The translations under genes and the position numbers were made by a program. From a virus (Duplodnaviria; Heunggongvirae; Uroviricota; Caudoviricetes): a DNA stretch of 64,000 nt. Under the pieces are notes generated by a model. That model had not been told where the DNA came from, made no database searches, and saw only the letters and a list, made by a program, of their open reading frames with translations. Location of the stretch: IMG/VR virus record IMGVR_UViG_3300048590_001376. One strand, 5' to 3'. Below, in pieces: positions 1 through 64,000 of this stretch. How positions within the stretch are numbered: position 1 is the first letter of the stretch; each line of letters begins with the position of its first letter.

Positions 1-885
1 GTAGGTGCTCAACTCGGCAGACGGAGTTACGCCGAGAATGCTTAGCAGGAACAATTGGGTCGTATTGCATGGCACCTTCACGTAACATTGCCTGGGCCTC
101 ATAAATCCAGGCTGGTGCAATACGTCGTATTGAGAATGGTCTGGCGGTTGCTCTAAGACGCGTTCACAGAGTCCTTGGAAGAGCGATCGATGATAAACGT
201 GTGTCAACACGTCAACCTTCCATCGCGGACGAAAGCGAGCCAGGTGCATGAGCGCCGAGCGAAAGCACATCGAATCGCCCAGCCCCTTAAGGATCGTTAG
301 GCACACCGTTCTCTCGGTGAGGTCTACGGCTGTCTCCGATGGCGCTGACTCAAATGGCGCTGGCTCGCGCGTTACCAGCTTGATCCGGCAATCCTCCAGC
401 GGCTCCGACTGGTCTTCGTCGCCTGCGCTTTCTGCCGCCAGTTCAATCGCTGGCCAGTGTCCTAGCGGGCAGTCGCTCTTGCCGTCGTTCTGCACGAGTC
501 CTGCTTTGAGCGCGACGACGCACTTGCACTTGCCGCACCGCTCGACCATCCCCAACGTGACCACCAGCTGTCCGCTGGGGCACTTTCCATGCGGGCCGGA
601 GCGACAGATCGCCCGCCGCTCCTCGTACTGCTCTTGCGTCGTGGTCTTAAAGCCGCGTGCGGTCCAATAGGCGATTGATTTAGCGAAACCCCATGCCGTC
701 TCAAACAATTTGACGACGCGATTATCGCACGGCTCGCCGCACGGCTTTTTTTTGTCCGTCGTGGTCTCGGGGAGAGATGGGGTACTGCCGCAGCGACAAC
801 GAATACTCGATAGATCGACCGGAGAGCGGCGGCGCGACCCGCATGTGTCGCACTGATACCAGTCGTCCTGTAGGTGTCTATACAT
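1..885 (-). CDS. Partial CDS running off the window start. Cys-rich N-terminal region (CDTCGS, CRCGS, CGEPC, CGKCKC), then a region resembling the N-terminal domain of a GT9 heptosyltransferase (LKGLGDSM...DVLT...SLFQGL).
   Basis: Manual translation of the minus strand shows no stop from 885 down to 1. An ATG at 883-885 sits immediately after the TGA of ORF 901..1818, in the same frame. The partial ORF is absent from the ORF track. Confidence 0.4.
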   Translation of the reverse strand, partial: MYRHLQDDWYQCDTCGSRRRSPVDLSSIRCRCGSTPSLPETTTDKKKPCGEPCDNRVVKLFETAWGFAKSIAYWTARGFKTTTQEQYEERRAICRSGPHGKCPSGQLVVTLGMVERCGKCKCVVALKAGLVQNDGKSDCPLGHWPAIELAAESAGDEDQSEPLEDCRIKLVTREPAPFESAPSETAVDLTERTVCLTILKGLGDSMCFRSALMHLARFRPRWKVDVLTHVYHRSLFQGLCERVLEQPPDHSQYDVLHQPGFMRPRQCYVKVPCNTTQLFLLSILGVTPSAELSTY

Positions 886-900
886 GTCACAATTACTGTC

Positions 901-1818
901 TCAGGCGTTTTGAAAGCTGATCTCGTCAGGAAACGTGCAATCAAAGGTGTCTGAGACACTCTCGGACACCTTGGCGAGCGTCAGTGTCGCCGTGCCAGCG
1001 CATTGTTGCTGGGTGATATTGTCAAGCTCATAAACCACCCATGTCCGCGGGCAGTCCGCCACGCCGACGAGTGACGCCCGAACCAGGCACGTTCCGGGGT
1101 TCGTGCCCGCCAGTTGTTCAACGACCCAGCTCATCAGGCCCACTACTTCTAGAAAGCTATCGCACGTATTACAGATGTCGCATACCTCGCAATCCCGATT
1201 AGGCCCGATGACGTAAAACGACGCCGACTCCAAGTGGCAGGTGCCCAGCAGTAAAAAATCATCCCATAGAATGGCCGTCAGAGGCACCGTGCCGTCTGGG
1301 TCAGCCAGACTAGCGCAGCATTGGCCGCCCGGATTGACGACCAGCATAGATCGCGCACAGCAGCAGGAAGTGCAGAGTTGGCCGGGGTCTGTGATAGTCC
1401 AGGTGCCGTGCATCTCGTCGGTATCCCAGCAATCGGGGTGCAGGGACGGCACGTCAAACACGGCGCTAAACTCGCCGGTAGTACAATCGACCGTCGCCTG
1501 GAAGTCTGTCGGACGATTCTGGAAAGCATCGCGACAGTAGATGCGGAGCGTCCAGGTCGAAACCTGCAAGTCGCCCACGCAATTCGGGCCGAACTCGACG
1601 CGCGAGACTCTCCCCAGTGGATGACCAGAGTCACTGACGTAGAGGACGTAGCCGATCCAGGCGCCGTACTCGCCCCAAGATCGATCGTAGCGCAGGATGT
1701 GCCGCTTGCCGTTGGGTGCGGTGGCAATCAGGTATTGACTAAGCGGGATATAACAACAGGGTAGCTCAATCATCTCGCATGGGTTGCAGCAACAACCATA
1801 GCTTTGCAGTCCGCTCAT
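901..1818 (-). CDS. Cys-rich hypothetical protein, probably a tail-tip or baseplate-associated structural protein.
   Basis: 305-aa ORF with CCC/CC motifs. It lies distal to the tape measure and distal tail genes in the late operon. Confidence 0.45.
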   Translation of the reverse strand: MSGLQSYGCCCNPCEMIELPCCYIPLSQYLIATAPNGKRHILRYDRSWGEYGAWIGYVLYVSDSGHPLGRVSRVEFGPNCVGDLQVSTWTLRIYCRDAFQNRPTDFQATVDCTTGEFSAVFDVPSLHPDCWDTDEMHGTWTITDPGQLCTSCCCARSMLVVNPGGQCCASLADPDGTVPLTAILWDDFLLLGTCHLESASFYVIGPNRDCEVCDICNTCDSFLEVVGLMSWVVEQLAGTNPGTCLVRASLVGVADCPRTWVVYELDNITQQQCAGTATLTLAKVSESVSDTFDCTFPDEISFQNA

Positions 1819-1821
1819 CGG

Positions 1822-2775
1822 CTACTCCGGGCAGCACGCCGACCACACTTCGTAGTGGCGATTAGTGGCGTTGAAGATAGCTCGAAACTCGACGCCGTAA
1901 GCGGCCTCCAGGCAGCCCAGGGGATAGAGCGTGATCTTTCCTGTGTTGGTCCCCATGTCCGATCGTGGCCACTCGCCGTCGTGGCCGGTGACGTTCTCGG
2001 CTTCGACCTCCCATTGGTCGCCCAGTAGCGTGCCGGTGATGTACCGATACCATGTCCCCACGGAAATGACCGTATAAACTTGCAGCTCACTGAATATGTC
2101 GCCCGATCCGACTTGCCCGTCGTCGGTAAGATTGGCTTTTAGTGCAAACCCAAAACAAGCGTTCCCCTTGGGGTCGCCGCCGTCATCTCCAGAGGGAGCT
2201 GTTTCGCCGCGCGCGAACCATTTTCGCTCATCGTCCTGCACGATGATCTGCGGGCCGGGCTTGGTGAGCAATGTCGCCGGATCCACGATCCGGGCGTTGG
2301 CAGCCATGCCTCGGAATAATTCTTCTTCCGGGCGAAACATGACGACTGTAGTGCCCTGGCCGCCAGTGATAATCTCCCAGCGACTAGACTGATAGTTGAA
2401 TTTGGCGTGTACGCGATCCAGTCTGCCCGGACTGGCATCATTGTTCTCTTTGTCTTGAGGGTGATAGAGGCGATATTCCGTCTGGTCGCTCTGGTCAACG
2501 TTATATGTATTCGAGTCGGGATCGAGGACGAGTCGCTTCGCCAGTGCGCTACGCACGTCGTCGCTGCCGTCGATCGCCAAGTCTTCAGTCAGCTCGAACA
2601 GCAAGACTTTTTCGCGATAGCCATCCAGGATGCGCTTGCCGGCGCCATTGTGAAGCATGCCGAGCTTTGGACTGACCGTGGCGTCGTCCACGATGCCCAG
2701 CGCGCGGTTGTAGGCATTCAGCCGATCGGCCGTTATCGAATCGCCTTTAACCCACTTTTTGATGTCTTCAATCAT
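1822..2775 (-). CDS. Tail protein (Tal-like or tail-associated), product unknown.
   Basis: 317-aa ORF directly downstream of the Dit-like gene, with a 4-nt overlap (2772-2775). Confidence 0.45.
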   Translation of the reverse strand: MIEDIKKWVKGDSITADRLNAYNRALGIVDDATVSPKLGMLHNGAGKRILDGYREKVLLFELTEDLAIDGSDDVRSALAKRLVLDPDSNTYNVDQSDQTEYRLYHPQDKENNDASPGRLDRVHAKFNYQSSRWEIITGGQGTTVVMFRPEEELFRGMAANARIVDPATLLTKPGPQIIVQDDERKWFARGETAPSGDDGGDPKGNACFGFALKANLTDDGQVGSGDIFSELQVYTVISVGTWYRYITGTLLGDQWEVEAENVTGHDGEWPRSDMGTNTGKITLYPLGCLEAAYGVEFRAIFNATNRHYEVWSACCPE

Positions 2776-3560
2776 GCGACCATCGCGCTGAACGCTCCGG
2801 AGTTATAGATAGGGTCGCCGTTGACCAGTTGCAGTCGCTCCCACGTTCCAGTGTTGGGCCTCAAAAAGTAGTTCCAATTCAACGCTGTGTTGCCGTTGAT
2901 AAACCGCTCCTGGAATTTCATGCTAACCGTCCACGGCATACTGCCACCGGCAGTGACCTCCTGATTCAGCTCGGCGCCAATGAATAACAGCGTCTCGATC
3001 GCAGCGCCTTCGAACGCAACGCTGTTCACCTTGCCGATCAAGCTCCTGATCGCCGAATACCTGGGCGTCGGAACGCGATGGGCGGTGATGGAGTGCTCCA
3101 GCGAAGTGAGAACCTTGCCGGCAGATAAATCCTCGCCAGTCACCAGATTGTCTGAACCGCCACCGGCCCATCGCAGAGCACGCGCTGGCAGAGTCATAAA
3201 CTCGCCACTAATCGAAATCTGTCGCGTCAGAATGTTCGATCCGTTGTGCTCATACGTCTTCGTCTTGTAGTCGACTGTCGCTAGTGCGTTTTGGTAGACG
3301 GATGGGTAGGCTGATCCGTCGAACTCACCGCCTGTGGTGCCACACAGAGGCTCGAAAAACACGCTGTCGGCATAAAGAACCGAACTGCCGGTCAGTAGCT
3401 CCGGAAGCTGCGGGACGCCTGCGATCGCCAAGGGAAACAGCTCGATATACAGCGGATCGATGTCATCCCAATCGATAATAAACTTCGTGGTGGCCGTCAG
3501 CTCGGCCATGGAGCCACGATACTGCGGCCAGCCTGGAACTTGATCGCGGACGACAGCCAT
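2772..3560 (-). CDS. Distal tail protein-like (Dit-like).
   Basis: 262-aa ORF immediately after the tape measure gene, with start and stop sharing 1 nt at 3560. This is the canonical siphovirus position for Dit. Confidence 0.45.
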   Translation of the reverse strand: MAVVRDQVPGWPQYRGSMAELTATTKFIIDWDDIDPLYIELFPLAIAGVPQLPELLTGSSVLYADSVFFEPLCGTTGGEFDGSAYPSVYQNALATVDYKTKTYEHNGSNILTRQISISGEFMTLPARALRWAGGGSDNLVTGEDLSAGKVLTSLEHSITAHRVPTPRYSAIRSLIGKVNSVAFEGAAIETLLFIGAELNQEVTAGGSMPWTVSMKFQERFINGNTALNWNYFLRPNTGTWERLQLVNGDPIYNSGAFSAMVA

Positions 3561-5980
3561 TACGCCACCCTCGCACCCATGTTCATTACGTTGTCTGCCG
3601 TCTTCTGTGTGTTGGCCGCGATGCCACCGAGCCTGTCGAGCTGCTGTTTGCCAACATTCTCGATCGACTTCATGGCTCGCACTTCCGGGCTCGCCTTACT
3701 GGCGGCAAACAGAGATTGCTGGATCGACTTTGATCGCTGCACTAGCCCTTCGTAGCCGACCTTGCCCTTCGGCTTGCGTGACAGCGCGCTAGGCGGCGGG
3801 ATGCCTGCCCGCGGCCGCGACCGCAACGGCTCGTCGGGGATGTCCTCGCCACGAATGTTTTGCAGTTTCGCATCCAGGCCGCCATCCGATTCGCCGGCTG
3901 CCTTGGCTGCTGCGCTGGCCTTCTTCGCCCATTCGGTGGCTGGATCGGTTAGCGGCGTGCGCACAAACGGCAAGCCAGCGGTCGCGGGTGTGCCGCCCGT
4001 TGGTGCATTTCCTTCGAGCGTCATATTGGCGTCACGCTCTTTACGCATCTGCTCCTGCACTTTGGCAATCTGCTGCTCGATCGTCGCCGCCTCACGATCG
4101 GAGTCGATCTTGGCTTGCTGGCCAAAGCTCTTGGTCGCCTGAGAGCCGCTTTCCAGCAAGCCGGCGATGCCTTGGGTAATCATTCCCTCTTCGACTTTGG
4201 TGGTAAGGCCAAAACCCTTGTCCATAATCTCATTGTCGCTCATGCTGTTAATTTTTTCACGTTCAGCCTTGAGCTTCTTCATGCGCCGGCTCGACTCGTT
4301 GATTGCGTTATCCAGCTCCTCTGTTGTGTACTCGTGCCCCTTTTCATCAGTCACTTTGCCGCCCTGTTTTCTGGCGGTTTCAGCCAGTCCGATGTATCGA
4401 TTGCGCAGCCGCTCCTGCTGCTCGGTTTGCTGGCGATTCAGACCGAGCATCCGCGACCGTCTGGCATTCGGATTCTCTTCGTCCTTCCCGCTGATTGCAT
4501 CCGCCGCGGCATTCCAGGCTTTCTCCATCAGAACCGGCACTTCCGCCACGAACGCGCCGAGCATGCCCTTCATCTTCTCGATCGCCAGCTTGACGTGCAG
4601 GACCATCAACTCCCACGTCAACTGCCAGTTGGTGCTAAGCAGGCTAAACTGGTTGAGCAGGCCGGTGACGCCCTTGAATGCGGCATCAACAGCGGTGTTC
4701 ACCGGATCCATCGAGAAGCCGTCCACGATCTTGCTGATCACGGTCGCCACAGACTCGAATACCTGACTGGCCGTGCGCTTCAGGTTGTTCCAGATGTTCA
4801 CGACGTAGACCCACCAAGTCGACCACTCCTCCCGGTTGCGAGCGATCAATTGAGTGATCCACTCCCAGGTCGATGCAGCGGTTTCGGCGATGTAGTTCCA
4901 GGCGCCTGCCGCGACATTCTGAATCTCTTCGTAGGTCGGAATGTACTCGGTGACGAAAGCGATGCCTTGCGCCAGAATCGGGTACATGGCATTCCAGGCC
5001 GCCAAAGCGGCGTTCTTCGACCGCTCCCAAGCGGCGGCAACCCACTGCTGAATCGCCTGTCCGTACTGGGCGACAAACTGGGTGCCACGGTGGATCATCG
5101 TTTCCGCGTAAGTGAAAAAGCTGACCAGGGCCGCCCTGATTGTCTTAACGGCGCTGACAACGGCATCGGAGTTGATGAAATCGAGGAAGTCCTTCGCGCG
5201 ATTCTTGGCGAAGCCGAAGATCGGCCCGCCCAGCTCGCGCTTGATCTGGGACATGCGGTCCTGGATGTTCGACTGAATGCCGGCGAACGTCTTCGACTGC
5301 TCGCTCATCATGCCGCCGTACTTTTTGCGCAGGCCAGCGAAGAAAGTCTCCAGGATGGCGTCGATCTGCATCGTGCCGCCTTGGACTTGCTTCTTCACCT
5401 CCGGCACGCTCTTGCCCATCTGCTCGGCCATGATCGCCCAGAACGGGATGCCAGCATTAGAGAGCTGGAGCACTTCTTGCCCCATGACCTTGCCAGCGTC
5501 CTTCATCTGCTTGACGGCGTAGATGATGCGTTCCATGGCCACGTTAGGACCAAGCGAACTGGACGAGGCCGCCCCGCCCAAGGCTTCCATGATCGAGTTT
5601 TCGCCGACCATCTTCGCCGGGTCGAAGCCGGCCTGGATGAGCTGCTGCACGCCTGGAAACAGGGTTTCCAGCGTGAACGGCGTTTTGATCGCGTACTTCT
5701 CGATTTCGCGCATCATCGCGCGGGCCTGGCCGGCGCTGCCCATCACGACTTTCATGCTGGCCGCGAAGCCCTCGAACTGAGCATTCGTGCGAATCAGCTC
5801 ATTACCCAGCGAACGAATGTCCGTGACCAGCCCGCTAAAGCTGGTCGGCAAGTTGACCGCGGCCAGCATGGAGCCCATCGTGGACTCGACCGCATTGCGA
5901 ATGCGGCCCATGTCACGCTTGATGTTCTCCTGGATGCTCACCAGGATCGATGCTTCGCCGAGCCTTGTGTCGTATCCCAC
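3560..5980 (-). CDS. Tail tape measure protein.
   Basis: 806-aa ORF with a TP901/TIGR01760-like core (AGIPFWAIMAEQMGKSVPEVKKQVQGG), coiled-coil-rich and Ala/Gln-rich segments. Its size and its position after the chaperone pair fit a tape measure. Confidence 0.85.
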   Translation of the reverse strand: MGYDTRLGEASILVSIQENIKRDMGRIRNAVESTMGSMLAAVNLPTSFSGLVTDIRSLGNELIRTNAQFEGFAASMKVVMGSAGQARAMMREIEKYAIKTPFTLETLFPGVQQLIQAGFDPAKMVGENSIMEALGGAASSSSLGPNVAMERIIYAVKQMKDAGKVMGQEVLQLSNAGIPFWAIMAEQMGKSVPEVKKQVQGGTMQIDAILETFFAGLRKKYGGMMSEQSKTFAGIQSNIQDRMSQIKRELGGPIFGFAKNRAKDFLDFINSDAVVSAVKTIRAALVSFFTYAETMIHRGTQFVAQYGQAIQQWVAAAWERSKNAALAAWNAMYPILAQGIAFVTEYIPTYEEIQNVAAGAWNYIAETAASTWEWITQLIARNREEWSTWWVYVVNIWNNLKRTASQVFESVATVISKIVDGFSMDPVNTAVDAAFKGVTGLLNQFSLLSTNWQLTWELMVLHVKLAIEKMKGMLGAFVAEVPVLMEKAWNAAADAISGKDEENPNARRSRMLGLNRQQTEQQERLRNRYIGLAETARKQGGKVTDEKGHEYTTEELDNAINESSRRMKKLKAEREKINSMSDNEIMDKGFGLTTKVEEGMITQGIAGLLESGSQATKSFGQQAKIDSDREAATIEQQIAKVQEQMRKERDANMTLEGNAPTGGTPATAGLPFVRTPLTDPATEWAKKASAAAKAAGESDGGLDAKLQNIRGEDIPDEPLRSRPRAGIPPPSALSRKPKGKVGYEGLVQRSKSIQQSLFAASKASPEVRAMKSIENVGKQQLDRLGGIAANTQKTADNVMNMGARVA

Positions 5981-6292
5981 TTAATGAGCCTTTCGCGACT
6001 GCTGGGACCGCTGATAACGCTGGGTGACAGTAGACGGCCTCCGCGTCGGCGGCGGCTTATTGCCTTGCTTTTTCTGCTGAAAATCAGCGGCTTCTGCGCG
6101 GCTCATTTTCTGGGTGCGACTACTCCCCTTGATCGGCTTGCCAGGGAACATGGGAACGTTGATCTTGTCCGGCTCCATCGTGAAGATGATGAGCTGGTAG
6201 GGCGTCCAAAGTCTGACTTCCTGGATCGTCTTGCCGTGGCCGCCAAAGTCCGGCGCCATGCAAGCGATCGCGACTAGGTGTGGCCAGTTCAC
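5981..6292 (-). CDS. Tail assembly chaperone, downstream ORF (possible T-part of a G/GT pair).
   Basis: 103-aa ORF overlapping the upstream 170-aa ORF by ATGA in a shifted frame, immediately before the tape measure. A frameshift fusion is possible but unverified. Confidence 0.35.
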   Translation of the reverse strand: MNWPHLVAIACMAPDFGGHGKTIQEVRLWTPYQLIIFTMEPDKINVPMFPGKPIKGSSRTQKMSRAEAADFQQKKQGNKPPPTRRPSTVTQRYQRSQQSRKAH

Positions 6293-6801
6293 CCGGCTGC
6301 CGGAACCGCCTCGATCGGCTGATTCGTCGGCGGCGTCGGTGACTGGCCAGAGGAGTTTCCCACCGCATCCAGTCCGTTGATCTGTTGCTGCTTGTCGCGC
6401 AGGTCGCGAAACTCGGCAGTGTTTTTCGATCCCTCTTCGACGATGTATTCCTTCACGGCGGCGAACGTGAACCGTCCGGGATACACCCGCTCCAGCGGCG
6501 TCCAGACGCTCATGGCCATTCCCTCGATGTCATGCTCGATAAAGCGAAGCACGACATCCGGGTCGATCGCAAACGCCTCGGCGGCCGACTTGACGGCCTG
6601 TTCCCAGCGACGATCTTGTTCGGCGGGCGGGAAGTAATGCAGTGACTTGGCGGCCAATTCCAGCGGATTCGCCCGCCGGCTGTTCATCCAGTGGCCAATC
6701 GTCGCAATGTCATCCATGACCATTGGCGGCATTACGACTGTCTGTCCAGCAATGGTGACGGGCACTCCCGCGCCGAGTGCCAAACCTAAAGCAGTGCTCA
6801 C
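6289..6801 (-). CDS. Tail assembly chaperone (gpG-like).
   Basis: 170-aa acidic ORF between the major tail protein and the tape measure. Confidence 0.4.
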   Translation of the reverse strand: MSTALGLALGAGVPVTIAGQTVVMPPMVMDDIATIGHWMNSRRANPLELAAKSLHYFPPAEQDRRWEQAVKSAAEAFAIDPDVVLRFIEHDIEGMAMSVWTPLERVYPGRFTFAAVKEYIVEEGSKNTAEFRDLRDKQQQINGLDAVGNSSGQSPTPPTNQPIEAVPAAG

Positions 6802-6852
6802 TAAGCCCTCCAGGTGAGTTGTGGACTCACTTCACGCCAAACGAGACGGCGA

Positions 6853-7236
6853 TCAGGTGTCGGTCCAGGCCAGATGCGAAGTCCAGGTGGCTTCCCAACC
6901 AACGATATCTCCGGTGTCGATGTCAACCTCGAAGCTGAGGCCGTCGATCTTGCAGGGGTAGCTGGTGGATTTACTGGCGGTCAGGTACTTGGACAGCGTG
7001 ACCGCATCGCCGTCATCCATGTGATCCGTGATCGGATCAAGGGGGTCGTATTTGCCGCGGACGGTTCCACTGGCTCGCTTGGTTCCCACGACCGCAGCCT
7101 GGAAGCCGTCCGTCGTGTTCGCCGCGTAGGTGTGGACTTCGGGTTTTCGATCCACGTCGAAGCCAGTGACTTCGACGATTTCAGACGAACCAATTTTGAC
7201 TGTCGAACCAGTTGAGGAAACGGCTCCAGATGACAT
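6853..7236 (-). CDS. Major tail (tube) protein, small type.
   Basis: 127-aa ORF in the canonical position upstream of the chaperones; beta-rich and Thr/Gly-rich. Confidence 0.4.
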   Translation of the reverse strand: MSSGAVSSTGSTVKIGSSEIVEVTGFDVDRKPEVHTYAANTTDGFQAAVVGTKRASGTVRGKYDPLDPITDHMDDGDAVTLSKYLTASKSTSYPCKIDGLSFEVDIDTGDIVGWEATWTSHLAWTDT

Positions 7237-7310
7237 GCCGCGAACTCCTTTGTTTCAAGAGGAAATTCGCGAGCGTGAAACGGCCCCCACGTCGTTGGTT
7301 GTTCGAGTTG

Positions 7311-7739
7311 TTATCGCCCGGTCAGCGCCTTGCGCCGGACGACGAGGTATTCAATGGCTGCTCGCCCTACCTTTTTGTCGTCGATCGTCATTTCTTCGGC
7401 TTGCCTACGCTTGCTGGTCATCGAGCCGTTGGCGATCGTCAAGACCGCCGCGTCAATGACGCTGGCGGCCTCGGCCATGGCAGCGCCAGCCTGCTCGATT
7501 GTCTCGTGGTAAAAGTGGACCTTGAATTCATGCCGCCAGTATTCCGACGACGTAGTTGTCAGTGTTCGCCGGTTGTCGATGCTCTCGAACACGGCGTAAG
7601 GGAAGGTTACTTCCGAGCCATCGGTGTTCTGTTTGGGGCGCTCCCCAAAAAACGGCCCGTCGATGTCCGACAGTCCGCTCACGTCGTCCCAAGCTACTTT
7701 GACGGCTGCAAAAACGTCAAGGGATGATGTATCGGGCAT
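7311..7739 (-). CDS. Tail terminator / tail completion protein (DUF3168-like).
   Basis: 142 aa. The N-terminal pattern (LDVFAAVKVAW...TFPYAVFE) resembles the DUF3168 family. Neck position. Confidence 0.4.
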   Translation of the reverse strand: MPDTSSLDVFAAVKVAWDDVSGLSDIDGPFFGERPKQNTDGSEVTFPYAVFESIDNRRTLTTTSSEYWRHEFKVHFYHETIEQAGAAMAEAASVIDAAVLTIANGSMTSKRRQAEEMTIDDKKVGRAAIEYLVVRRKALTGR

Positions 7740-8135
7740 TTAGCGTCGCCTCCGGCCAAAGCAGCCCATAATCTGGCCAGCGGCCATGAACAGCGAGCGG
7801 GTCAGGAATGGCCGCGTTTTCTCGACAAACGGCGCGTGCTTGGCGTCGGCGTACAGCGACAACGTGAGCTTGGAGCGGTTGACGGTGTATCGCGTGCGGC
7901 GTTGCAGCTCGCCGGTACGGCGGTGCGGAAACTCGCCGGGCATGCTGGCGGGCGGGAACGGCGTCGACAGATTCTTGCGAAGCTGGCGTAAGGCGACCTT
8001 CCCCGCGTCGTCAAGCCGATTGGCAATCTCACGGCGAATCAGGTATTCCGCCGGACGGAGCTTCCAGTAAAACTTGGCCGCGAAGGATAAAAGGGTAAGT
8101 CCAGTTGAATTGACCCCGATCTGCGATTTAGCCAT
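7740..8135 (-). CDS. HK97 gp10-like tail-component / neck protein.
   Basis: 131 aa from the internal ATG at 8133-8135. The Arg-rich N-terminal extension listed in the ORF track is rejected. Contains a PGEFPHRRTGELQRRTRY...YADAKHAPFVE motif typical of the gp10 family. Overlaps the upstream gene by 8 nt. Confidence 0.5.
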   Translation of the reverse strand: MAKSQIGVNSTGLTLLSFAAKFYWKLRPAEYLIRREIANRLDDAGKVALRQLRKNLSTPFPPASMPGEFPHRRTGELQRRTRYTVNRSKLTLSLYADAKHAPFVEKTRPFLTRSLFMAAGQIMGCFGRRRR

Positions 8136-8529
8136 TAGCCGCCTCCAGCCGTCCCTTGTCCTCTTCGAATTCCGCGATCCACAACATCGGGGTCGCCACG
8201 CCGGGCCGGCCTTCGTCGTAAGCCCCCAGCAATCGCAAAACGTGGACGGTGCCCGCGGCATCGGTCCAAGTGAAGTGTGAATCGTACTCCAGCGATGGAT
8301 TCGAAGAAAAGAATGCCATGTGCGTCGCGCGCTGGTCGCGAGCCTTGAAGCCCAGCGATTCGGACGCCGAGACAGTCTGCATGAGACAGGTTTTGTTGCT
8401 GGCGGTCCCTGGCGTGTACGCCACGCCCATCGCCGAGCCGACCGAGACGGCGATCGGCTTTTCAACGAGCGTGTGACCAGTGCAGAGTGATGCGATGCTC
8501 ATGTCGGTTAGCCGAACAATCGGCCCCAA
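8128..8529 (-). CDS. Head-tail joining / head closure protein.
   Basis: 133-aa ORF between the connector and the gp10-like gene. Alternative start at 8502. Confidence 0.4.
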   Translation of the reverse strand: MGPIVRLTDMSIASLCTGHTLVEKPIAVSVGSAMGVAYTPGTASNKTCLMQTVSASESLGFKARDQRATHMAFFSSNPSLEYDSHFTWTDAAGTVHVLRLLGAYDEGRPGVATPMLWIAEFEEDKGRLEAANG

Positions 8530-9284
8530 TCCCGGTAGTGTTCTAGAATGTGTTGTGATTCAGGGCAGATCAGTTGCGGAGCGCCTAGCGAGGAAAGGTT
8601 CGTGGCATACGAGCCCGACCATTTGCCGATCGACTCCGAAGTCAGCGGCCCGGCTCCCTGGTTCTGTGCTCCATGCTTGACCTTCCAGAACTCGGTGGCG
8701 ATCGACTTGATTACAGCCAGCCGAATGTCTTCGGCCCACTCCATGAGCTGATCCGCATCCCAACCGCCGTAATAGAGCACTTTCACGCTGCGCGGTTCGC
8801 GCGGCCAGTAGCCGCTGCGAAACAGCACGCCGGAGTGGCAGATTTTCGTGCCAACATCGCCTGACACGTCATACTCGCTGTCGGTGTCTGGCCAGTAGTC
8901 ACTGCCAAACGTCAGCAGGCTCGATGCCGGAAAGGCACTGCTGGGGTGGTGGCCGGCGTTGGCGCCAGTGTCCTCGTAGACTTCCATGCCCGTTGAAATG
9001 ACGGGCGCATGCGTGAGCTGCAAACGGTCGCTGCCGGCGACGCCCATACTGGCGACCGCGCGGCCGTTCTCGTACTCGAAATCAGCCAGGCGGTTGTCGA
9101 GTTTCAGGTCATCGCCAACTGGCAGATATTCGACATGCCGGCGACGGCCAAGCTCTTTTTGGATGTAGTTTTGCAGCGCACGCTCTACTGGGCGGTGGAT
9201 CAGTGAAATCAGCTCACGCTCTGCTTCCGTGACAGACGTGCTCTTGCCAATATAAATCAGAATTTCGTCGATCGTGACGAGCAT
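8508..9284 (-). CDS. Head-tail connector (gp6-like DNA-packaging QLRG-type N-terminus).
   Basis: 258 aa. The N-terminus (MLVTIDEILIYIGK...ERELISLIHRPVERALQNYI) resembles the phage gp6-like head-tail connector family. Confidence 0.45.
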   Translation of the reverse strand: MLVTIDEILIYIGKSTSVTEAERELISLIHRPVERALQNYIQKELGRRRHVEYLPVGDDLKLDNRLADFEYENGRAVASMGVAGSDRLQLTHAPVISTGMEVYEDTGANAGHHPSSAFPASSLLTFGSDYWPDTDSEYDVSGDVGTKICHSGVLFRSGYWPREPRSVKVLYYGGWDADQLMEWAEDIRLAVIKSIATEFWKVKHGAQNQGAGPLTSESIGKWSGSYATNLSSLGAPQLICPESQHILEHYRDWGRLFG

Positions 9285-9295
9285 GAATTCACCGC

Positions 9296-10192
9296 TTAAC
9301 TGATTGATCGAGTGACATCCGCTGAGACGATGAATTTGCCAGACGTTAGAGTACCTACACTGCCGCCAGACCGCAGAACCTGGATGTCGTAAATGTATTG
9401 CCCCGGATCAAGCTCTGCGGTAGCCGCCTCGTCGATTGCGATCGTGACATCGCCACTGGCTGCGCTGTCGACTGTAATTGAACCATTGCCGCTGGTTGTC
9501 GTACTCCCGTTCAGCCGCAGCAACCCGCCAGATTCGGTGATCTGAATCGTCGCCCTGGTATCGGCCTCTCGCTCTTGCTTTTTGACGGTAAACCAGAGTG
9601 TAGAACGGTCAGCAATCGACCCCAGCCCGGTGATCGAAATGCTGGCCGTGTCGCCGCGCGTGATCGTAATGTTATCGCCCTCGACCGTCGCGGCCGTCGC
9701 GGCGGCCGAGCTGGTGAGCGTGCGGGTGGCGTAGGCCCATACCGCGGCGGCGATGGCGGCGGCGGAAGACAGAGCGGCGATGGCCGTGTTGATCGTTTGT
9801 AACAGCAAGCCAAACGTGCCGGCGGTGGTGTGATCGGTGGTTGCAGCATCCCAAACGGCATCTTCAATTTGCGTGTCCGTCAACAGCGTCCTTTCCGCGC
9901 TCCCGCTCCAATCCAGCGTGCCCACCCCTACCTGCTCGTCGGTGGTCGCTGGCGATCCCCCGGCCCGCTGGAAAATAGGAACGTCGGCCAAGCCTTCTGG
10001 CAGGTCCGGTACGTCGGCGCTAAACAGTCCGAATCCGTCGTGCTCCGTGAGCGTAATGGCATAGGTGGCGATATTGGCAGCAACGACAGCCTCGTAGGCT
10101 GTGCCGTTCCAGATTTCGGCCGACGTGTTAGTGATGTGCGCGTAAAGATTGGTGCCGGTCAACTGCCGCGCCCAAAATCGTAGTTTGGCCAT
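9296..10192 (-). CDS. Structural protein, Thr/Ala/Ser-rich, possibly Ig-like or decoration protein.
   Basis: 298-aa ORF with beta-rich low-complexity composition, sitting between the fibre-like gene and the connector. Confidence 0.4.
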   Translation of the reverse strand: MAKLRFWARQLTGTNLYAHITNTSAEIWNGTAYEAVVAANIATYAITLTEHDGFGLFSADVPDLPEGLADVPIFQRAGGSPATTDEQVGVGTLDWSGSAERTLLTDTQIEDAVWDAATTDHTTAGTFGLLLQTINTAIAALSSAAAIAAAVWAYATRTLTSSAAATAATVEGDNITITRGDTASISITGLGSIADRSTLWFTVKKQEREADTRATIQITESGGLLRLNGSTTTSGNGSITVDSAASGDVTIAIDEAATAELDPGQYIYDIQVLRSGGSVGTLTSGKFIVSADVTRSIS

Positions 10193-10193
10193 G

Positions 10194-10412
10194 TCAGTCC
10201 TTCACGGTCCACTCGACCAGCGTTGATTTCAGTTCTTCGATTCTCGCCGCGATGGTTTGCAACTCCTGCTGCTGCTGCACTAGCGTCACTTCGCGGTGAT
10301 GCTGCTGCTTCGTCAATAACTCAATCTCCCGCTCGATGGCGGCGCGCTGCTCGTCCACCAGCTTCTTGCGGCGTTCGTCGGGAGTGGGTTGGGGGGTTGG
10401 TTCGTCGGTCAT
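10194..10412 (-). CDS. Small coiled-coil protein.
   Basis: 72 aa with strong heptad-like E/Q/L composition. Its start lies adjacent to the stop of the upstream gene (10412/10413). Confidence 0.4.
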   Translation of the reverse strand: MTDEPTPQPTPDERRKKLVDEQRAAIEREIELLTKQQHHREVTLVQQQQELQTIAARIEELKSTLVEWTVKD

Positions 10413-10730
10413 TTAGTAGTCGCCGCCTTCCTCCAACTTCGCTTCCAGTGCTGCAACCCGACGTTTCAGTTGGTCGATTTCGTCCTGTTGCTTTTGCAGC
10501 ATCTTCGCTGCCTCGAATTGCACTGGCTCCTGCTGTGTAATACTGGACTGAAAAGGCGCGGTCGTTGAGCGGATAACAATGCTCGGCACGTCGTTCGTGA
10601 ACGATGGGTCGGACAACGGCAAGTCACCAGCTGGCATCAGATTGGCGGTCTGTGGCGTGCTGCAAAGTTTCAAACCACCAGACGACGGCGAAAGATTCAG
10701 CATCACGGAATTGCCTTCGATTTTTAACAT
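10413..10730 (-). CDS. Hypothetical protein with a C-terminal coiled coil.
   Basis: 105-aa ORF in the late operon. Confidence 0.35.
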   Translation of the reverse strand: MLKIEGNSVMLNLSPSSGGLKLCSTPQTANLMPAGDLPLSDPSFTNDVPSIVIRSTTAPFQSSITQQEPVQFEAAKMLQKQQDEIDQLKRRVAALEAKLEEGGDY

Positions 10731-10767
10731 GTGTTCTCTCCTGGTTGTCTGCCCCAGGTAAAAGTTC

Positions 10768-11058
10768 CTACTTCGCCACCCGCAACAGCGCCTGCTTTAC
10801 GGTCAGCGGCTCGAAGCCAATAACCGGCCTGTCCAGCACGCTCAACAACTGCTTCGCCGCCGCCACGGCTGCCAGCGTTTCGTCTAGCTTGGCCTGTGCG
10901 TCCTCGCCGTCGCCAAAGTCGTCCAGTTGGACACCGCTCCAGAGTTCCAGCTTGCCCAGCGCGATTTGCGCGTTGGCTGCCAGTTCCACTTGCTGCTGCG
11001 CAAATTTCGCCAGTTGTGGCAAGATGGCTTGGCGGTCTGCTTGTCGATGTGCGCTCAT
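10768..11058 (-). CDS. Hypothetical small helical protein.
   Basis: 96-aa ORF in the late operon. Confidence 0.35.
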   Translation of the reverse strand: MSAHRQADRQAILPQLAKFAQQQVELAANAQIALGKLELWSGVQLDDFGDGEDAQAKLDETLAAVAAAKQLLSVLDRPVIGFEPLTVKQALLRVAK

Positions 11059-11162
11059 TTTCGTTCTCCTGTTGGTTGTTGGTTACGTTACTGTCGTGAT
11101 CGACTCTGTGCCGTGCGGTCGGTTTAGCGGGTCGTGTTCACGCACGGCCCGCGACTGTTTTG

Positions 11163-12341
11163 TTACCAAGATGCGATTGGCACCCGCTTCCATGTGTCCG
11201 TTGCCGTGCAGACGTAGATGAATCCGCTGTCCCAGCAAATGTCACCGGCGTTGCCAGTTGCCGATGCACTGGCTGGCGTCTTGGCGGTTCGCAGCCGCAG
11301 CACGTCGCTGTTGATGTCTAGTAGTGCCGTACCGCTTGTGTCGCCGATAATAACCCGTCCGTCGTGGTCGATGTTCAGGCGGTCTGCGCCGGCCGTGATG
11401 TCAAAGACGCGGAACTTGCCGCTGTCGCCAGCGCCGCCCGTGCCTGCTCCGAAAAACCATTCGCGGTCACTGCCCCGCGTCGTTTTCAGATAGACGACGG
11501 CGTCGCTTTCGCCAGATACTGGTTCAATAATGACTTGTGCAAAGTACGGAGAGCCGACCGCATCCATCTTGAGATGCAGTGGCGACAGTGGTGTCACGCT
11601 GCCGATGGCAACGCGCCCGTTCTGCACCGTCAATATGTCGATTAGCGTCTGCGCCGTTGACCCGCTCGCACCCGCAACCGTCGATTGCAAGATCACGCTG
11701 GCAGGCGTGGCGTTGCCGGTGGACTGGCCAGGGGCTAGGACGAGATTCGAGCCTGCCGCGTTGCTGCCGGAGCCCGGCTTGCCGAGTAGGGACCGCAGCA
11801 TCAGGTCGCGGACGCTGCCGGCCGTGCCGTTGTTGATTTCGACCACACCAGCGGCGTTGCGGGCAATGGCAGTGTCAGGGAAAGTGGCTCCGATGATGCC
11901 TCCCCAAGCAAACATCCCGCTCTCTGGTCCGCGAATCCAACCTGACCCATTCACTTCCCATATACCAGTCACCACCCCATCTCTTGTAGAAGCGGACCCA
12001 ATAACAAGATCAGCACCACCGCCCCCGATATTCGTTACAAGCCTAATGCCTGTGGCTGCAATGTTTAAATAACCGGACTCGCTAGTGACTAGCCCTCTAG
12101 TTCCATCGTGGCTGATCTGCACTTCATCCGTGCCGGCTACCCCGCCAATCTGCCGCGCGATGAACGTCCCCAGCGAAATCACATCGCCTGCTGTGGCGTG
12201 AGACGTGCCGCGTAGCGTCAGATCCTCGCCACTCGCCGTGCCGCCAATCAGCGTCTGCCCGCCAGCGCGGCCCGCCAACAGCGCTACCGTGGAGTAGTCG
12301 CTGAATTGCGACAGCCTGCTAGGAATGAAGGTAATTGCCAT
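11163..12341 (-). CDS. Fibre-like structural protein, candidate head or neck fibre.
   Basis: 392 aa, Gly/Thr/Ser-rich beta-repeat character. The C-terminus (GDICWDSGFIYVCTATDTWKRVPIASW) resembles the conserved C-termini of phage fibre proteins. Located between capsid and connector genes. Confidence 0.45.
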   Translation of the reverse strand: MAITFIPSRLSQFSDYSTVALLAGRAGGQTLIGGTASGEDLTLRGTSHATAGDVISLGTFIARQIGGVAGTDEVQISHDGTRGLVTSESGYLNIAATGIRLVTNIGGGGADLVIGSASTRDGVVTGIWEVNGSGWIRGPESGMFAWGGIIGATFPDTAIARNAAGVVEINNGTAGSVRDLMLRSLLGKPGSGSNAAGSNLVLAPGQSTGNATPASVILQSTVAGASGSTAQTLIDILTVQNGRVAIGSVTPLSPLHLKMDAVGSPYFAQVIIEPVSGESDAVVYLKTTRGSDREWFFGAGTGGAGDSGKFRVFDITAGADRLNIDHDGRVIIGDTSGTALLDINSDVLRLRTAKTPASASATGNAGDICWDSGFIYVCTATDTWKRVPIASW

Positions 12342-12350
12342 TGGTGCCCC

Positions 12351-12590
12351 CTACATCTGCATTCCAGAGGTCGCAGAAGTCGTTTCGAGGTACAGCGAAT
12401 TGCCTGCGCCGGATGCTGGGATAGCGGATGAAATTGGATCTGCGGCGACAATCTTCCCCGGCGTGCCTGTCGGATTGCTTGCCATGACCATGTTGCCGCC
12501 CGCTGCCGGCGACCCGTAGATCGTCTGCCCATCGGCGAACGGACGAATGCCATCGGCGGTCTGATACCAAACTGCGGGGGAACCAGGCAT
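12351..12590 (-). CDS. Hypothetical small Gly/Pro/Ala-rich protein.
   Basis: 79-aa ORF directly upstream of the fibre-like gene. Confidence 0.3.
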   Translation of the reverse strand: MPGSPAVWYQTADGIRPFADGQTIYGSPAAGGNMVMASNPTGTPGKIVAADPISSAIPASGAGNSLYLETTSATSGMQM

Positions 12591-12659
12591 GGGTTATGTC
12601 TCACGAAAGGCAGGGAAACTTGATATTCTGCAAAGTGGTGAGGGGGTGAGCATGGGCTG

Positions 12660-12974
12660 TTAGTTGGTGCCGGACGACCTGTTGCGAGCCAGTTGCTGAA
12701 CGTCGTGCTCAATGCGCTCGATGCGGCTTTCGAGGGCACTCTGCCGCTCGATCATGCCGGCTTGCTGAACTTCAATCCGAGCCAAAATATCCGTTTTCGT
12801 TTCCAGCTTGGTGAGCACAACCGCCATCTGAGACATCGTGTTCTCAGTAACGGCGATGCGCGTTTGCATATTGAGCCCCCACCAGGCGAACCCACCAGCG
12901 GGAGTCATTGCCAGCGAGGCCAGCGTAATCCACTCCGCAGCGCCAAGTTTTAATTTGCCGTTGCTGGAAGTCAC
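12660..12974 (-). CDS. Membrane-anchored coiled-coil protein with i-spanin-like architecture.
   Basis: 104 aa with an N-terminal hydrophobic segment (WITLASLAMTPAGGFAWWGL) followed by a coiled coil. Confidence 0.4.
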   Translation of the reverse strand: MTSSNGKLKLGAAEWITLASLAMTPAGGFAWWGLNMQTRIAVTENTMSQMAVVLTKLETKTDILARIEVQQAGMIERQSALESRIERIEHDVQQLARNRSSGTN

Positions 12975-13102
12975 TTCGCTGCCCTCCTGGCAAAGAGCCG
13001 ATCGAACTTGACCAGGCGTCCCCTCCCCGCCGCGAGGCGTGCCAAACCGGAATCCCTGGCTGGCTGGTCAAGCTGATCGGCAATGTCAAGCAAACTCTGG
13101 CG

Positions 13103-13555
13103 CTACTTGGTTGCCGGCGCAGGCGTTACGGCCGCAACTGGCTCTGCCAATGGCGGCTCCGGCGCGGGCACAAAGCCGTTGTCTTTGAGCTGGGTCAACA
13201 GCCAGGGCCGCAGCTCGTTATCCTTCGCCAGATAGGCCAGCATTTTCTTGAAGACGCCTTGCAGCTCGCGGACGACGTTTTCCTTATTGGCGAACGCTTT
13301 CACGGCCGAGCGAAGCTCGTGCAGCATGCCGCTGTAATCGCCAACAACATAGTTGCGGACGAATTCGGGCGTGCGAACGAACCCCCAGTTGGTGAGCACT
13401 TCGAACAGGTCCATGCCGGCCTTGCGGCGCTCCTCGATCTTGTCATCGACGCGGAACAGCATCTTGACGACCAGGAACGTACAGGCGACCGCCAGGGCAA
13501 CCATCACGCCGTCTTGCGGAGTGACCGCAATGTCAGCAAGCAGAAAAGGATTCAT
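13103..13555 (-). CDS. Membrane protein with an N-terminal TM helix.
   Basis: 150 aa with a hydrophobic N-terminus (VMVALAVACTFLVVKMLF) and a Pro-rich tail. Confidence 0.45.
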   Translation of the reverse strand: MNPFLLADIAVTPQDGVMVALAVACTFLVVKMLFRVDDKIEERRKAGMDLFEVLTNWGFVRTPEFVRNYVVGDYSGMLHELRSAVKAFANKENVVRELQGVFKKMLAYLAKDNELRPWLLTQLKDNGFVPAPEPPLAEPVAAVTPAPATK

Positions 13556-13610
13556 GTGATTTCTCTCCAGTGGTGTCAGGTGTATCTGCCGCGATCAACC
13601 GCCAGAGCGG

Positions 13611-14351
13611 TTACATCTTCACGCGGTTTTTGGTTTCCAGATAGGCGGCAATAGCTGCCGTGATCAGCGAGGCAATCGCCGCCAAGCCGAGCACGTTGGT
13701 TGGCTCTTCGGCCGGCGGCGTCGGTGCCAGCGGCTGTGGTCCGATGTCCGGGATGACTGGAATAGGATTCGGATTTGGATTCGGCTCCGGCGTCGGCGTT
13801 GGCGCCGGGTCAGGCCGCGGGCAGGGTCGGCCGAGCGCGTTGCGAATCATGGCCACCAGGGCTTGCGGCGAATCAGGGATATTGTGCGACGCGCACTTGA
13901 AAACCACCTTGCCATGGTTGCCGTACTGGTCCGGGCCTTGCAGCATGATGGCTGGAAACTGATTTTCAGGGACCGCAGAGGCAAACCGCGTGCGGTACAT
14001 GGCCAGTGCCGGAGTGTAGTGGTTCCAATGCGTCTGCGCTTTAAGACTGGCCAGCGACGTATCGCTTTGGAACCAGCTCAGCATCACACGCTCTTGCGGC
14101 GTCGGATTGGTGTTGGTGAAGACAGTCAGGTAGTACGACTGGCCGTCTTCGGGCAGTTCGATGACGCGATCGGAAATCAGGCTATTGGCGGGCAGATCGA
14201 GCGCAGGCAATTGCAATTGCTGCCGCGGCTGCTGCTGTTGAATCTGGCTGGCTGCTTGGGCGTCGTTGTTCTGCTGGTAGTCGCGGACCAAGAACAGCGA
14301 TACGGTCACGCATAGCGTGGCGATCGCCGCGTGAGTGAACGATACTTTCAT
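13611..14351 (-). CDS. Secreted protein with a signal peptide, a Pro-rich linker and a C-terminal hydrophobic anchor.
   Basis: Start taken at the internal ATG (MKVSFTHAAIATLCVTVSLFLV). Contains PNPNPNPIP repeats. The C-terminus (LGLAAIASLITAAIAAYL) is hydrophobic. Confidence 0.45.
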   Translation of the reverse strand: MKVSFTHAAIATLCVTVSLFLVRDYQQNNDAQAASQIQQQQPRQQLQLPALDLPANSLISDRVIELPEDGQSYYLTVFTNTNPTPQERVMLSWFQSDTSLASLKAQTHWNHYTPALAMYRTRFASAVPENQFPAIMLQGPDQYGNHGKVVFKCASHNIPDSPQALVAMIRNALGRPCPRPDPAPTPTPEPNPNPNPIPVIPDIGPQPLAPTPPAEEPTNVLGLAAIASLITAAIAAYLETKNRVKM

Positions 14352-14395
14352 GTGATTCCCTCCACAGTTGAAGATGGACATTGCCGGCCTGGCGT

Positions 14396-15001
14396 CTACA
14401 GCCATGGCCTGGGCGGTGCGGGAGAGTAAACGGGTGTCAGCGCGAAGCCCCCGAATCCTTTCCATTTACTGATGAACGTCTCGCGGTCGACGTACTCGTG
14501 CTCCTTAATGTGATTGTTGTCCAGCAAAATCGCTTGGCGTCCGTCTTCGGTCCAACCGAAGAAGCAGATCGAATGACTTGGCTTGTAGAAAATCGTCGCC
14601 CCGCGTTTAGTCCTGCTGCACCAATCGAGAAAACCAACGTCGCCCTCAGTCGTGTAGGCGAATCGCAACCCCGCTTTCTCGCACTTATTGATCAGTCCGC
14701 CAGATGACTCGCCGCCGTGATACGTCTCGCGCCACCAGGCGGCCAAGTCTTCCATGCCCTGCCAGCGCATGATCATTTCAGTGCTGGCGTGGACACACGA
14801 GCCGCCGGAATAGTTCTTCATCCGCAGCTCGTAGGGCAGATCGACCGGCGGCACGCCAGTCCACGGATAGTCGCCGTAGCAGGTGCCAGGCGAATTGACG
14901 TAGGCGGCGTCGCTATAGGCCAGCGGACCAGAGCCGGTGCGAATCGTGCAGCCGGCAGCGAAAACGATCGCAATGATCGCCAGCGTGGCGAGTGGCTTCA
15001 T
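14396..15001 (-). CDS. Lipoprotein with a peptidase C39-like (papain-fold Cys/His) domain.
   Basis: Start at the internal ATG (MKPLATLAIIAIVFAAGC) gives a lipobox. The conserved GSCVHAS (Cys) and HSICFFGW (His) pattern resembles Peptidase_C39_2. Confidence 0.45.
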   Translation of the reverse strand: MKPLATLAIIAIVFAAGCTIRTGSGPLAYSDAAYVNSPGTCYGDYPWTGVPPVDLPYELRMKNYSGGSCVHASTEMIMRWQGMEDLAAWWRETYHGGESSGGLINKCEKAGLRFAYTTEGDVGFLDWCSRTKRGATIFYKPSHSICFFGWTEDGRQAILLDNNHIKEHEYVDRETFISKWKGFGGFALTPVYSPAPPRPWL

Positions 15002-15204
15002 GGACAATCCTCCTTGATTGGACCCGGCACCGGCGTCGTATCCGGTGAAAAGGGCGGTTGCGGTCGCTGGTAATTGATGGCTGGCGCTGGGCACTGGCCG
15101 TCCGGGCAACAGCCGTCAGGGCCGCATTGCTGGGCTCCAGGAGTGCGAACCGTGCAGCCACCAACGGCAAGCAAGACCATCATCGCAGCGATCATTTGTT
15201 TCAT
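14998..15204 (-). CDS. Small Pro/Cys-rich lipoprotein, similar in form to an o-spanin (Rz1-like).
   Basis: 68 aa from the internal ATG (MKQMIAAMMVLLAVGGC lipobox), then a Pro/Cys-rich tail (CGPDGCCPDGQCPAP...). Confidence 0.4.
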   Translation of the reverse strand: MKQMIAAMMVLLAVGGCTVRTPGAQQCGPDGCCPDGQCPAPAINYQRPQPPFSPDTTPVPGPIKEDCP

Positions 15205-15392
15205 TTGTCGCGATCCTTTTTCCACGGCACTTGAAAGTGGATGTAGTGATCGTGCCGCTGGGCGTCGTAGTGGTGGTGGTGGTCGTGGCCGTGCTGGTGC
15301 GTGGCCTTGCAGCCGCGACCCTGACAAACAAACAGACAGGCGACAGCCGCCAGGACCAGTACGATCATCAGGTTGCTTGTGTCTCGTTCCAT
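15201..15392 (-). CDS. Small His-rich putative lipoprotein.
   Basis: 63 aa with a hydrophobic N-terminus (MIVLVLAAVAC) and an HQHGHDHHHHYDAQRHDHY stretch. Confidence 0.3.
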   Translation of the reverse strand: MERDTSNLMIVLVLAAVACLFVCQGRGCKATHQHGHDHHHHYDAQRHDHYIHFQVPWKKDRDK

Positions 15393-15431
15393 CGCGCTCT
15401 ATCGCCGAACTGGCGACTCACATCCTCGGTT

Positions 15432-16085
15432 TCAAGGGCTTGGTTCTGGGCGGTTCGCTGGCCTCGCGAGCACTACAACCCAACATTTTCGGCCACGAGT
15501 ATCCTCTGCCATCGCACAGCCGAATTGAGTGAACTCAGGGTCGAGGATAGTCGCCTTATGGCCAGGTGATTGCAGCCAGCCATTGATAACGCTGATTGGT
15601 GTCTCGAAATCGCCGGCTACGACTTCACCAACCTTGCTTGCCGGATAGCCAGCGGCGCGCACGCGATCGGCAGGCCAACTTCCGCCTTGGCCTTGGTGTC
15701 CGAGCCTGCCAGTGCTGGCCATCCATTTGGCAAACTGGTCGGCGGCGGCCGTGAGCTTCTGGTCGCTAAACAGATAAAGGCAGTTGTTTCGGCTGCGCAA
15801 TCGAATGCCGAGCCGGATTTCCAGCTCTGTCACTGGATCGTCGACATGGATGTCGAGCGGGTCGTTCCAGTTGGGCAGTTGGTTTGGGAGTGGGGCTGGC
15901 GGCGGCGCCACGCTGGGCGGCGTGAGATTGACGCCTGGCCTGCGAGTCATCGCCAGGGGCTCTCCCGTCTTGATGGTACAGCCAGCGACAACGAGCACGA
16001 AAAGCAGGCGACCGACAAAGCGGCACGTCTCGTAGGCAATCGCGCTCCAGTGAAGGCCGTTGATGATGCTGGTAAGTCGATCCAT
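15432..16085 (-). CDS. CAP/SCP (PR-1-like) domain lipoprotein.
   Basis: LLFVLVVAGC lipobox. CAP-like motifs GHQGQGGSWP...SPGHKATILDPEFTQFGCA...WVVVLA. ATG at 16083-16085; the ORF-track start at 16121 is a TTG codon. Confidence 0.45.
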   Translation of the reverse strand: MDRLTSIINGLHWSAIAYETCRFVGRLLFVLVVAGCTIKTGEPLAMTRRPGVNLTPPSVAPPPAPLPNQLPNWNDPLDIHVDDPVTELEIRLGIRLRSRNNCLYLFSDQKLTAAADQFAKWMASTGRLGHQGQGGSWPADRVRAAGYPASKVGEVVAGDFETPISVINGWLQSPGHKATILDPEFTQFGCAMAEDTRGRKCWVVVLARPANRPEPSP

Positions 16086-16128
16086 GTCGAAAACTCGCTG
16101 AAAAGTCCTGTTGCCCGCCAAAAAGCCG

Positions 16129-16554
16129 CTAGTTTTGTAGTTCGACTACGCTTTTTTCGCCTAGCTTTTGGCCAGTGGTTTTTCGCTCGGTGCAGCGACA
16201 TGGCTTCTGACAGTCGCATGACACGACGCAAAGGCAGGCCCCGCCGCCGCCGTCCTGGTGAATTCGCGGCTCGGCCTCCAGGGTGATTGGTTCGGTCGAG
16301 TGAACGGTCAGCTCAGTATTGGACTTGCCCAGATAGGTGTACCGCAGTTCTCCGCGGCTGTTGTATTCCCAGCGATACATGTTGCCAGTGCGGAACGCCG
16401 CACCCGGCCAGGCCGGAGAGAGCGGCGCGATCGTGAACCCGGTGACGGGCTGCCACTTGACTTCGTTGGAAGCCTGGATCGAAGCGGCAATCATCAATCC
16501 AATCCAGATGCCGGCGAAAACAAAGTACATCGCTCCAGCGATATAACGAGCCAT
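16129..16554 (-). CDS. Single-pass membrane protein with a Cys-rich C-terminal domain.
   Basis: 141 aa from the ATG at 16552-16554 (MARYIAGAMYFVFAGIWIGLMIAA). A GGAG sequence lies 10 nt upstream, and the gene sits next to the C92-like gene (TGAaATG junction). The longer 275-aa ORF-track version is rejected. Confidence 0.4.
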   Translation of the reverse strand: MARYIAGAMYFVFAGIWIGLMIAASIQASNEVKWQPVTGFTIAPLSPAWPGAAFRTGNMYRWEYNSRGELRYTYLGKSNTELTVHSTEPITLEAEPRIHQDGGGGACLCVVSCDCQKPCRCTERKTTGQKLGEKSVVELQN

Positions 16555-16555
16555 T

Positions 16556-17134
16556 TCAGTCAACTCCATCGAGGGTGAACGCATATCTCCAGAGCATGCT
16601 GTGGGACAGGTCGCCCGGCTCTGTAATGCGGTCGGAAATGTTGGGAACGGGGTCGATTTTGCCGCCCAGTCGGGCGGACGTGCTGACGGCGAATGAGCAG
16701 AATTTCGGCAGCCACGAGGGGTCGCCGATGTCATCCATTTCCGGCTTGATGAACAGCCGGACAAACGGCAGATGCAGCAGCGCGGCTGAGTAGATTGCGG
16801 TCCATCCGTAGGGCTCGCCAACGGAGTGAGTGAACATGTGCCGCACTGCGCCCGCGCGGTCGTATTGGTCTTCGAATTCCTGTCGGACGCGATACACGTC
16901 CCAGCGGCCAGGGTGATCTTTGACTTGGCTCCGCAAGCTGACGCAGCGGCCGCCAACGCCTTCGCACATTTCCATCACCGCGGGGATGCCGTTCCAGACG
17001 CAATACATGGCCGCGTGGCTGTAGATCGAGCGGCTGGCTGTGCGAATCAGCTTGGAGAACGAGAAGACTCCGTAGCCACGAAACAGCAGCAAGTCGCCGT
17101 CGGCCATGTGATCGACGGCTTTCGCGAGCGACAT
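16556..17134 (-). CDS. NlpC/P60-superfamily peptidase of the permuted papain-fold C92 (YiiX/YaeF-like) type; candidate cell-wall hydrolase.
   Basis: GDLLLFRG...SIYSHAAMY motif resembles the C92 family. Start taken at the internal ATG at 17132-17134. Confidence 0.45.
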   Translation of the reverse strand: MSLAKAVDHMADGDLLLFRGYGVFSFSKLIRTASRSIYSHAAMYCVWNGIPAVMEMCEGVGGRCVSLRSQVKDHPGRWDVYRVRQEFEDQYDRAGAVRHMFTHSVGEPYGWTAIYSAALLHLPFVRLFIKPEMDDIGDPSWLPKFCSFAVSTSARLGGKIDPVPNISDRITEPGDLSHSMLWRYAFTLDGVD

Positions 17135-17162
17135 GCTGTTGGTTTCAGGTGACACGGCAGTC

Positions 17163-17417
17163 CTATTTGCAGATGAGTGATTGCCTCCCGGTCCCACTGC
17201 ACGCCGGGCAGGTCGCCTCGACCTTTTTGCTTGGATCGACTTGCGACTTGTAAATCAGCTTCCCCTTGCCGCCACAGGACTCGCAAGGTCGCCTGGGTTG
17301 CTGATTCTCCATGACGATCACTCCATCGACTGTTAGCTGCCCGCACGTCTTCCAGGCGCGGTCGACGTGCGGGCTGCGAGTGGGGGCTTCACACACTCGC
17401 GACTGCTCTTGAATCAC
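17163..17417 (-). CDS. DnaJ-type CxxCxGxG zinc-finger protein.
   Basis: 84 aa with CESCGGKGK and CPACSGTGR repeats. Confidence 0.45.
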   Translation of the reverse strand: MIQEQSRVCEAPTRSPHVDRAWKTCGQLTVDGVIVMENQQPRRPCESCGGKGKLIYKSQVDPSKKVEATCPACSGTGRQSLICK

Positions 17418-17995
17418 TTTCCGCCGCCAGAACCGGCCGGCTCTTTCCTGGTGGTCGTGGCAGGAACTTCAACGCGGTCGGTCCAGCGCTGATCTTCAGG
17501 CTTGTGCAGCTTTCCCAGCGCGCCCTTGCGTCGCTTGCCAGGCAGCTTGCGGGCCTCCTCCGATGACATCAGTTCGCCGCTAACGACGCGGGCATAGCCA
17601 GCCTCGACCGTGCGCGCCATCTCGTACAGCCAGGTCTTGATTTCGTCCTGGCTCATGTTTTCCTTGACCGACTGCGGCCAGGGCTTGGTGGGCGAAAAGA
17701 ACGACGGATACTGAGACATGATCGGCTTGATCTTCTCCCAGATCGCGTGCCCCTCCGGCGTGCCGCCGTCCTTGGGCTCGGCCAGCGGGTCAAAGACCAC
17801 GCCTGTTTTCTTGTCGACATCCAGGCTGATATGAATGCCTGGAATGAAATGGACTGTCGAAATCGCCTTGAGTGATTCCGCCTTGTCCTTTTGCGCCACG
17901 TTGGCGGTGTCCCAGCGGCCACGCAACCGCCGCATGAGCGGCTTGAACGTGTGGCTTTCATTGCGAGGACCGGCAATCTCGATCACAACTTTCAT
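17414..17995 (-). CDS. Hypothetical protein.
   Basis: 193-aa ORF with a 4-nt overlap with the downstream gene. Confidence 0.45.
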   Translation of the reverse strand: MKVVIEIAGPRNESHTFKPLMRRLRGRWDTANVAQKDKAESLKAISTVHFIPGIHISLDVDKKTGVVFDPLAEPKDGGTPEGHAIWEKIKPIMSQYPSFFSPTKPWPQSVKENMSQDEIKTWLYEMARTVEAGYARVVSGELMSSEEARKLPGKRRKGALGKLHKPEDQRWTDRVEVPATTTRKEPAGSGGGK

Positions 17996-18037
17996 GCGTG
18001 AAACCCCCAGATGGAAAACAGAAGCAAAATAGGTGGA

Positions 18038-18376
18038 TCAGAAGCTCCTGGCCCGAAGCGTCGCCAAGCACTTCGCCAGGATGTCGACGTTTTTTTGCCG
18101 CAGCTTATTCAGTCGACGCTCGCGGTCGCCTTGTTTGGTCGTGTCGCCTTCGGGCACCGGAACCGGCAATTCGATGGCCCAGACCCAATCGATCAAGCCA
18201 CGCTCATTGACGTTGACGTTGCCCGGATCGTTGTCGCGCGCTCGCCACGGCTCGGCGGCTGGGACGATACCAAGTTCGATGGCGCGAGCATTCGCAGCCT
18301 CGGAGAACTTCTTGATGCTGATGGCCGACGCCCCCAGCAGCCAGATTCGGATCAGATTCTCGTTTGCTTGATTCAT
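18038..18376 (-). CDS. Hypothetical protein.
   Basis: 112 aa from the internal ATG at 18374-18376, immediately after the capsid terminator. The longer ORF-track version would span the terminator hairpin. Confidence 0.4.
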   Translation of the reverse strand: MNQANENLIRIWLLGASAISIKKFSEAANARAIELGIVPAAEPWRARDNDPGNVNVNERGLIDWVWAIELPVPVPEGDTTKQGDRERRLNKLRQKNVDILAKCLATLRARSF

Positions 18377-18398
18377 GGTCGAGTGAGTTGAAAAACGG

Positions 18399-18442
18399 CT
18401 GGCGCCGGCCGATGGAAAAACCGGCGCCAGCCTGTGCAGCGA
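18399..18442 (-). terminator. Rho-independent terminator downstream of the major capsid gene.
   Basis: Perfect 12-bp GC-rich inverted repeat (ggctggcgccgg / ccggcgccagcc, 18407-18442), followed on the minus strand by a T-run (plus-strand aaaaac at 18401-18406). Confidence 0.6.
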
Positions 18443-18476
18443 CTTCCAGACCCCGCAGCCGGAAGTGGCAGGTGAA

Positions 18477-20117
18477 TTAGGACTGCATATCGGTGATGCG
18501 GTAGCCCGCGCCACCCAGTTCCAGTTGACCGCCGAAGCGCGCCCGCAAGATGATCATGCGGGTGTTGCGACGAGCCAGATCGGCATCCTCGGTGACGACG
18601 CGAATGCCGAAACCGCTGCGCCGATACATGCGATAACGGTTCATGCAGAAGAAACCGGCGTCCGCATTGTCGATCGATTCGTTGATCTTGTGCGGATGGC
18701 CCAGCAGCTCGTAGCTCTCGTGGTCCATGCCGAACACGCGGCGAGCGTCCGAAGCGCCAACCGGAATGCCACGAGCGCGACTGTAGGTCGTCTCGTTGGT
18801 GATATATACCGAACGAGCACGGCCTGCCTCGGTGCGGAACTCCTTCTTGACGCCAAACAGCAGCGCCTCGTAATCGTCGATTTCCGGCGGGCCAACAGCG
18901 CCGTTTTCGCTGGTCGTGGTGGTGACGGCGCTCGACACAAACAAGCCTTCCGGCCGATCGGTGCCGTTGCCACTCGTGACTACGTTGTCCAGCTCCTGTT
19001 GGAAGCGAACACCATAGCGATCGACCAAGGCATCGCCAATTGCGACCGGGCTGTCGGCCTCGAAGTCCAGGCCGGACTCGATCGCGCCGGTGATCGGATG
19101 GATGTTCGTATCGAACGCGGCAATAAAGGCGTCGGTGTCGAACAGGCCGATCGACGTGCCTTCCGAAACGCCCCAGGAGAGCGTCGGGTTGCCGATCGAC
19201 ACACCTTCGATGCGACGCCGGGTGACGTTTCGCACCGTGACCAGCGGGTAGATTTCGCCAGTCAGCAGCGGCGTGAAGATAACCAGATCGTCGAACTCGA
19301 TCGGCACAGCTTCCAGACCGCCGGAGAGCGTGTCATCGAGCAGCGTCTTGCGATGCAGCTCGTTGTGAATGCGATTGCCCTTCGACCAGAACTGCGCTTC
19401 CTCGCCTTTGTCGTCCGCGCCGACCGGACCCACGAACTTGCATTCGTGGACCGCGTACTGGCAGAGCTGCCAGTCCTCTTCGGTCATCCGCATGGCGGGC
19501 GGAATGGCCTGACGGTGAGCGTTGCAGCTCTTGTTGACCATCAGCTTGAACCAGGCGCCGGCGATGGCCTTCTGGCGATCGCTGGGCACGTCCAGGCGGC
19601 GCGGCGCGATATCGCAGTTCTCGTCGATGCCCACGCCGGTCATCACCGGGCGACCGGAGAATTCCTTACGGAACATCTGGTCGCGGCCGCGGTACATGTC
19701 CCAGGTCGCCCCGGTGCGAGAATCGTCGAAGCGCTCGACGATCGACTTGACGCGCACGCGAGCCTCGTCGTTGTACTCGCCCAGCGCGCTGCCGGCCATG
19801 GCGTAAGCCTTGCGGCCCAGCCCGGTCGAAGCATCGGCCCCGTCGCCGCCGGCCGGCTGCGCCTTGGTGATCGTGGTCAGCATCTTCTCCTCGAACTTGC
19901 TGAATCGATCCTCCATCCGCTTGTCCAGGTCCGAGAAAAATTCCTCGCGGGCCTGCGCGTTCGGGGTGACGGTCAATTCCTTGACCTTTTTCGGCTCCAG
20001 CTTCTCATCGAGAATCGCCGTCTGGACCGCCTCGCGCACGGCAGCGTCGTCCGCGTCGGCAGCCAGACCGAAGTTGGCGACCATGTGCTGTTTCAGTTGC
20101 GGTGTGACCTTTAACAC
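18477..20117 (-). CDS. Major capsid protein with an HK97-like fold and an N-terminal coiled-coil delta/scaffold-like domain.
   Basis: About 546 aa. Its size and position after the protease are typical, and the C-terminal region looks like an HK97-family capsid. A strong AAGGAGG SD lies 7 nt before the GTG at 20115-20117. The TTG at 20123 is too close to the SD to be the start. Confidence 0.55.
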   Translation of the reverse strand: MLKVTPQLKQHMVANFGLAADADDAAVREAVQTAILDEKLEPKKVKELTVTPNAQAREEFFSDLDKRMEDRFSKFEEKMLTTITKAQPAGGDGADASTGLGRKAYAMAGSALGEYNDEARVRVKSIVERFDDSRTGATWDMYRGRDQMFRKEFSGRPVMTGVGIDENCDIAPRRLDVPSDRQKAIAGAWFKLMVNKSCNAHRQAIPPAMRMTEEDWQLCQYAVHECKFVGPVGADDKGEEAQFWSKGNRIHNELHRKTLLDDTLSGGLEAVPIEFDDLVIFTPLLTGEIYPLVTVRNVTRRRIEGVSIGNPTLSWGVSEGTSIGLFDTDAFIAAFDTNIHPITGAIESGLDFEADSPVAIGDALVDRYGVRFQQELDNVVTSGNGTDRPEGLFVSSAVTTTTSENGAVGPPEIDDYEALLFGVKKEFRTEAGRARSVYITNETTYSRARGIPVGASDARRVFGMDHESYELLGHPHKINESIDNADAGFFCMNRYRMYRRSGFGIRVVTEDADLARRNTRMIILRARFGGQLELGGAGYRITDMQS

Positions 20118-20182
20118 GTTCAAACCTCCTTGAAAGAACCGCGACTTTCACAGGGTCGCGAGCTGTTGGCAAAAAACGCTCT

Positions 20183-21796
20183 TTAATTCAGCAGCGGCTC
20201 CAGCGGTTCAAGCTGCTGTTCAACGGTTTTAATCGCATCGAGCAGAGCGCTGCCGGCCAGGGCGGCAGCCTCTTCGTCGGCCATGAACAGGGCCGCGCAA
20301 GTTTTGCGAGTCAGTTGCTCCAGGCTGTCCGAAGCGATCGGCGCGAGCGGTGCGCCCAAGCTGGCCAGGGCCTTCGTGACAACCTGGGGCTTGATTTCGA
20401 CCGCTTCGGGTGTTCCCGTCCATGCCGGCAGACCGGCATCGTTCATCGCCCACGACGAGCGATAGCAGGCGTGCTTGCCGCCGTGGTAGATGCAGAAGAT
20501 CGCCGAGTCAGCAAACGTGGCGACCATGCTGGCCCCATCGTCGTAGCTCGGCAGATCGGTTGCGCCGCTAGCGCATAAGTGAGACACCGCCGTCCGGCGC
20601 AGTTTGTGGGCGACCCACTCGAAGGAACCTTCGAGATAGTCATCCATGATGCCGTACATGCCTTTGGTCGACAGCTCGCCGGACGACTTGGCGACCAGCG
20701 CGTCGAGCGACTTGCGGTAAACAGGCACTTCGGACGGATCGAAGTTGGCCAGATCGATCAACGACTGGCCCACTGCCCGTAGCTTCCCCTTGGTTTCCAG
20801 CGAGATTTCGCTGCTCTTGTTTTTATTGCAATCGCAGGTGCCGTCTGGCTTCATGCCGGGACAGCCGCCGGGCCTCTTTTTCTTGCGGCGCTTTTTGGCG
20901 GTTGCGGTCGTTTCCGGCGGCGTGGCCTCCGTGCCACCGGACGTGTCGTCATCGGCCAGCATCTTGCCAGCCAGGTCCGCGCCGGAAACTTGTGTCGGTC
21001 GCTGGTCGAAGATGTTCTTCGCCCAGGCTTTGACCATTTCGTGTTGCAGCATGCCGCGGCTGTGAGCCGTGGCCAGGCCGTCGAATTCCTTCGTGGCCCA
21101 AACGCTGCCTTCACCCGCGTAAACATCGAGCACCCGGCCATCAGAGTTGGCCGGGATCGAGCACAGCGTTCCCTCGTACACGTTGGCCTTTTTGACGTGC
21201 CAGCCGATGGGAATCTGCTGGCCGTTCAAGCCTTTCTTGAAACCGCGCGGCTCGAAGTCGCTGGGGATAAATCCATGGCTCATCCGCAGCGCCTTCATCC
21301 GCGTGAGCACGGCGGCATCGCGGCCCAACTCGGTGTCGGCAATGGCAAACTGACACTTGACCCACTTGTCGTTCTGGTCGAGCAGTTTGACGTGCCGGCC
21401 GATCGGCTGGAGCTTGATGTGGTGCCATAACAGCGGCATATCCACGTCAATCGCCAGACCCTTCGACTCCAGGACATCGCCGTCCCGGTCCAGATTGGAC
21501 GAGGACAGGATGCCGTCGAACATGAGGATCGCGCCATCCGGCAAGTCGCTGCCGTCGCGCAGCGACTTGATCCGCATGTCCTCATCGCCCCAAGTGAGGC
21601 GCGAGGCAGCTTCGGCAATTTCCTTTTGCCACAGATCGCCCGACGCCAGATTAAAAATCTTGGTCGGGCACAGCGCGCTCTCGCCCTGGCCGAAGCATGG
21701 CAACAGGCCGCCGATGTCGCGAGCGGCCGTGCCGATGCCCCAGAGCGCGTCGCGCTCGCCGAGCGATTTCAGGATGGCTTCAATGTCGAGCTTCAT
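20183..21796 (-). CDS. Prohead protease (HK97/S78-like) fused to a C-terminal scaffold-like region.
   Basis: The LLWHH...LQPIG...DTELGRDAAVLTRMKALRMSHGF motif resembles the HK97 prohead protease. The gene encodes 537 aa and carries about 330 extra C-terminal residues. Confidence 0.6.
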   Translation of the reverse strand: MKLDIEAILKSLGERDALWGIGTAARDIGGLLPCFGQGESALCPTKIFNLASGDLWQKEIAEAASRLTWGDEDMRIKSLRDGSDLPDGAILMFDGILSSSNLDRDGDVLESKGLAIDVDMPLLWHHIKLQPIGRHVKLLDQNDKWVKCQFAIADTELGRDAAVLTRMKALRMSHGFIPSDFEPRGFKKGLNGQQIPIGWHVKKANVYEGTLCSIPANSDGRVLDVYAGEGSVWATKEFDGLATAHSRGMLQHEMVKAWAKNIFDQRPTQVSGADLAGKMLADDDTSGGTEATPPETTATAKKRRKKKRPGGCPGMKPDGTCDCNKNKSSEISLETKGKLRAVGQSLIDLANFDPSEVPVYRKSLDALVAKSSGELSTKGMYGIMDDYLEGSFEWVAHKLRRTAVSHLCASGATDLPSYDDGASMVATFADSAIFCIYHGGKHACYRSSWAMNDAGLPAWTGTPEAVEIKPQVVTKALASLGAPLAPIASDSLEQLTRKTCAALFMADEEAAALAGSALLDAIKTVEQQLEPLEPLLN

Positions 21797-21854
21797 TTGT
21801 GCGACTCACCTACTGGCCAGCGTTCAGTCCAATCGCTCCCGGCGGCCAACTCGG

Positions 21855-22316
21855 TTAGTTGACCTTAACCATCGACAACTGGGCCTCCTTGACCGTCACG
21901 TCGTTGCCCGAAGCATCGACAGCGATGACCATCAGTTCGACGTAATCGTCGATGGCCAGTTCCAGCGGCCAGTTGCAGATCGACAGGCTCTGCGGCAAGT
22001 CGACCGCCGTGTGGTTCATCAGTGCCTTGGTGCCAGTGACGATCGTGCCGTTCTTGGCCAGCGCGATGCCCACCTGGCCCGCGGCGTCGCCCGACGTGCC
22101 CGACAGGTCGTCCAGCTCGCCAGTGAGCTGCGCGGAAACGATGTACTGACCGGGAGTGTTGGCGGTGAGCCGGCTGTTGGCCGTATCGATTTCCACGTCA
22201 TTGCGACCATGACGGCTGACGGCATTGGCGGACCAGCCAGTCACCTTGCGGCCGGTGGCGCGAGCGTTGAAGTTCGTCGAGCCGCCAGTGATGTACATCG
22301 AGCCATGAGCGTTCAT
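21855..22316 (-). CDS. Hypothetical head-module protein.
   Basis: 153-aa ORF. Confidence 0.4.
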   Translation of the reverse strand: MNAHGSMYITGGSTNFNARATGRKVTGWSANAVSRHGRNDVEIDTANSRLTANTPGQYIVSAQLTGELDDLSGTSGDAAGQVGIALAKNGTIVTGTKALMNHTAVDLPQSLSICNWPLELAIDDYVELMVIAVDASGNDVTVKEAQLSMVKVN

Positions 22317-22404
22317 GTGTTTTCTCCGACAGTTAAAACGAAAAGCCCCGTATCGAACGCGAATGTTCGACCGGGGCTTAGTGGTGGTGATCGCCGCGGC
22401 TGAA

Positions 22405-22587
22405 TCAGGTTATTTGCAGATCGTCTTCAACTTGCGCCTTGCACAGTTCGCCGCGCGAGTTGTAGTGAAAGGTCGCCCGGACTTGGCCGGCTACAGCCAG
22501 CTTGCGTTGCGGAGTGGCGAGGACTTTAATCAGGTCCATCGCTGCCCGCAAGCGGTCTTCGGGCGACATTTCCTTTTCTTTTGCCAT
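22405..22587 (-). CDS. Small hypothetical protein.
   Basis: 60-aa ORF. Confidence 0.3.
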   Translation of the reverse strand: MAKEKEMSPEDRLRAAMDLIKVLATPQRKLAVAGQVRATFHYNSRGELCKAQVEDDLQIT

Positions 22588-22642
22588 GATGATGCTAGGT
22601 GTGGTGTCGAAGATCGGTCAACGGTTCGCGCACGGGAATTTT

Positions 22643-23230
22643 TCACAGCCACTGCACGAAACAATCGCAGCGGGGATGCAGGGGCGGCCCCCGGCCCTTA
22701 AAAGGCTTGGCATTTCGCTCCAGGCACTCGCTGCACGACTTCCCGGTCGCCCGCCAGATCGCCTTCAGCCCCAGCGGGATCGCCAGCGACGTTTCGGCAT
22801 CGGTCCAGGCTTGCGTGACTTCGGTAATCGCGATCGTCTGCGCCCGCCCGCGGCCGAAAGCCTGCTGGAATAGCGAGCGGACTTGCAGATCGTTTTCGGT
22901 CGGCTTGGCCAGCAGATTGCTGGTGTGAACCGTCAGTAACCCGGCCAGGTTTTTCGAGTAGTTGGTAGCCCAGACTTGCGCGGCGGCTTGCGAGTCGCCG
23001 GCCAGATCGAACTGCGAGCGGAAACTGCGGTGCGCTCGCTGGTAGGTGCTGGCCAGCGCGGATTGCAATCGCGAGGCGAGCTTGATTTCTTGCTCGGCCC
23101 AGAACGCACTAGTTAGCCCGGCGCCACTGGCGAGCTGCGCGTTGACGGCGCGGCGCTGCACCGAGAGGGCCTTGTAAGCTGCGGCTTCCATAGCCGCTTC
23201 GAGTGTGGTCCGACCGTGAACCGCGGGCAT
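22643..23230 (-). CDS. Head morphogenesis protein of the SPP1 gp7 / Mu F family.
   Basis: C-terminal KGRGPPLHPRCDCFVQW matches the PP.HPNCRC signature of this family. Start taken at the ATG at 23228-23230, 1 nt after the stop of the upstream gene. The Arg-rich N-terminal extension in the ORF track is rejected. Confidence 0.6.
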   Translation of the reverse strand: MPAVHGRTTLEAAMEAAAYKALSVQRRAVNAQLASGAGLTSAFWAEQEIKLASRLQSALASTYQRAHRSFRSQFDLAGDSQAAAQVWATNYSKNLAGLLTVHTSNLLAKPTENDLQVRSLFQQAFGRGRAQTIAITEVTQAWTDAETSLAIPLGLKAIWRATGKSCSECLERNAKPFKGRGPPLHPRCDCFVQWL

Positions 23231-23231
23231 G

Positions 23232-23585
23232 TCAGTATTGCGACCAATCATCCTTTGGGGTGTCATCGCCAGGCAGTTCGCCGTCTGCGCCGTCGGAAAT
23301 GACGAGTACACTGTCGGCGGTCGGCTTGGCATCGCGGATCGTCTTGAGCAGCCCGCGCGCCGTCGTGAGAACCGAGTTGTTCGTTGGCGGCGCGTCGCGC
23401 AGCGCCTTGCCAAGCTGCTGAATGAGCGACATGACTTGCTGCGACCAGCCATGCTCGCGGACATGGATCAGCTCGCCGTGGTCTTCGACGGAGAGCGTGT
23501 CGATCCACTTTCCCAGGTCGCTATAGCCGCGCGTCGTGGCGATCTTGTCGGCCACCCGGTCGTCGATGATTGCGTAGTAACTCAT
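23232..23585 (-). CDS. Hypothetical acidic protein.
   Basis: 117 aa with an ATGA overlap with the upstream gene. Confidence 0.45.
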   Translation of the reverse strand: MSYYAIIDDRVADKIATTRGYSDLGKWIDTLSVEDHGELIHVREHGWSQQVMSLIQQLGKALRDAPPTNNSVLTTARGLLKTIRDAKPTADSVLVISDGADGELPGDDTPKDDWSQY

Positions 23586-24412
23586 TTGCCGCGCTGCTTT
23601 CGCTTAAGTGCTTCAAATTCGGAATCGCTCAGGGCCATGAGCTTTTTGATTTCGGCTACGCTCTTGGCTTTGTATTGGGCCTTCGCGCGAAACGCACCCG
23701 TCCCCCGGCAGTAATACAGATTGTGCCCAGTATACTGATGCGCGTTCTTGCCGCCGGAGAATTCTTTTTGCCCATCATAGATGATCAGGTGCGTTGGCCT
23801 CTTGCCGCCAGCCCATTCTTTTTTGCGCTGGTTGCTCTCCGGGTGGACTGTCACTTTGCCGTTCTTATTGTCGACCATCGCTTTGACTTCAACGCCGTGC
23901 AGCTTCCCGTTGATCTTGATCGTATTGTCCATCGGCTTGTTGTCATCGGTGCGCTTCGCGCCGAGCTTGCGAGCGATCATGGCTTCCACTTTGTCGGCGA
24001 ACGCCTGCTTCTCTTTTGTCGACGGCTTGTACGTCGCCTTCGCCCGCTCGGCCTTCGACGTGAGCGGCTTTTGTTCGGGAACTCGCGAGGCCCCTGATTT
24101 CGCAGCGGTCTTTGGTTTGGCGGCCGGCTTCGCCTTGGCGGCCGGCTTCGCCTTGGCGGCAGGTTTCGCAGCGGCAGTCCCACGCTTGCCACCACTGCCA
24201 CGGCCGGAGCAGAACTGCCCGCCGCGCGGGCCTGCGGGCAAGTGACAGGCGTTGGCTTTGGTGAGTAGGTCTGTGGCTTCATTGAGCAGCGATTCCAGCG
24301 ATTTCTTTCTGGATCGCTTTCGCTGAATCCACGCATCCCCGAACTTGCCGTCCTTGGTTACAGGCACGTTGAATAATTCAGTGAGAATCATAGTAGACCG
24401 AATTTTTCCCAA
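23582..24412 (-). CDS. Lys/Ala/Pro-rich histone H1-like protein with a C-terminal globular region, encoded in the head module.
   Basis: 276 aa with AAKPAAKAKPAAKAKPAAKPK repeats (18-bp DNA tandem repeats at about 24101-24180). An N-terminal motif (CHLPAGPRGGQFCSGRGSGG) is shared with the neighbouring 188-aa gene. Confidence 0.55.
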   Translation of the reverse strand: MGKIRSTMILTELFNVPVTKDGKFGDAWIQRKRSRKKSLESLLNEATDLLTKANACHLPAGPRGGQFCSGRGSGGKRGTAAAKPAAKAKPAAKAKPAAKPKTAAKSGASRVPEQKPLTSKAERAKATYKPSTKEKQAFADKVEAMIARKLGAKRTDDNKPMDNTIKINGKLHGVEVKAMVDNKNGKVTVHPESNQRKKEWAGGKRPTHLIIYDGQKEFSGGKNAHQYTGHNLYYCRGTGAFRAKAQYKAKSVAEIKKLMALSDSEFEALKRKQRGK

Positions 24413-24439
24413 GCGGCATAAGACAACGGGAATGTTTTT

Positions 24440-24449
24440 TTGTCGACAA
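24440..24449. promoter_or_regulatory. Perfect 10-bp palindrome TTGTCGACAA in an AT-richer intergenic region; candidate operator or promoter element.
   Basis: Located in the intergenic region 24413-24537, upstream on the minus strand of the H1-like gene. Confidence 0.3.
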
Positions 24450-24537
24450 GACCCAAAATCACCGCTCGTCCAAATTCAGCGAATCCTTCGGCTGGGTTTG
24501 TTTTTGCATACTTAGACAGCCTTTCGCCTTCCTTTTT

Positions 24538-25104
24538 CTACGCCGCCTTCCAGTCGCTACTGTCGCTACGCATCTGCACTCCGCTTCTCATCCCGGCTTT
24601 TATAACGTCTGCTGCATGCGACAGTTCGTGCGCTAGGGTCGATTCAATCTGATCGCGTCTATCAAAAAATTTAGATGGCCCCTGTGTTGTTATATGCACC
24701 CGACCCATATACGAATCGTAAGCAGCACGTGCGCCTTTCAGGCCGACCGCCTTGCTCATGTCCTCTGATGTTTCATGCACAACGATCGAAACCAACTGGC
24801 TGCTGATCGCACTGGCCATCTTCTCCGGCATATCAGCAACAATTTGAGAGTACGCTTGTTCGACATAAGAAAAGCCCTCTTTGTCCGGGAATGGCTGCGA
24901 CTTTTCTCCTGGACCGGCCCATGAATAGTGGCTAATTGGTACATTGTTCAATAGTTCGCGTTTACTGCCAGTTGCTGGCGGTGCGCCGCCGATGCCGCAT
25001 GATGTAAATTGGCCGCCACCAGTTCGCCCAGCCGGCTTGCGACATAGGTTTCCCCTGATCTTGGCGGCAGCTTTACCAAGCAGCTGGTCGAGCGTCATGC
25101 TCAT
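24538..25104 (-). CDS. Putative zinc metallopeptidase motif (HELSH) protein; possibly a capsid-internal or ejected protein.
   Basis: 188 aa with HELSHAAD (HExxH). The N-terminal motif (CRKPAGRTGGGQFTSCGIGG) is paralogous to that of the downstream gene. ATGA overlap with the portal gene. Confidence 0.4.
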   Translation of the reverse strand: MSMTLDQLLGKAAAKIRGNLCRKPAGRTGGGQFTSCGIGGAPPATGSKRELLNNVPISHYSWAGPGEKSQPFPDKEGFSYVEQAYSQIVADMPEKMASAISSQLVSIVVHETSEDMSKAVGLKGARAAYDSYMGRVHITTQGPSKFFDRRDQIESTLAHELSHAADVIKAGMRSGVQMRSDSSDWKAA

Positions 25105-26792
25105 GTCGCCTTGCCCCCCTTGCCCTTCGGTACCCGCTTCTTCACGGGCGGTTTCTTGGCGGCGGCCTTAGCCTGCTGTTCCTTTGCCCCAATGACAAGC
25201 TCGGTACGTTCCATGTTGAAGCCATGGGCCTGCTCAGCCTGTGCGGCTTGCTGCTCGGCCTGGACATCGCGCATCGGCTGCTTGGCCCGCTCGTCGGTCG
25301 ACGGCTCCATGTTCAGGAATTCGCGGATGTCGTTCTCGCTGGTGATGCCGAGCTGTGCAGCCCATTGCATCTTGGCGAAGTGCATTTCGGCATCGTGCGG
25401 CTCGCACTCTTCGATCCAGGCATAAAGGTCGCCGCCGTCGCTGGGAAACTTGGTGCGGAAGCGGCGAGTCATCACCTGGCTCATCATCACGATCTGCGGA
25501 TTGACCACGTTGGCGCAGAGCGTGTTGTCAGCCAGTGCCGACGAGGCGTAGCTGCTGGCCTCCATTTCGCCGGACGAAATCGGCGATACGCCGTAGCCGC
25601 GATCGATCCGCTTGCCCAGGTGTGTGTCGGTGTTGATGTAGTCCATTTCGGCTGGCGAGTTGGTCCAGGGATAGATGTCCTCGATCAACCCGTCGATGAT
25701 GGCCGGCTCGCCGTGGTGCTCGACGCCAGCGTAAGCGTACTTGACGGCATCGATCAGTTGCCGCCGCTGCTTCGGATTGAGAATGCGGCGCTGGTCCATT
25801 GGGCGGCCATCGGGACCAGGCAAGCGGCCAGCCTTGATGACCACGCCGGGTTTGGGGCCATTGCGATAGCTGGCTAGTTGTGATCGCTGGACGTGCTCGC
25901 CAAGCACGGCGGAAAACGCATTGGCTTGCAGCGGCGACAGAGCGCCGGTCGGGTCTTCCGGGTCCGGCAGATAGAAATAGCACATGTCATCGGCGGGAAT
26001 CGGAATCGGCTTTGTCTGCCCGGTCGGCGTGACATCCCATCGCTCGATCGTGGTGCGCCTGCCGAAGACTGGAGTAACCCAGTGGGCAGGGAACGGCCAG
26101 ATCGACATTTCGCCATTTTCGTCCGGGCCATCGAGATACCAGTAACTCTTGCCGGTGAGCTGCACGCTGGCGGCGGTGAAGTATGACAGGTGCCATCGCT
26201 CCATCAGATCGTTCGGCGTCTCGAACGCCCGCAGCATGGGATGGTTGTGATTAACTTCCATTCCTTCGGCCAGTTGCTTGCGGATGAAGTCTGGCGCCCG
26301 CTGGAATGTCTTGCGCAGAATCGGATCGGCCTGGATGCAATACATGCGCTCGCGGAACATCTTCGTGCGTTCCGGGCCGGCAGTCTGCCGCGACAGGCTG
26401 GTCGGCATCGTGCCAGCGCGGAATTCCTGGCGGGCGATGCGTGTGGCGATCGGACGAATGGCGGTGTAGACGTAGCCGCGGAAGTGCCTGTACTGCTCGC
26501 GGTGATGCTCGGTTTCGCGGTGGCGGCCAAACTCGTTTGAGTGCTGCTGCGAATAGAACGTGCCGCCGGATCGAGCGGACGCGCTGGCGCTGGCGGCCTT
26601 AAGAGACAGCGTGCGGTACTCGTCAGTGCGCCGCCGCGCGTCCGAGAGGATCATGTCGAGCTTCATCGGCGAGCTTCCATTCTCCGCTGTGGCGATCTCA
26701 GCTATCGAGCCACTTAGTTCGCTTCTTTCGTAGTCGGCTTTTTCGCTGCAACCGCCCGCCGACATTGCGAGGGGATTCGAGCCCAATCGCAA
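25101..26792 (-). CDS. Portal protein.
   Basis: 563 aa. Positioned between the terminase and head morphogenesis genes, with an acidic/Gln-rich C-terminus and a basic tail. Confidence 0.55.
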   Translation of the reverse strand: MRLGSNPLAMSAGGCSEKADYERSELSGSIAEIATAENGSSPMKLDMILSDARRRTDEYRTLSLKAASASASARSGGTFYSQQHSNEFGRHRETEHHREQYRHFRGYVYTAIRPIATRIARQEFRAGTMPTSLSRQTAGPERTKMFRERMYCIQADPILRKTFQRAPDFIRKQLAEGMEVNHNHPMLRAFETPNDLMERWHLSYFTAASVQLTGKSYWYLDGPDENGEMSIWPFPAHWVTPVFGRRTTIERWDVTPTGQTKPIPIPADDMCYFYLPDPEDPTGALSPLQANAFSAVLGEHVQRSQLASYRNGPKPGVVIKAGRLPGPDGRPMDQRRILNPKQRRQLIDAVKYAYAGVEHHGEPAIIDGLIEDIYPWTNSPAEMDYINTDTHLGKRIDRGYGVSPISSGEMEASSYASSALADNTLCANVVNPQIVMMSQVMTRRFRTKFPSDGGDLYAWIEECEPHDAEMHFAKMQWAAQLGITSENDIREFLNMEPSTDERAKQPMRDVQAEQQAAQAEQAHGFNMERTELVIGAKEQQAKAAAKKPPVKKRVPKGKGGKAT

Positions 26793-26879
26793 TTCGGTCG
26801 GCGCGACTTAACTCCCACACGCAAGGGCGGTATTGGCCGTCCCTGGTCCAGGTCCAAGCGATTGGCTTGCCGATGGACA

Positions 26880-27137
26880 TCACTTGCCTTCCGGCCGCTT
26901 GTCGAGACCCTTTTCGGCGATCATCGCCGCCACGTCATCCATGTGCAGGCAGTCGCACAGACACGCGCCAGTGATGGCCTGCTGAATCGGCGCGATGTTG
27001 CCGTTGCAGTGGTCGCTGCCGGGAGTGGCGTCATAAAGCACACCTGCGGCCACAATCTGAACTGGACCGCTGCCGTACCCGCCAAGCTGGATGATCTTGT
27101 CGCCGTTCTTCGCTTCACGCCCGTTTCTGTAATGCAC
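26880..27137 (-). CDS. Hypothetical small protein.
   Basis: Start taken at the GTG at 27135-27137, preceded by GGAGG 6 nt upstream. The ORF-track start at 27197 is a TTG codon. Confidence 0.3.
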   Translation of the reverse strand: MHYRNGREAKNGDKIIQLGGYGSGPVQIVAAGVLYDATPGSDHCNGNIAPIQQAITGACLCDCLHMDDVAAMIAEKGLDKRPEGK

Positions 27138-27297
27138 GACGAACCTCCATAGAGTTACCACGGTCGTTTTCCGACGCGGAGACAATCTACTGGGCAATAG
27201 CGCTTTCTGCCTAGGTTTTCGTACCAGATGGCGGCTTTGGCTTCCTGCCGAAACCGCTTGGCGCGGCGGGATTTGATGCGACGAATACGGCGATCGG

Positions 27298-27600
27298 TCA
27301 CTTGATTTTCAGGCTCTCTTCGAGTGTCGCCAAAAATTGCTCAGACTCTCGCCGCAACATCTTGCGGAAGAATTGCTTCTCGTACAGTTCTTTGACGGCA
27401 TCGATCGCGCGGTTGTAAGCCTCTTTTTCCAGGTCGCCCGCGTCGACGTGCTGCGTCGTCTCGACACCAATGAGCTGCCCCAGGTCGTTCATCGCCTCGA
27501 TCGCTTCCGGGCAGGCTCCTGAGAGGCCAAAGAATCGAACGAAGGGCCAGAGGCGGCGGCCGACGCCCTCAAATGCGGCGATGCGTTCTGTGTCGGTCAT
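27298..27600 (-). CDS. Hypothetical protein.
   Basis: 100-aa ORF. Confidence 0.4.
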   Translation of the reverse strand: MTDTERIAAFEGVGRRLWPFVRFFGLSGACPEAIEAMNDLGQLIGVETTQHVDAGDLEKEAYNRAIDAVKELYEKQFFRKMLRRESEQFLATLEESLKIK

Positions 27601-27896
27601 TGCGAAAAACCGATCTTCTGTTGCTGAGTTTCAGGCATGCGCTCGACTTCAATTGATTCGAGCCACAATTCCTTGCGGTCACGACCTTGCCACCAGATGC
27701 ATTTATAGGTGACATGCCGATTTTCCTCGATCATTACGGCGATGACAGTTGCCGGAATTGATTCCGACTTTTCGCGATGATTCCTGTGGCCACCAATTAA
27801 GACTGGCGACCCTGGCTGAATAATTTCGATCATGCTTGCGGCTGCTCCATGCGGGATATGCCTTGCGTCAGCTCGGCTGACTGCCGAGAGAACCAA
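27597..27896 (-). CDS. Hypothetical protein.
   Basis: 99-aa ORF with an ATGA overlap. The start is uncertain because it overlaps the upstream ORF. Confidence 0.35.
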   Translation of the reverse strand: MVLSAVSRADARHIPHGAAASMIEIIQPGSPVLIGGHRNHREKSESIPATVIAVMIEENRHVTYKCIWWQGRDRKELWLESIEVERMPETQQQKIGFSQ

Positions 27897-28117
27897 GCTC
27901 GATTGGCTTCAATGAACTCCATGTTCATTTCATGCAGCGCAGCGAATCGTTTGAGCGACAATTCATGCATGCTGATTTCGTGCTCTAGCCGGCCTACTTC
28001 TTGCGACAGACGGCGATTCTCGAACACCAGCGACTGATCGCCGAGCCGGCGCAGTGGTAACAGGAAAATGCGGTTAAGCCAGTAGAGCATGGAACTCACT
28101 TGAGGAATCGTTTGCAC
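27830..28117 (-). CDS. Hypothetical coiled-coil protein.
   Basis: 95-aa ORF. Confidence 0.3.
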   Translation of the reverse strand: MQTIPQVSSMLYWLNRIFLLPLRRLGDQSLVFENRRLSQEVGRLEHEISMHELSLKRFAALHEMNMEFIEANRAWFSRQSAELTQGISRMEQPQA

Positions 28118-28497
28118 ATGCCGAGAGCGGACTGGATATACATTCCCAAATCGCTATAGGGCTCCTCGTCGATGGCAAACAACAGGTCTTCCAGGATGTC
28201 ACTGATGCCAAGCACTTCGCCGGCCGCAATCGGGTCTTTGCACGACAGTTCACCTGTATGACAGATACAAAGTGCCATGATCGGGCAGACTCGCAGTGTA
28301 TTGCGCGGCGGATTGCCGGCAGGCTTGCCGCGAATCATGCCAGCAGGCGAGCGTTGATCGGAGTAGATAAACCACTCGAAGCGCTGGCGAGGGCCGTCGT
28401 GCAGTGCTGTGGCGAACGAACAGAGTACCGCGTTGCGATGGTGATCGTAGAACCGATCCATTGAGCCCAGGTTGTACTTGGATGTCATGCGTGACAT
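28096..28497 (-). CDS. Hypothetical protein.
   Basis: 133-aa ORF. Confidence 0.4.
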   Translation of the reverse strand: MSRMTSKYNLGSMDRFYDHHRNAVLCSFATALHDGPRQRFEWFIYSDQRSPAGMIRGKPAGNPPRNTLRVCPIMALCICHTGELSCKDPIAAGEVLGISDILEDLLFAIDEEPYSDLGMYIQSALGMCKRFLK

Positions 28498-28502
28498 GCC
28501 TT

Positions 28503-29054
28503 TTAGCCCCCGGTGTCACTGCGATCCACTGAAATGACTTCCCATTTTCCAGCAGCACTGTTCCATTGATGCGTCTCCGGCGCGATGATTTCCCATTTGT
28601 CAATTGTCGACTTTCGGTCGATCATCTTTCGCCATGTTCGCTCGCAAGTCGCTCCATTCAAGTTACAAAGAAGATTGTGCATTGGCGAAACGGAAATTGA
28701 CGCAATCTGGCGGTCGCCAACCTGATCGTGAATCTTCGGAACATACTCTTTTGCTATCGCTTCCTCTGGGGTTTTGGCCCAGACCACCCAGCGATAACCG
28801 TACTGCTTGCCGTTTTCCAGCGTGCATAAGATTTCCCATGGCAACCGGCCGCCACTAAGGATAATCGGATCGCTGTGAAGCTTGCCACCTCGATAGTTGT
28901 CTTCGATCGCGTTCATCAGTTTTTCTCGCTGAGCGGCTCTTAGTAGGCTACGACGTGGCGTCTGGCATATAGCACTGCACGCCGCCGGCAATCCAAATAG
29001 GGCGGCGATCGCACCAATAATCTGACCAAAAAAAGATCGGCGAACGTTGTTCAT
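28503..29054 (-). CDS. Secreted protein with a signal peptide.
   Basis: 183 aa. N-terminus FFGQIIGAIAALFGLPAACSA. Confidence 0.45.
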   Translation of the reverse strand: MNNVRRSFFGQIIGAIAALFGLPAACSAICQTPRRSLLRAAQREKLMNAIEDNYRGGKLHSDPIILSGGRLPWEILCTLENGKQYGYRWVVWAKTPEEAIAKEYVPKIHDQVGDRQIASISVSPMHNLLCNLNGATCERTWRKMIDRKSTIDKWEIIAPETHQWNSAAGKWEVISVDRSDTGG

Positions 29055-29350
29055 CTCTGCTCCGAACTGATAATACTGAAATCGAACGTCGGGTCCGCGA
29101 TCACAAATCGAATGTCATCGCCCCATGCAGTGCGAAGTTGATCAGTAATCGCCTGGCGGTGCTCTTTCGTCAACATCGAGCTGACGCGAACTAGCACTCG
29201 ATCGCCGGGCTGTAAGTTCATGCGGCACACTTGGGCGTTCACCAGCTCGATACGCATTACTTCGGAAGTACGAAGCGAGGGCGGCGGCGGCGAAAACGGC
29301 GGCTCCGGTTTCGTGCCTGGTGGCGGCGGTTCTGGTTGCTTTGCGCCCAT
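29051..29350 (-). CDS. Hypothetical protein.
   Basis: 99-aa ORF with a 4-nt overlap. Confidence 0.4.
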   Translation of the reverse strand: MGAKQPEPPPPGTKPEPPFSPPPPSLRTSEVMRIELVNAQVCRMNLQPGDRVLVRVSSMLTKEHRQAITDQLRTAWGDDIRFVIADPTFDFSIISSEQR

Positions 29351-29352
29351 GG

Positions 29353-29643
29353 CTATTGCTTTAGTTCGGTGACTGAGAAGCCATGCCGTTCGTACTTTGA
29401 ATCATGCGCAATCGTGGTTGCTGTGCCTCGCTTTCCAGCCAACCAGCCTTGCTTGGCCGCCGACGCGAGCAATCGCCAGAATTCATTCTCTGTGATCTTG
29501 CGATTCGGAAAGCGGCGGCGGAAGTGGCCAAGCAGCTCATCGAACTCCGGCGTGTACGGCAACCGATCGCGCGGCGTCGGGCAGGCCAAAAGCAAGCTGC
29601 GGCAGTAGTCGCGTTCCTGTCGTTCTTCCGGGGTCATGTCCAT
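29353..29643 (-). CDS. Hypothetical protein.
   Basis: 96-aa ORF. Confidence 0.4.
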   Translation of the reverse strand: MDMTPEERQERDYCRSLLLACPTPRDRLPYTPEFDELLGHFRRRFPNRKITENEFWRLLASAAKQGWLAGKRGTATTIAHDSKYERHGFSVTELKQ

Positions 29644-29822
29644 TTGCCAAAGATGGTAGGGTATTCTCTCTCGGCACTTCGCGCCATGACATGTCTTTGC
29701 AGGTCATGTATCTTTGTTGCGAACTCACTACACTCATCTGGATGGTGGTCGCCAAGACTGACAAAACAAGAGTAGGCGTCGCCGAGCATCTGGATCAGGT
29801 GGATTTCATTCTCCGTCAACAT
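29634..29822 (-). CDS. Hypothetical small protein.
   Basis: 62-aa ORF. Confidence 0.3.
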   Translation of the reverse strand: MLTENEIHLIQMLGDAYSCFVSLGDHHPDECSEFATKIHDLQRHVMARSAEREYPTIFGKWT

Positions 29823-29825
29823 AGA

Positions 29826-31691
29826 TCACCAACTCTCGTCGCTAATGATTGACCTTACATCGCTGCCTCCACTGGAACGGCGGCCGTAGTTTCGCTCCAG
29901 GTACGCTACAAGGTCATTTTCGTTTTCGTCAAGCTGTCCTTCGCGCTCGCGCTGTCGCTGGATGTGCTCCGGCGCTGGCGGCCACGACACGAGCGGGCCA
30001 GAGTACATGGCGAACTGGCTATTGAGCGAATGCAGCTCGCGGACGGCATGGAACAGCATGACCGTGGCGTCGCCCTTGTCAGGCGAGCGACCGAGCTTTT
30101 CGCGGACAGTCGGCGCGTCCTCGGCCATACCAGGATGACGGTCCTTTGGCGTCAGCAGGAATCGCAGGCTGTCGCCGCTACTGGAATAGACCTTTTCCGG
30201 GGCACATAATTCCTGGGCCAGCTCATCGTCATCGGGCAGCATCCAGGCGGTATCGCCCCACTGGTCATCCGGGTTGAGCCGGCGGCCGAGCGTGCCATAG
30301 GACTCGGCTCGCAGGTTGCCGTAATAGGCCCGCAGCTCCATGCTTGGTGCCGCGCCGCCCATGAACTCGATCACCCAGACGCCCATGTCCTTGAGCTTGT
30401 CGGCGGTGCCGGCGCCCAGCCCGACTGTATCAACCACGACGGGATGGCAGTGCTTAGTCAGGTCGATGCCATACGTCTCGCTGACCAGATGGACGATGTA
30501 CGCAGCATGCTCCGTGGTGCTCGTCTTCTGCCAGGTGTGCAGCGCCTTGAGCCCCAGTAAACCGCCAACGGCCAGGACGGTGTTGTCGCCGGAGAGCGAG
30601 CGGGCCACGTCGACCGCGAAACATTCGATCTCGATCGCCTCGTAGTTCCACGCTTGCTGGTGCCGCCGCAGCCACGAGGCCAGGATGACTTGCTTCTCGA
30701 TGTCTTCGGTTGGAAACTTGCCATGAGCGAAGATGTCAACGTGTCGCTGATCCAGATGGCGACTGATGCCCTGGAAGCGAGCCAGATCGCATTGGTTGGG
30801 GATCAGCGGCCGGACGTGAACATAGTATTCATCCGGGATGCGTTCATTTGGCTGAAATACGCGGTCTTTGATCGTGATGCCGTTCGGTGGCGCAACAGGC
30901 GTTTCGAGTCGCGATCGCTTGACATTGGAGCAGTCGAGGCCGCCGACAGTGACGCATCGCCTCAGACCGAACGCACCCTCGACTGTCTGCGTGACATCCC
31001 GGTCGACACATGGATCGTACCCCTTGTAAAACCAGCCAGAGAGCGTGCGAGGATTAGACAGCGCCACAATCTTGCGGAACTGCTTCTGGGCGTTCTCGTA
31101 GAGCAGCCCGCGGCAGTTCGAGGACTCGTCGAACACGAATAGAGTACGCGGCCCATGTTGCCCTGAAAAGCCTTCGCCGCTCGACGGGTTGCGGACGACA
31201 AGGTAGCGAGTTTCGTGGCACTTGATTTCATCAGTGAGGGCGTCGCCTGGCAAGTCGACGGCTGCGGTGTTGCGCCACATCAGCACTTCGCCGTAGAGGT
31301 TTTTCTGGCAGTGCTCGTAGCTGGTCGACGTGAGGATGATCTTGCATTCATCCCAAACATAGAGCCACAGATTGATGGCGATCGAGACGGCCGTGCCCTT
31401 GCCGGCCTTCGTGTTTCCTTTGATGAAAATCTCGCGGATCGTGTCGTCGAAGAAAGATCGGATGATGTCGCGCTGCCAGTTGTCGATGCACAGGCAAGGG
31501 TCGAGCGGCTTGCCGGGCTCGCCTTCGAAGAATCCTGTTTCGGCTGGATCGGTGACGATCAGCGACGGCCAGATATGGGCGATCAGCGGGAACGGGTCGC
31601 CAGCGCGGCACTTGCGTTTCAGAAACTCGATCGCTGCCGCTTCCAGGGCTATTGGGTTGATCTCAGCGGGTGGCGAGTTGACGGTGCTCAT
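29826..31691 (-). CDS. Terminase large subunit.
   Basis: 621 aa with an N-terminal ATPase (Walker A-like GNTKAGKGT, Walker B-like LFVFDESS) and a C-terminal nuclease-like half. Upstream of the portal. Confidence 0.6.
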   Translation of the reverse strand: MSTVNSPPAEINPIALEAAAIEFLKRKCRAGDPFPLIAHIWPSLIVTDPAETGFFEGEPGKPLDPCLCIDNWQRDIIRSFFDDTIREIFIKGNTKAGKGTAVSIAINLWLYVWDECKIILTSTSYEHCQKNLYGEVLMWRNTAAVDLPGDALTDEIKCHETRYLVVRNPSSGEGFSGQHGPRTLFVFDESSNCRGLLYENAQKQFRKIVALSNPRTLSGWFYKGYDPCVDRDVTQTVEGAFGLRRCVTVGGLDCSNVKRSRLETPVAPPNGITIKDRVFQPNERIPDEYYVHVRPLIPNQCDLARFQGISRHLDQRHVDIFAHGKFPTEDIEKQVILASWLRRHQQAWNYEAIEIECFAVDVARSLSGDNTVLAVGGLLGLKALHTWQKTSTTEHAAYIVHLVSETYGIDLTKHCHPVVVDTVGLGAGTADKLKDMGVWVIEFMGGAAPSMELRAYYGNLRAESYGTLGRRLNPDDQWGDTAWMLPDDDELAQELCAPEKVYSSSGDSLRFLLTPKDRHPGMAEDAPTVREKLGRSPDKGDATVMLFHAVRELHSLNSQFAMYSGPLVSWPPAPEHIQRQREREGQLDENENDLVAYLERNYGRRSSGGSDVRSIISDESW

Positions 31692-32248
31692 TTCAGGCCA
31701 GTGTTCTCGCGTTCAAGATCGAGGCCCGACAGATTCATGTAGTCGTTAGAGAGCAGTCGGTACGTCCTCACGAAAGCAAATCCGGTGACAAACGCCTGGA
31801 GTTGATTCAGCCCCCATGCGTTTAGCTCGCTAATTTCCTTGTTGATGGACTCCTCGATGTCGCCCGGCCTCAAGTCGGTCGACGCATGAGCTGAGATATA
31901 CTTGGCCGACTTCGCCAGCACAAAATTCAACAGCGTATGCTCAGGGTTCGCCACTTCGTGGTAGAGCTTTACGAGATCGCTGATCGCAAACTGGACCGCA
32001 AACGATACGGTAACGACCTTGCCGTCCGACGTGGCCATCGTCTGGTTGGTCGTCGTCATTATTCGCAGTCGAACGCTCTGTGAATAAACGCGGTCGAGAA
32101 ACGGGATGCGGAAGTGGATTCCGGGCGATAGTAGCTTCGTGGTTTTGCCGAGACGAACGAGCAGTCCAGCCTCCCATGCGGCGATAACAACCCACCATTG
32201 AAATGGCTTGCCGATCGATCCGAGTAACTGTGTGAGCCAGGTGGACAT
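31688..32248 (-). CDS. SPFH / band-7 (stomatin-prohibitin) domain protein.
   Basis: WVVIAAWEAGLLVRLGKTTKLLSPGIHFRIPFLDRVYSQSVRLRIMTTTNQTMATSDGKVVTVSFAV resembles the SPFH core. Start at the ATG at 32246-32248. ATGA overlap with the large terminase. Confidence 0.55.
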   Translation of the reverse strand: MSTWLTQLLGSIGKPFQWWVVIAAWEAGLLVRLGKTTKLLSPGIHFRIPFLDRVYSQSVRLRIMTTTNQTMATSDGKVVTVSFAVQFAISDLVKLYHEVANPEHTLLNFVLAKSAKYISAHASTDLRPGDIEESINKEISELNAWGLNQLQAFVTGFAFVRTYRLLSNDYMNLSGLDLERENTGLK

Positions 32249-32249
32249 G

Positions 32250-32678
32250 TTATCTCGGCTTGCTGGACTTCGCTGAGAACCCAATCTCTTCGAGTCGCTT
32301 GAACACGTTGGCTATCGTCTTCTCGCCCACGTTCGACAGCGACATGAGTTGCCCGCGAGTGAGCTTAAGAAGATCCTTTAGGTATAGCACTCCGGCCTCT
32401 TCCATGCGGTTCACGAACCGCAGCTCGATGTCGCCGAAGATTTCGGCCAGGCTGGTTTCCAGCCACAGCTCGCGAGTCATTTCTTCGGAGCACGCCTGGC
32501 CCACCGACTTCAATTCTTTCTCTAATTCCATGATCCGCTCATTGTGAAAGTCGATCTGCATCTGAATGCAGCGGGCTCGCGTCAGTGGCGTCGATCCAGT
32601 GATGCCATCCACGCCGAGAATAACCTGAGACTCATTCCCCTTGACGAAGCGACGGCGGCCTTCGATTTGCTTGATCAT
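32250..32678 (-). CDS. DNA-binding protein with an RNA polymerase alpha-CTD-like helix-hairpin-helix; possible small terminase.
   Basis: C-terminal LRFVNRMEEAGVLYLKDLLKLTRGQLMSLSNVGEKTIANVFKRLEEIG resembles an alpha-CTD. Lies immediately upstream of the SPFH and TerL genes. Confidence 0.4.
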   Translation of the reverse strand: MIKQIEGRRRFVKGNESQVILGVDGITGSTPLTRARCIQMQIDFHNERIMELEKELKSVGQACSEEMTRELWLETSLAEIFGDIELRFVNRMEEAGVLYLKDLLKLTRGQLMSLSNVGEKTIANVFKRLEEIGFSAKSSKPR

Positions 32679-32681
32679 TGG

Positions 32682-32993
32682 CTACCACCCACGCAACTTA
32701 CGCTGCCGCTCGGTGTATCGGTCGACTCTTAGTTCTGCGGATTGCAGGGCCTGAATGCCACTGGGAGTTAGCTTAAACAGCAGGGTATCACCCTTCCGCT
32801 TGCACTCGACGTAACGCTGACGCAGCAGCCAGCGGGTGACTTCGCCCAGCGCTGGCCTGCCAAGCTCCGGGTGCTTGACCGGGACCGGCAGGCCATCGGA
32901 CACGGCTGACATGTAGGCGATCTTGCGGAGCACGGTCAGCGTGCCAGCCGGCGTGACGTTCGGGTTGTGCGGCTTCCTTTGTGGCATGGGCAA
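32682..32993 (-). CDS. Putative winged-helix DNA-binding protein.
   Basis: 103-aa basic ORF. Confidence 0.35.
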   Translation of the reverse strand: MPMPQRKPHNPNVTPAGTLTVLRKIAYMSAVSDGLPVPVKHPELGRPALGEVTRWLLRQRYVECKRKGDTLLFKLTPSGIQALQSAELRVDRYTERQRKLRGW

Positions 32994-33110
32994 GATTTAG
33001 CGGCAGGGCTTCAAAACCGTCAAGCAGATTTTTCTGGCTCCGGCTGAACTGGATCATCTTCACCGAAGTATCCAGGCGAAAAGAAGCCGCCGGCCGCGAT
33101 TCAGGATTCT

Positions 33111-33416
33111 TTAAAGCTCCTCGTATTCCTTCTGTGCTGCGGCAATTCGACACTCCAACATTTCGATGAATAGCCGCAGTGCTTCCGGCACAAGGCTGGG
33201 CTCGCGGTTGGCCCAGCACACTTTCGCAAGATCCGATTTCTGCAGATCATTCGAGTCATTGCCATACCACACTTCGCCCTTCACTAGATCGAAGGCAACT
33301 ACACTTACACTGCCACCTAGTCTTACCAACGCATCATTCAGGAACTCGATGCGGCTTTCAATCTCCGTGGCTCTCTTGAGCCGGGCTTCGAGTAAATTCT
33401 TCTCATCTCTGTTCAT
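33111..33416 (-). CDS. Hypothetical helical protein.
   Basis: 101-aa ORF immediately after a terminator. Confidence 0.4.
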   Translation of the reverse strand: MNRDEKNLLEARLKRATEIESRIEFLNDALVRLGGSVSVVAFDLVKGEVWYGNDSNDLQKSDLAKVCWANREPSLVPEALRLFIEMLECRIAAAQKEYEEL

Positions 33417-33426
33417 GCGTCACCCG

Positions 33427-33471
33427 TTAAAAACACCGTTGCGGCCGACTCAGGCGAACCGACCGCAACGG
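33427..33471 (-). terminator. Rho-independent terminator.
   Basis: 12-bp stem with 1 mismatch (ccgttgcggccg / cgaccgcaacgg, 33436-33471), followed on the minus strand by a T-run (plus-strand ttaaaaaca at 33427-33435). Confidence 0.5.
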
Positions 33472-33612
33472 CCTCGAAAGGACAAGCAGGCCCGCGTTAC
33501 AACGCCACAGCGGGCTCTGGGCTACTCCTGCGGCTGGACTTTGCTTTGCTTACAAGGCAGGTACGCAACGCAACCAGCTTGCCTCGATCCATCGGGCCGC
33601 TATTGGCCGGAG

Positions 33613-34179
33613 TCAGCCGGCACCCTCCCGCGCAACATCGATCGTAGTGATCACTGTTGATAGTGCATCGGCGTCGCATGATGGCGCCGGTGCTTCAAAT
33701 CCGTCAAGGGAATTTTTGGCGGCGGCGTCATTAAGGCGGCGATGCAAGGCCCACATGCCGCAACTGCACTCTTGCGGCTTTCCTCGTTTGATGACGCAAT
33801 CGTCGTAATGGGCCAGATAAAGCTCTACGTAGCCGCACAAATTCCGTAGTTGCTGGATTTCGTGGTCGCGGATGCACAGTGAGCAACGGCAATCGGGGTC
33901 GCTCATTACTCGGCATGTTTCGCCAACAGCGCGATGCCTCCATTCGTCTCGCTCTTGCTCGGCCGCCAGCAACTTCGCCTGCATTTCATTGATCGCTTCC
34001 GCAATCGCCTCGCGGATGACCGACTCAACATCCGGCACGGCATGCACCCTCGGCTCGCCGCGAAAACCAAGCAGGCTTTGCACCATCCACTCGCCGCCGC
34101 TGGGCAGGTAGCCTCGCAATTCGCTGATGCGCTCGGCAGCCTGCCTGACGATCTCGTCCACGCTTCTGTTCATTCGCAC
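33613..34179 (-). CDS. Hypothetical protein, Cys-containing.
   Basis: 188-aa ORF with a 10-nt overlap with the HTH gene. Confidence 0.4.
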   Translation of the reverse strand: MRMNRSVDEIVRQAAERISELRGYLPSGGEWMVQSLLGFRGEPRVHAVPDVESVIREAIAEAINEMQAKLLAAEQERDEWRHRAVGETCRVMSDPDCRCSLCIRDHEIQQLRNLCGYVELYLAHYDDCVIKRGKPQECSCGMWALHRRLNDAAAKNSLDGFEAPAPSCDADALSTVITTIDVAREGAG

Positions 34180-34433
34180 TTGCTCCGTTTCCTCGACAGC
34201 CTCTTGTCCACTTCGGCTAGCTTGGCCAGCGTAGCAAATGTCACCTTGCGTTTGCCATTCTCCATCGCGGAGAGATTCGGCCGGTTAATGCCGGTTAGCT
34301 TCTCCAGGTCGGCCAGCGATAGGCAGTGCTGCTTGCGGAAGCAGTGAATGATCTTCGGGCCGTCGCGCTCCAGCTCCTTGACGGCAGTGGCGATCAAACG
34401 AGCGCGAACCATACTAATTAGTTCAGTGGTCAT
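34170..34433 (-). CDS. XRE-family helix-turn-helix transcriptional regulator.
   Basis: LSLADLEKLTGINRPNLSAMENGKRKVTFATLAKLA is a classic HTH_XRE. ATGA overlap with the AAA gene. Confidence 0.55.
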   Translation of the reverse strand: MTTELISMVRARLIATAVKELERDGPKIIHCFRKQHCLSLADLEKLTGINRPNLSAMENGKRKVTFATLAKLAEVDKRLSRKRSKCE

Positions 34434-35326
34434 GCCGCGGCAATTAGCTCCCTGGCCTTGTTCTGTAGGATCGTTTCGATTTCTGCGAAGCTTGGGCGTG
34501 GCGTGCTTTCGTCAAAGCGAAGTGCCGACAAGCTGCCGCGGAGTATCGGGTGCCGCCTGCATAGCGTGTCGATGAAGATCGCGACTTGCCTATCGCTCGG
34601 CGGCGGGAATTCCAATTTGGTGTCGAAGCGGCGAAACAGCGCTGGATCGAGGCAATCAAGGCGATTGGTCGCCGCGATGAACGTGCATGTCGGCGGCATC
34701 GCGTCGAGCGACATCAATAGCTGCGTTACCATGCGATTAGCCTCTTTGTCGGCCCCACTGGTGCCAGCGGCCCGCGACTCGGCCAGGGCGTCGATTTCGT
34801 CGATGAACAGCACGCATGGTTGGCGTGCGGCGTCGCTGAACACCTTCACGAGATTCTTGGCCGACGTGCCGAAGTGGCTATCGGCAATCTGGCTGTGCTC
34901 GGCGTAGAGCAGCGGCACGCCAAGCAAGCTGGCCAGTGCTTCGGCCGCGGCGGTCTTGCCGTTGCCCGGCGGACCATGGAACAGCAGTTTGGTTCGCGGG
35001 CGAAGATTATTGGCCAGGAGCACTTCGCGGCGATCGTGCTCGCGCTTGAGCAATTCCAGCGACTGCCGCACATCATCGGGCAGCAGCAGTGTGCCAAGCG
35101 TGCGCGTGGGATTGATGGCACAGACTCCATCGGAGCAGTTCGGCAGGGCAACCAGGCTGCTGGTGGGGCCGGCGTGCTGCTCCAGCAGTTTGCGAATCCG
35201 ATCGGCCAGCGAGTGGCGGCGTGCGGCGCGCTCGCTGGCTTCCAAGCAGCGAATTGCGCTGATTAACTGATCGCGATTGCCGGAGAGGGCATAGCGAAAT
35301 GCGTTGATGGCCTCGGTGGACTTCAT
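34430..35326 (-). CDS. AAA+ ATPase of the classic AAA clade (FtsH/CDC48-like).
   Basis: Walker A LLFHGPPGNGKT, Walker B VLFIDEIDAL, and a second region of homology. Confidence 0.6.
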   Translation of the reverse strand: MKSTEAINAFRYALSGNRDQLISAIRCLEASERAARRHSLADRIRKLLEQHAGPTSSLVALPNCSDGVCAINPTRTLGTLLLPDDVRQSLELLKREHDRREVLLANNLRPRTKLLFHGPPGNGKTAAAEALASLLGVPLLYAEHSQIADSHFGTSAKNLVKVFSDAARQPCVLFIDEIDALAESRAAGTSGADKEANRMVTQLLMSLDAMPPTCTFIAATNRLDCLDPALFRRFDTKLEFPPPSDRQVAIFIDTLCRRHPILRGSLSALRFDESTPRPSFAEIETILQNKARELIAAA

Positions 35327-35340
35327 GCCTGTTGTTCCTG

Positions 35341-35769
35341 TTAGCGTCCGTTCGCAACGGAACTCGCTCGCGGTTCCGTTGCTTGCAAATCGTCAGGCAC
35401 ATGCCGCTCCAGTACCGCCCGCTCATTCCCCAGGTCGCGATTCACTGCATCGTGCTCTGTGAACTTATTCGGATAACGAGCGCGGAGCTTGTTGATGTTG
35501 GCCACCATGCACTGCTCGAAGCTCACGCCGACGTGATCGCAGAGGATGGCCAGATACCAGAACGCATCGCCAATCTCTTCGGCGATGTTCGTGCGGTCGG
35601 CATGCTTGCCATAAAAGATCGTGCGCTTGAACGAGTCGGTCAGTTCGCCGATTTCAGTCGCGAGTCCAAAGATCGCATGTACGGCGCGAGCATCGGTAAT
35701 AAGGCGATTGGCTAGCTCCGGCGTGATAGGGGCCTCGGTGGTCAGTGCCTGCTCGATATAGTTTTTCAT
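35341..35769 (-). CDS. mazG: MazG-like nucleotide pyrophosphohydrolase.
   Basis: EIGELTDSF...AEEIGDAFWYLAILCDHVGVSFEQCMVANINKLRARY resembles the MazG signature. Confidence 0.55.
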   Translation of the reverse strand: MKNYIEQALTTEAPITPELANRLITDARAVHAIFGLATEIGELTDSFKRTIFYGKHADRTNIAEEIGDAFWYLAILCDHVGVSFEQCMVANINKLRARYPNKFTEHDAVNRDLGNERAVLERHVPDDLQATEPRASSVANGR

Positions 35770-36155
35770 TGCTTGTCTTTCTTGATTTCCTCAATAATCT
35801 TTTCGGGTTGTTTGATTCGCTCCCGCAGCGCGTCACGCAGCTCGTCACGTTCTTTTTTGACGCTCTCTAGTTGCTCTTGAAAACGTCGACCATCTCTAGC
35901 TGCCTCGACGACGATCCGGGCCATGTCGACGACGTGCGTTTTCGGTGGCGAGATTTCGCAAAGCACGCGAACAATGGCAGATTGAAAATGAAACACGCCC
36001 TCTTGAACTTCGCGCTTGATGCGGTCCCGCAGGAAGTTCTTGATGTGCGAGGCTGCCCACGGCAGATCACTCTCGGCAGCAAGCGGGAATATCTCCCGGA
36101 ACGCCTTGCGGATCTCGGCCTGCTCTTGCTTCGCTCGTTCGATGTCGTAATCCAC
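35766..36155 (-). CDS. Coiled-coil hypothetical protein.
   Basis: 129 aa with an ATGA overlap with mazG. Confidence 0.4.
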   Translation of the reverse strand: MDYDIERAKQEQAEIRKAFREIFPLAAESDLPWAASHIKNFLRDRIKREVQEGVFHFQSAIVRVLCEISPPKTHVVDMARIVVEAARDGRRFQEQLESVKKERDELRDALRERIKQPEKIIEEIKKDKQ

Positions 36156-36471
36156 TGGCTATCTCCTGGCGGAATAAATATGCCCGTCTCTCCGAGCTGT
36201 CACGCGACTACTCGTCAGCAGTTTTTCCGACTCGCGTTTGGTCGTTGGCCAAGTCGATCAATCCGTCGCTACTTTCGAGCTATACCCGAAAGTCCCATCC
36301 CCCTGGCCAGAGGCGGTGCGAGATACGGTCATGTCTTCAAGGTGGATTCCAGTTGCTTGATTCGCTCCCGCAGCTCGTCACGATCCTTCGTCACTCTCTC
36401 TACCCCACCCGCCGCAGCTCGAATCGCGGTGGCAACGAGAAACGAGCTGCGGACGGAGAGGGGAAACGGAG

Positions 36472-37011
36472 CTAAATGGTTGATGCTTTTGGTCGCCGCC
36501 CTATCTTTCCTCGTGACACTGCGACGATTGAATAGTCAATTACGTCTGGAAAGTTTAGTTTCGCAAATTCTCCAGCCAACTCTCTGGCTGCTTGGTCGTA
36601 GGCCAGTGCCGCAACCTCTTCGCTTACGAATGTCCCTAGGTGCTTGCGAACTTTATTGAACGTGATATGTGACACCCAGCAGTTATTTTGCGAATGTCTT
36701 CGCACTCCCTTGAATCGCGAACTCGTTCCAAGAACCGGCCCGCGATTGTGCTGATTTTGTGGCTGTGTAGCTAATCGAAGATTGTGGCGCTGATTATCAA
36801 GTCCATTGCGGTTGCGATGATCCACGAGGCAGTCTGGCTCACCCATGATCATGCGGTGCATGTAAACCCTGCGGCCTTTTCGTCCGACTTGCATTTGGGC
36901 GTAGGATGTCTTGTTGCGAACCGCAAGTCGCCAGGGAAGGCTGGCAAGCCAATCGTAATCAGCATCATCAACAAGCACTTCATGGCCAGATGGCAAGCGT
37001 ATGATTTTCAT
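36472..37011 (-). CDS. HNH homing endonuclease with an AP2 DNA-binding domain.
   Basis: HNH core (HRMIMGEPDCLVDHRNRNGLDNQRHNLR) plus an AP2 domain (SSRFKGVRRHSQNNCWVSHITF...EEVAALAYDQAARELAGEFAKLNF). ATGA-coupled to the thyX-like gene. Confidence 0.6.
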   Translation of the reverse strand: MKIIRLPSGHEVLVDDADYDWLASLPWRLAVRNKTSYAQMQVGRKGRRVYMHRMIMGEPDCLVDHRNRNGLDNQRHNLRLATQPQNQHNRGPVLGTSSRFKGVRRHSQNNCWVSHITFNKVRKHLGTFVSEEVAALAYDQAARELAGEFAKLNFPDVIDYSIVAVSRGKIGRRPKASTI

Positions 37012-38414
37012 TTCACGAACTCTGCCACTTGTCCGATGCCGTCCGGTGAGTCGATTAACCGGATGTCCTGAAATGAGTCTGCATACCTGCTTTTTTGCAA
37101 CTCACGAACCACCTGGACATAGACTTCCCGTATCTCTGCATCGGCGTGCCGGGAGCATCGCTGTTGAACCATCCTGCGCCACTGACTGACGGACGCGGAG
37201 AAGATCATTTCGGTTTGCAGTGCGTTGCCGAGATAGCCGCGTGCCGCGCCGCGGGCTTGCTTGCGGGCGGAAGTCTTGTCGACCTTGCGGTCGATCAGAT
37301 ACGCCTCAAGCTCGTGAACGGTCAGACGGTAAGTGTTCTGTGCCGACTTCATCGTTTCATCCGCACAGCTCGGGATAGCTGTGTCTTCGGCATGCACATC
37401 GTTGATGTATGCCGTGATCAGTGGATGCTCGACCCACGGCGAACCATCTTCATCCACATACCGCGTACTCCGCTGGCTGATCGCGGTGAAGTCGCCATGT
37501 CGGACTTGCTCGTGTGAGAAGCCGCGGCTGCCGGAGAGGTAGAGGGAGATCCACTTTTCGTGGTCAGTTTCAGGCGGCATGATCATCGCCGAAGTCGACG
37601 ACGATTGCTCCGGTCGCTTAATGATGTGTGGCGCAACTTGATGGCCAAGCTCAGCGAGAAGACGACCAAGATCATTGTGAGCATCAATTCGATACTCGTC
37701 GTCAAGGTTACCGAACTCGTCGGCGAAGGATTGCCATTCGAGTATCGCGCGAAGATTGACGGTTATTCTGAAATCGGCATTGTGCCAGTGGCTGTGGAAG
37801 ATAATGCCGGGACGATTAATCAGCAGATAGGCAGCGTAATCGGCATCGAAGCCCTGAACGCCGATCGTGAAATTGAAATGCTCCAACACGCTGCCGTGGC
37901 CAACGGCGAGGATGTGGTCGTGGTAGCCCTCAACTCTGCTGCATGACACGCCGGCTTTTTGTGCGAAATGGGCGGCGACATCGCTCCATTTCCTGAACTT
38001 GCCTGCCTTCATTGCGAACTCGATCAGCGACAGATTGTCGCCGTTTGCTGCGTCGTGATAGCGGCCATCCTTTATGTTCACAAATGCCGATGGATTGGAA
38101 TCTGCTCGACCGAACGCATGGCACGTCATGCAGCCATTGTGCTCGACGCCAACAAACTGCACCCCCAGCTCCCGATACTCGGCAATCACGTCTAGTTTCG
38201 ATGCGATCTCCGCGCTATTGAACTCTCCTGATCGGCTAAAGCTCGGCCTGCCCTTGCCCAGAGAGTCGTAACATACTCGCCCTGCCAACTCGCTCAGCCG
38301 CTCAGCCGCCGTCCCCTGCATTTGATCGCTGCGCGGCACGCCCATCTCTGGCGGAATTCGCACTTCGTCGCCGCCGTCCCAAACAAGGCGGGCTTTCAGT
38401 AGATCGTTGGACAT
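37008..38414 (-). CDS. thyX: ThyX-like flavin-dependent thymidylate synthase, unusually long with an N-terminal extension and an internal insertion.
   Basis: Motifs GHGSVLEHFNFT, SRGFSHEQVRHGDFTAISQRSTRYVD (RHR motif present as RHG; S-x-R-Y present), and ARGAARGYLGNALQTEMIFSASVSQWRRMV. The 468 aa length compares with about 220-250 for typical ThyX. Confidence 0.55.
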   Translation of the reverse strand: MSNDLLKARLVWDGGDEVRIPPEMGVPRSDQMQGTAAERLSELAGRVCYDSLGKGRPSFSRSGEFNSAEIASKLDVIAEYRELGVQFVGVEHNGCMTCHAFGRADSNPSAFVNIKDGRYHDAANGDNLSLIEFAMKAGKFRKWSDVAAHFAQKAGVSCSRVEGYHDHILAVGHGSVLEHFNFTIGVQGFDADYAAYLLINRPGIIFHSHWHNADFRITVNLRAILEWQSFADEFGNLDDEYRIDAHNDLGRLLAELGHQVAPHIIKRPEQSSSTSAMIMPPETDHEKWISLYLSGSRGFSHEQVRHGDFTAISQRSTRYVDEDGSPWVEHPLITAYINDVHAEDTAIPSCADETMKSAQNTYRLTVHELEAYLIDRKVDKTSARKQARGAARGYLGNALQTEMIFSASVSQWRRMVQQRCSRHADAEIREVYVQVVRELQKSRYADSFQDIRLIDSPDGIGQVAEFVK

Positions 38415-38754
38415 GAGGGTGCTCCTAGAGTTTCAGGAAAGAGGAAAGGGGTTAAGGGTCAGGCCGCCGCCTGTTTCCGCCGGGCGAACTTCACTTGGTT
38501 GCGATAGATGCGATCACACTGCTCGTTCGCCTTGTCGGCCGAGCCGTATGGCCCGATGACACCGACTTTCATCGACTTGTCGAGCACGATCGCCAGCGGC
38601 GGCAAGGCCCAGTTCGTGCGATCGATCCAGACTTCTTTGCTCCGGCCGTCGAAGCAAACCCACCAGCGCGAGCAGAACAGCGCGAAGCCTGTTCGCTGAA
38701 TGGCCAGGCCGATCTGGATTCCGATGACGACGGCGATGAGGGCGATGAGGATGT

Positions 38755-39201
38755 TCATTGAGTCGACTGTGCTTTCAGGTAGTGCTCGTACTCCGGCCGC
38801 TCCGGGATGTCGATCAGGTGCGGCATTTTTTCCTCGAAGTGGCACAGCGTCATCAGGTTCCAAATCGCATGACCCAGATCGTCCTCTTCCGTCTTCCCTT
38901 CCAGATAGCTGGCGATATGCTCCAGCGCGTGGTTGATCAACACGCTGGCGGGCATGCCCTTTTTCCAGTTGTGCGGCGGGTACTTCACGGCCCCTTCCGC
39001 ACAGGCATTGCCGACGCGACGCAGGCCGACAGGGCTGATCAGATCGAGGCGAGCCTTGGGGCTGCTGCCGCGAACGGCTCCGGTGTCGAACTTCGTGACG
39101 GCTTGGTCGTCCATGATTTCCTCGAACCCTCCGTGATAGATGCCGCCGCACGGCCCGCGAACAGGAATGGCCATGAACGTGCGAATGTTGCTGTCAGCCA
39201 T
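38755..39201 (-). CDS. dATP/dGTP pyrophosphohydrolase N-terminal-type domain protein (MazZ-like).
   Basis: GAVKYPPHNWKKGMPASVLINHALEHIASYLEG...DDLGHAIWNLMTLCHFEE resembles a phage dNTP diphosphohydrolase domain. Start at the internal ATG at 39199-39201; the Arg/Ser-rich N-terminal extension in the ORF track is rejected. Confidence 0.5.
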   Translation of the reverse strand: MADSNIRTFMAIPVRGPCGGIYHGGFEEIMDDQAVTKFDTGAVRGSSPKARLDLISPVGLRRVGNACAEGAVKYPPHNWKKGMPASVLINHALEHIASYLEGKTEEDDLGHAIWNLMTLCHFEEKMPHLIDIPERPEYEHYLKAQSTQ

Positions 39202-39610
39202 CGTGATTCCTGCGCGGCAGCGACCCTGGATAGGGATTGCGTGCTTCCGGCGGCGAGCTGAACTCGGTCGGAATGAAATCGCCAGTCTCGGCGGGCAGAT
39301 TGGATTGCTCCGGCTCCGGCTCGGCCAGCCTGCGCTGGAGCGATTCGGGCAACTGGAGCACGAACTGCTCGGCGATCGCGGCGATCTGCTTGACGGCCGC
39401 CGGCTCATCGGTCAGCGATTCGTGCAGCAGCTCGCGGAGCGCGGCGAGCTTGGCGGCCAGGTCTTTTGAGAGCGACGGCTGATTCTGGAGCTTGGCGATT
39501 TCAACGCCAATGGCCTGTCGGAATTTACCGGAAATCGCGGCATGCCGAGTGTACTTCGGTGAGTTGGTCCAGGCCGTGTAGCGGCGGATAGCAAGGAGAA
39601 GATCGACCAT
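39194..39610 (-). CDS. Hypothetical protein.
   Basis: 138 aa; first gene downstream of the divergent promoter region. Overlaps the downstream gene by 8 nt. Confidence 0.4.
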   Translation of the reverse strand: MVDLLLAIRRYTAWTNSPKYTRHAAISGKFRQAIGVEIAKLQNQPSLSKDLAAKLAALRELLHESLTDEPAAVKQIAAIAEQFVLQLPESLQRRLAEPEPEQSNLPAETGDFIPTEFSSPPEARNPYPGSLPRRNHDG

Positions 39611-39699
39611 ATTACTGGCCCCCTAGGACGCGGAGGAAAGCGACGGCGGCGGGAAGCTTTGTCCTTGATCGCCCGAACGCGGCTGGTCGCCGCCGTCGC

Positions 39700-39780
39700 G
39701 AGGGCAGAATATGGCCGACTGTTATCAAAACTGTCAACAAGATTTTTTAATCGTTGCTGATAACGGGGTTAGGTATAATC
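39700..39780. promoter_or_regulatory. Divergent promoter/operator region.
   Basis: Leftward (minus strand): TTGACA at plus 39731-39736, an 18-nt spacer, then CATATT at plus 39707-39712. Rightward: TTGCTG at 39753-39758, a 14-nt spacer, then TATAAT at 39773-39778. An inverted repeat GTTATCA (39720-39726) / TGATAAC (39757-39763) overlaps both promoters. Confidence 0.4.
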
Positions 39781-39817
39781 GATGCAGTGGCTCCGGCACT
39801 TAATGGAGGGGAACGAA

Positions 39818-40126
39818 ATGGCACACCAACAGAAGCAGAGTTATTGCTATCGGTGTCAACAGGTGTCGCTGCACACCCGCGACACCTACGAAGTTCCGCA
39901 CGTACTACACCTAGGGCTGGCGCTCTTGATGTGCGGACTGTGGCTGCCGTTCTGGATTTTGCACGCAGCGCTGAATGCCTATTCAACGATGCCCTATCGC
40001 TGCTCGGTGTGCGGGCAAATTGCCGGCGAACGGATTGATTCGCCGTGGGCCAGGGCAATCGGTAGGTCCGTGAGAAAATCGCTCAAGCCTGGTGTCAGCG
40101 ACTCCACGGAGCAGGCGACTCGTTAG
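39818..40126 (+). CDS. Small membrane protein with two CxxC pairs flanking a TM helix. It is the only plus-strand gene in the window.
   Basis: Start at the ATG at 39818, with GGAGGGG 7 nt upstream. CYRC...LGLALLMCGLWLPFWILHAALNAY...CSVCGQ. Overlaps the stop of the convergent gene 40123..40323 by 4 nt. Confidence 0.45.
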   Translation: MAHQQKQSYCYRCQQVSLHTRDTYEVPHVLHLGLALLMCGLWLPFWILHAALNAYSTMPYRCSVCGQIAGERIDSPWARAIGRSVRKSLKPGVSDSTEQATR

Positions 40127-40323
40127 CGGCATTGCTTGTGCTTGCGCTTGCTTAACTCCCTTGGCCCCAGCCGCTCGTAGCAATCCCCGCAGCGATTGTG
40201 CGGCGGATCGTGATGCGGAAACTCCGCGCAGCATGCCTCGCAGATGAATTCGAGGCAATCATCGCACTGCTTTAGTTCGTCGCGGCTGCACCTGGCGCCG
40301 CAGTTGGCACAACGCATAGTCAT
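40123..40323 (-). CDS. Cys-rich zinc-ribbon-like small protein.
   Basis: 66 aa with CANCGARC...CDDC...CEACC...CGDC. ATGA overlap with the upstream gene. Confidence 0.4.
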   Translation of the reverse strand: MTMRCANCGARCSRDELKQCDDCLEFICEACCAEFPHHDPPHNRCGDCYERLGPRELSKRKHKQCR

Positions 40324-40853
40324 TCCGGCTTGTGTTCAATCTGCTGCGCCTTGTCGATCTGTTGCTTCAACAGGAACAGCGATTGGAGTTGTTCATCTGT
40401 GAGTGATTGCGCCACCCGCTCCGCGAGGGCGTACGGTTGACTTCCATCGGGCGTGGTCGGGGCGATCTTGACTGGCTTGTAGAGCCCGAACAGCTTGCAA
40501 ATCTCGGCGTTGGCGGCAATCACTTCCATACCAGAGTCGGATTGCCGGATCACGGTTCGCAGCGAGGCGAGCACGTTGGCGACAAGCTCACGCGGGCCTT
40601 CGTCGGCGAGGGATAGCAAATAATCTCTCGCGCGAGAAATGTACGTTTCGGCCTGACGACCACCCACGCCGTATTTCTGCTTCAGCATCGCCTTGATCTG
40701 ATGCTTATGAAAGTGCCTCGCCAGCATGTCCGCGCAAGCAGCCACCCGCTCGTTGACATCCTTCGCCGTGGACTTGGGGGTGCGTACCTTCCCGTCCTTC
40801 GTGGTGACATACTTGTGACCAGTCTGGGGGTCGGTGATCGGCTCGGTCATCAC
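40320..40853 (-). CDS. Hypothetical protein.
   Basis: 177-aa ORF with a 4-nt overlap. Confidence 0.45.
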   Translation of the reverse strand: MMTEPITDPQTGHKYVTTKDGKVRTPKSTAKDVNERVAACADMLARHFHKHQIKAMLKQKYGVGGRQAETYISRARDYLLSLADEGPRELVANVLASLRTVIRQSDSGMEVIAANAEICKLFGLYKPVKIAPTTPDGSQPYALAERVAQSLTDEQLQSLFLLKQQIDKAQQIEHKPE

Positions 40854-41065
40854 GCATTGCCCTGGTAAACCTTGATCGGCGGCGGCGGCGGCGAAGGAGT
40901 CGGCCGGAGTGACTTCATTGCCTCGCGATCAGGCCACCCAGGCGGCTTGGAGATTCCATCACCACCACATACCTTGCATGGCACGCGACGCCAGAACTGC
41001 CACCAGCGGGCCGATGGGTCCGGCATGGTGCCGCTGCTCCGACATTGATCGCACCAGTTTTTCAC
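40850..41065 (-). CDS. Small Cys-containing (zinc-ribbon-like) protein.
   Basis: 71 aa with CDQC...CKVCGG. Confidence 0.35.
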   Translation of the reverse strand: MKNWCDQCRSSGTMPDPSARWWQFWRRVPCKVCGGDGISKPPGWPDREAMKSLRPTPSPPPPPIKVYQGNA

Positions 41066-41234
41066 GGCGACCTCGATTGCAAAATAAACATGCAGATCAA
41101 AAACGGCGACACGATGAACGTGCCAACCGCGATACCGACTGCAATTCCTAGTGCGTAGAAAAAACCACAGCGACCACGATCGGAATTCAGATCAAACACA
41201 CCGAGTCTTGTGTTGATCCGCAAAAGCAAGTCGA

Positions 41235-41759
41235 TCATCTTCGCTTCGCCTTTTTCCTTCGCTTGGCGGCCAGCAACTTCGGCAAGTCCTCTTCGGACAC
41301 AATGTAGCCCCGGCAGTTATACGAGCCACAGTGACATTTCGGGAACTCCCCTTGAAACGGCCAGCCGTAGTCGTAGCACAATTCCTGCCCGGTAGCGATG
41401 AAGCACAGAGCGCGCAACTCCCAACAGTGTGGGATGTTGGGATTGGTGTTCTGGATGCAGTTCGGCGAGCAGGAGTGGTTGACCAGGCCCCCCGGCATGT
41501 AGGGCTCCAGGATCATGCGATGATCGTCCAGTTCCATGCAGTAATGCGAGCCATAGGGCGATCGCTTGGTGTCTGGAATCAGCCGGCCGTAGATTCGCAT
41601 GACCAGCTCGTCCGGGAGAAAATCGCGCAGGGCGATCACAGAACGGCCAGCGTTGGGCGTGGTGATGATTTCAAAATTCGAGTAGAGATAGTCGTCCGTG
41701 CCGCGGCCATCGGGGTCGGTGAAGCGCGCGCGGGGGTTATTCTTCTTCGTCTTCGCCAT
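41235..41759 (-). CDS. SET-domain protein lysine methyltransferase with a post-SET Cys cluster.
   Basis: GGLVNHSCSPNC...ELCYDYGW...CHCGSYNCRGYI matches the SET plus post-SET signature. Start at the ATG at 41757-41759; the ORF-track start at 41789 is a TTG codon. Confidence 0.65.
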   Translation of the reverse strand: MAKTKKNNPRARFTDPDGRGTDDYLYSNFEIITTPNAGRSVIALRDFLPDELVMRIYGRLIPDTKRSPYGSHYCMELDDHRMILEPYMPGGLVNHSCSPNCIQNTNPNIPHCWELRALCFIATGQELCYDYGWPFQGEFPKCHCGSYNCRGYIVSEEDLPKLLAAKRRKKAKRR

Positions 41760-42879
41760 CGTTTTCGTCTTCTGTTTCGTCGGGGTCAAAGTACAGGAAC
41801 ACCGGGTCGCCCGTTTCCGGGCAGAGAGCCCAGAAATTGTGCGTGTCGGTCGGCACGGTCATTTCGCGAATCGGAATGTAACCATGGGCGCCGCCGCAGC
41901 GATCGCAGCAAGGGATCGATGAATAGGGTTGCTCTTCGGCCTTTTTCGGGTCGGCCTGGATGACGCGCATGGCGCAGAGCGAATCGAACACGCCGCGGCC
42001 GTCGATGATCGTGCGGTCCTGCTCGGTCCCTTGGTCCAGCGCGCAGGCAAAGGCATCGCGTTGAATGCGATCTTTGAAAACGAGCACGGCATAGAAGCCT
42101 GGATCGTCGCGGTCCCCGGTGGAAGAGACTTGCTTCTGGGTGCGGTCGGTCGCCTCGCGGATTCTCTCGGCCAAGTCCTCTAAGTCAGGCGCGCGATCCT
42201 CGAATCCTTCGTCGCCAAAGAGGCGGTAGTATTCGCCCAGGTCAAAGCCCGCTTCCTCGATGCCGATCTTGTCATCGGCGAAGAGAGATTTCAGTTTGTC
42301 TTGATCGTACTCGCCTTGCATGAGCGCGTTGGAAAGTGCGGTCATGGTTTCCAGGTGAGTTTTTTCGTCCATGTCGACCACGGCGACGTGCAGCCGGTAG
42401 TTGGTCCCCTTGTGGTGCGAATCCATGATCGAGAGACGCTGGTGGCCGCCGACGAGATAGCCGTTGCGTTTGTTCCAGACGATCGGCTCGATCAGGCCGA
42501 CGCGCTTGATCGTCGATTGGAGCTTCTTGCGGGCCTTGGACGTGATGGTTTTCGGGTTTTTCGGGTGCGGCTTGAGATCGCGCCGGTGCTTGACCTCGAA
42601 CGTGAATTTCTCCAGCTCGGTCAGCGCGGCGGGCGCAGTGTCTTTAGCGCGCGAGGACTTCGCGGCGGCTGGAGAGGGTGTTTCAGAGGGAGAGGGGTCG
42701 CCGGCGGCTTCTGCGGGCTCGGCCTGTGGGCTGCCTGTGTGATCGTCGTGTGATGGCTGTGGGGCTTCTGCGGGCTCCCCGGTGCCAACGACTGGCTCTC
42801 CGGCCTCACTGGGCGGCTGAGGCGGCTGCTGCTTCGCCTTGCGGGGCTTCCTGGCCTTCGTCTCGTCAGTTAGTTCCAT
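41737..42879 (-). CDS. ParB-like nuclease domain (ParB/Srx fold) protein, IbrB-like.
   Basis: IEPIVWNKRNGYLVGGHQRLSIMD resembles the ParBc motif. Has an acidic low-complexity N-terminus and an acidic C-terminus. Confidence 0.5.
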   Translation of the reverse strand: MELTDETKARKPRKAKQQPPQPPSEAGEPVVGTGEPAEAPQPSHDDHTGSPQAEPAEAAGDPSPSETPSPAAAKSSRAKDTAPAALTELEKFTFEVKHRRDLKPHPKNPKTITSKARKKLQSTIKRVGLIEPIVWNKRNGYLVGGHQRLSIMDSHHKGTNYRLHVAVVDMDEKTHLETMTALSNALMQGEYDQDKLKSLFADDKIGIEEAGFDLGEYYRLFGDEGFEDRAPDLEDLAERIREATDRTQKQVSSTGDRDDPGFYAVLVFKDRIQRDAFACALDQGTEQDRTIIDGRGVFDSLCAMRVIQADPKKAEEQPYSSIPCCDRCGGAHGYIPIREMTVPTDTHNFWALCPETGDPVFLYFDPDETEDENDGEDEEE

Positions 42880-43445
42880 GTTCTGCCTCTGATTACGTTG
42901 GCGATCGTTGCAGCACTGACACCAAACTCACGGCCGAGCATTGCGTAACTCATGTCGCCAACGGCATATTTGCGGCGAATCTCACTCGCCTTAGCTGTGG
43001 TCAGAATGGCGCTGCCGTTTAGTTCGCCCTTGTTGTGTCGAGTCTGAGTGTTATGCCTGATTCGATCTCGATAATTCTCCATTGGCGTGCCCCACTTGAT
43101 TTCGCTTAACCGATTGTCGGACTTATCGCCATCCTTATGACGACACTCCTGACCCGGCGGACACGGACCAACGAATGCTTCGAGAATAAGGCGATGAACC
43201 AAACAAAGTATTTTCTTGCCATCGCGACACAGGCTGACTCGGTAGTACCCGCCTGATGTTTTAATTGGACGAAGCTGATGCCACGTATCACTTAAATAAG
43301 ATTCGCAGCCACCACCTTTTTTGCCCCTGACTTTCCGGCAGCTCCAAACAGAGCCATCATCGCCTGCCCTATAGCCAGGGAACCGCTTAATCGGCCTGTA
43401 CTGGACGGGCACGGTCTTTTGCTGCTGCATGCGTTCCAATTCCAT
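42870..43445 (-). CDS. HNH homing endonuclease (NUMOD4 plus HNH_3).
   Basis: RPIKRFPGYRAGDDGSVWS (NUMOD4-like) and CRHKDGDKSDNRLSEIKWGT (HNH). Start taken at the internal ATG at 43443-43445 to avoid overlapping the PAPS-reductase-like gene. Inserted between the ParB-like and PAPS-reductase-like genes. Confidence 0.55.
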   Translation of the reverse strand: MELERMQQQKTVPVQYRPIKRFPGYRAGDDGSVWSCRKVRGKKGGGCESYLSDTWHQLRPIKTSGGYYRVSLCRDGKKILCLVHRLILEAFVGPCPPGQECRHKDGDKSDNRLSEIKWGTPMENYRDRIRHNTQTRHNKGELNGSAILTTAKASEIRRKYAVGDMSYAMLGREFGVSAATIANVIRGRTWN

Positions 43446-44106
43446 ACCAATCACGACGCTTAACAATTGCTTCAACGAATGGATAGACAAGCCGGATTTT
43501 CTCGTAATCCTCCGGGAAGGAATCATATAGCCACAGTACGCTCGAAACCGTCAACCCCAGACCGCCAGAAGTTGCCCCGTCCGACGATGGGACGGGGATT
43601 TTCTTGGATTGCAAATAGGCGAGAACGTGCCACTTGTTCCATTTCTCGATCGGATAGATGCGTTCCTGGTGAGACTTCGAGAGCGCTTTCATCGTCCGGC
43701 GACGCCAGAGCGAATCGGACATCTTGCCACCATGGGCCACGATCGAGCATTTGGCGTCAGAGAGGGCCAGCCGCTCGATGTCATGGACATTCAGGTCGGG
43801 CATCGAGGCGAACGCGGGGTCCGGGAAGCGGTAGGTGCCGTGCTTGAGGCATTGCAGCATGCCCCAGTGCGGATACTGGCGGATGTCGATTTTCCATCGC
43901 TGGCGAGCGTACTCCAGGCGTTCTTCGACGTGGGCCAGGCCCGGCACGAAAAACATGTGAAACGCTTCAACGCGCGCGAAGAGAGAGCAGCACAGGTCCA
44001 TCACGCACAGCGAATCCTTGCCGCCGGAGTAGCTGACGAGGATCGAGTCGTGCTCTTTGGCGAGACGGACCAGACGCTTAATGGTCTGGTCGAATACGAC
44101 AGCCAT
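43387..44106 (-). CDS. PAPS reductase / PP-loop ATP pyrophosphatase family protein (IbrA-like).
   Basis: ILVSYSGGKDSLCVMDL contains the PP-loop SGGKDS. Start at the ATG at 44104-44106. Confidence 0.6.
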   Translation of the reverse strand: MAVVFDQTIKRLVRLAKEHDSILVSYSGGKDSLCVMDLCCSLFARVEAFHMFFVPGLAHVEERLEYARQRWKIDIRQYPHWGMLQCLKHGTYRFPDPAFASMPDLNVHDIERLALSDAKCSIVAHGGKMSDSLWRRRTMKALSKSHQERIYPIEKWNKWHVLAYLQSKKIPVPSSDGATSGGLGLTVSSVLWLYDSFPEDYEKIRLVYPFVEAIVKRRDWYGIGTHAAAKDRARPVQAD

Positions 44107-44208
44107 CGGTGAAGCCCCGAACGCGCACAAAAAAAGAGCAGCCAGGATCGCATGAGTTAGATGCGATCCTGGCGAAACAGTCGAGTTGAAGAGACGGACG
44201 CGAGAGGC

Positions 44209-44565
44209 TTACTGCCCGGCGCCGGTCTTGGCGTTGATGCGGCCAGACTTGATCAGCGAGGACAGCTTTCGCTTGCCGTGACGCTTGACGAGATTGGCCA
44301 TGCGGCCACCCTTGCCGCCGGACTTCTTGCCGCCGGACTTTTTCTTCGGCGCGGCCTTTTTCTTCGGCGCGGCCTTCTTCGGTGCGGCTGCCTTTTTCTT
44401 GGCGGCCTTCTTCTTCGGTGCGGCCGGCTTCTTTTTGGGAGCGGCCTTCGGCTTCGCTTTCTTCTTCGCCACGTTGACTCCTTTCACAGTGTCAATGACC
44501 TTGCGAACGGCGCGGCCGGCTTTGTAAGCCACGCTCGGTTCGCTCTTACGACGTTTCTTTGCCAT
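44209..44565 (-). CDS. Histone H1-like Lys/Ala/Pro-rich DNA-binding protein.
   Basis: 118 aa with AKKKAKPKAAPKKKPAAPKKKAAKKKAAAPKKAAPKKKAAPKKK. The gene stands alone with intergenic regions on both sides. Possible TTGACG -35 element upstream. Confidence 0.55.
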   Translation of the reverse strand: MAKKRRKSEPSVAYKAGRAVRKVIDTVKGVNVAKKKAKPKAAPKKKPAAPKKKAAKKKAAAPKKAAPKKKAAPKKKSGGKKSGGKGGRMANLVKRHGKRKLSSLIKSGRINAKTGAGQ

Positions 44566-44655
44566 TGCTTGACTCGCAGCTTGGTATCTGCATTCAACGG
44601 CGATGATTATCGATGCGGACTTGAAAATCCGTCAACGATCTGCGCAAGGTGCGCG

Positions 44656-45057
44656 CTAGGTCCATTCGGTGAATGTCTCGCATTGCTCGCGCTCGAAGCC
44701 GTACTCCGGGATGATCAAGCCGTCGATGTTTTGCTCCAGCCACTCGGCGACGTAGCGACGATGGCAGTAGTCCAATGGCTCGCAGAAGCAGAGCATGGCG
44801 ATCGCTTCGCATCCTGGTGCCAGGCCCGCGGTCAGCTCGGTGAGGAATGCGTGCGGGTCGAGCGAATGGAAGATCGGAAAGTAAAGTGCATCGTACTCCT
44901 CGTGCGTTTTGGCTTTCATGGCCAGCGGCGGCGGCGCGACGGTGTAGATGCGTCTGCCGCGAAAGTTGCGGGCTGGCCAGCGGGCAATCGATACGGGCTC
45001 GATCGAGGGCGGCAGCGTGCGGATGCGAGAAAAACAGGACGTGTAAAGTTCGATCAT
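44656..45057 (-). CDS. DUF488-like protein (uncertain).
   Basis: 133 aa with an MIELYTS...CFCEPLDYCHRRYVAEWL pattern. Preceded by a terminator and the start-associated motif. Confidence 0.35.
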   Translation of the reverse strand: MIELYTSCFSRIRTLPPSIEPVSIARWPARNFRGRRIYTVAPPPLAMKAKTHEEYDALYFPIFHSLDPHAFLTELTAGLAPGCEAIAMLCFCEPLDYCHRRYVAEWLEQNIDGLIIPEYGFEREQCETFTEWT

Positions 45058-45065
45058 GGGTTGGG

Positions 45066-45090
45066 CTCCGAACTAGGTTTTGGGAAAGCG
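45066..45090 (-). promoter_or_regulatory. Start-associated conserved motif (gene strand: TTTCCCAAAACCTAGTTCGGAG-N8-ATG).
   Basis: One of at least 7 instances of TTTCC-N-AAAACCCTAG-SD-N7-8-ATG upstream of early genes. Confidence 0.5.
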
Positions 45091-45092
45091 CA

Positions 45093-45116
45093 TAAAAAAA
45101 CCCGCTCGATGGCGGG
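45093..45116 (-). terminator. Putative Rho-independent terminator.
   Basis: cccgc-tcgatg-gcggg hairpin (45101-45116), followed on the minus strand by a 7-nt T-run (plus-strand aaaaaaa at 45094-45100). Lies downstream of gene 45135..45599. Confidence 0.4.
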
Positions 45117-45134
45117 TGCCTCGATCGAGGATCG

Positions 45135-45599
45135 TTATTCGTTTGCCTCCTTGCCATCGACGATCCTGTCTACGATGGTCAGTGTGCCGAAGTAATGGAC
45201 GTAGCCGCCGTCAAGCCATGGTTCACTCAGCTTGTCCGGCCGCTCATTGCGAAAGATGATCGCCCGGTCGCCGTCCCAGCCAGTTTCGCGAAGTCTGTTG
45301 ATCGCTTCGGGCACGCTGGAGTCAATGCCCCATCGCCCCGGACCCAGCGCCAGGTAGGTTGTCACAATCGTAACATCCCCTATGGTCTGGAACGTCAGTT
45401 CGTGCGGGTACAGCCTGCTCATGCCGGCTGGGTAGGTGACTTGCTGGACTTTCACGCCATCGAGCAGCTTTTCGCGTTCGATGTTGTAGTTCTCCGCTCG
45501 TTCCACGATCGCGTCCTGGAAGCCAAGAATGTAGGCTCCAGCCGCTGATGATGCGGCGACGGCCGCCCAAAGTAAGTGGATGCTGATGCTCTTTAACAT
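45135..45599 (-). CDS. Secreted protein with a signal peptide.
   Basis: 154 aa. N-terminus MLKSISIHLLWAAVAASSAAGAYILG. Confidence 0.45.
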   Translation of the reverse strand: MLKSISIHLLWAAVAASSAAGAYILGFQDAIVERAENYNIEREKLLDGVKVQQVTYPAGMSRLYPHELTFQTIGDVTIVTTYLALGPGRWGIDSSVPEAINRLRETGWDGDRAIIFRNERPDKLSEPWLDGGYVHYFGTLTIVDRIVDGKEANE

Positions 45600-45675
45600 G
45601 GTGCCTCCTCAGTGTTGGTTGGTGCCACTGCCGTCGGTGTCCCTACTTCGATCGTAATTGATAGTGCAGGAAATT

Positions 45676-45978
45676 CTATACCGGCATGGAAAACAAATCA
45701 CCCAGGGCAGTGTGCTCGTCGAACGCCTGGAGCACGCCAACTTCCTGCATCCGCTCGAACATGTCCCGGTGGACGGCCCACCATGTTTCGCGCTGATGCT
45801 TGGTGCTGGCGTTGGGATTGCGCACCAAAATGATCGGTGCGTGTTTGCGGGTGCGGCCCCACTTGGCTTCGATCCCGGCGAGGCGGAACGTGCTGACGCG
45901 GTACTGGAGTGAGGGTGCGACCATTGGGTTCCTTTCGGATGCAGAAACAAAAACTCCCGCCGCCCAGCGCGCCCACAA
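45676..45978 (-). CDS. Hypothetical protein; start uncertain.
   Basis: 100-aa ORF downstream of the SNF2 gene. Confidence 0.3.
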   Translation of the reverse strand: MWARWAAGVFVSASERNPMVAPSLQYRVSTFRLAGIEAKWGRTRKHAPIILVRNPNASTKHQRETWWAVHRDMFERMQEVGVLQAFDEHTALGDLFSMPV

Positions 45979-46020
45979 CTGACGCGCCAGGTCGACGGGA
46001 GCCCCTAGTGTTGGAATTGG

Positions 46021-48264
46021 TTAGTCAAACAAGAACTTCTCGCGGAACGTGATCTTCCGCTTGGGTGCCGCCGGCTTGGACTGCTCGACGACGGGTTGCG
46101 GCTGCGGCTGCTGCTTTCGCTGACGGCCAGCGGCTTTGTCAGGCTTGGCAGGCGGCAATGATGCGGCCACTGGTGCGGCTGGTGCCACTGCCGGCGGCTT
46201 GAAGTGAGCATTGCCTTGCACCTGACTGACTTTCGACCAGACGCGCTCGGCGTCCATGTCATCCATGCGGTTGACGAGCGAGCGAGCCAGAGCGATTTGC
46301 ATCGACTCGTCGTCTTCACCCGACATGGCCGCGAGCCCTTCGGACGAAAATTTACCCTCGATCGCTTCGGACGCCACGAGCTTGCGTCCCATGAGCGTCA
46401 TCGCGCGGGCCTGCATGGTGCCGGCATAGAACGAGTAGAACACCTTGCATGGCAGGTGCTGGCCAATCCGCCATGAACGGCGAGCGGCCTGCCGCAGCGT
46501 GAACAGGTCGTAGCCGGTTTCGTGAAAGAACAACGAGGGGAAGTTGTGTCGCCCTCGCTTGTCGAACAGATCGAGCCCAGTGCGGACCAGCCGGGGATGT
46601 GAAATGATCACGTCCAGCTTGGGCGCGTGCTCGTTAATCCAGTCCTCGCGAGCATCGGTGCTGACGGATGACCGCAGCACGCGAGCCTTGAGTTTGGCAT
46701 CCCGTAGGGCACGCTCCACGCGGCCAGCGACATCGTGCTTGTTGGTGCAAGTGACGTACACCCAGCACTGCCGGCCGGCGCCATGCTCGGCCAGGATCGT
46801 TTCGACCAGGGCTTGCTCTTTCGCACGGATGGACTCACCCAAGTCCGGCGGTTGGACCACCGGAATGAAGTGATTCTGGATACCCTTGGGCGTCTCGACC
46901 TTTTGCCAATAGCCCACTTCGTCCCAGCCATACGGCATGTCCGGGTAAGTCAGCAGGCAATCAAGCATGGCGGACAGCAGGCGACGATCATTGCGAGCGA
47001 TCATCTGCTTGACGACGATGCGCAACGCCTCTTCGGTTTCCTGGTAGGCTTCCGCGAGCTTGCGGTCCATCTTGATCGGCATCACGATTTCCTCGAACGT
47101 GGGCAAGTTGTCAGACAACTCGTCCAGCGAGAGGAATACGCACTTGTCGATCAGGTGGCGGCCGAACAGCGTAGGCATGATGCCAGGGATGGCCTTTTGG
47201 ATCGTGCGCTGCGAGCCCTTCGATCGCTTGTTGTCAGCGCTCGCGGCGTCGCTCGTGGTGACGACCTTTGTTTCCATCCGGCCGTAGCGGCGATTGAAGT
47301 CCGTCACGTTGCCCCAATGCAAACCCTCGGCGGTGAGGGATTGTGGAGCGATGCGCAGGATCAGCGTGCGCAGGTGCCACGCATAACCGCCGACGAGCGT
47401 ACCAGTCAGGCCGATCACCTTGCGGCAAGCGGCGGCCAGCGTGCCCATGGCGTTGGCGCGGGCAGATGTCGGCGAATTCTCTTCATGGATTTCGTCGACC
47501 ACCAGATAGTCGAAGAATCCCCGCAGGTGCTTTTTGATGTAGTCCGCTGGCGCCCATTTCTTCGTGACGCCATTGTAGGTCCACAGCGGCGAGCCACAGC
47601 CTGGACTTTCTTCGGTGCCGACACAGAAGAGGCGACGCTTGGCCAGCTCGCTCGGCGGAATCGGCGACCCCTTTTTGTTGAGGATAAACCGCCCGCAATT
47701 CGGGCACTGCGGGCAAGTCGACTTGTCAACCTTTGAATAGCCCTTACGGGTTTTCCAGATCGTGTACGCCGGCTCCCAGGCCGCGCCGTCTTTGGCGGTC
47801 GTCTCTTTGACGATCCAGTATTCAGGACCAGTCGGGCGCGAGCGACGATCGAGGCGAGTGAGCTGCCGGAACGACCGGAGCTGTACAACTTGAGCGCCGG
47901 GGACAGTTTCTTCGATCTCGCGCTGCCATTTTTGCGTGAGTTGGGGCGGGCAGAAGATTAACACGCGCTGCGGCTTGCCTTTGCCGTACAACTTGATGGC
48001 GGCGTGAATTGCGGCCATCGCCATGATGGTTTTGCCGGTGCCACACTCGGCGACCATAAGAATCGCCGGGCTGTGCTCCAGCGCCTTGGCTGCTGCGGTG
48101 GCGGCGTGCAACTGCGGATCAAATGGCTTGCGATCGAAATCGAGTTCAATCGGCTTGTCGCGGCCAGGAACGTGCAGCGGCGTAAGTGTTTTAATGGATG
48201 ATCGGCCGAGTAATGGGCCGTACTGGGTCAAATAAGAATCGAGCGAATCGATGTTCGCGAGCAT
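46021..48264 (-). CDS. SNF2-family DEAD/DEAH-box helicase.
   Basis: Motif I AECGTGKT, motif II DEIHE, a helicase C region, and a Pro/Ala/Gln-rich basic tail. Start at the ATG at 48262-48264, preceded by the start-associated motif. The 24-aa N-terminal extension in the ORF track is rejected. Confidence 0.7.
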   Translation of the reverse strand: MLANIDSLDSYLTQYGPLLGRSSIKTLTPLHVPGRDKPIELDFDRKPFDPQLHAATAAAKALEHSPAILMVAECGTGKTIMAMAAIHAAIKLYGKGKPQRVLIFCPPQLTQKWQREIEETVPGAQVVQLRSFRQLTRLDRRSRPTGPEYWIVKETTAKDGAAWEPAYTIWKTRKGYSKVDKSTCPQCPNCGRFILNKKGSPIPPSELAKRRLFCVGTEESPGCGSPLWTYNGVTKKWAPADYIKKHLRGFFDYLVVDEIHEENSPTSARANAMGTLAAACRKVIGLTGTLVGGYAWHLRTLILRIAPQSLTAEGLHWGNVTDFNRRYGRMETKVVTTSDAASADNKRSKGSQRTIQKAIPGIMPTLFGRHLIDKCVFLSLDELSDNLPTFEEIVMPIKMDRKLAEAYQETEEALRIVVKQMIARNDRRLLSAMLDCLLTYPDMPYGWDEVGYWQKVETPKGIQNHFIPVVQPPDLGESIRAKEQALVETILAEHGAGRQCWVYVTCTNKHDVAGRVERALRDAKLKARVLRSSVSTDAREDWINEHAPKLDVIISHPRLVRTGLDLFDKRGRHNFPSLFFHETGYDLFTLRQAARRSWRIGQHLPCKVFYSFYAGTMQARAMTLMGRKLVASEAIEGKFSSEGLAAMSGEDDESMQIALARSLVNRMDDMDAERVWSKVSQVQGNAHFKPPAVAPAAPVAASLPPAKPDKAAGRQRKQQPQPQPVVEQSKPAAPKRKITFREKFLFD

Positions 48265-48275
48265 TGAGTTGATCC

Positions 48276-48300
48276 TTGCACTAGGGTTTTCAGGAGTGAC
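48276..48300 (-). promoter_or_regulatory. Start-associated conserved motif (gene strand: TCCTGAAAACCCTAGTGCAAGGA-N8-ATG).
   Basis: Instance of the early-gene motif. Confidence 0.5.
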
Positions 48301-48308
48301 GCAATGTT

Positions 48309-49046
48309 TCAGGACACTAAACCTAAATGCCTCCAAGCCTTTCCATTCAATATCCTGTATATAGTTGATTTATTCACGCACAATTTATTAGCTATATCGA
48401 TAGCAGACCGCCTGCCAGACGTGATGTCGTTAAAGGCGGTTCTGACTTGCATTTCCGTGAGCTTGTGCATCGGCTGATCTTCGCCGACAGCTCGCTTATA
48501 GCTTTGTGTTCCATGAACATACATATCTGCTGAATTCTCGTTCCGTGTCCCCCATTGAATATTGTTGAGTCTGTTGTTTGATCGATCGCGATCTGGAAAG
48601 TGACGGCACACCATCCCTGGCGGTCGCGGTCCCACGAAAGTTTCTAACACTAGGTCGTGAACGTACCTCATCTCCGGTGGAGACTGCAATGAAACGGCAA
48701 GGTATCCACTAATAGGATTTTTGGCTGGGCGTCTCTTTTTCCATTCGCCACAGATCATCGACCAAATCGATCCGTCCGTTCCAGCAGCATAGTTTTCCCT
48801 TCCAGGGACTAACTTGTACCTCACTCCCGGCTTGCTAGGCGGAAGTGGCGATAGTAATTCTGGAAATAACCTCCTCCACATCGTGTTTACGTAGATGTTG
48901 ATACGGACTCCATTGCGGTAAAAGCCGATCGCACCACTACCTGGAATCTTGAGCTTCTTCCACGAGCCGGATACGTCGGACCAGATGGATCTATCTGACC
49001 CAATGGCGTACTGGCTGGCATTAGGAATTCTTCGACGCTCTATCAT
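48309..49046 (-). CDS. HNH homing endonuclease (two NUMOD-like motifs, HNH, HTH).
   Basis: GSDRSIWS and GTDGSIWS (NUMOD4-like), VCRHFPDRDRSNNRLNNIQWGT (HNH), and a C-terminal HTH (SAIDIANKLCVNKSTIYRIL). Confidence 0.55.
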   Translation of the reverse strand: MIERRRIPNASQYAIGSDRSIWSDVSGSWKKLKIPGSGAIGFYRNGVRINIYVNTMWRRLFPELLSPLPPSKPGVRYKLVPGRENYAAGTDGSIWSMICGEWKKRRPAKNPISGYLAVSLQSPPEMRYVHDLVLETFVGPRPPGMVCRHFPDRDRSNNRLNNIQWGTRNENSADMYVHGTQSYKRAVGEDQPMHKLTEMQVRTAFNDITSGRRSAIDIANKLCVNKSTIYRILNGKAWRHLGLVS

Positions 49047-49055
49047 GCGTGATCC

Positions 49056-49700
49056 TTATTCCACAATCTTAAGATGTCCTTCACGAACGCCGCGACTTAC
49101 TAAGTCGTCAAAATAGTCCGTCCCACCAACCACAACCACCGCGTTGCAGTTGAAGCACGACAGTTTCTCGATCGGACTGTTGCGGTAGCCGCGCTCATCG
49201 GCGAGCGCGGCTTGCATGATCCACGGCGTCCAGCTCCGCAGAACCGGCGTCGTGATATGCTCACTCCGCAAGAAATTCCAAAACGCCTGCTCGGTTAGGT
49301 CCGGGATCAGGCGTTTGTCTTTGGCGATGGCCAACATGTGCCATTGCCCTTCGGAGACGTAGTGCTTGTAGATGCGATAGCCGTTGTCATAGGGCTGGTA
49401 GTAGCCGTAGTAGATCGGGTCGCATCCAGTGAATCGCACCTGACCCACCTTGCTGTGCAGTAGGGCCGCCATCGCCTTGACGGACGTGGACGGCCCAACG
49501 GCTGACAGGATGGCCAGGTGCTCGCTGCGGTAGCCAGTCTTATCGATGGCCGCCGCGGCACAGCGAAGCGTGAAGTCCGAGCCCTTGGCGACCGTCTGGA
49601 CTGTTCCCAGCTTGCGTGGTGCCACTGCCGGCTCGCTACTCTTCGCTGTCGCTTCCCTGCTCATGGTCGTTTTCCTCGCTAGATTGCTCATCGGCTTCAT
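49056..49700 (-). CDS. Hypothetical protein.
   Basis: 214-aa ORF. Its start overlaps the methyltransferase gene end by about 65 nt, so the start is uncertain. Confidence 0.4.
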   Translation of the reverse strand: MKPMSNLARKTTMSREATAKSSEPAVAPRKLGTVQTVAKGSDFTLRCAAAAIDKTGYRSEHLAILSAVGPSTSVKAMAALLHSKVGQVRFTGCDPIYYGYYQPYDNGYRIYKHYVSEGQWHMLAIAKDKRLIPDLTEQAFWNFLRSEHITTPVLRSWTPWIMQAALADERGYRNSPIEKLSCFNCNAVVVVGGTDYFDDLVSRGVREGHLKIVE

Positions 49701-50697
49701 CCTGGAAGGTCATAATGTTGCCAAGGTGATCCAGGGCGCGAACCACCAGACTGATTTTTTCCGAATACACTTGGGTCGTTTGCACGGCCCCGTCCTCTTT
49801 TTCCTCTTCATCGCGGGACACCAGATAGGTGATCTTTTTGGCGGTCCCGCGAACAACGTGTGGCGGCTCGTCTGGCGGCGACACGATGCCATCCAGGTGC
49901 CCAGCGGTAAGCAATAGGGCTCGATGCCCCTTGCCTAACGACATGGGCGGCCGAGCGATGCCGCGATCGACTTGCGGTTGCAAGTGCTGATTGAGCGGCG
50001 AACGATCGACCATTTCCCAGGCTTCTTCGTCGGTCAGCATCGACTTGCGGAAGGTCGTGGGGCCTGGAGTCGCCGGAATGGCGTACAGTCCAGGGGAATC
50101 GCTCGCCTCAGTCGACCACTTGCGAAGCCATGAGGCTTCTGCTTTTTCGCGCTTCACGCCAAAGATGACCACTTCCTTGTACTGCCGGTGAGCAGCCAGG
50201 TAGGGCATCCAGGCGATCTGCCTGTATCGCCCCAGAAGCGTGTCGCAGATGTCCGATCGAGTCATCACGTCGGCCGGACAGGCGAGGCACATCACCCCGC
50301 CTGGCGCCAGTAGATCGGTGCAGCGGCGAAGGAATTGACCCTCGACGCGAACACCCCCGCCCAGCTCAAAGTCATAAGGCGGGTTGCACCAGATGAACCC
50401 GAACCGGCTGTGCGGGCTGACTGACACCGAGTTGAAGTCGGAGTAAAGAACCGTCGCCCCTTCGAGCAAGGCGGCGGCCTCGCGCGATCGGGTGCGGTCC
50501 AACTCCACGGCATAGACCATCTCCGGCGGAACATGCAAGGCGTCGGCGAACTGCTTGGCGGCAGCACCAGCGCCACAGCATGGGTCCAGGAAAGCAAAAC
50601 GGCCGCCAGTTGGCGGCCGAAGATGCTTGACGATGGAAGCGACGACTGGGGGCGGAACCGGGAAAAAACCACCGCGCTTTTGGCCTTCGAGCCTCAT
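49636..50697 (-). CDS. N6-adenine DNA methyltransferase-like protein.
   Basis: Motif I FLDPCCGAG, motif IV WCNPPYD (NPPY), and an acidic C-terminal tail. Confidence 0.55.
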   Translation of the reverse strand: MRLEGQKRGGFFPVPPPVVASIVKHLRPPTGGRFAFLDPCCGAGAAAKQFADALHVPPEMVYAVELDRTRSREAAALLEGATVLYSDFNSVSVSPHSRFGFIWCNPPYDFELGGGVRVEGQFLRRCTDLLAPGGVMCLACPADVMTRSDICDTLLGRYRQIAWMPYLAAHRQYKEVVIFGVKREKAEASWLRKWSTEASDSPGLYAIPATPGPTTFRKSMLTDEEAWEMVDRSPLNQHLQPQVDRGIARPPMSLGKGHRALLLTAGHLDGIVSPPDEPPHVVRGTAKKITYLVSRDEEEKEDGAVQTTQVYSEKISLVVRALDHLGNIMTFQDEADEQSSEENDHEQGSDSEE

Positions 50698-51194
50698 CTT
50701 AAGGATTCCTTTCTGTTGCTGATCTGAATGAACTCAATGTTTGGACCCATGTAAGTTGCGATGCTGCCGTAAATTAAAACAGGCATGTCCAACTTATGCT
50801 CGCGGGCTTCGGCGATGATGTCTCGGAACGTCTCACGATCCAGGATACCGGGTCCAGATGTATTGAAAATCAAGAAGTGACCAACATTTTTGGCTACGGC
50901 AAAAAGATGTCGACCGTCAACACGAGTAATGCGCTTGGCGACCTTTTCATCCGGCCAGCACTGAACGAATTCGGCGTCAGCTCGCCGCTGCCACGCTTCT
51001 CGATCATTGATCCAATTGCGTGTTTCTGGCGTTAGGCAGTAGGCAGGAACAAGAACTTCAGAATGCGGGTTGCGAAATATGGCGTATCTAGCATTCAGTG
51101 GCCCTGTCGGTCCCGTCCAGCCGGAGAATTGACCACGAGTCCACTTCACCTTGCCAGTTACAAAATCCTTGTAGGTGTGCTTCGTAGCCTTCAT
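50694..51194 (-). CDS. Hypothetical protein.
   Basis: 166 aa with an ATGA overlap with the methyltransferase gene. Confidence 0.4.
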   Translation of the reverse strand: MKATKHTYKDFVTGKVKWTRGQFSGWTGPTGPLNARYAIFRNPHSEVLVPAYCLTPETRNWINDREAWQRRADAEFVQCWPDEKVAKRITRVDGRHLFAVAKNVGHFLIFNTSGPGILDRETFRDIIAEAREHKLDMPVLIYGSIATYMGPNIEFIQISNRKESLR

Positions 51195-51470
51195 TCATAC
51201 ACCGCCTTTCTTATGCCCGAATAAATGCCACACAAACGGCGTCTGCTGGAACGTGGCAATGAATTCCAGCGTCGCCAACTGGGCTTCGTCGATCTCATGC
51301 CCGGTGCCGAAGATATGAAACACGCGGCTAACTCGCTGTGCCTTTGGATCGACCAGAGCCCAGAGACATGGCTGACCATCCTGGCATTCGACATGTAGGA
51401 TGCGAGCATTGGCCGGCATTTCGATCACGACGGCATTGTTGATTGGGAATGTAAACTTCCAGATCGTCAT
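51195..51470 (-). CDS. Conserved phage small protein.
   Basis: 91 aa (MTIWKFTFPINNAVVIEMPANARILHVECQDGQPCLWALVDP...). Recurring phage hypothetical family, recalled from memory. Confidence 0.4.
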   Translation of the reverse strand: MTIWKFTFPINNAVVIEMPANARILHVECQDGQPCLWALVDPKAQRVSRVFHIFGTGHEIDEAQLATLEFIATFQQTPFVWHLFGHKKGGV

Positions 51471-51484
51471 TGTTACTGCCTCTC

Positions 51485-51715
51485 TTAAATGTAAGCCCCG
51501 ATGAACCGCTTCACTTCTGCGGACGGCTCTGGGGTGATGTCATAATGGAAACCACGGACGCCATAGCTCGGATGCGTCTCGCCGACTGGAATGTCGGCAT
51601 CGCACGTCGCGATACATCCGACGCACAATCCGTAGCCAGCGTCGCGATTCCACCACTGCCTGCCGATCGCCTCGTCACCACAGCAGCAGCACGTTAGTCG
51701 CTTGGGTCGTGTCAT
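51485..51715 (-). CDS. Small Cys-rich protein.
   Basis: 76 aa from the internal ATG at 51713-51715 (CCCCGDE...CVGC...C). The N-terminal extension in the ORF track is rejected. Confidence 0.35.
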   Translation of the reverse strand: MTRPKRLTCCCCGDEAIGRQWWNRDAGYGLCVGCIATCDADIPVGETHPSYGVRGFHYDITPEPSAEVKRFIGAYI

Positions 51716-51912
51716 CACTCGCCAGCCTTCCAATTCAGGTCGCGAATATGGCCGATAACCACAACGCATGGCAGGCCAATTACAAGGCCATGCGTCGTGC
51801 CGCAGTACGTTGGTCCGAATGACACGAACCAACGCCACCATGCCAGCGGACGGCGCTCGAATGAGAGCCAGCAGCGGGTGGTGGATATGTCGCCGAAGCT
51901 GATGTACTTCAC
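51715..51912 (-). CDS. Small Trp-rich hypothetical protein.
   Basis: 65 aa with start-stop overlaps on both sides (ATGA and TGATG). Confidence 0.3.
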   Translation of the reverse strand: MKYISFGDISTTRCWLSFERRPLAWWRWFVSFGPTYCGTTHGLVIGLPCVVVIGHIRDLNWKAGE

Positions 51913-52286
51913 GATGCACCGCTTTCCAGGATGGTAAGCTTGCTAGCCACGCGGCGAGCGGCATTAAGCGCTCGATGCAAGGTAGCCTGCTCACCTATGT
52001 TGTTGCTGATGTAATACGACACGTCGCTGTCGGCCAGCAGGTCGTGACACTGCCGAAGCGCCTCACGCAACTCGCCAATCATGTCTGCCTCAGCGCACTC
52101 TGTTGCTCGCTCGCCAAAGTGCTTGACGTAGCTGTTCCATGCGGCCACGACGAGACGGCCATCGTTGTCGCCGGTGAGCCCCACGACGCCGCTCTTGTCG
52201 TGGTCCGTGCGAATGAATCGAACGTCGGCGTTCCATTGCTGGCGTTCTGCCAAGTAAAGCTTGCCGCGTGTGAATTCCTGGCTCAT
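51909..52286 (-). CDS. Hypothetical protein.
   Basis: 125-aa ORF. Confidence 0.4.
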   Translation of the reverse strand: MSQEFTRGKLYLAERQQWNADVRFIRTDHDKSGVVGLTGDNDGRLVVAAWNSYVKHFGERATECAEADMIGELREALRQCHDLLADSDVSYYISNNIGEQATLHRALNAARRVASKLTILESGAS

Positions 52287-52516
52287 GTCAATCTCCGAAT
52301 TTGAATCAGTTCCAGTTCATGGTCCCATAGCCACTGGTCCTGGCCCTGGTAGCCCGGCGGATTGCGGCCATGCACGATGACGTTTTCCAAGTCGACTTCG
52401 CGAACCAGCGTCGCGCGTCGCCCCTGGCGGTCGGGCAGCTTGTTACGCACGACGCGGCCGATGAAGCCGGTGGTTTCGTGACGCACAAGCTGCCCACGGC
52501 GTAGTGCTCGGATCAT
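52283..52516 (-). CDS. Hypothetical small protein.
   Basis: 77 aa with a 4-nt overlap on both sides. Confidence 0.4.
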   Translation of the reverse strand: MIRALRRGQLVRHETTGFIGRVVRNKLPDRQGRRATLVREVDLENVIVHGRNPPGYQGQDQWLWDHELELIQIRRLT

Positions 52517-53577
52517 TTGCGGCCTTTGCCTTTCGGTTGGAGCAGTGCCGCGGCGGCCTCGGCCTGGTTGTCGACTGCCACGGCATGCGGGGTCATGCCA
52601 TCGGTATCCTTGATCTGCTTGGCTCCGTGCTCCAGCAGCAGTTGGATGTTGTCGACGGCGTTGAAGTAGGCGGCGTAATGCAACGCGGTCCAGGGGTCAT
52701 CTTCGGCCCGTAGATTCACGTCTGCGTCGGCGTTGAGCAGTTCGCTCAAGATCAGCAGATGCTCCGGCTTCTTGTAGCAGCACACCTTGCAGATGGCCTG
52801 GAAGCCTTCGTGCTCGCAGTTGGGCGACAATCCACGAGCGAGCAAATCCTGAACGCGGTTCACGTCGCCGCGGTGAATGGCGGCAAACAGGGCCTTCGGA
52901 GTCGGCGTATCGTCGCGCGGCTTGCGAGGCGCGTTACTTCGCTTTCCTGACGACTTGAATTCGCTCGACTGGATGCCGGTGCCATTGGCCCACGAGGCAA
53001 CGGCGTCGCGAATCGTGTTGCCTGCATCCTCTTCCGGCACGAGCGTTGACAGGGCGCCAACGATTGCAGTGTCGCCATGCGGCAGCACAAAGCCGAGCGT
53101 GCCCCGCGAGATGCCGATACCATTGTCTGGCTGGATGTCGAGCAGCAGGGCAATTTCTGGCAGCTCGGCTTGCTTGGCATATTCGAGCAGCTTGCCGAGC
53201 GTTTCCGTCGAGAGGACTGTCACGGAGTTGTAAGTGACGGACTCGATGACCTTAGCGACCGGCGGGAGCTTGCCGGGGTCTTTTAGGGCGATCACTTTTT
53301 CGAGAGCCAGCGATTTAGTTGCTCGCTTTGCCGTCAATTGCTCCAGGTGGCAAGCCTCGAAAACCTTGTCGGGCTCATTGGCTGCATTGTCAACCGACAC
53401 GGCGATCGCGATCCGGCTATCGGTGGCCAGTAGTCGCTGGCTCTTGCTGTCGAACATCGCGACGTGCAGTGCGTATCGCCCTGGTTCGCCGCAGATCGGG
53501 GCTACGTTGTGAATGCGGGTTAGGGTTGGCATGGTTGATTGCTCCAAAAGAAAACCGCCGGGCGCGACTGATGCCAC
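52513..53577 (-). CDS. Ankyrin-repeat protein with an unassigned N-terminal domain.
   Basis: C-terminal ankyrin repeats (DPWTALHYAAYFNAVDNIQLLLEHGA; GDVNRVQDLLARGLSPN). Confidence 0.5.
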   Translation of the reverse strand: MASVAPGGFLLEQSTMPTLTRIHNVAPICGEPGRYALHVAMFDSKSQRLLATDSRIAIAVSVDNAANEPDKVFEACHLEQLTAKRATKSLALEKVIALKDPGKLPPVAKVIESVTYNSVTVLSTETLGKLLEYAKQAELPEIALLLDIQPDNGIGISRGTLGFVLPHGDTAIVGALSTLVPEEDAGNTIRDAVASWANGTGIQSSEFKSSGKRSNAPRKPRDDTPTPKALFAAIHRGDVNRVQDLLARGLSPNCEHEGFQAICKVCCYKKPEHLLILSELLNADADVNLRAEDDPWTALHYAAYFNAVDNIQLLLEHGAKQIKDTDGMTPHAVAVDNQAEAAAALLQPKGKGRK

Positions 53578-53606
53578 GCCCGGCGGCGGTGATGGGAAGA
53601 TGGTTA

Positions 53607-54161
53607 TTAAATGCTAGCGGCAGCGACCGGCAGCTTAAAACTGCGCTCAAATCGCAGGCCGAGGCGATTCGCTTCCGCTTGCGATCGCTCCAGTTCGGAC
53701 TTGATTGCGGTAAGCGACTCCTGCTCTTGAGTCAGTTCCTTTTCGAGCGATTCAACCTTGCTTTCCCGCATGCGGACCTGACCCTCGATTTGAAAGACGC
53801 GGCCACGAGCAAATGCGAGCGGATGAACGGCCAGCAGAACCGCCTTGGCGATGTCCCTGACTGTCTTGCGAGCGACATCAGTCGGGTTGTCGTCGCATCC
53901 ACCCGGCTTGTATTGCGTCCGACGTGTGTAGTCACGAGCACGGAAGAATTTTCCATCGCTGTGGCGAATCGCGTCGTGATAATGATTGCGATCGACCTTT
54001 TCTAAGTCGACGTTACCACGATACTCGACGCCGTTAATCGTGAGCGAATCGAACCTCATGTAAACCTGTTCTTCGGACCTTACGTCGTACTCAACTTCGC
54101 CGTACTTCGTCTTAACGGTGCCCTCGCGATCTTTCAGGACGCTGGGGGTGATAACGATCAT
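53607..54161 (-). CDS. Hypothetical protein with a C-terminal coiled coil.
   Basis: 184-aa ORF. Confidence 0.4.
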   Translation of the reverse strand: MIVITPSVLKDREGTVKTKYGEVEYDVRSEEQVYMRFDSLTINGVEYRGNVDLEKVDRNHYHDAIRHSDGKFFRARDYTRRTQYKPGGCDDNPTDVARKTVRDIAKAVLLAVHPLAFARGRVFQIEGQVRMRESKVESLEKELTQEQESLTAIKSELERSQAEANRLGLRFERSFKLPVAAASI

Positions 54162-54225
54162 GGTTATGCTCCAGAACTAAGGTTTAATGAAAAGCAATCT
54201 GCCCAACAGTCAGCCGCCCGGTAGA

Positions 54226-54801
54226 TCAGGCGTACCACGAGCAATAATGAGCCTCGTTGTCGCCAGTCGGTGTGGCGTAGCCGTGACTCATGCGGATGCC
54301 GCCCTCGCCAATCGTCTTTCGCATCGGCGGGCCAATAAACTTGTCACGAGCCGGCATGCGACGATCGGCCATGCCGTTGTAGTCACCTTGGCTTCCAGGA
54401 ACGGTGCGGCTGCCGATCTCCCGCATGGTGATCGTGCAGCCCTTTTTCTCGGTGACTTGATAGAAGTCGCAGTTTGTTTGCTCGTAGCCCCACGAGCAAT
54501 GCAATAGTGTGCCGACGTTGATAATCTCGACCATCTTAGCGATGTCGGCGGCGCGGCGACCCTTGCGAGCAGACTTGTGAGTCTCGCGAGAATCAGCCGA
54601 CCCCTTTTCCTTGCGTATGAAGGCGGCGGCCTTTTCAGCGTTGTCGAAGTAGTAATGAGCAGTCGGCTTTCGAGCCCGGCCCACCCACAACTTGACGCCG
54701 ACTCTGCCAGTGGCAGAGTACGAGTAAGTGACCCAGCGAATGTCTTTGTAGGACTCGGCGTCAGCCGGCGGCAGGTCGGTAAGGAAGGAACGTCGTGCCA
54801 T
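54226..54801 (-). CDS. Hypothetical protein.
   Basis: Start at the ATG at 54799-54801, with GGAG 9 nt upstream inside the start-associated motif. The ORF-track start at 54816 is a GTG codon. Confidence 0.45.
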   Translation of the reverse strand: MARRSFLTDLPPADAESYKDIRWVTYSYSATGRVGVKLWVGRARKPTAHYYFDNAEKAAAFIRKEKGSADSRETHKSARKGRRAADIAKMVEIINVGTLLHCSWGYEQTNCDFYQVTEKKGCTITMREIGSRTVPGSQGDYNGMADRRMPARDKFIGPPMRKTIGEGGIRMSHGYATPTGDNEAHYCSWYA

Positions 54802-54810
54802 GATGAAATT

Positions 54811-54833
54811 CTCCACTAGGGTTTAAGGAAACG
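54811..54833 (-). promoter_or_regulatory. Start-associated conserved motif (gene strand: GTTTCCTTAAACCCTAGTGGAG-N9-ATG).
   Basis: Instance of the early-gene motif. Confidence 0.5.
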
Positions 54834-54858
54834 TGAATGCCGCCAGGCGGCAGCTGGT

Positions 54859-55158
54859 CTACTCCATTTCGATCACACAGGCGTTGGATGTTATGGGTTC
54901 GTCCATGTCATCGTCGATGCCGTGCTCGTTAAAATCTTCCTTGTCGGCATCTTCCTCGAAATGCCGAGCATTAGTTGCCCGTAGGTATCGATCGCCATAA
55001 TTAACGACGACCTTGGCCTTTGGGTGCATACGTTTCAGGTAAAGCAATAAATCTTCGACCAACATGACTTGCTCTCCAGCTTTTGAAGTTGGCTGCCCGG
55101 TGCCACAGCGGCTACTCGGCGATGCGAACGAAGTGCGGAATGCCATCCGCGTCGTCAA
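54859..55158 (-). CDS. Hypothetical acidic protein.
   Basis: 99-aa ORF. Confidence 0.4.
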   Translation of the reverse strand: MTTRMAFRTSFASPSSRCGTGQPTSKAGEQVMLVEDLLLYLKRMHPKAKVVVNYGDRYLRATNARHFEEDADKEDFNEHGIDDDMDEPITSNACVIEME

Positions 55159-55330
55159 CTAGAACGTGAACGGCTTGCGGCTTCATGCGAAACCTCTCGT
55201 AAACTGCCCGATCGGCGTCCGGCCGTCGCATGGCAATCTGCATGAGGCGCTGAGCCTCGTCGAAGTCGCCAGCGTTGCGGGCCTTGAAAGATGCTTCGAG
55301 TAAATCAGCCGTGGTTGCTTCGTTATCCAT
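55112..55330 (-). CDS. Hypothetical small protein.
   Basis: 72-aa ORF overlapping its neighbours; start uncertain. Confidence 0.3.
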   Translation of the reverse strand: MDNEATTADLLEASFKARNAGDFDEAQRLMQIAMRRPDADRAVYERFRMKPQAVHVLVDDADGIPHFVRIAE

Positions 55331-55979
55331 ATTGTCTCCTTTCTCCTGACTTAATCCGCCTTACATGGCGAACTGTTATACCGAAAGTCTTGGCTATTAC
55401 CGACAAGCTAATGCCTCTTTCGATCTTGTTGTGTATCCGCTTAATATCTTCATTGCTCAATCGGGCCATTCCATGCCTTTCCCCACGGTTTGATGTCCCA
55501 TGATTAACACGATCCATTTGGTTTGAGCTAACTGTGCCCCACCGAAGGTTGTCTAGTCGGCAGTCAAGCGGATTGCCGTTTCTGTGACACCCCTCATAGC
55601 CTTGTGGCCTGGGACCAATAAAAGTTTCCAAGACAAGAATATGAACTTTCGTAAGTCGCGTTTGCGACCCATTACATAGCTTGACGGTCAAGTATTCTCC
55701 AGATACTCCGGGACTGAGAAGTTGGCCGGCGTACCCACCTTTATATCCAACATCTCTCCTTAGTCGTCCAAGATTGGATACTGAATACACTTGCTCAAAC
55801 CCGACAACTGGGCGCCACAACTCGCCTTTAATGAAGTTCCTCCTCCCCATGTCCTTAATAATTAATTCCTTGGCGACAGCTCTCGCCGCTGCTCGCGTCA
55901 CATACGGCCCTAGATTGCAACTGCCACCAGTAACCCACCAGGACTTGTCGGCACGACGCTGAATTCTCAGTTGAGCCAT
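55323..55979 (-). CDS. HNH homing endonuclease (NUMOD4, HNH_3, C-terminal HTH).
   Basis: EQVYSVSNLGRLRR (NUMOD4), CHRNGNPLDCRLDNLRWGT (HNH), ISLSVIAKTFGITVRHVRRI (HTH). Start at the ATG at 55977-55979, with GGAGG 4 nt upstream. Confidence 0.55.
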   Translation of the reverse strand: MAQLRIQRRADKSWWVTGGSCNLGPYVTRAAARAVAKELIIKDMGRRNFIKGELWRPVVGFEQVYSVSNLGRLRRDVGYKGGYAGQLLSPGVSGEYLTVKLCNGSQTRLTKVHILVLETFIGPRPQGYEGCHRNGNPLDCRLDNLRWGTVSSNQMDRVNHGTSNRGERHGMARLSNEDIKRIHNKIERGISLSVIAKTFGITVRHVRRIKSGERRQYG

Positions 55980-56260
55980 GCCGCCTCCAGTCTGGCAATC
56001 TCTGAACCCCAGTCGGTTCCGTCTACTGCAAGCGTGAAGTATACACGTTGCCCGCACCTGAGCCTTTTGAGAACAATTGGCTTGTCAGCCAGTGACTCAA
56101 CAGCCATGGCAAGCAGCCAGTGCGTTAATTCGTCGACACTCTGTTCGCAATCAACCGGCTTGCTTTTCTCGATAGCTTCACTGAGTAACTTGAAATCCAT
56201 TCGAGAAACGCCGGGCATGCCAACTGCAAACTGAATAGGAATGTGAAGGTACGCCATCAT
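55967..56260 (-). CDS. Hypothetical protein.
   Basis: 97-aa ORF. Confidence 0.35.
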   Translation of the reverse strand: MMAYLHIPIQFAVGMPGVSRMDFKLLSEAIEKSKPVDCEQSVDELTHWLLAMAVESLADKPIVLKRLRCGQRVYFTLAVDGTDWGSEIARLEAAWLN

Positions 56261-56865
56261 GGGTACTCCGTTACGATGTGCCCGAATCGCTCACATGCCT
56301 CTTTGGTTTCCAAGGTATGCACAGCGACACGGCTAGTTAGATGGCCACGAATCCGCCGCGAGTCCCGGTAGGCCGATTGCTGCCATTCCGGGAAGCACTT
56401 GCGAAAGTCCGGCTCGTGGTCGGCTTTGAGATTGATTCGCCGATTGAGCGCCTGCATAAACTCACGACGGAACCCAGCCAGGCCGAGCCCCTCTGACATC
56501 CGATTCATGCGGATGCGGTTCGAGTCGGACTCTTTCAGCAGAGAAAATGCTCGCTTATACGCCGACGACATTTCCCGGACGTGCCTGTATCGCCACAGCG
56601 GCAGGGAGTTTCGATGCTCGACGAGAGCGTCGAAGATACATTGCTTGTCAGCGGCCGATGGCTCATGCCAATTGCCGCGATAATACTGGTCGACAACAAA
56701 GGCTTGTCGACCGCGATATGGTGCGGTGTGCAGCTTGTTGTGGTGCCACCGCAGCGGACGGCCAGCGTCACGACTAATCAGGTACGCGATCACTGAGCTA
56801 ACGCCCGCCAGCGTGACGAATCCGCCACTATCAGCACGACCGACATGCCATACTGGTAGTTTCAT
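56257..56865 (-). CDS. Hypothetical protein.
   Basis: Start at the internal ATG at 56863-56865 (MKLPVWHV...), with GGAGGAA upstream. Confidence 0.4.
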   Translation of the reverse strand: MKLPVWHVGRADSGGFVTLAGVSSVIAYLISRDAGRPLRWHHNKLHTAPYRGRQAFVVDQYYRGNWHEPSAADKQCIFDALVEHRNSLPLWRYRHVREMSSAYKRAFSLLKESDSNRIRMNRMSEGLGLAGFRREFMQALNRRINLKADHEPDFRKCFPEWQQSAYRDSRRIRGHLTSRVAVHTLETKEACERFGHIVTEYP

Positions 56866-57056
56866 TTGCGATTCCTCCGAAGTTGTTGCAGCTCTCGCCG
56901 AACTATTTCGCGGGCGCCATGGGCTAAGTAGCTTCGCCACTGGCGGCCGCTGGGGCTCGACTTAGAGAGCTTTGTGTGGTCGTTGATCCACGCTTGCCCA
57001 CGAGTGAGCAAGCGGATCTTGTGGATGACTGGGTGCATTAAGTCGCTCCCGTTTGA

Positions 57057-57710
57057 TTAGCCGGCCAGCTTGAGCTGCGCGGCTTGATACAAGTGATACA
57101 TTCCGTTCGGCAGCCCCCTGCCGCGAATCCTGGCTTGATCGGCCTTGATCTCGACGACGCGCTTGCGAAGCGTGCCGACCGTGCGCGGATGGATGTCGAT
57201 TTCCAGATGCCGCAGCAAGTCGACCAGATCGTCGCCGGAGACGTACTCGCCCTGCTTGACTTTGGCGGCGATGGCATCGATCCGCTTCTGTCGCTCGGCG
57301 GCTTTGTCGGCGAGTCGTTGCTGCTCCTTCGCCTCGCGCTCATCCCGGCGGCCTTGCAAGAACGCTTCATAGCGTTCGTGGCCAATGTACTTGCGGAACG
57401 CGGCGTCGGTGCCAGCGACCGTGTTCGGCAGCTCGACGCCAGTGAATGCAGTGAACAGCGCTCGCCAGTTTTTGTTGCTGGGATGCAGGAACCCTTTGCT
57501 ATGCCGCTCCATCATCCGGTCGGGATCGAGGATGATTTCGACCCACTGGTGAGCCTCGCTACGCAGCTTCTCTTTGTATTCAGCAAGCTGCTCCGGCGTG
57601 ATCTTGGCGAGCTGCTCGGCGCGGTACTCGCGATAGTAGGCCATTTCGTCGTCGTATCGACTCTGCGCGAACTGCTCGACGGCCGCATGCTGGTTGGGGG
57701 TAAGTGTCAT
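57057..57710 (-). CDS. Hypothetical protein, helical and charged.
   Basis: 217 aa from the ATG at 57708-57710 (MTLTPNQ...), preceded by the start-associated motif. The 85-aa N-terminal extension in the ORF track is rejected. Confidence 0.45.
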   Translation of the reverse strand: MTLTPNQHAAVEQFAQSRYDDEMAYYREYRAEQLAKITPEQLAEYKEKLRSEAHQWVEIILDPDRMMERHSKGFLHPSNKNWRALFTAFTGVELPNTVAGTDAAFRKYIGHERYEAFLQGRRDEREAKEQQRLADKAAERQKRIDAIAAKVKQGEYVSGDDLVDLLRHLEIDIHPRTVGTLRKRVVEIKADQARIRGRGLPNGMYHLYQAAQLKLAG

Positions 57711-57718
57711 GGCTTCAT

Positions 57719-57742
57719 TCCTCACTAGGGTTTTTGGAAACG
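57719..57742 (-). promoter_or_regulatory. Start-associated conserved motif (gene strand: CGTTTCCAAAAACCCTAGTGAGGAA-N7-ATG).
   Basis: Instance of the early-gene motif. A GGAAACG direct repeat lies nearby. Confidence 0.5.
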
Positions 57743-57772
57743 AGATTGGAAACGGGAATCGAGAGCCAGCGG

Positions 57773-57982
57773 TCACAGTCGAATCCGCAGGTTCTCCAGG
57801 ATCGATTGTTCTCCAGGGGTCAGTTTTCGCTCGGCCTGAATCTTGCGTGCCAAGTCGCGAATCTCGCCAATGCAGATGGCCTCGGCCATGCCTCGCTCGG
57901 ATGCGGTGCCGCCATAATTCACGCGGTCTTGCTGCATGGCGGCGTACAGTTGTGTAATGGTCCATGGCTTCAATTGTTTCAT
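57773..57982 (-). CDS. Small protein; paralog of 58030..58260.
   Basis: 69 aa from the ATG at 57980-57982. The TQLYAAMQ motif is shared with the neighbouring gene. The start-associated motif lies upstream. Confidence 0.4.
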   Translation of the reverse strand: MKQLKPWTITQLYAAMQQDRVNYGGTASERGMAEAICIGEIRDLARKIQAERKLTPGEQSILENLRIRL

Positions 57983-57990
57983 GGTCAATG

Positions 57991-58012
57991 CTCCACTAGG
58001 GGTTTCAGGACC
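57991..58012 (-). promoter_or_regulatory. Start-associated conserved motif (gene strand: GGTCCTGAAACCCCTAGTGGAG-N8-ATG).
   Basis: Instance of the early-gene motif. Confidence 0.5.
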
Positions 58013-58029
58013 GGCCGCATCGCGGCGGC

Positions 58030-58260
58030 TCACTTCACGTTGTCAACGATCACTCGCTCCAGCGGATTCAGCTTGCGGGTCAGCTTGGCTGCCGCAGCCT
58101 GGATGTCGCTGGCGCCTTTAGACCAGCAGGCGTCGCGAGCGGCGTCGGTTGTGCATTGCCGCAGCTCGCGTTGCATGGCCTCGTAGAGTTGACAGATGGA
58201 ACGAGAACGTGGTTGGTTTTCCAGGTAATCCATTTCGGCTTCGATCTGGTGAAGGTGCAT
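58030..58260 (-). CDS. Small protein; paralog of 57773..57982.
   Basis: 76 aa with a CQLYEAMQ motif. Confidence 0.4.
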   Translation of the reverse strand: MHLHQIEAEMDYLENQPRSRSICQLYEAMQRELRQCTTDAARDACWSKGASDIQAAAAKLTRKLNPLERVIVDNVK

Positions 58261-58366
58261 TGGCTACTCCGTTCGTTTATTCATGGGAATCCAAAATCGC
58301 CAGCACGGCCGCGAGGCCGAGCAGTAGATAGAAGAGAGAGGCGAGCATTCCTTTGCTCCTGATGAT

Positions 58367-58621
58367 TTAAGTCGGCGGATGAATAACTTCGTCGCTATTG
58401 CAATCCGACCAGAGCGTGTGCCAATTACCGCACCCGTCGTCGTACTTCAGGAGCACCATGCGAATCTCGCCGCGATACAGCGGCTTAACGATGTCGTCCA
58501 CCCTTTCGATCGTGGCTCCGACGTGAGGCAAGTTCAGGCTTTGTAACGCTCTCACCCGCATCCCAACGTAAGCCTCGCTGGGGCGAACTGGCTTGATCTT
58601 TTGTTTGTGCTTCGTTTCCAT
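58367..58621 (-). CDS. Hypothetical small protein.
   Basis: 84-aa ORF. Confidence 0.4.
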   Translation of the reverse strand: METKHKQKIKPVRPSEAYVGMRVRALQSLNLPHVGATIERVDDIVKPLYRGEIRMVLLKYDDGCGNWHTLWSDCNSDEVIHPPT

Positions 58622-58624
58622 GGT

Positions 58625-59299
58625 TCATCCCCAAGGGAGTTGGTACTTCTCACTGCACACCGGCCCATAGCCCACTTCCACAGAACGCGGATCAGTGAGC
58701 GGCCTGGCACAGAAGCAGCAATTGCCAGTCTCGCGGCCATACTCGGCAGCGACTTCGGCCGGGTCCGCGGCGAAGCGTTTCAGGAAAGCGATCACGTCTT
58801 GATCGCTGTTCTTTCCCTCGACCAACACGCCACCCTTGGTGACGTGCCCGTACCAGCGGTTGTTGGGGAAGTGGCCATCGTCAGTGACCATGATCGAGCC
58901 AGCGTATTTGCTGTTTGGCCCGGCTAGGTACAACCGCACGCGGTCGCCGCTCTCCAGGTCGAAGCTGATCTTCGGCTTGCGAAGCGACTCGGCGGCGTGC
59001 TGGAACATGGCGTAGACTTGCGAGAAATCGCCAACCTTGTGAGTCGGCTTCTCTGGTGCCACGCCCGACGATTGGGCTCGCTCAATTGCCTCGTTGACTA
59101 GCTTGTGAACGTATGGCCACTGCCGCTCGGTCAGGCTGCCGTAGCGCCGCCAGGACGTAACGAGCGACTTGGCGAATTCAAGCGCCCGCGGCGGTGTGCC
59201 AAGGGCCTTTTCGTCGGCGATGTCGCAGAGGCGAGCAATCGCAGTGGCGTCGGACATGTCGCTGTCGAAGGACTGTCCGGTGGAAAGAGTCATCATCAT
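58625..59299 (-). CDS. Protein with a C-terminal DUF6011-like zinc-binding motif.
   Basis: 224 aa. C-terminal GNCCFCARPLTDPRSVEVGYGPVC resembles DUF6011, recalled from memory. The start-associated motif lies upstream. Confidence 0.4.
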   Translation of the reverse strand: MMMTLSTGQSFDSDMSDATAIARLCDIADEKALGTPPRALEFAKSLVTSWRRYGSLTERQWPYVHKLVNEAIERAQSSGVAPEKPTHKVGDFSQVYAMFQHAAESLRKPKISFDLESGDRVRLYLAGPNSKYAGSIMVTDDGHFPNNRWYGHVTKGGVLVEGKNSDQDVIAFLKRFAADPAEVAAEYGRETGNCCFCARPLTDPRSVEVGYGPVCSEKYQLPWG

Positions 59300-59307
59300 G
59301 GTAGGTG

Positions 59308-59331
59308 CCTCGAACTAGGGTTTCGGAAATG
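59308..59331 (-). promoter_or_regulatory. Start-associated conserved motif (gene strand: CATTTCCGAAACCCTAGTTCGAGG-N8-ATG).
   Basis: Instance of the early-gene motif. Confidence 0.5.
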
Positions 59332-59352
59332 AAGGACAGCGGGCGACGGCTG

Positions 59353-60084
59353 TCACCACTCGTCCGGATTTTCTTTCTCGTGTTGGAATGCACACTCGGC
59401 GTGCATTGAGCCTTGCGGCGTACTCTCGCCGTCCGACTCTTCTTGGATCATCTCACCGCAGTGCGCGCATTCGATTCCCTCGTGACGATGGCTGCTGCCT
59501 GGTGGCCCGCCAGCAAAGTCGCCGCCGCAGGTATCTTTGGCGTCGTCTAGGTCGCAATCGCGAATCGTCTTATCGATCAACTGCTCCAGTCCTTCGCCGG
59601 TCTTGAACGTGAATTGCCATTTATCGTCAGGCCGCGGCTCAAGTTGGAACCATGCGGACCTATTGACCAATGACATGCAGATCGCGCGGACATAGCGGCC
59701 AGTCACAAGGCGATCAACAACCAGCTCGTCAGCCGCGACAACCAGCTTGTCGGCAATGTCTTTGAGTCGGCGGTAGAGTTCTTGCCTGCTCATAAAGAAA
59801 TCGCGGCTGGGCTCCGGCGTCTGCTCAGCGGGTTCCTTGTCGGCCAGCTCGGCGCTGCCATTGTGTTCCGCAATGAACAAGGCATCGCGAGCCTGCCGCA
59901 ATGCTTGCGGATCGTGCTCATTCAGGAATGCCACAATCTTCGGGTCGAGCACGAGCATCGACAGTGCCGTAAACATCCGCTGGCCGCGAAACCACAACTC
60001 TTTAACAAGCGGATCGCAGAGCGAATGCAACGGAACGATCTTGCAATCGGCTTTCGTGGCGTGCGGATGACCTTTAATAAACAT
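59353..60084 (-). CDS. Hypothetical protein with a C-terminal CxxC...HxxC cluster.
   Basis: 244 aa from the ATG at 60082-60084, downstream of a terminator hairpin. The longer ORF-track start would place the hairpin inside the gene. Confidence 0.45.
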   Translation of the reverse strand: MFIKGHPHATKADCKIVPLHSLCDPLVKELWFRGQRMFTALSMLVLDPKIVAFLNEHDPQALRQARDALFIAEHNGSAELADKEPAEQTPEPSRDFFMSRQELYRRLKDIADKLVVAADELVVDRLVTGRYVRAICMSLVNRSAWFQLEPRPDDKWQFTFKTGEGLEQLIDKTIRDCDLDDAKDTCGGDFAGGPPGSSHRHEGIECAHCGEMIQEESDGESTPQGSMHAECAFQHEKENPDEW

Positions 60085-60103
60085 GGGCAGTGACCTTTCA
60101 ATG

Positions 60104-60135
60104 AAAAGGCCCCGCATGGCTGCGGCCATGCGGGG
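60104..60135 (-). terminator. Rho-independent terminator.
   Basis: Perfect 11-bp stem ccccgcatggc / gccatgcgggg (60110-60135), followed on the minus strand by CCTTTTCATT. Confidence 0.5.
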
Positions 60136-60175
60136 CTCGGTGAAGAAACGAACGAAACTCTGGCGTCAGGTCCGG

Positions 60176-61648
60176 CTATGCCTCGACAGCCTGTCGCTCC
60201 ATCAGCAGCTTGGCGGCCAAGCCGAACGCGAAATTCTGAAAGTCCCGCGTGAAGTCGCCGGCCTGGGTGATGTAATGGGCCAATTCTTCAAGCATGACGT
60301 AATGCAATATCGCGCTGCGTCCGGTGGCGATGTCCGCGTGAATGCAGATTTCGCTGGTGCCCATCAAGTGGTATCCCAGCGTCTGCTTTCCGCCGTTGTC
60401 GGTCAACATCATGTAGCAGCGGATGCCCGGCAGCAGCTTGCCATTGGTCATGCCGCGAGCTTCCAGCTCGCCCCAGATTTCATTGGCCACGGCAAGCGTG
60501 TCGTCGGTCGGCGGCAGCATCTGCTTGCCTTCCCGCTCATCTTTGGTCATGACATCGACATCGGTCGTGATGCCATAACGCTGCAACACTTCGTACCAGT
60601 TGGATTGCCGAACGGTGATCGTCCGGTATCCCTTCGAGGCGAGTGAATCGACAACGTAGTCGATCGGCATGCAGGCGACTCCATCGCCAACCGCCAGTTT
60701 CCAGGCCGCCTGCCACTTCTCCTTTATGGCCTTGATCTTCTCGCTGCTACCGTAGCGAATAGGCTCGATCAGGTCATAGGACGAGAAATCCTTTTCCCAG
60801 TAGTCCGGGCTGTCCGGGTCGACGATGGCCCGAAACAGCGTGACCAGCGTGGCGGCATCTGCATTCGCCAAAGCGACCGAGGCGGCATCTTCGCACGAGG
60901 AATCATTGACGTTGCGGCTTTCATCCATCCGCAGGTCGTCACCCAGGTTGTAGTCGAACAAGCTGGGGCGCTCGTCGTCGATCTGGCGAACGAACACGCC
61001 ATTGCGATAGATGGCAGCCGACTTTCGACCATCCATGTTGCGATCGGTCTTGAGCAACACACGCTTGGTGAGGCTGTCCGGCTCGCCCAGGTGCAAGAAC
61101 CGCTTCGGTAGCTCGCGGTGAATCTTGCTGATCTCCGGTGCTAACGGGACAAAGACTCGCGTGTGGCCAGCCTTGGCTCGCATCTTCGATTCGTCCACCA
61201 CGTCAATCACGGCATTGCGCCAGGTGCCGGTTTCCCGCGTCGCACGATCGAGTGCGTTGCTGACAAACTCGCGGATGGCCATGGCCAAGTTATCCCAGTC
61301 GTGGACGCCGTGCTCCAGCACGAAGCCCAGTTCCTGGCGAACGCGGCCAGACTTGCCAGAGCGTTCATCCTTGCCAGACATGTTGCAGACGACCGCTCCG
61401 TACTCATGCGAGAGCAGGCCATCGGTGACGGGTTTCGGCTCGCGGTGAAACTCCAGCTTGCGGGTGCCGCAGTAGACGGTCGGGTTGATGTCGTGTCGCA
61501 GCAGCAGGCCAACCGCTTGCTTGGCGCCGGAGCCGAACTGACCGATCAGGTTGCTGGACGAGCTGTCCATGCGAGTCGTCGAAACGCCAAGCATAGTGAA
61601 TCCCTCGACAGGTGCCACGCCGGGGTTCTCGATGAGCAAAAACAACAT
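60176..61648 (-). CDS. Large early protein of unknown function.
   Basis: 490-aa ORF preceded by the start-associated motif. Confidence 0.5.
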   Translation of the reverse strand: MLFLLIENPGVAPVEGFTMLGVSTTRMDSSSSNLIGQFGSGAKQAVGLLLRHDINPTVYCGTRKLEFHREPKPVTDGLLSHEYGAVVCNMSGKDERSGKSGRVRQELGFVLEHGVHDWDNLAMAIREFVSNALDRATRETGTWRNAVIDVVDESKMRAKAGHTRVFVPLAPEISKIHRELPKRFLHLGEPDSLTKRVLLKTDRNMDGRKSAAIYRNGVFVRQIDDERPSLFDYNLGDDLRMDESRNVNDSSCEDAASVALANADAATLVTLFRAIVDPDSPDYWEKDFSSYDLIEPIRYGSSEKIKAIKEKWQAAWKLAVGDGVACMPIDYVVDSLASKGYRTITVRQSNWYEVLQRYGITTDVDVMTKDEREGKQMLPPTDDTLAVANEIWGELEARGMTNGKLLPGIRCYMMLTDNGGKQTLGYHLMGTSEICIHADIATGRSAILHYVMLEELAHYITQAGDFTRDFQNFAFGLAAKLLMERQAVEA

Positions 61649-61654
61649 GATGAA

Positions 61655-61679
61655 ACTCCACTAGGGTTTTTAGGAAACA
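61655..61679 (-). promoter_or_regulatory. Start-associated conserved motif (gene strand: TGTTTCCTAAAAACCCTAGTGGAG-N7-ATG).
   Basis: Instance of the early-gene motif. Confidence 0.5.
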
Positions 61680-61788
61680 GAGAGAGAAAAGAAACAGCCG
61701 GCGGCTTGCCTCATGCGTCGTGCGTGACATGTGGTCAATCGCGTCAGGCAGGGCGAAGCCGCCGGCTTGAAGGATGCTGACAGCCGAA

Positions 61789-62169
61789 CTACTCGACGAT
61801 CAGCCTCTTGCTCGGTGCGGTGCGCTCGGTCACGGCCTCGGCCGCGGCCTCGCCGGCGAGACGAACGAATTCGTCTTTCCATGACGGGTATCGAGCGCCA
61901 TCGACGATGGCCAGATTGAAGCCACAGCGAGTCGCACTGGTGCGGCCCGCCTGCTTCATCCAGTCCATGATCTGATCGCGAAGCAACTCTTCGGCTTTCT
62001 TGAGCGATCGACTGGCCCGATCCAGCTCCGCACGCTCGGCTGAGACTCGCTTGTACTCGCTGATCTGATCAGCGGTCGGCGGCGGAACCTTTTTCGGTGC
62101 CGGGCCGGCGGCGGCGACTGGCGGGGCGGGCAGTTTGATCGAGCGGCGTGAATTGCGTACAGTTGCCAT
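61789..62169 (-). CDS. Hypothetical protein.
   Basis: 126 aa with an AAGGAG SD 8 nt upstream. Confidence 0.4.
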   Translation of the reverse strand: MATVRNSRRSIKLPAPPVAAAGPAPKKVPPPTADQISEYKRVSAERAELDRASRSLKKAEELLRDQIMDWMKQAGRTSATRCGFNLAIVDGARYPSWKDEFVRLAGEAAAEAVTERTAPSKRLIVE

Positions 62170-62262
62170 AGGTAGTTCTCCTTGTCGAAAGGGGAATGAG
62201 ACAGAGCCCGGCGAAGTGGCGCTTCGACCGGGCTCGTTTTTTGGCCCAGCTACGTGATGGGC

Positions 62263-62472
62263 CTATGGTCTGCCTGCAATCCACTCAACACCGTAGGCGT
62301 GAGCAACTTGCAGATTCGGTACGACTTCCAGGGCGACAACGTGGAGTAAGTTCACGCCGGCCTTTCTGGCGACTTCTCGCGGAAGTTCGTCGTGGGTGCA
62401 TGCCAAGGCCAAGCGGATAGCCCGCCAGTATCGGTGGCTTCCGTACTGACATCGCAATAGATACATTGCCAT
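62263..62472 (-). CDS. Hypothetical small protein.
   Basis: 69-aa ORF starting 3 nt after the stop of the upstream gene. Confidence 0.25.
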   Translation of the reverse strand: MAMYLLRCQYGSHRYWRAIRLALACTHDELPREVARKAGVNLLHVVALEVVPNLQVAHAYGVEWIAGRP

Positions 62473-62475
62473 TGA

Positions 62476-62979
62476 TCACACTCCGTAGGGTTCAGTATCC
62501 GGTGCATACACAACTTCTTCCGGCTGTTCATCGGTCATGGTCGCCAGTGCCTTGCGGCACACGCTGGCCTGCTTCTCGCAGCCGCCGGCCACGTCGAGCC
62601 ATGAGGCGGCGCTGGTTGCCTCGCGGATAAAACCAGCGGTCAAGTCGAGCTGCCGGACGGCACACTCCAAAGCGTTCTTTCGCTCGGATTCATCGGCGGC
62701 GAGCTGCTGCTTGAAGGGCTCGAAGTCCGCTGCGATGGCTGCGTTGTAAGCCTGCTCAACTAGCTCCGCGAATTCCGCGACGGCTCCAGAGCGATTGCCA
62801 ACTGCCTTGCCGTTGACGTGGCAGATGTCCCAGGTGCCCGGCGGTGCGTCGGCCAGCGTCGGGCCTGGTTGAATCGCGACGATCACGCGAAGGCCAGGAA
62901 TCGGCGACAGGTCCAAGCGACATGGTGCCGGCGTGCGCGAAATCTGCATGACGTGCGAAGCGACGACTACAAGTCTCAT
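62476..62979 (-). CDS. Hypothetical protein.
   Basis: 167-aa ORF. Confidence 0.4.
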   Translation of the reverse strand: MRLVVVASHVMQISRTPAPCRLDLSPIPGLRVIVAIQPGPTLADAPPGTWDICHVNGKAVGNRSGAVAEFAELVEQAYNAAIAADFEPFKQQLAADESERKNALECAVRQLDLTAGFIREATSAASWLDVAGGCEKQASVCRKALATMTDEQPEEVVYAPDTEPYGV

Positions 62980-63189
62980 GATTCATTGCTCCAGAAATGA
63001 AAAAGGCCAGCTCGAAGTGAGCTGGCCCGGTGCCAATTTTCGGTGCGGATCAAAACTCGCTGTCGAGCAGTTCCCTTACTCGCTCGGCGTCACCGCTCTT
63101 GACGGCTTCGCGAATGCTCTCATTCTCCAGAGCGATCTGTGGATCGATCATCCGAGCACCGCACAGCACGAGGAATTCAATCTTCGTCA

Positions 63190-64000
63190 TTACATTTTCC
63201 TTCCATCTAAACGCGGGTCGCGGGCGGCATCCAGGTACTTCTGATATTCGCCGGTCAGTAGTTTGTCGCCACCCGACAGACAAACGGTGATGACGCGGCG
63301 AGGGTCGTTCGACTTCTCGCGATCGACCACGTAGTCGATCGCCGGCTCGATCCATTCGTGCTTGCCGAGCGGCTTGCCATCTTCATCGGTCGCGGCAATC
63401 TCGCGTTCAAGGATGCGACGCAGCACCGTCTTGTCCGGTCGCGGGCAATAAATCTTGTGCGAGAATCGCGACGCCAAGGCCCCGTCCATGACCGACTCGA
63501 ACAGCGCGATGTCGTTGACCGTGGCCAGCGTCAGGACATGTACCTTGCGTTGCAGCGTGCCAACCCGGTAATTGGTCTTGCGAATCTCGGCTCGATGGTC
63601 GAGCAAGCCAAGCAACCAGCGAAGCGATGCTTCATCGGTTTTCTCAATCTCTTCGCAGATCATCACAGGCGGCACTTCGGCGGCTTCGAGCAGAATCTTC
63701 TCAGCGCCGGCCTTGGTGGTCGACGTGCAGTCGAATCGCAACACGGACTCTTCGCCCACCATGTCGGCGACACAGTTTAAAATTTGTGTTTTTCCGCAGG
63801 CGGGCGGCCCGTACAGAACCGCATGGAAGCGGTTCTGGAAGTTGGACTTCACCGCGGCATCGACCGCCGACAGGACCAGGGCGATTTGCGGGTCGCGGGC
63901 GTAGATGTTCTCGAAAAACTTCGAGCGATCAGGGTCCATGCGAACCTTGGCGTAAGCCCGACGCGGGCTGATCGAGTCAATCAGAGGCGTTTCGCTGTGA
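63190..64000 (-). CDS. AAA+ ATPase, probably N-terminally incomplete in this window.
   Basis: Walker A LYGPPACGKTQ and Walker B-like VMICEEIE. The reading frame stays open upstream of the ATG at 63939 to the window end. Confidence 0.45.
   Translation of the reverse strand, partial: HSETPLIDSISPRRAYAKVRMDPDRSKFFENIYARDPQIALVLSAVDAAVKSNFQNRFHAVLYGPPACGKTQILNCVADMVGEESVLRFDCTSTTKAGAEKILLEAAEVPPVMICEEIEKTDEASLRWLLGLLDHRAEIRKTNYRVGTLQRKVHVLTLATVNDIALFESVMDGALASRFSHKIYCPRPDKTVLRRILEREIAATDEDGKPLGKHEWIEPAIDYVVDREKSNDPRRVITVCLSGGDKLLTGEYQKYLDAARDPRLDGRKM

Follow-up and report, generated by a model that had tools for sequence, protein, structure and literature searches.

A start-associated repeat among the non-structural genes

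The window, i.e. the whole 64,000-nucleotide stretch of DNA that was analysed, is that of a siphovirus-like phage whose host is probably a member of the Planctomycetota, and of which no close relative was detected in the collections searched. It is cut at both ends, with the genome continuing beyond, and its minus strand bears essentially all of its genes. On this (coding) strand, directly 5' of the Shine-Dalgarno sequence (SD), a motif of the form cGTTTCC-N1-3-AAACCCTAG-T was identified in nine strong copies. An earlier note had described it before at least seven genes in a single orientation, and the stated architecture was observed at 7/7 of these sites; the list of seven genes was correct in every entry though incomplete, as good copies before ATG 54161 and ATG 38414 had been missed. 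All copies, a doubtful one at 27210-27221 aside, are located at 38-62 kb among non-structural genes.

Copy 1 (61646..61677, minus strand, as are all others; TTTCCTAAAAACCCTAG-T-GGAG-N7-ATG) precedes the gene for a 490-aa protein (60176..61648), copy 2 (59297..59329; TTTCCGAAACCCTAG-TTC-GAGG-N8-ATG) that for a DUF6011 protein (58625..59299), and copy 3 (57980..58011; GTCCTGAAACCCCTAG-T-GGAG-N8-ATG) that for a 69-aa protein (57773..57982). Copy 4 (57708..57752; CGTTTCCAA-tct-CGTTTCCAAAAACCCTAG-T-GAGG-N9-ATG), in which two TTTCC boxes follow one another at a 12-nt period, is positioned before the gene for a 217-aa protein (57057..57710), and copy 5 (54799..54831; TTTCCTTAAACCCTAG-T-GGAG-N9-ATG) before that for a 191-aa protein (54226..54801). 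The newly found copy 6 (54159..54193; TTTTCATTAAACCTTAG-TTCT-GGAG-N7-ATG) precedes the gene for a 184-aa protein (53607..54161), followed by copy 7 (48262..48296; CTCCTGAAAACCCTAG-TGCA-AGGA-N8-ATG) before an SNF2-type helicase (46021..48264) and copy 8 (45055..45087; TTTCCCAAAACCTAG-TTC-GGAG-N8-ATG) before a DUF488-N3a protein (44656..45057). Copy 9, also newly found (38412..38440; TTTCCTGAAACTCTAG overlapping GGAG, N8-ATG), precedes the gene for a 468-aa protein with a ThyX domain (37008..38414).

For several of these genes the motif establishes which start codon is the true one, and the corrections to called starts proposed previously are plausible. Of the alternatives, GTG 54816 falls within the motif, initiation at TTG 48336 would produce an overlap with the HNH gene upstream (the alignment of orthologs backs 48264), and with ATG 57965 as the start there would be an overlap with the gene for the 69-aa protein, which begins at 57982.

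Two further copies had been proposed. The degenerate copy before 39610 (39608..39639; TTTCCTCCGCGTCCTAG-GGGG-N9-ATG), which precedes the gene for a 138-aa protein, does contain TTTCC and CCTAG, but shares nothing else with the motif and is weak. It is located approximately 90 nt downstream of the sole canonical sigma70-like promoter (39737-39708), and a switch-like region with a divergent ORF occupies 39.6-40.1 kb. The copy placed at 27208-27217, about 70 nt upstream of a late gene, corresponds to GAAAACCTAGG at 27210..27221 (CGAAAACCTAGG, 12 bits), within a gap of 160 nt preceding the first late genes. While the match itself is present, its status is doubtful: it lacks a TTTCC box and lies 72 nt upstream of the best start, GTG 27137 (GGAGG SD), instead of next to it; an in-frame TTG is found 13 nt downstream.

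Composition and placement of the motif

The distance from the core TAG to the ATG is 10-16 nt across the copies and the gap between TAG and SD is -2 to +4 nt in all of them, while the SD, which is good at all nine genes, is separated from the start codon by 7-9 nt; this start codon is ATG downstream of 9/9 strong copies. Conversely, the distance from the upstream stop codon to the motif is broad (about 14 to about 110 nt), and even in the 140-nt intergenic gap of copy 1 the motif adjoins the SD, indicating that the element is anchored to the start and not to the upstream gene. The previous description, in which the SD sits inside the motif at a fixed distance, was not borne out, as the core lies 5' of an SD that constitutes a separate and variable block.

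The conserved core block is free of G, and a GTTTCC box is found upstream of it in nearly all copies. The site is asymmetric, with a core of ~10-13 bp and a length of about 20-23 nt as a whole oriented repeat, and it tolerates small changes in length (the N1-3 linker; a run of CC, CCC or CCCC), while the two point changes in the core are both C-to-T. At positions -30 to -16 the G content of motif leaders is 0.09, the corresponding values being 0.18 for the remaining early leaders, 0.23 for late ones and 0.29 for coding sequence. Motif leaders did not differ from other leaders in predicted RNA structure or SD accessibility, and base-pairing of the TTTCC box with the SD was inconsistent among them.

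Statistical support and distribution

The motif as reported was confirmed to be real. With at most one mismatch, AAAACCCTAG was matched 8 times versus 1.14 expected, six of these matches being the reported sites at 48281-61670, and 0/100 shuffles reached 8; TTTCC-N1-3-AAAC was matched 7 times versus 1.0 expected. In a position-weight scan, 9/9 strong matches end 9-15 nt before a called start and zero matches of that strength fall inside genes, although the matrix was trained on the same sites and the independent evidence is the shuffle count for AAAACCCTAG. In 1.1 Mb of other loci the background is roughly one match per 50 kb on both strands, as opposed to nine per 25 kb on one strand here. 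No strong copy precedes a structural gene, and the motif is absent from 24/24 late-gene leaders.

These figures bear on the suggestion that there is no special element at all, but a mere extended ribosome-binding site or a chance similarity between leaders. The leaders of this phage group are indeed generally pyrimidine/A-rich and G-poor upstream of the SD; both the shuffle count and the density relative to other loci speak against such an explanation, however, as does a core that is not known to match the 16S 3' tail by complementarity, and we regard it as scarcely credible.

Versions of the motif in related phages

Equivalent elements are present in the closest relatives, where they differ in sequence and in each case abut or lie near the SD. 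The version in relative L009, GTTTCAC..CCCCAACTCTCAC, occurs in 14 copies on the plus strand and 0 on the minus strand, versus 1.35 expected, with a distance to the ATG of 12-29 nt and never more. The version in L036 is TTTCCTGTAGC, while L033 and L040 carry TTAACCCT abutting GGAG. The DUF6011 and helicase orthologs are preceded by the motif both in the window and in L009, each in its own phage's version, which argues that the motif co-evolves with a specificity determinant. Together with the separability of the conserved block from the SD, this divergence of the motif between orthologs suggests that a specific reader is involved, and not the ribosome alone.

Within the window, likeness between copies runs beyond the core: copies 1 and 5 are nearly identical over ~33 nt, through the SD-ATG spacer to the ATG, copies 2 and 8 display 77% identity over 35 nt, and copies 4 and 5 73% over 45 nt. 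Partial tandem duplications are found at 57710, in L033 and at 15023 in L009, and copies 3-6 sit in an ORFan stretch that differs between the window and L009. Such features, as well as the single homogenised version per genome, would be expected of a mobile or recombining intergenic cassette resembling the promoter-early stem-loops (PeSLs) of T4-type phages, in which the hairpin, TTTCC, AAACCCTAG and SD modules are mutual copies, spread and homogenised by recombination at points of early-gene shuffling, with a generic leader or ribosome-binding role and no dedicated trans-acting factor. PeSLs, however, contain a sigma70-type early promoter, of which none is present here, and an upstream hairpin accompanies only about 5/9 copies. 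Moreover, drift and gene conversion leave unexplained both the strict juxtaposition to the SD and the G-free composition common to distant relatives, and we therefore consider this explanation improbable.

Transcription signals and DNA-level alternatives

Terminator-like hairpins are enriched in the 38-64 kb region, which contains a single canonical sigma70-like site (39737-39708), and a sigma70 scan of 44-64 kb returned 3 weak sites versus 7 expected, none of them at a motif. As no sigma70 promoter is recognisable in the early region, some unrecognised promoter class must exist there, and the motif is the sole repeated candidate for it. Hairpins are located upstream of 61648, 59299, 57982, 54801 and 45057, a weak one precedes 54161, and none was found before 57710, 48264 and 38414; several copies come after a hairpin or T-run.

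The motif may accordingly represent a phage-specific promoter for early or middle genes, recognised by a phage RNA polymerase, or by the host polymerase equipped with a sigma or specificity factor of the phage whose gene lies outside the window; transcripts would then begin at or just before the SD and have very short leaders. An oriented repeat of this length that differs between related phages is consistent with such a role, as T7-group promoters likewise differ between related phages, and the succession of a G-free block and G-rich sequence recalls T7-type promoters (TATA then GGGAGA). Additionally, L033 encodes a sigma70-family protein, and as the window is cut at both ends, a polymerase or sigma gene could lie beyond it. 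No RNA polymerase or sigma domain was detected in any window ORF searched, however, and late genes lack the motif. The variable internal spacing (N1-3, C-run) also speaks against a promoter, as does the L009 distance to the ATG of 12-29 nt and never more, and by inspection the geometry of sigma70, sigma54 and ECF-sigma promoters is not matched. Furthermore, the four strongest terminator-like hairpins lead to an SD and ATG without the motif, so that read-through must occur and the motif is not needed for restart. Overall, a promoter function appears possible, if doubtful.

At the DNA level, the motif might alternatively be an operator for a phage DNA-binding protein, serving as a roadblock or repressor site that silences early genes in the manner of Cluster A stoperators. 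Its asymmetric core, single orientation with respect to transcription, location in short intergenic regions and phage-specific sequence would agree with this, as would the recurrence of sub-boxes at a 12-nt period and the switch-like region with its divergent ORF. The core also holds CTAG, a tetranucleotide that the genome uses rarely (63 copies, observed/expected 0.27) and of which 10/63 copies fall within the motif, and the gene for a Cro/CI-type HTH (HTH_3) protein occupies 34170-34433. The usual targets of HTH_3 proteins are palindromes, however, and the motif is non-palindromic; nor was an integrase or repressor identified in the window, where nothing shows a temperate lifestyle. A roadblock site gives no reason for a distance of 0-4 nt to the SD in every copy and leaves the G-free strand bias unexplained, and such an operator is thus regarded as quite improbable.

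A proposed leader element acting at translation initiation

The reading that we favour, with a probability of roughly 40%, is that the motif is an mRNA-leader element which acts at translation initiation and is read by a lineage-specific trans-acting factor. The element would be situated in the 5' leader of non-structural (early or middle) phage mRNAs, in which the G-free stretch adjoining the SD on its 5' side (a GTTTCC box and AAACCCTAG, 1-3 nt apart) is presumably single-stranded, and a factor bound there would control access of the 30S ribosomal subunit, whether by repression or by enhancement. The putative reader would belong to the phage lineage, most likely as a small phage-encoded RNA-binding protein and less likely as an endoribonuclease. 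The motif probably marks a co-regulated gene set, and the nine or ten marked genes would be switched together, in a logic that may be likened to that of the T4 RegA operators or RegB targets on early messages.

Several observations are consistent with this proposal. The low G content of motif leaders fits an accessible single strand, and the variation in linker and C-run, together with the C-to-T core changes, is more typical of single-stranded RNA recognition than of a rigid promoter. The absence of the motif from all late leaders suggests class-specific control, since an enhancer serving ribosomes in general should be expected there too. In addition, a true member of the CsrA family of leader-binding translational regulators is encoded by L009 (31 bits against a cutoff of 27), indicating that leader-level control is within the repertoire of this phage group.

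The leader reading is weakened, on the other hand, by the outcome of searches of the window ORFs against Pfam, PHROGs and NCBIfam, in which no RNA-binding regulator and no CsrA homolog was found; a RegA or RegB homolog was likewise not detected in the window (RegA-like proteins in Pfam and PHROGs searches). It is also weakened by the unremarkable structure and SD accessibility of motif leaders, by their inconsistent TTTCC-SD pairing, and by the lack of a recognisable sigma70 promoter in the early region, where no other repeated sequence is a candidate for the promoter class that must exist; in phages, moreover, oriented and conserved motifs ahead of early or middle genes are most often promoters. 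Gene conversion between cassettes could also produce concerted evolution without any factor. The functions first suggested for the motif, a translational operator or enhancer or the site of a phage regulator, conflict with none of the findings, and on the sequence evidence we would rank action at the mRNA level first.

Start-associated repeats have been known in a few actinobacteriophage clusters since 2011, without a mechanism, and are here encountered in an unrelated, uncultured phage lineage. The candidate co-regulated set includes an SNF2 helicase, a DUF6011 protein, a DUF488 protein and a ThyX-domain enzyme, and the natural variants of the relatives could be swapped in reporter or binding experiments. 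A more far-reaching version, in which this lineage of phages, apparently infecting Planctomycetota, tags an early regulon with a G-free 'address' 5' of the SD, read by a small phage RNA-binding regulator or nuclease in a co-evolving code specific to each phage, seems rather unlikely; if true, it would offer the first mechanistic handle on start-associated sequences and a new family of translational operator-repressor pairs.

Comparison with known systems

The promoters of T7-group single-subunit RNA polymerases are ~23-nt oriented, phage-specific repeats in which a G-poor upstream part gives way to a G-rich region of initiation; their use depends on a phage RNA polymerase, their internal spacing is strict, and they also drive late genes and usually give longer leaders. 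The present motif departs from them in its variable internal spacing, in the unmarked late genes and in that no polymerase was found in the window. Stoperators, which are mentioned for Cluster A mycobacteriophages in PMC3203893, come in many copies. These asymmetric 13-bp sites share one orientation relative to transcription and are mostly intergenic, with a consensus that differs between related phages, but they are spread over both genome arms irrespective of where start codons lie, and the protein that binds them is the prophage repressor. The motif, by contrast, is tied to the SD and confined to the non-structural region, and no repressor was found in the window.

PeSLs of T4-type phages consist of a terminator stem-loop and a sigma70 early promoter, and have been proposed as mediators of modular shuffling (PMC2839356, PMC4122927). 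The present elements resemble them as composite, genome-specific intergenic modules before many early, often ORFan, genes with extended similarity between copies, but differ in that no sigma70-type promoter is present, only about half of the copies have a hairpin and the conserved block abuts the SD. In T4, RegA and RegB mark ~30 early messages at their translation initiation regions and thereby shut off early protein synthesis, acting at unstructured single-stranded sites, RegA (a repressor in competition with the 30S subunit) at or just 5' of the AUG and RegB at the GGAG SD (PMC3014915). The position of the present motif in the initiation region of a class of non-structural genes and its lack of predicted structure would be compatible with such targets; RegA sites, however, are A/U-rich, poorly conserved and overlap the AUG, whereas the present motif is far more conserved, and RegB cuts within GGAG itself.

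The earlier note had likened the motif to the start-associated sequences (SAS) of Cluster K mycobacteriophages. SAS take the place of the ribosome-binding site, include AGGAG and terminate 3-7 bp before the start codon, with a consensus, GGGATAGGAGCCC, that is the same across subclusters; about 10-19 copies per genome occur in one orientation in the non-structural half with a preference for ATG, and a subset has an upstream extended element (ESAS) with 17-bp imperfect inverted repeats (PMC3203893). A SAS-like motif is also found in Microbacterium Cluster EF phages (PMC7302621). The likeness holds in that the present motif is short, asymmetric, conserved, ATG-linked and located in one orientation directly before the starts of non-structural genes. 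A second, weaker upstream element is possibly shared as well, in that a GTTTCC box precedes nearly all copies and a hairpin about 5/9 of them. The likeness does not extend to the core, which contains no G and stops 10-16 nt short of the ATG, 5' of an SD that is distinct from it and variable, nor to the sequence, which is unrelated to the SAS consensus and has a different version in L009, L036, L033 and L040, each unlike that of the window; a conserved 17-bp inverted repeat was not found upstream of the copies, and the host is probably a member of the Planctomycetota whereas SAS hosts are Actinobacteria. In position, the closest analogue is the motif of the Microbacterium Cluster EC phage Quhwah, likened here by position alone: as given in the account of that phage in PMC7302621, ~12 copies each lie 22-30 bp upstream of a start codon, that is, upstream of the ribosome-binding site and not on it.

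Results

Genome organisation and host

Genes were delineated with our own crude caller, the ORF listing and ortholog alignments, and third-position GC and ORF patterns place essentially all of them on the minus strand of the window. Along this strand, the non-structural part (64 kb to ~27 kb) is followed by the portal gene (25101-26765, −), the genes for a protease/scaffold-like protein and the major head protein (18477-21796, −) and then the tail genes, including that of the tape-measure protein (3560-5980, −). The non-structural part encodes an SNF2-type helicase, a DUF6094 methyltransferase, a DUF6011 protein, an ankyrin protein, PAPS-reductase and ParB-like proteins, a ThyX-domain fusion, MazG-like and MazZ-like enzymes, a Cro/CI-type HTH protein and four HNH homing-endonuclease-like proteins. 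No tRNA genes were found in the window, and a PDB sequence search returned no match for the product of the first motif gene or for the 621-aa ORF. Judged by this gene content and order, the window represents a segment of a siphovirus-like phage genome, cut at both ends. Neither deposited phages (megablast, phage records) nor IMG/VR contigs include a near relative, and a search of 5.8 billion proteins gave 58% identity for the top helicase relative. The host is likely a member of the Planctomycetota, since helicase relatives in species-representative genomes are found almost exclusively in Planctomycetota MAGs.

The HNH genes (55323-56057, 48309-49046, 42870-43526 and 36472-37101, all −; one HNH-AP2) display low third-position GC and are scattered among the non-structural genes, one of them directly 5' of the helicase motif copy. 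The gene cluster at 35341-45057 (−) suggests modified DNA or nucleotide-pool remodelling, as it encodes, all on the minus strand, a DUF488-N3a protein (44656-45057), the PAPS-reductase (43387-44106), a ParB-like protein (41737-42879), a SET-domain protein (41235-41789), a MazZ-like dGTP/dATP diphosphohydrolase domain (38755-39201), the 468-aa ThyX-domain fusion (37008-38414) and MazG (35341-35769). Additionally, 44209-44565 (−) encodes a lysine/alanine/proline-rich, histone H1-like protein of 118 aa and pI 12, with 18-nt tandem repeats at 44324-44443.

A repeated element in the leaders of non-structural genes

The earlier note had described a motif before seven genes (starts at 61648, 59299, 57982, 57710, 54801, 48264 and 45057), and its presence at all seven is borne out. 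AAAACCCTAG with at most one mismatch has 8 matches in the window against 1.14 expected, a number reached in 0 of 100 shuffles; six of these are minus-strand sites of the original set, while the seventh site of that set, before 45057, reads AAAACCTAG. Additional good copies (both −) precede the ATGs at 54161 (AAACCTTAG) and 38414 (AAACTCTAG), and TTTCC-N1-3-AAAC by itself is matched 7 times against 1.0 expected. In a weight-matrix scan of the window, all nine strong matches were located 9-15 nt 5' of a called start and no match of comparable score fell inside coding sequence, a distribution clearly unlike the equal coding frequency and lack of start bias that the earlier note had named as grounds for abandoning the motif. 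As the matrix was trained on those same nine sites, the mismatch and shuffle count constitutes the independent evidence; the background of the matrix is ~1 match per 50 kb, both strands counted, in 1.1 Mb of other loci. With regard to the further copies previously proposed, that before 39610 is degenerate, and the site at 27210-27221 exists but has no TTTCC box and is separated from the best start by 72 nt.

The aligned element consists of cGTTTCC, 1-3 nt and AAACCCTAG, usually followed by T. Rather than sitting inside the motif at a fixed distance, as had been claimed, the Shine-Dalgarno (SD) sequence (GGAG, GAGG or AGGA) forms a separate 3' block with its onset −2 to +4 nt past TAG, followed by a 7-9 nt spacer and ATG. 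The position of the element is tied to the downstream start: the ATG follows at a nearly constant distance, whereas the upstream stop lies anywhere from ~14 to ~110 nt away. A role as a stoperator-like DNA operator would leave this SD coupling unexplained and is considered very unlikely. The element is nearly free of G (0.09 at −30 to −16, compared with 0.18 in other early leaders, 0.23 in late leaders and 0.29 in coding sequence), and its core contains CTAG, which is rare in the genome (63 copies, observed/expected 0.27), 10 of the 63 being within the motif. A small hairpin or T-run precedes approximately half of the copies.

Since the 54161 leader resembles the motif-less 62979 leader with AAACCTTAGT inserted (own alignment), the core behaves like a module that can be added on. 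Copies are often alike right through the spacer to the ATG, as in the pairs 61648/54801, 59299/45057 and 57710/54801, and the TTTCC box before 57710 is doubled with a period of 12 nt. Such extended similarity, and the fact that several copies lie in a stretch rich in ORFans, would favour a recombining cassette akin to the T4-type promoter-early stem-loop (PeSL), spreading without a dedicated factor; the sigma70 promoter of that system (PMC4122927) is missing here, and this explanation is regarded as unlikely.

A number of other roles were rejected. The TAG neither terminates a small upstream ORF nor signals reinitiation, as the TAG-ATG frame varies and no common upstream ORF exists, and a hairpin of the TTTCC box with the SD, sequestering the latter, is formed by some copies only and with weak energies; predicted SD accessibility in motif leaders is no different from that in other leaders. 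No known RNA family was matched at the Rfam gathering threshold (at E<=1, only an irrelevant weak terC match), and no CTAGGGTTT-type complement that could act as an antisense partner occurs elsewhere on the transcribed strand. Complementarity of the motif core to the 16S 3' tail does not seem to fit either.

Related contigs carry their own versions

The closest contig, L009 (JBGSKX010000158.1), is phage-like although binned in a Pirellulales MAG, and encodes a helicase with 55% identity to that of the window. It carries 14 copies of CCAACTCTCA on the coding strand and 0 on the other (1.35 expected), each with GTTTCAC just before it and an ATG 12-29 nt 3', with an SD between, thus GTTTCAC..CCCCAACTCTCAC. 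In contig L033 (helicase identity 50%), a hairpin is followed by 1-3 TTAACCC(T) units with a spacing of 12 nt, which abut GGAG; L036 (45%) has TTTCCTGTAGC 2-4 nt before the SD in six leaders, equivalent to the window's TCCTG..TAG sites minus AAACCC, and L040 (41%) has GTTTCCC..TAAC(C/A)CT-GGAGG. Orthology mapping revealed that the DUF6011 and helicase orthologs bear the element in the window and L009 alike, each in a phage-specific version, so the architecture of GTTTC box, G-free block and SD is conserved across the lineage, with a genome-specific block sequence. Megablast against phage records revealed no close relative bearing the motif itself, and an IMG/VR pattern scan yielded only single chance matches unrelated to the window.

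No regulator common to the relatives was found: only the module of DUF6094 methyltransferase, ~200-aa protein and SNF2 helicase is widely shared. This module (46021-50697 in the window; also L009, L011, L014, L016, L033-L036 and L040) is conserved, occurring in contigs of phages as well as in large contigs of Planctomycetota MAGs. In L009, the ankyrin gene adjoins a gene for a true CsrA-family protein (5387-5602, +; Pfam CsrA, 31 bits, cutoff 27), and leader-binding regulators thus occur in this group; a CsrA homolog, sought for this reason, was not found in the window. L033, a JGI contig of 66.6 kb, has at 21159-22061 (−) a gene for a sigma70-family protein comprising regions 1.2, 2 and 4.

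Another repeat of L009 with a preferred orientation is CGCTGGCACTG(T)TAA (22 on the coding strand, 1 on the other), often a few nt past stop codons, sometimes intragenic and at variable spacing from the start motif. A window analogue of its CTGGCACTG element was rejected, as the TGGCAC strand bias is accounted for by coding sequence. Strand-biased repeats were also noted at other loci. In L054 (IMGVR_UViG_3300035158_000483), all 9 copies of CCCATAG are on one strand, 7 of them being fused straight to GAGG-N5-9-ATG, and the ATAGGAG core equals the centre of the Cluster K start-associated sequence (SAS), GGGATAGGAGCCC. GGAGGTGAGTGATG occurs 11-16 times on one strand of L025 (Chloroflexota MAG contig JAAENG010000219.1) as an unusually uniform, extended SD-plus-start cassette. 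TATATAG is biased 14 to 4 and 13 to 3 in L041 and L058 (IMG/VR jumbo-phage contigs, GC 30%), where it is likely a phage-specific promoter element, since many copies lie 10-30 nt 5' of an SD.

Promoters and hairpins

Scans for sigma70 promoter geometry at the motif sites were negative, and by inspection the motif spacing is incompatible with sigma54/ECF geometry. Between 26 and 64 kb there is just one canonical sigma70-like promoter (39737-39708, −; TTGACA-18-CATATT). It lies in a 512-nt non-coding gap (39611-40122), possibly a regulatory switch region, which also holds the single plausible ORF of the plus strand (39782-40126, 114 aa, weak LITAF-like zinc ribbon). The four strongest terminator-like hairpins with T-runs (63028-63004, 60136-60109, 53587-53554 and 44173-44141, all −) have an SD and ATG within ~20 nt 3', without motif or recognisable promoter, and two of these four leaders have GGAGCAAT-N-AAYC-ATG in common. 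This arrangement points to read-through or antitermination, or to hairpins serving as RNA 3'-end or processing elements.

In favour of the motif being itself a promoter are the lack of sigma70 sites and general phage precedent. Against this, no RNA polymerase or sigma factor gene was found in the window, the internal spacing of the motif varies, late genes are devoid of it, and motif-less genes sit directly 3' of the strongest hairpins; a promoter is seen as a doubtful, second-ranked explanation.

Discussion

A role at the mRNA level, in translation initiation, is ranked first, at a probability of roughly 40%. The element would act on the mRNA, read by a co-evolving factor. This ranking is based on the tight coupling to SD and ATG whatever the gap length, the presence of ATG at every marked start, the lack of G with its single-strand character and the tolerance of small indels; furthermore, late genes lack the element, which argues against a generic enhancer, and the versions found at orthologous genes, specific to each genome, speak for a reader that co-evolves with them. 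The 'early' timing of the marked genes is presumed. Counting against an mRNA-level role, the predicted RNA structure of the motif leaders is unremarkable, the window yielded no reader protein, and the early region would have to rely on promoters of an unrecognised class. Candidates for a reader are the small basic proteins encoded at 52283-52516, 56862-57038, 45676-45924, 61789-62169 and 57773-57982, and the HTH protein at 34170-34433.

T4 RegA and RegB, with their sites on early mRNAs, serve as working analogies for action on the mRNA (PMC3014915). The likeness to Cluster K mycobacteriophages suggested in the earlier note holds for placement, orientation, gene class and ATG preference, which are shared with the SAS (PMC3203893) and equally with the Cluster EF motif (PMC7302621). 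It does not extend to sequence, which is unrelated, or to the defining feature of SAS, in which the RBS is formed by the repeat itself, 3-7 bp before the start (PMC3203893). The Cluster EC (Quhwah) motif, 22-30 bp 5' of starts (PMC7302621), is positionally nearer. Because its sequence is unrelated and it is not itself the RBS, the window motif is placed outside the SAS family, as a distinct form of start-associated repeat.
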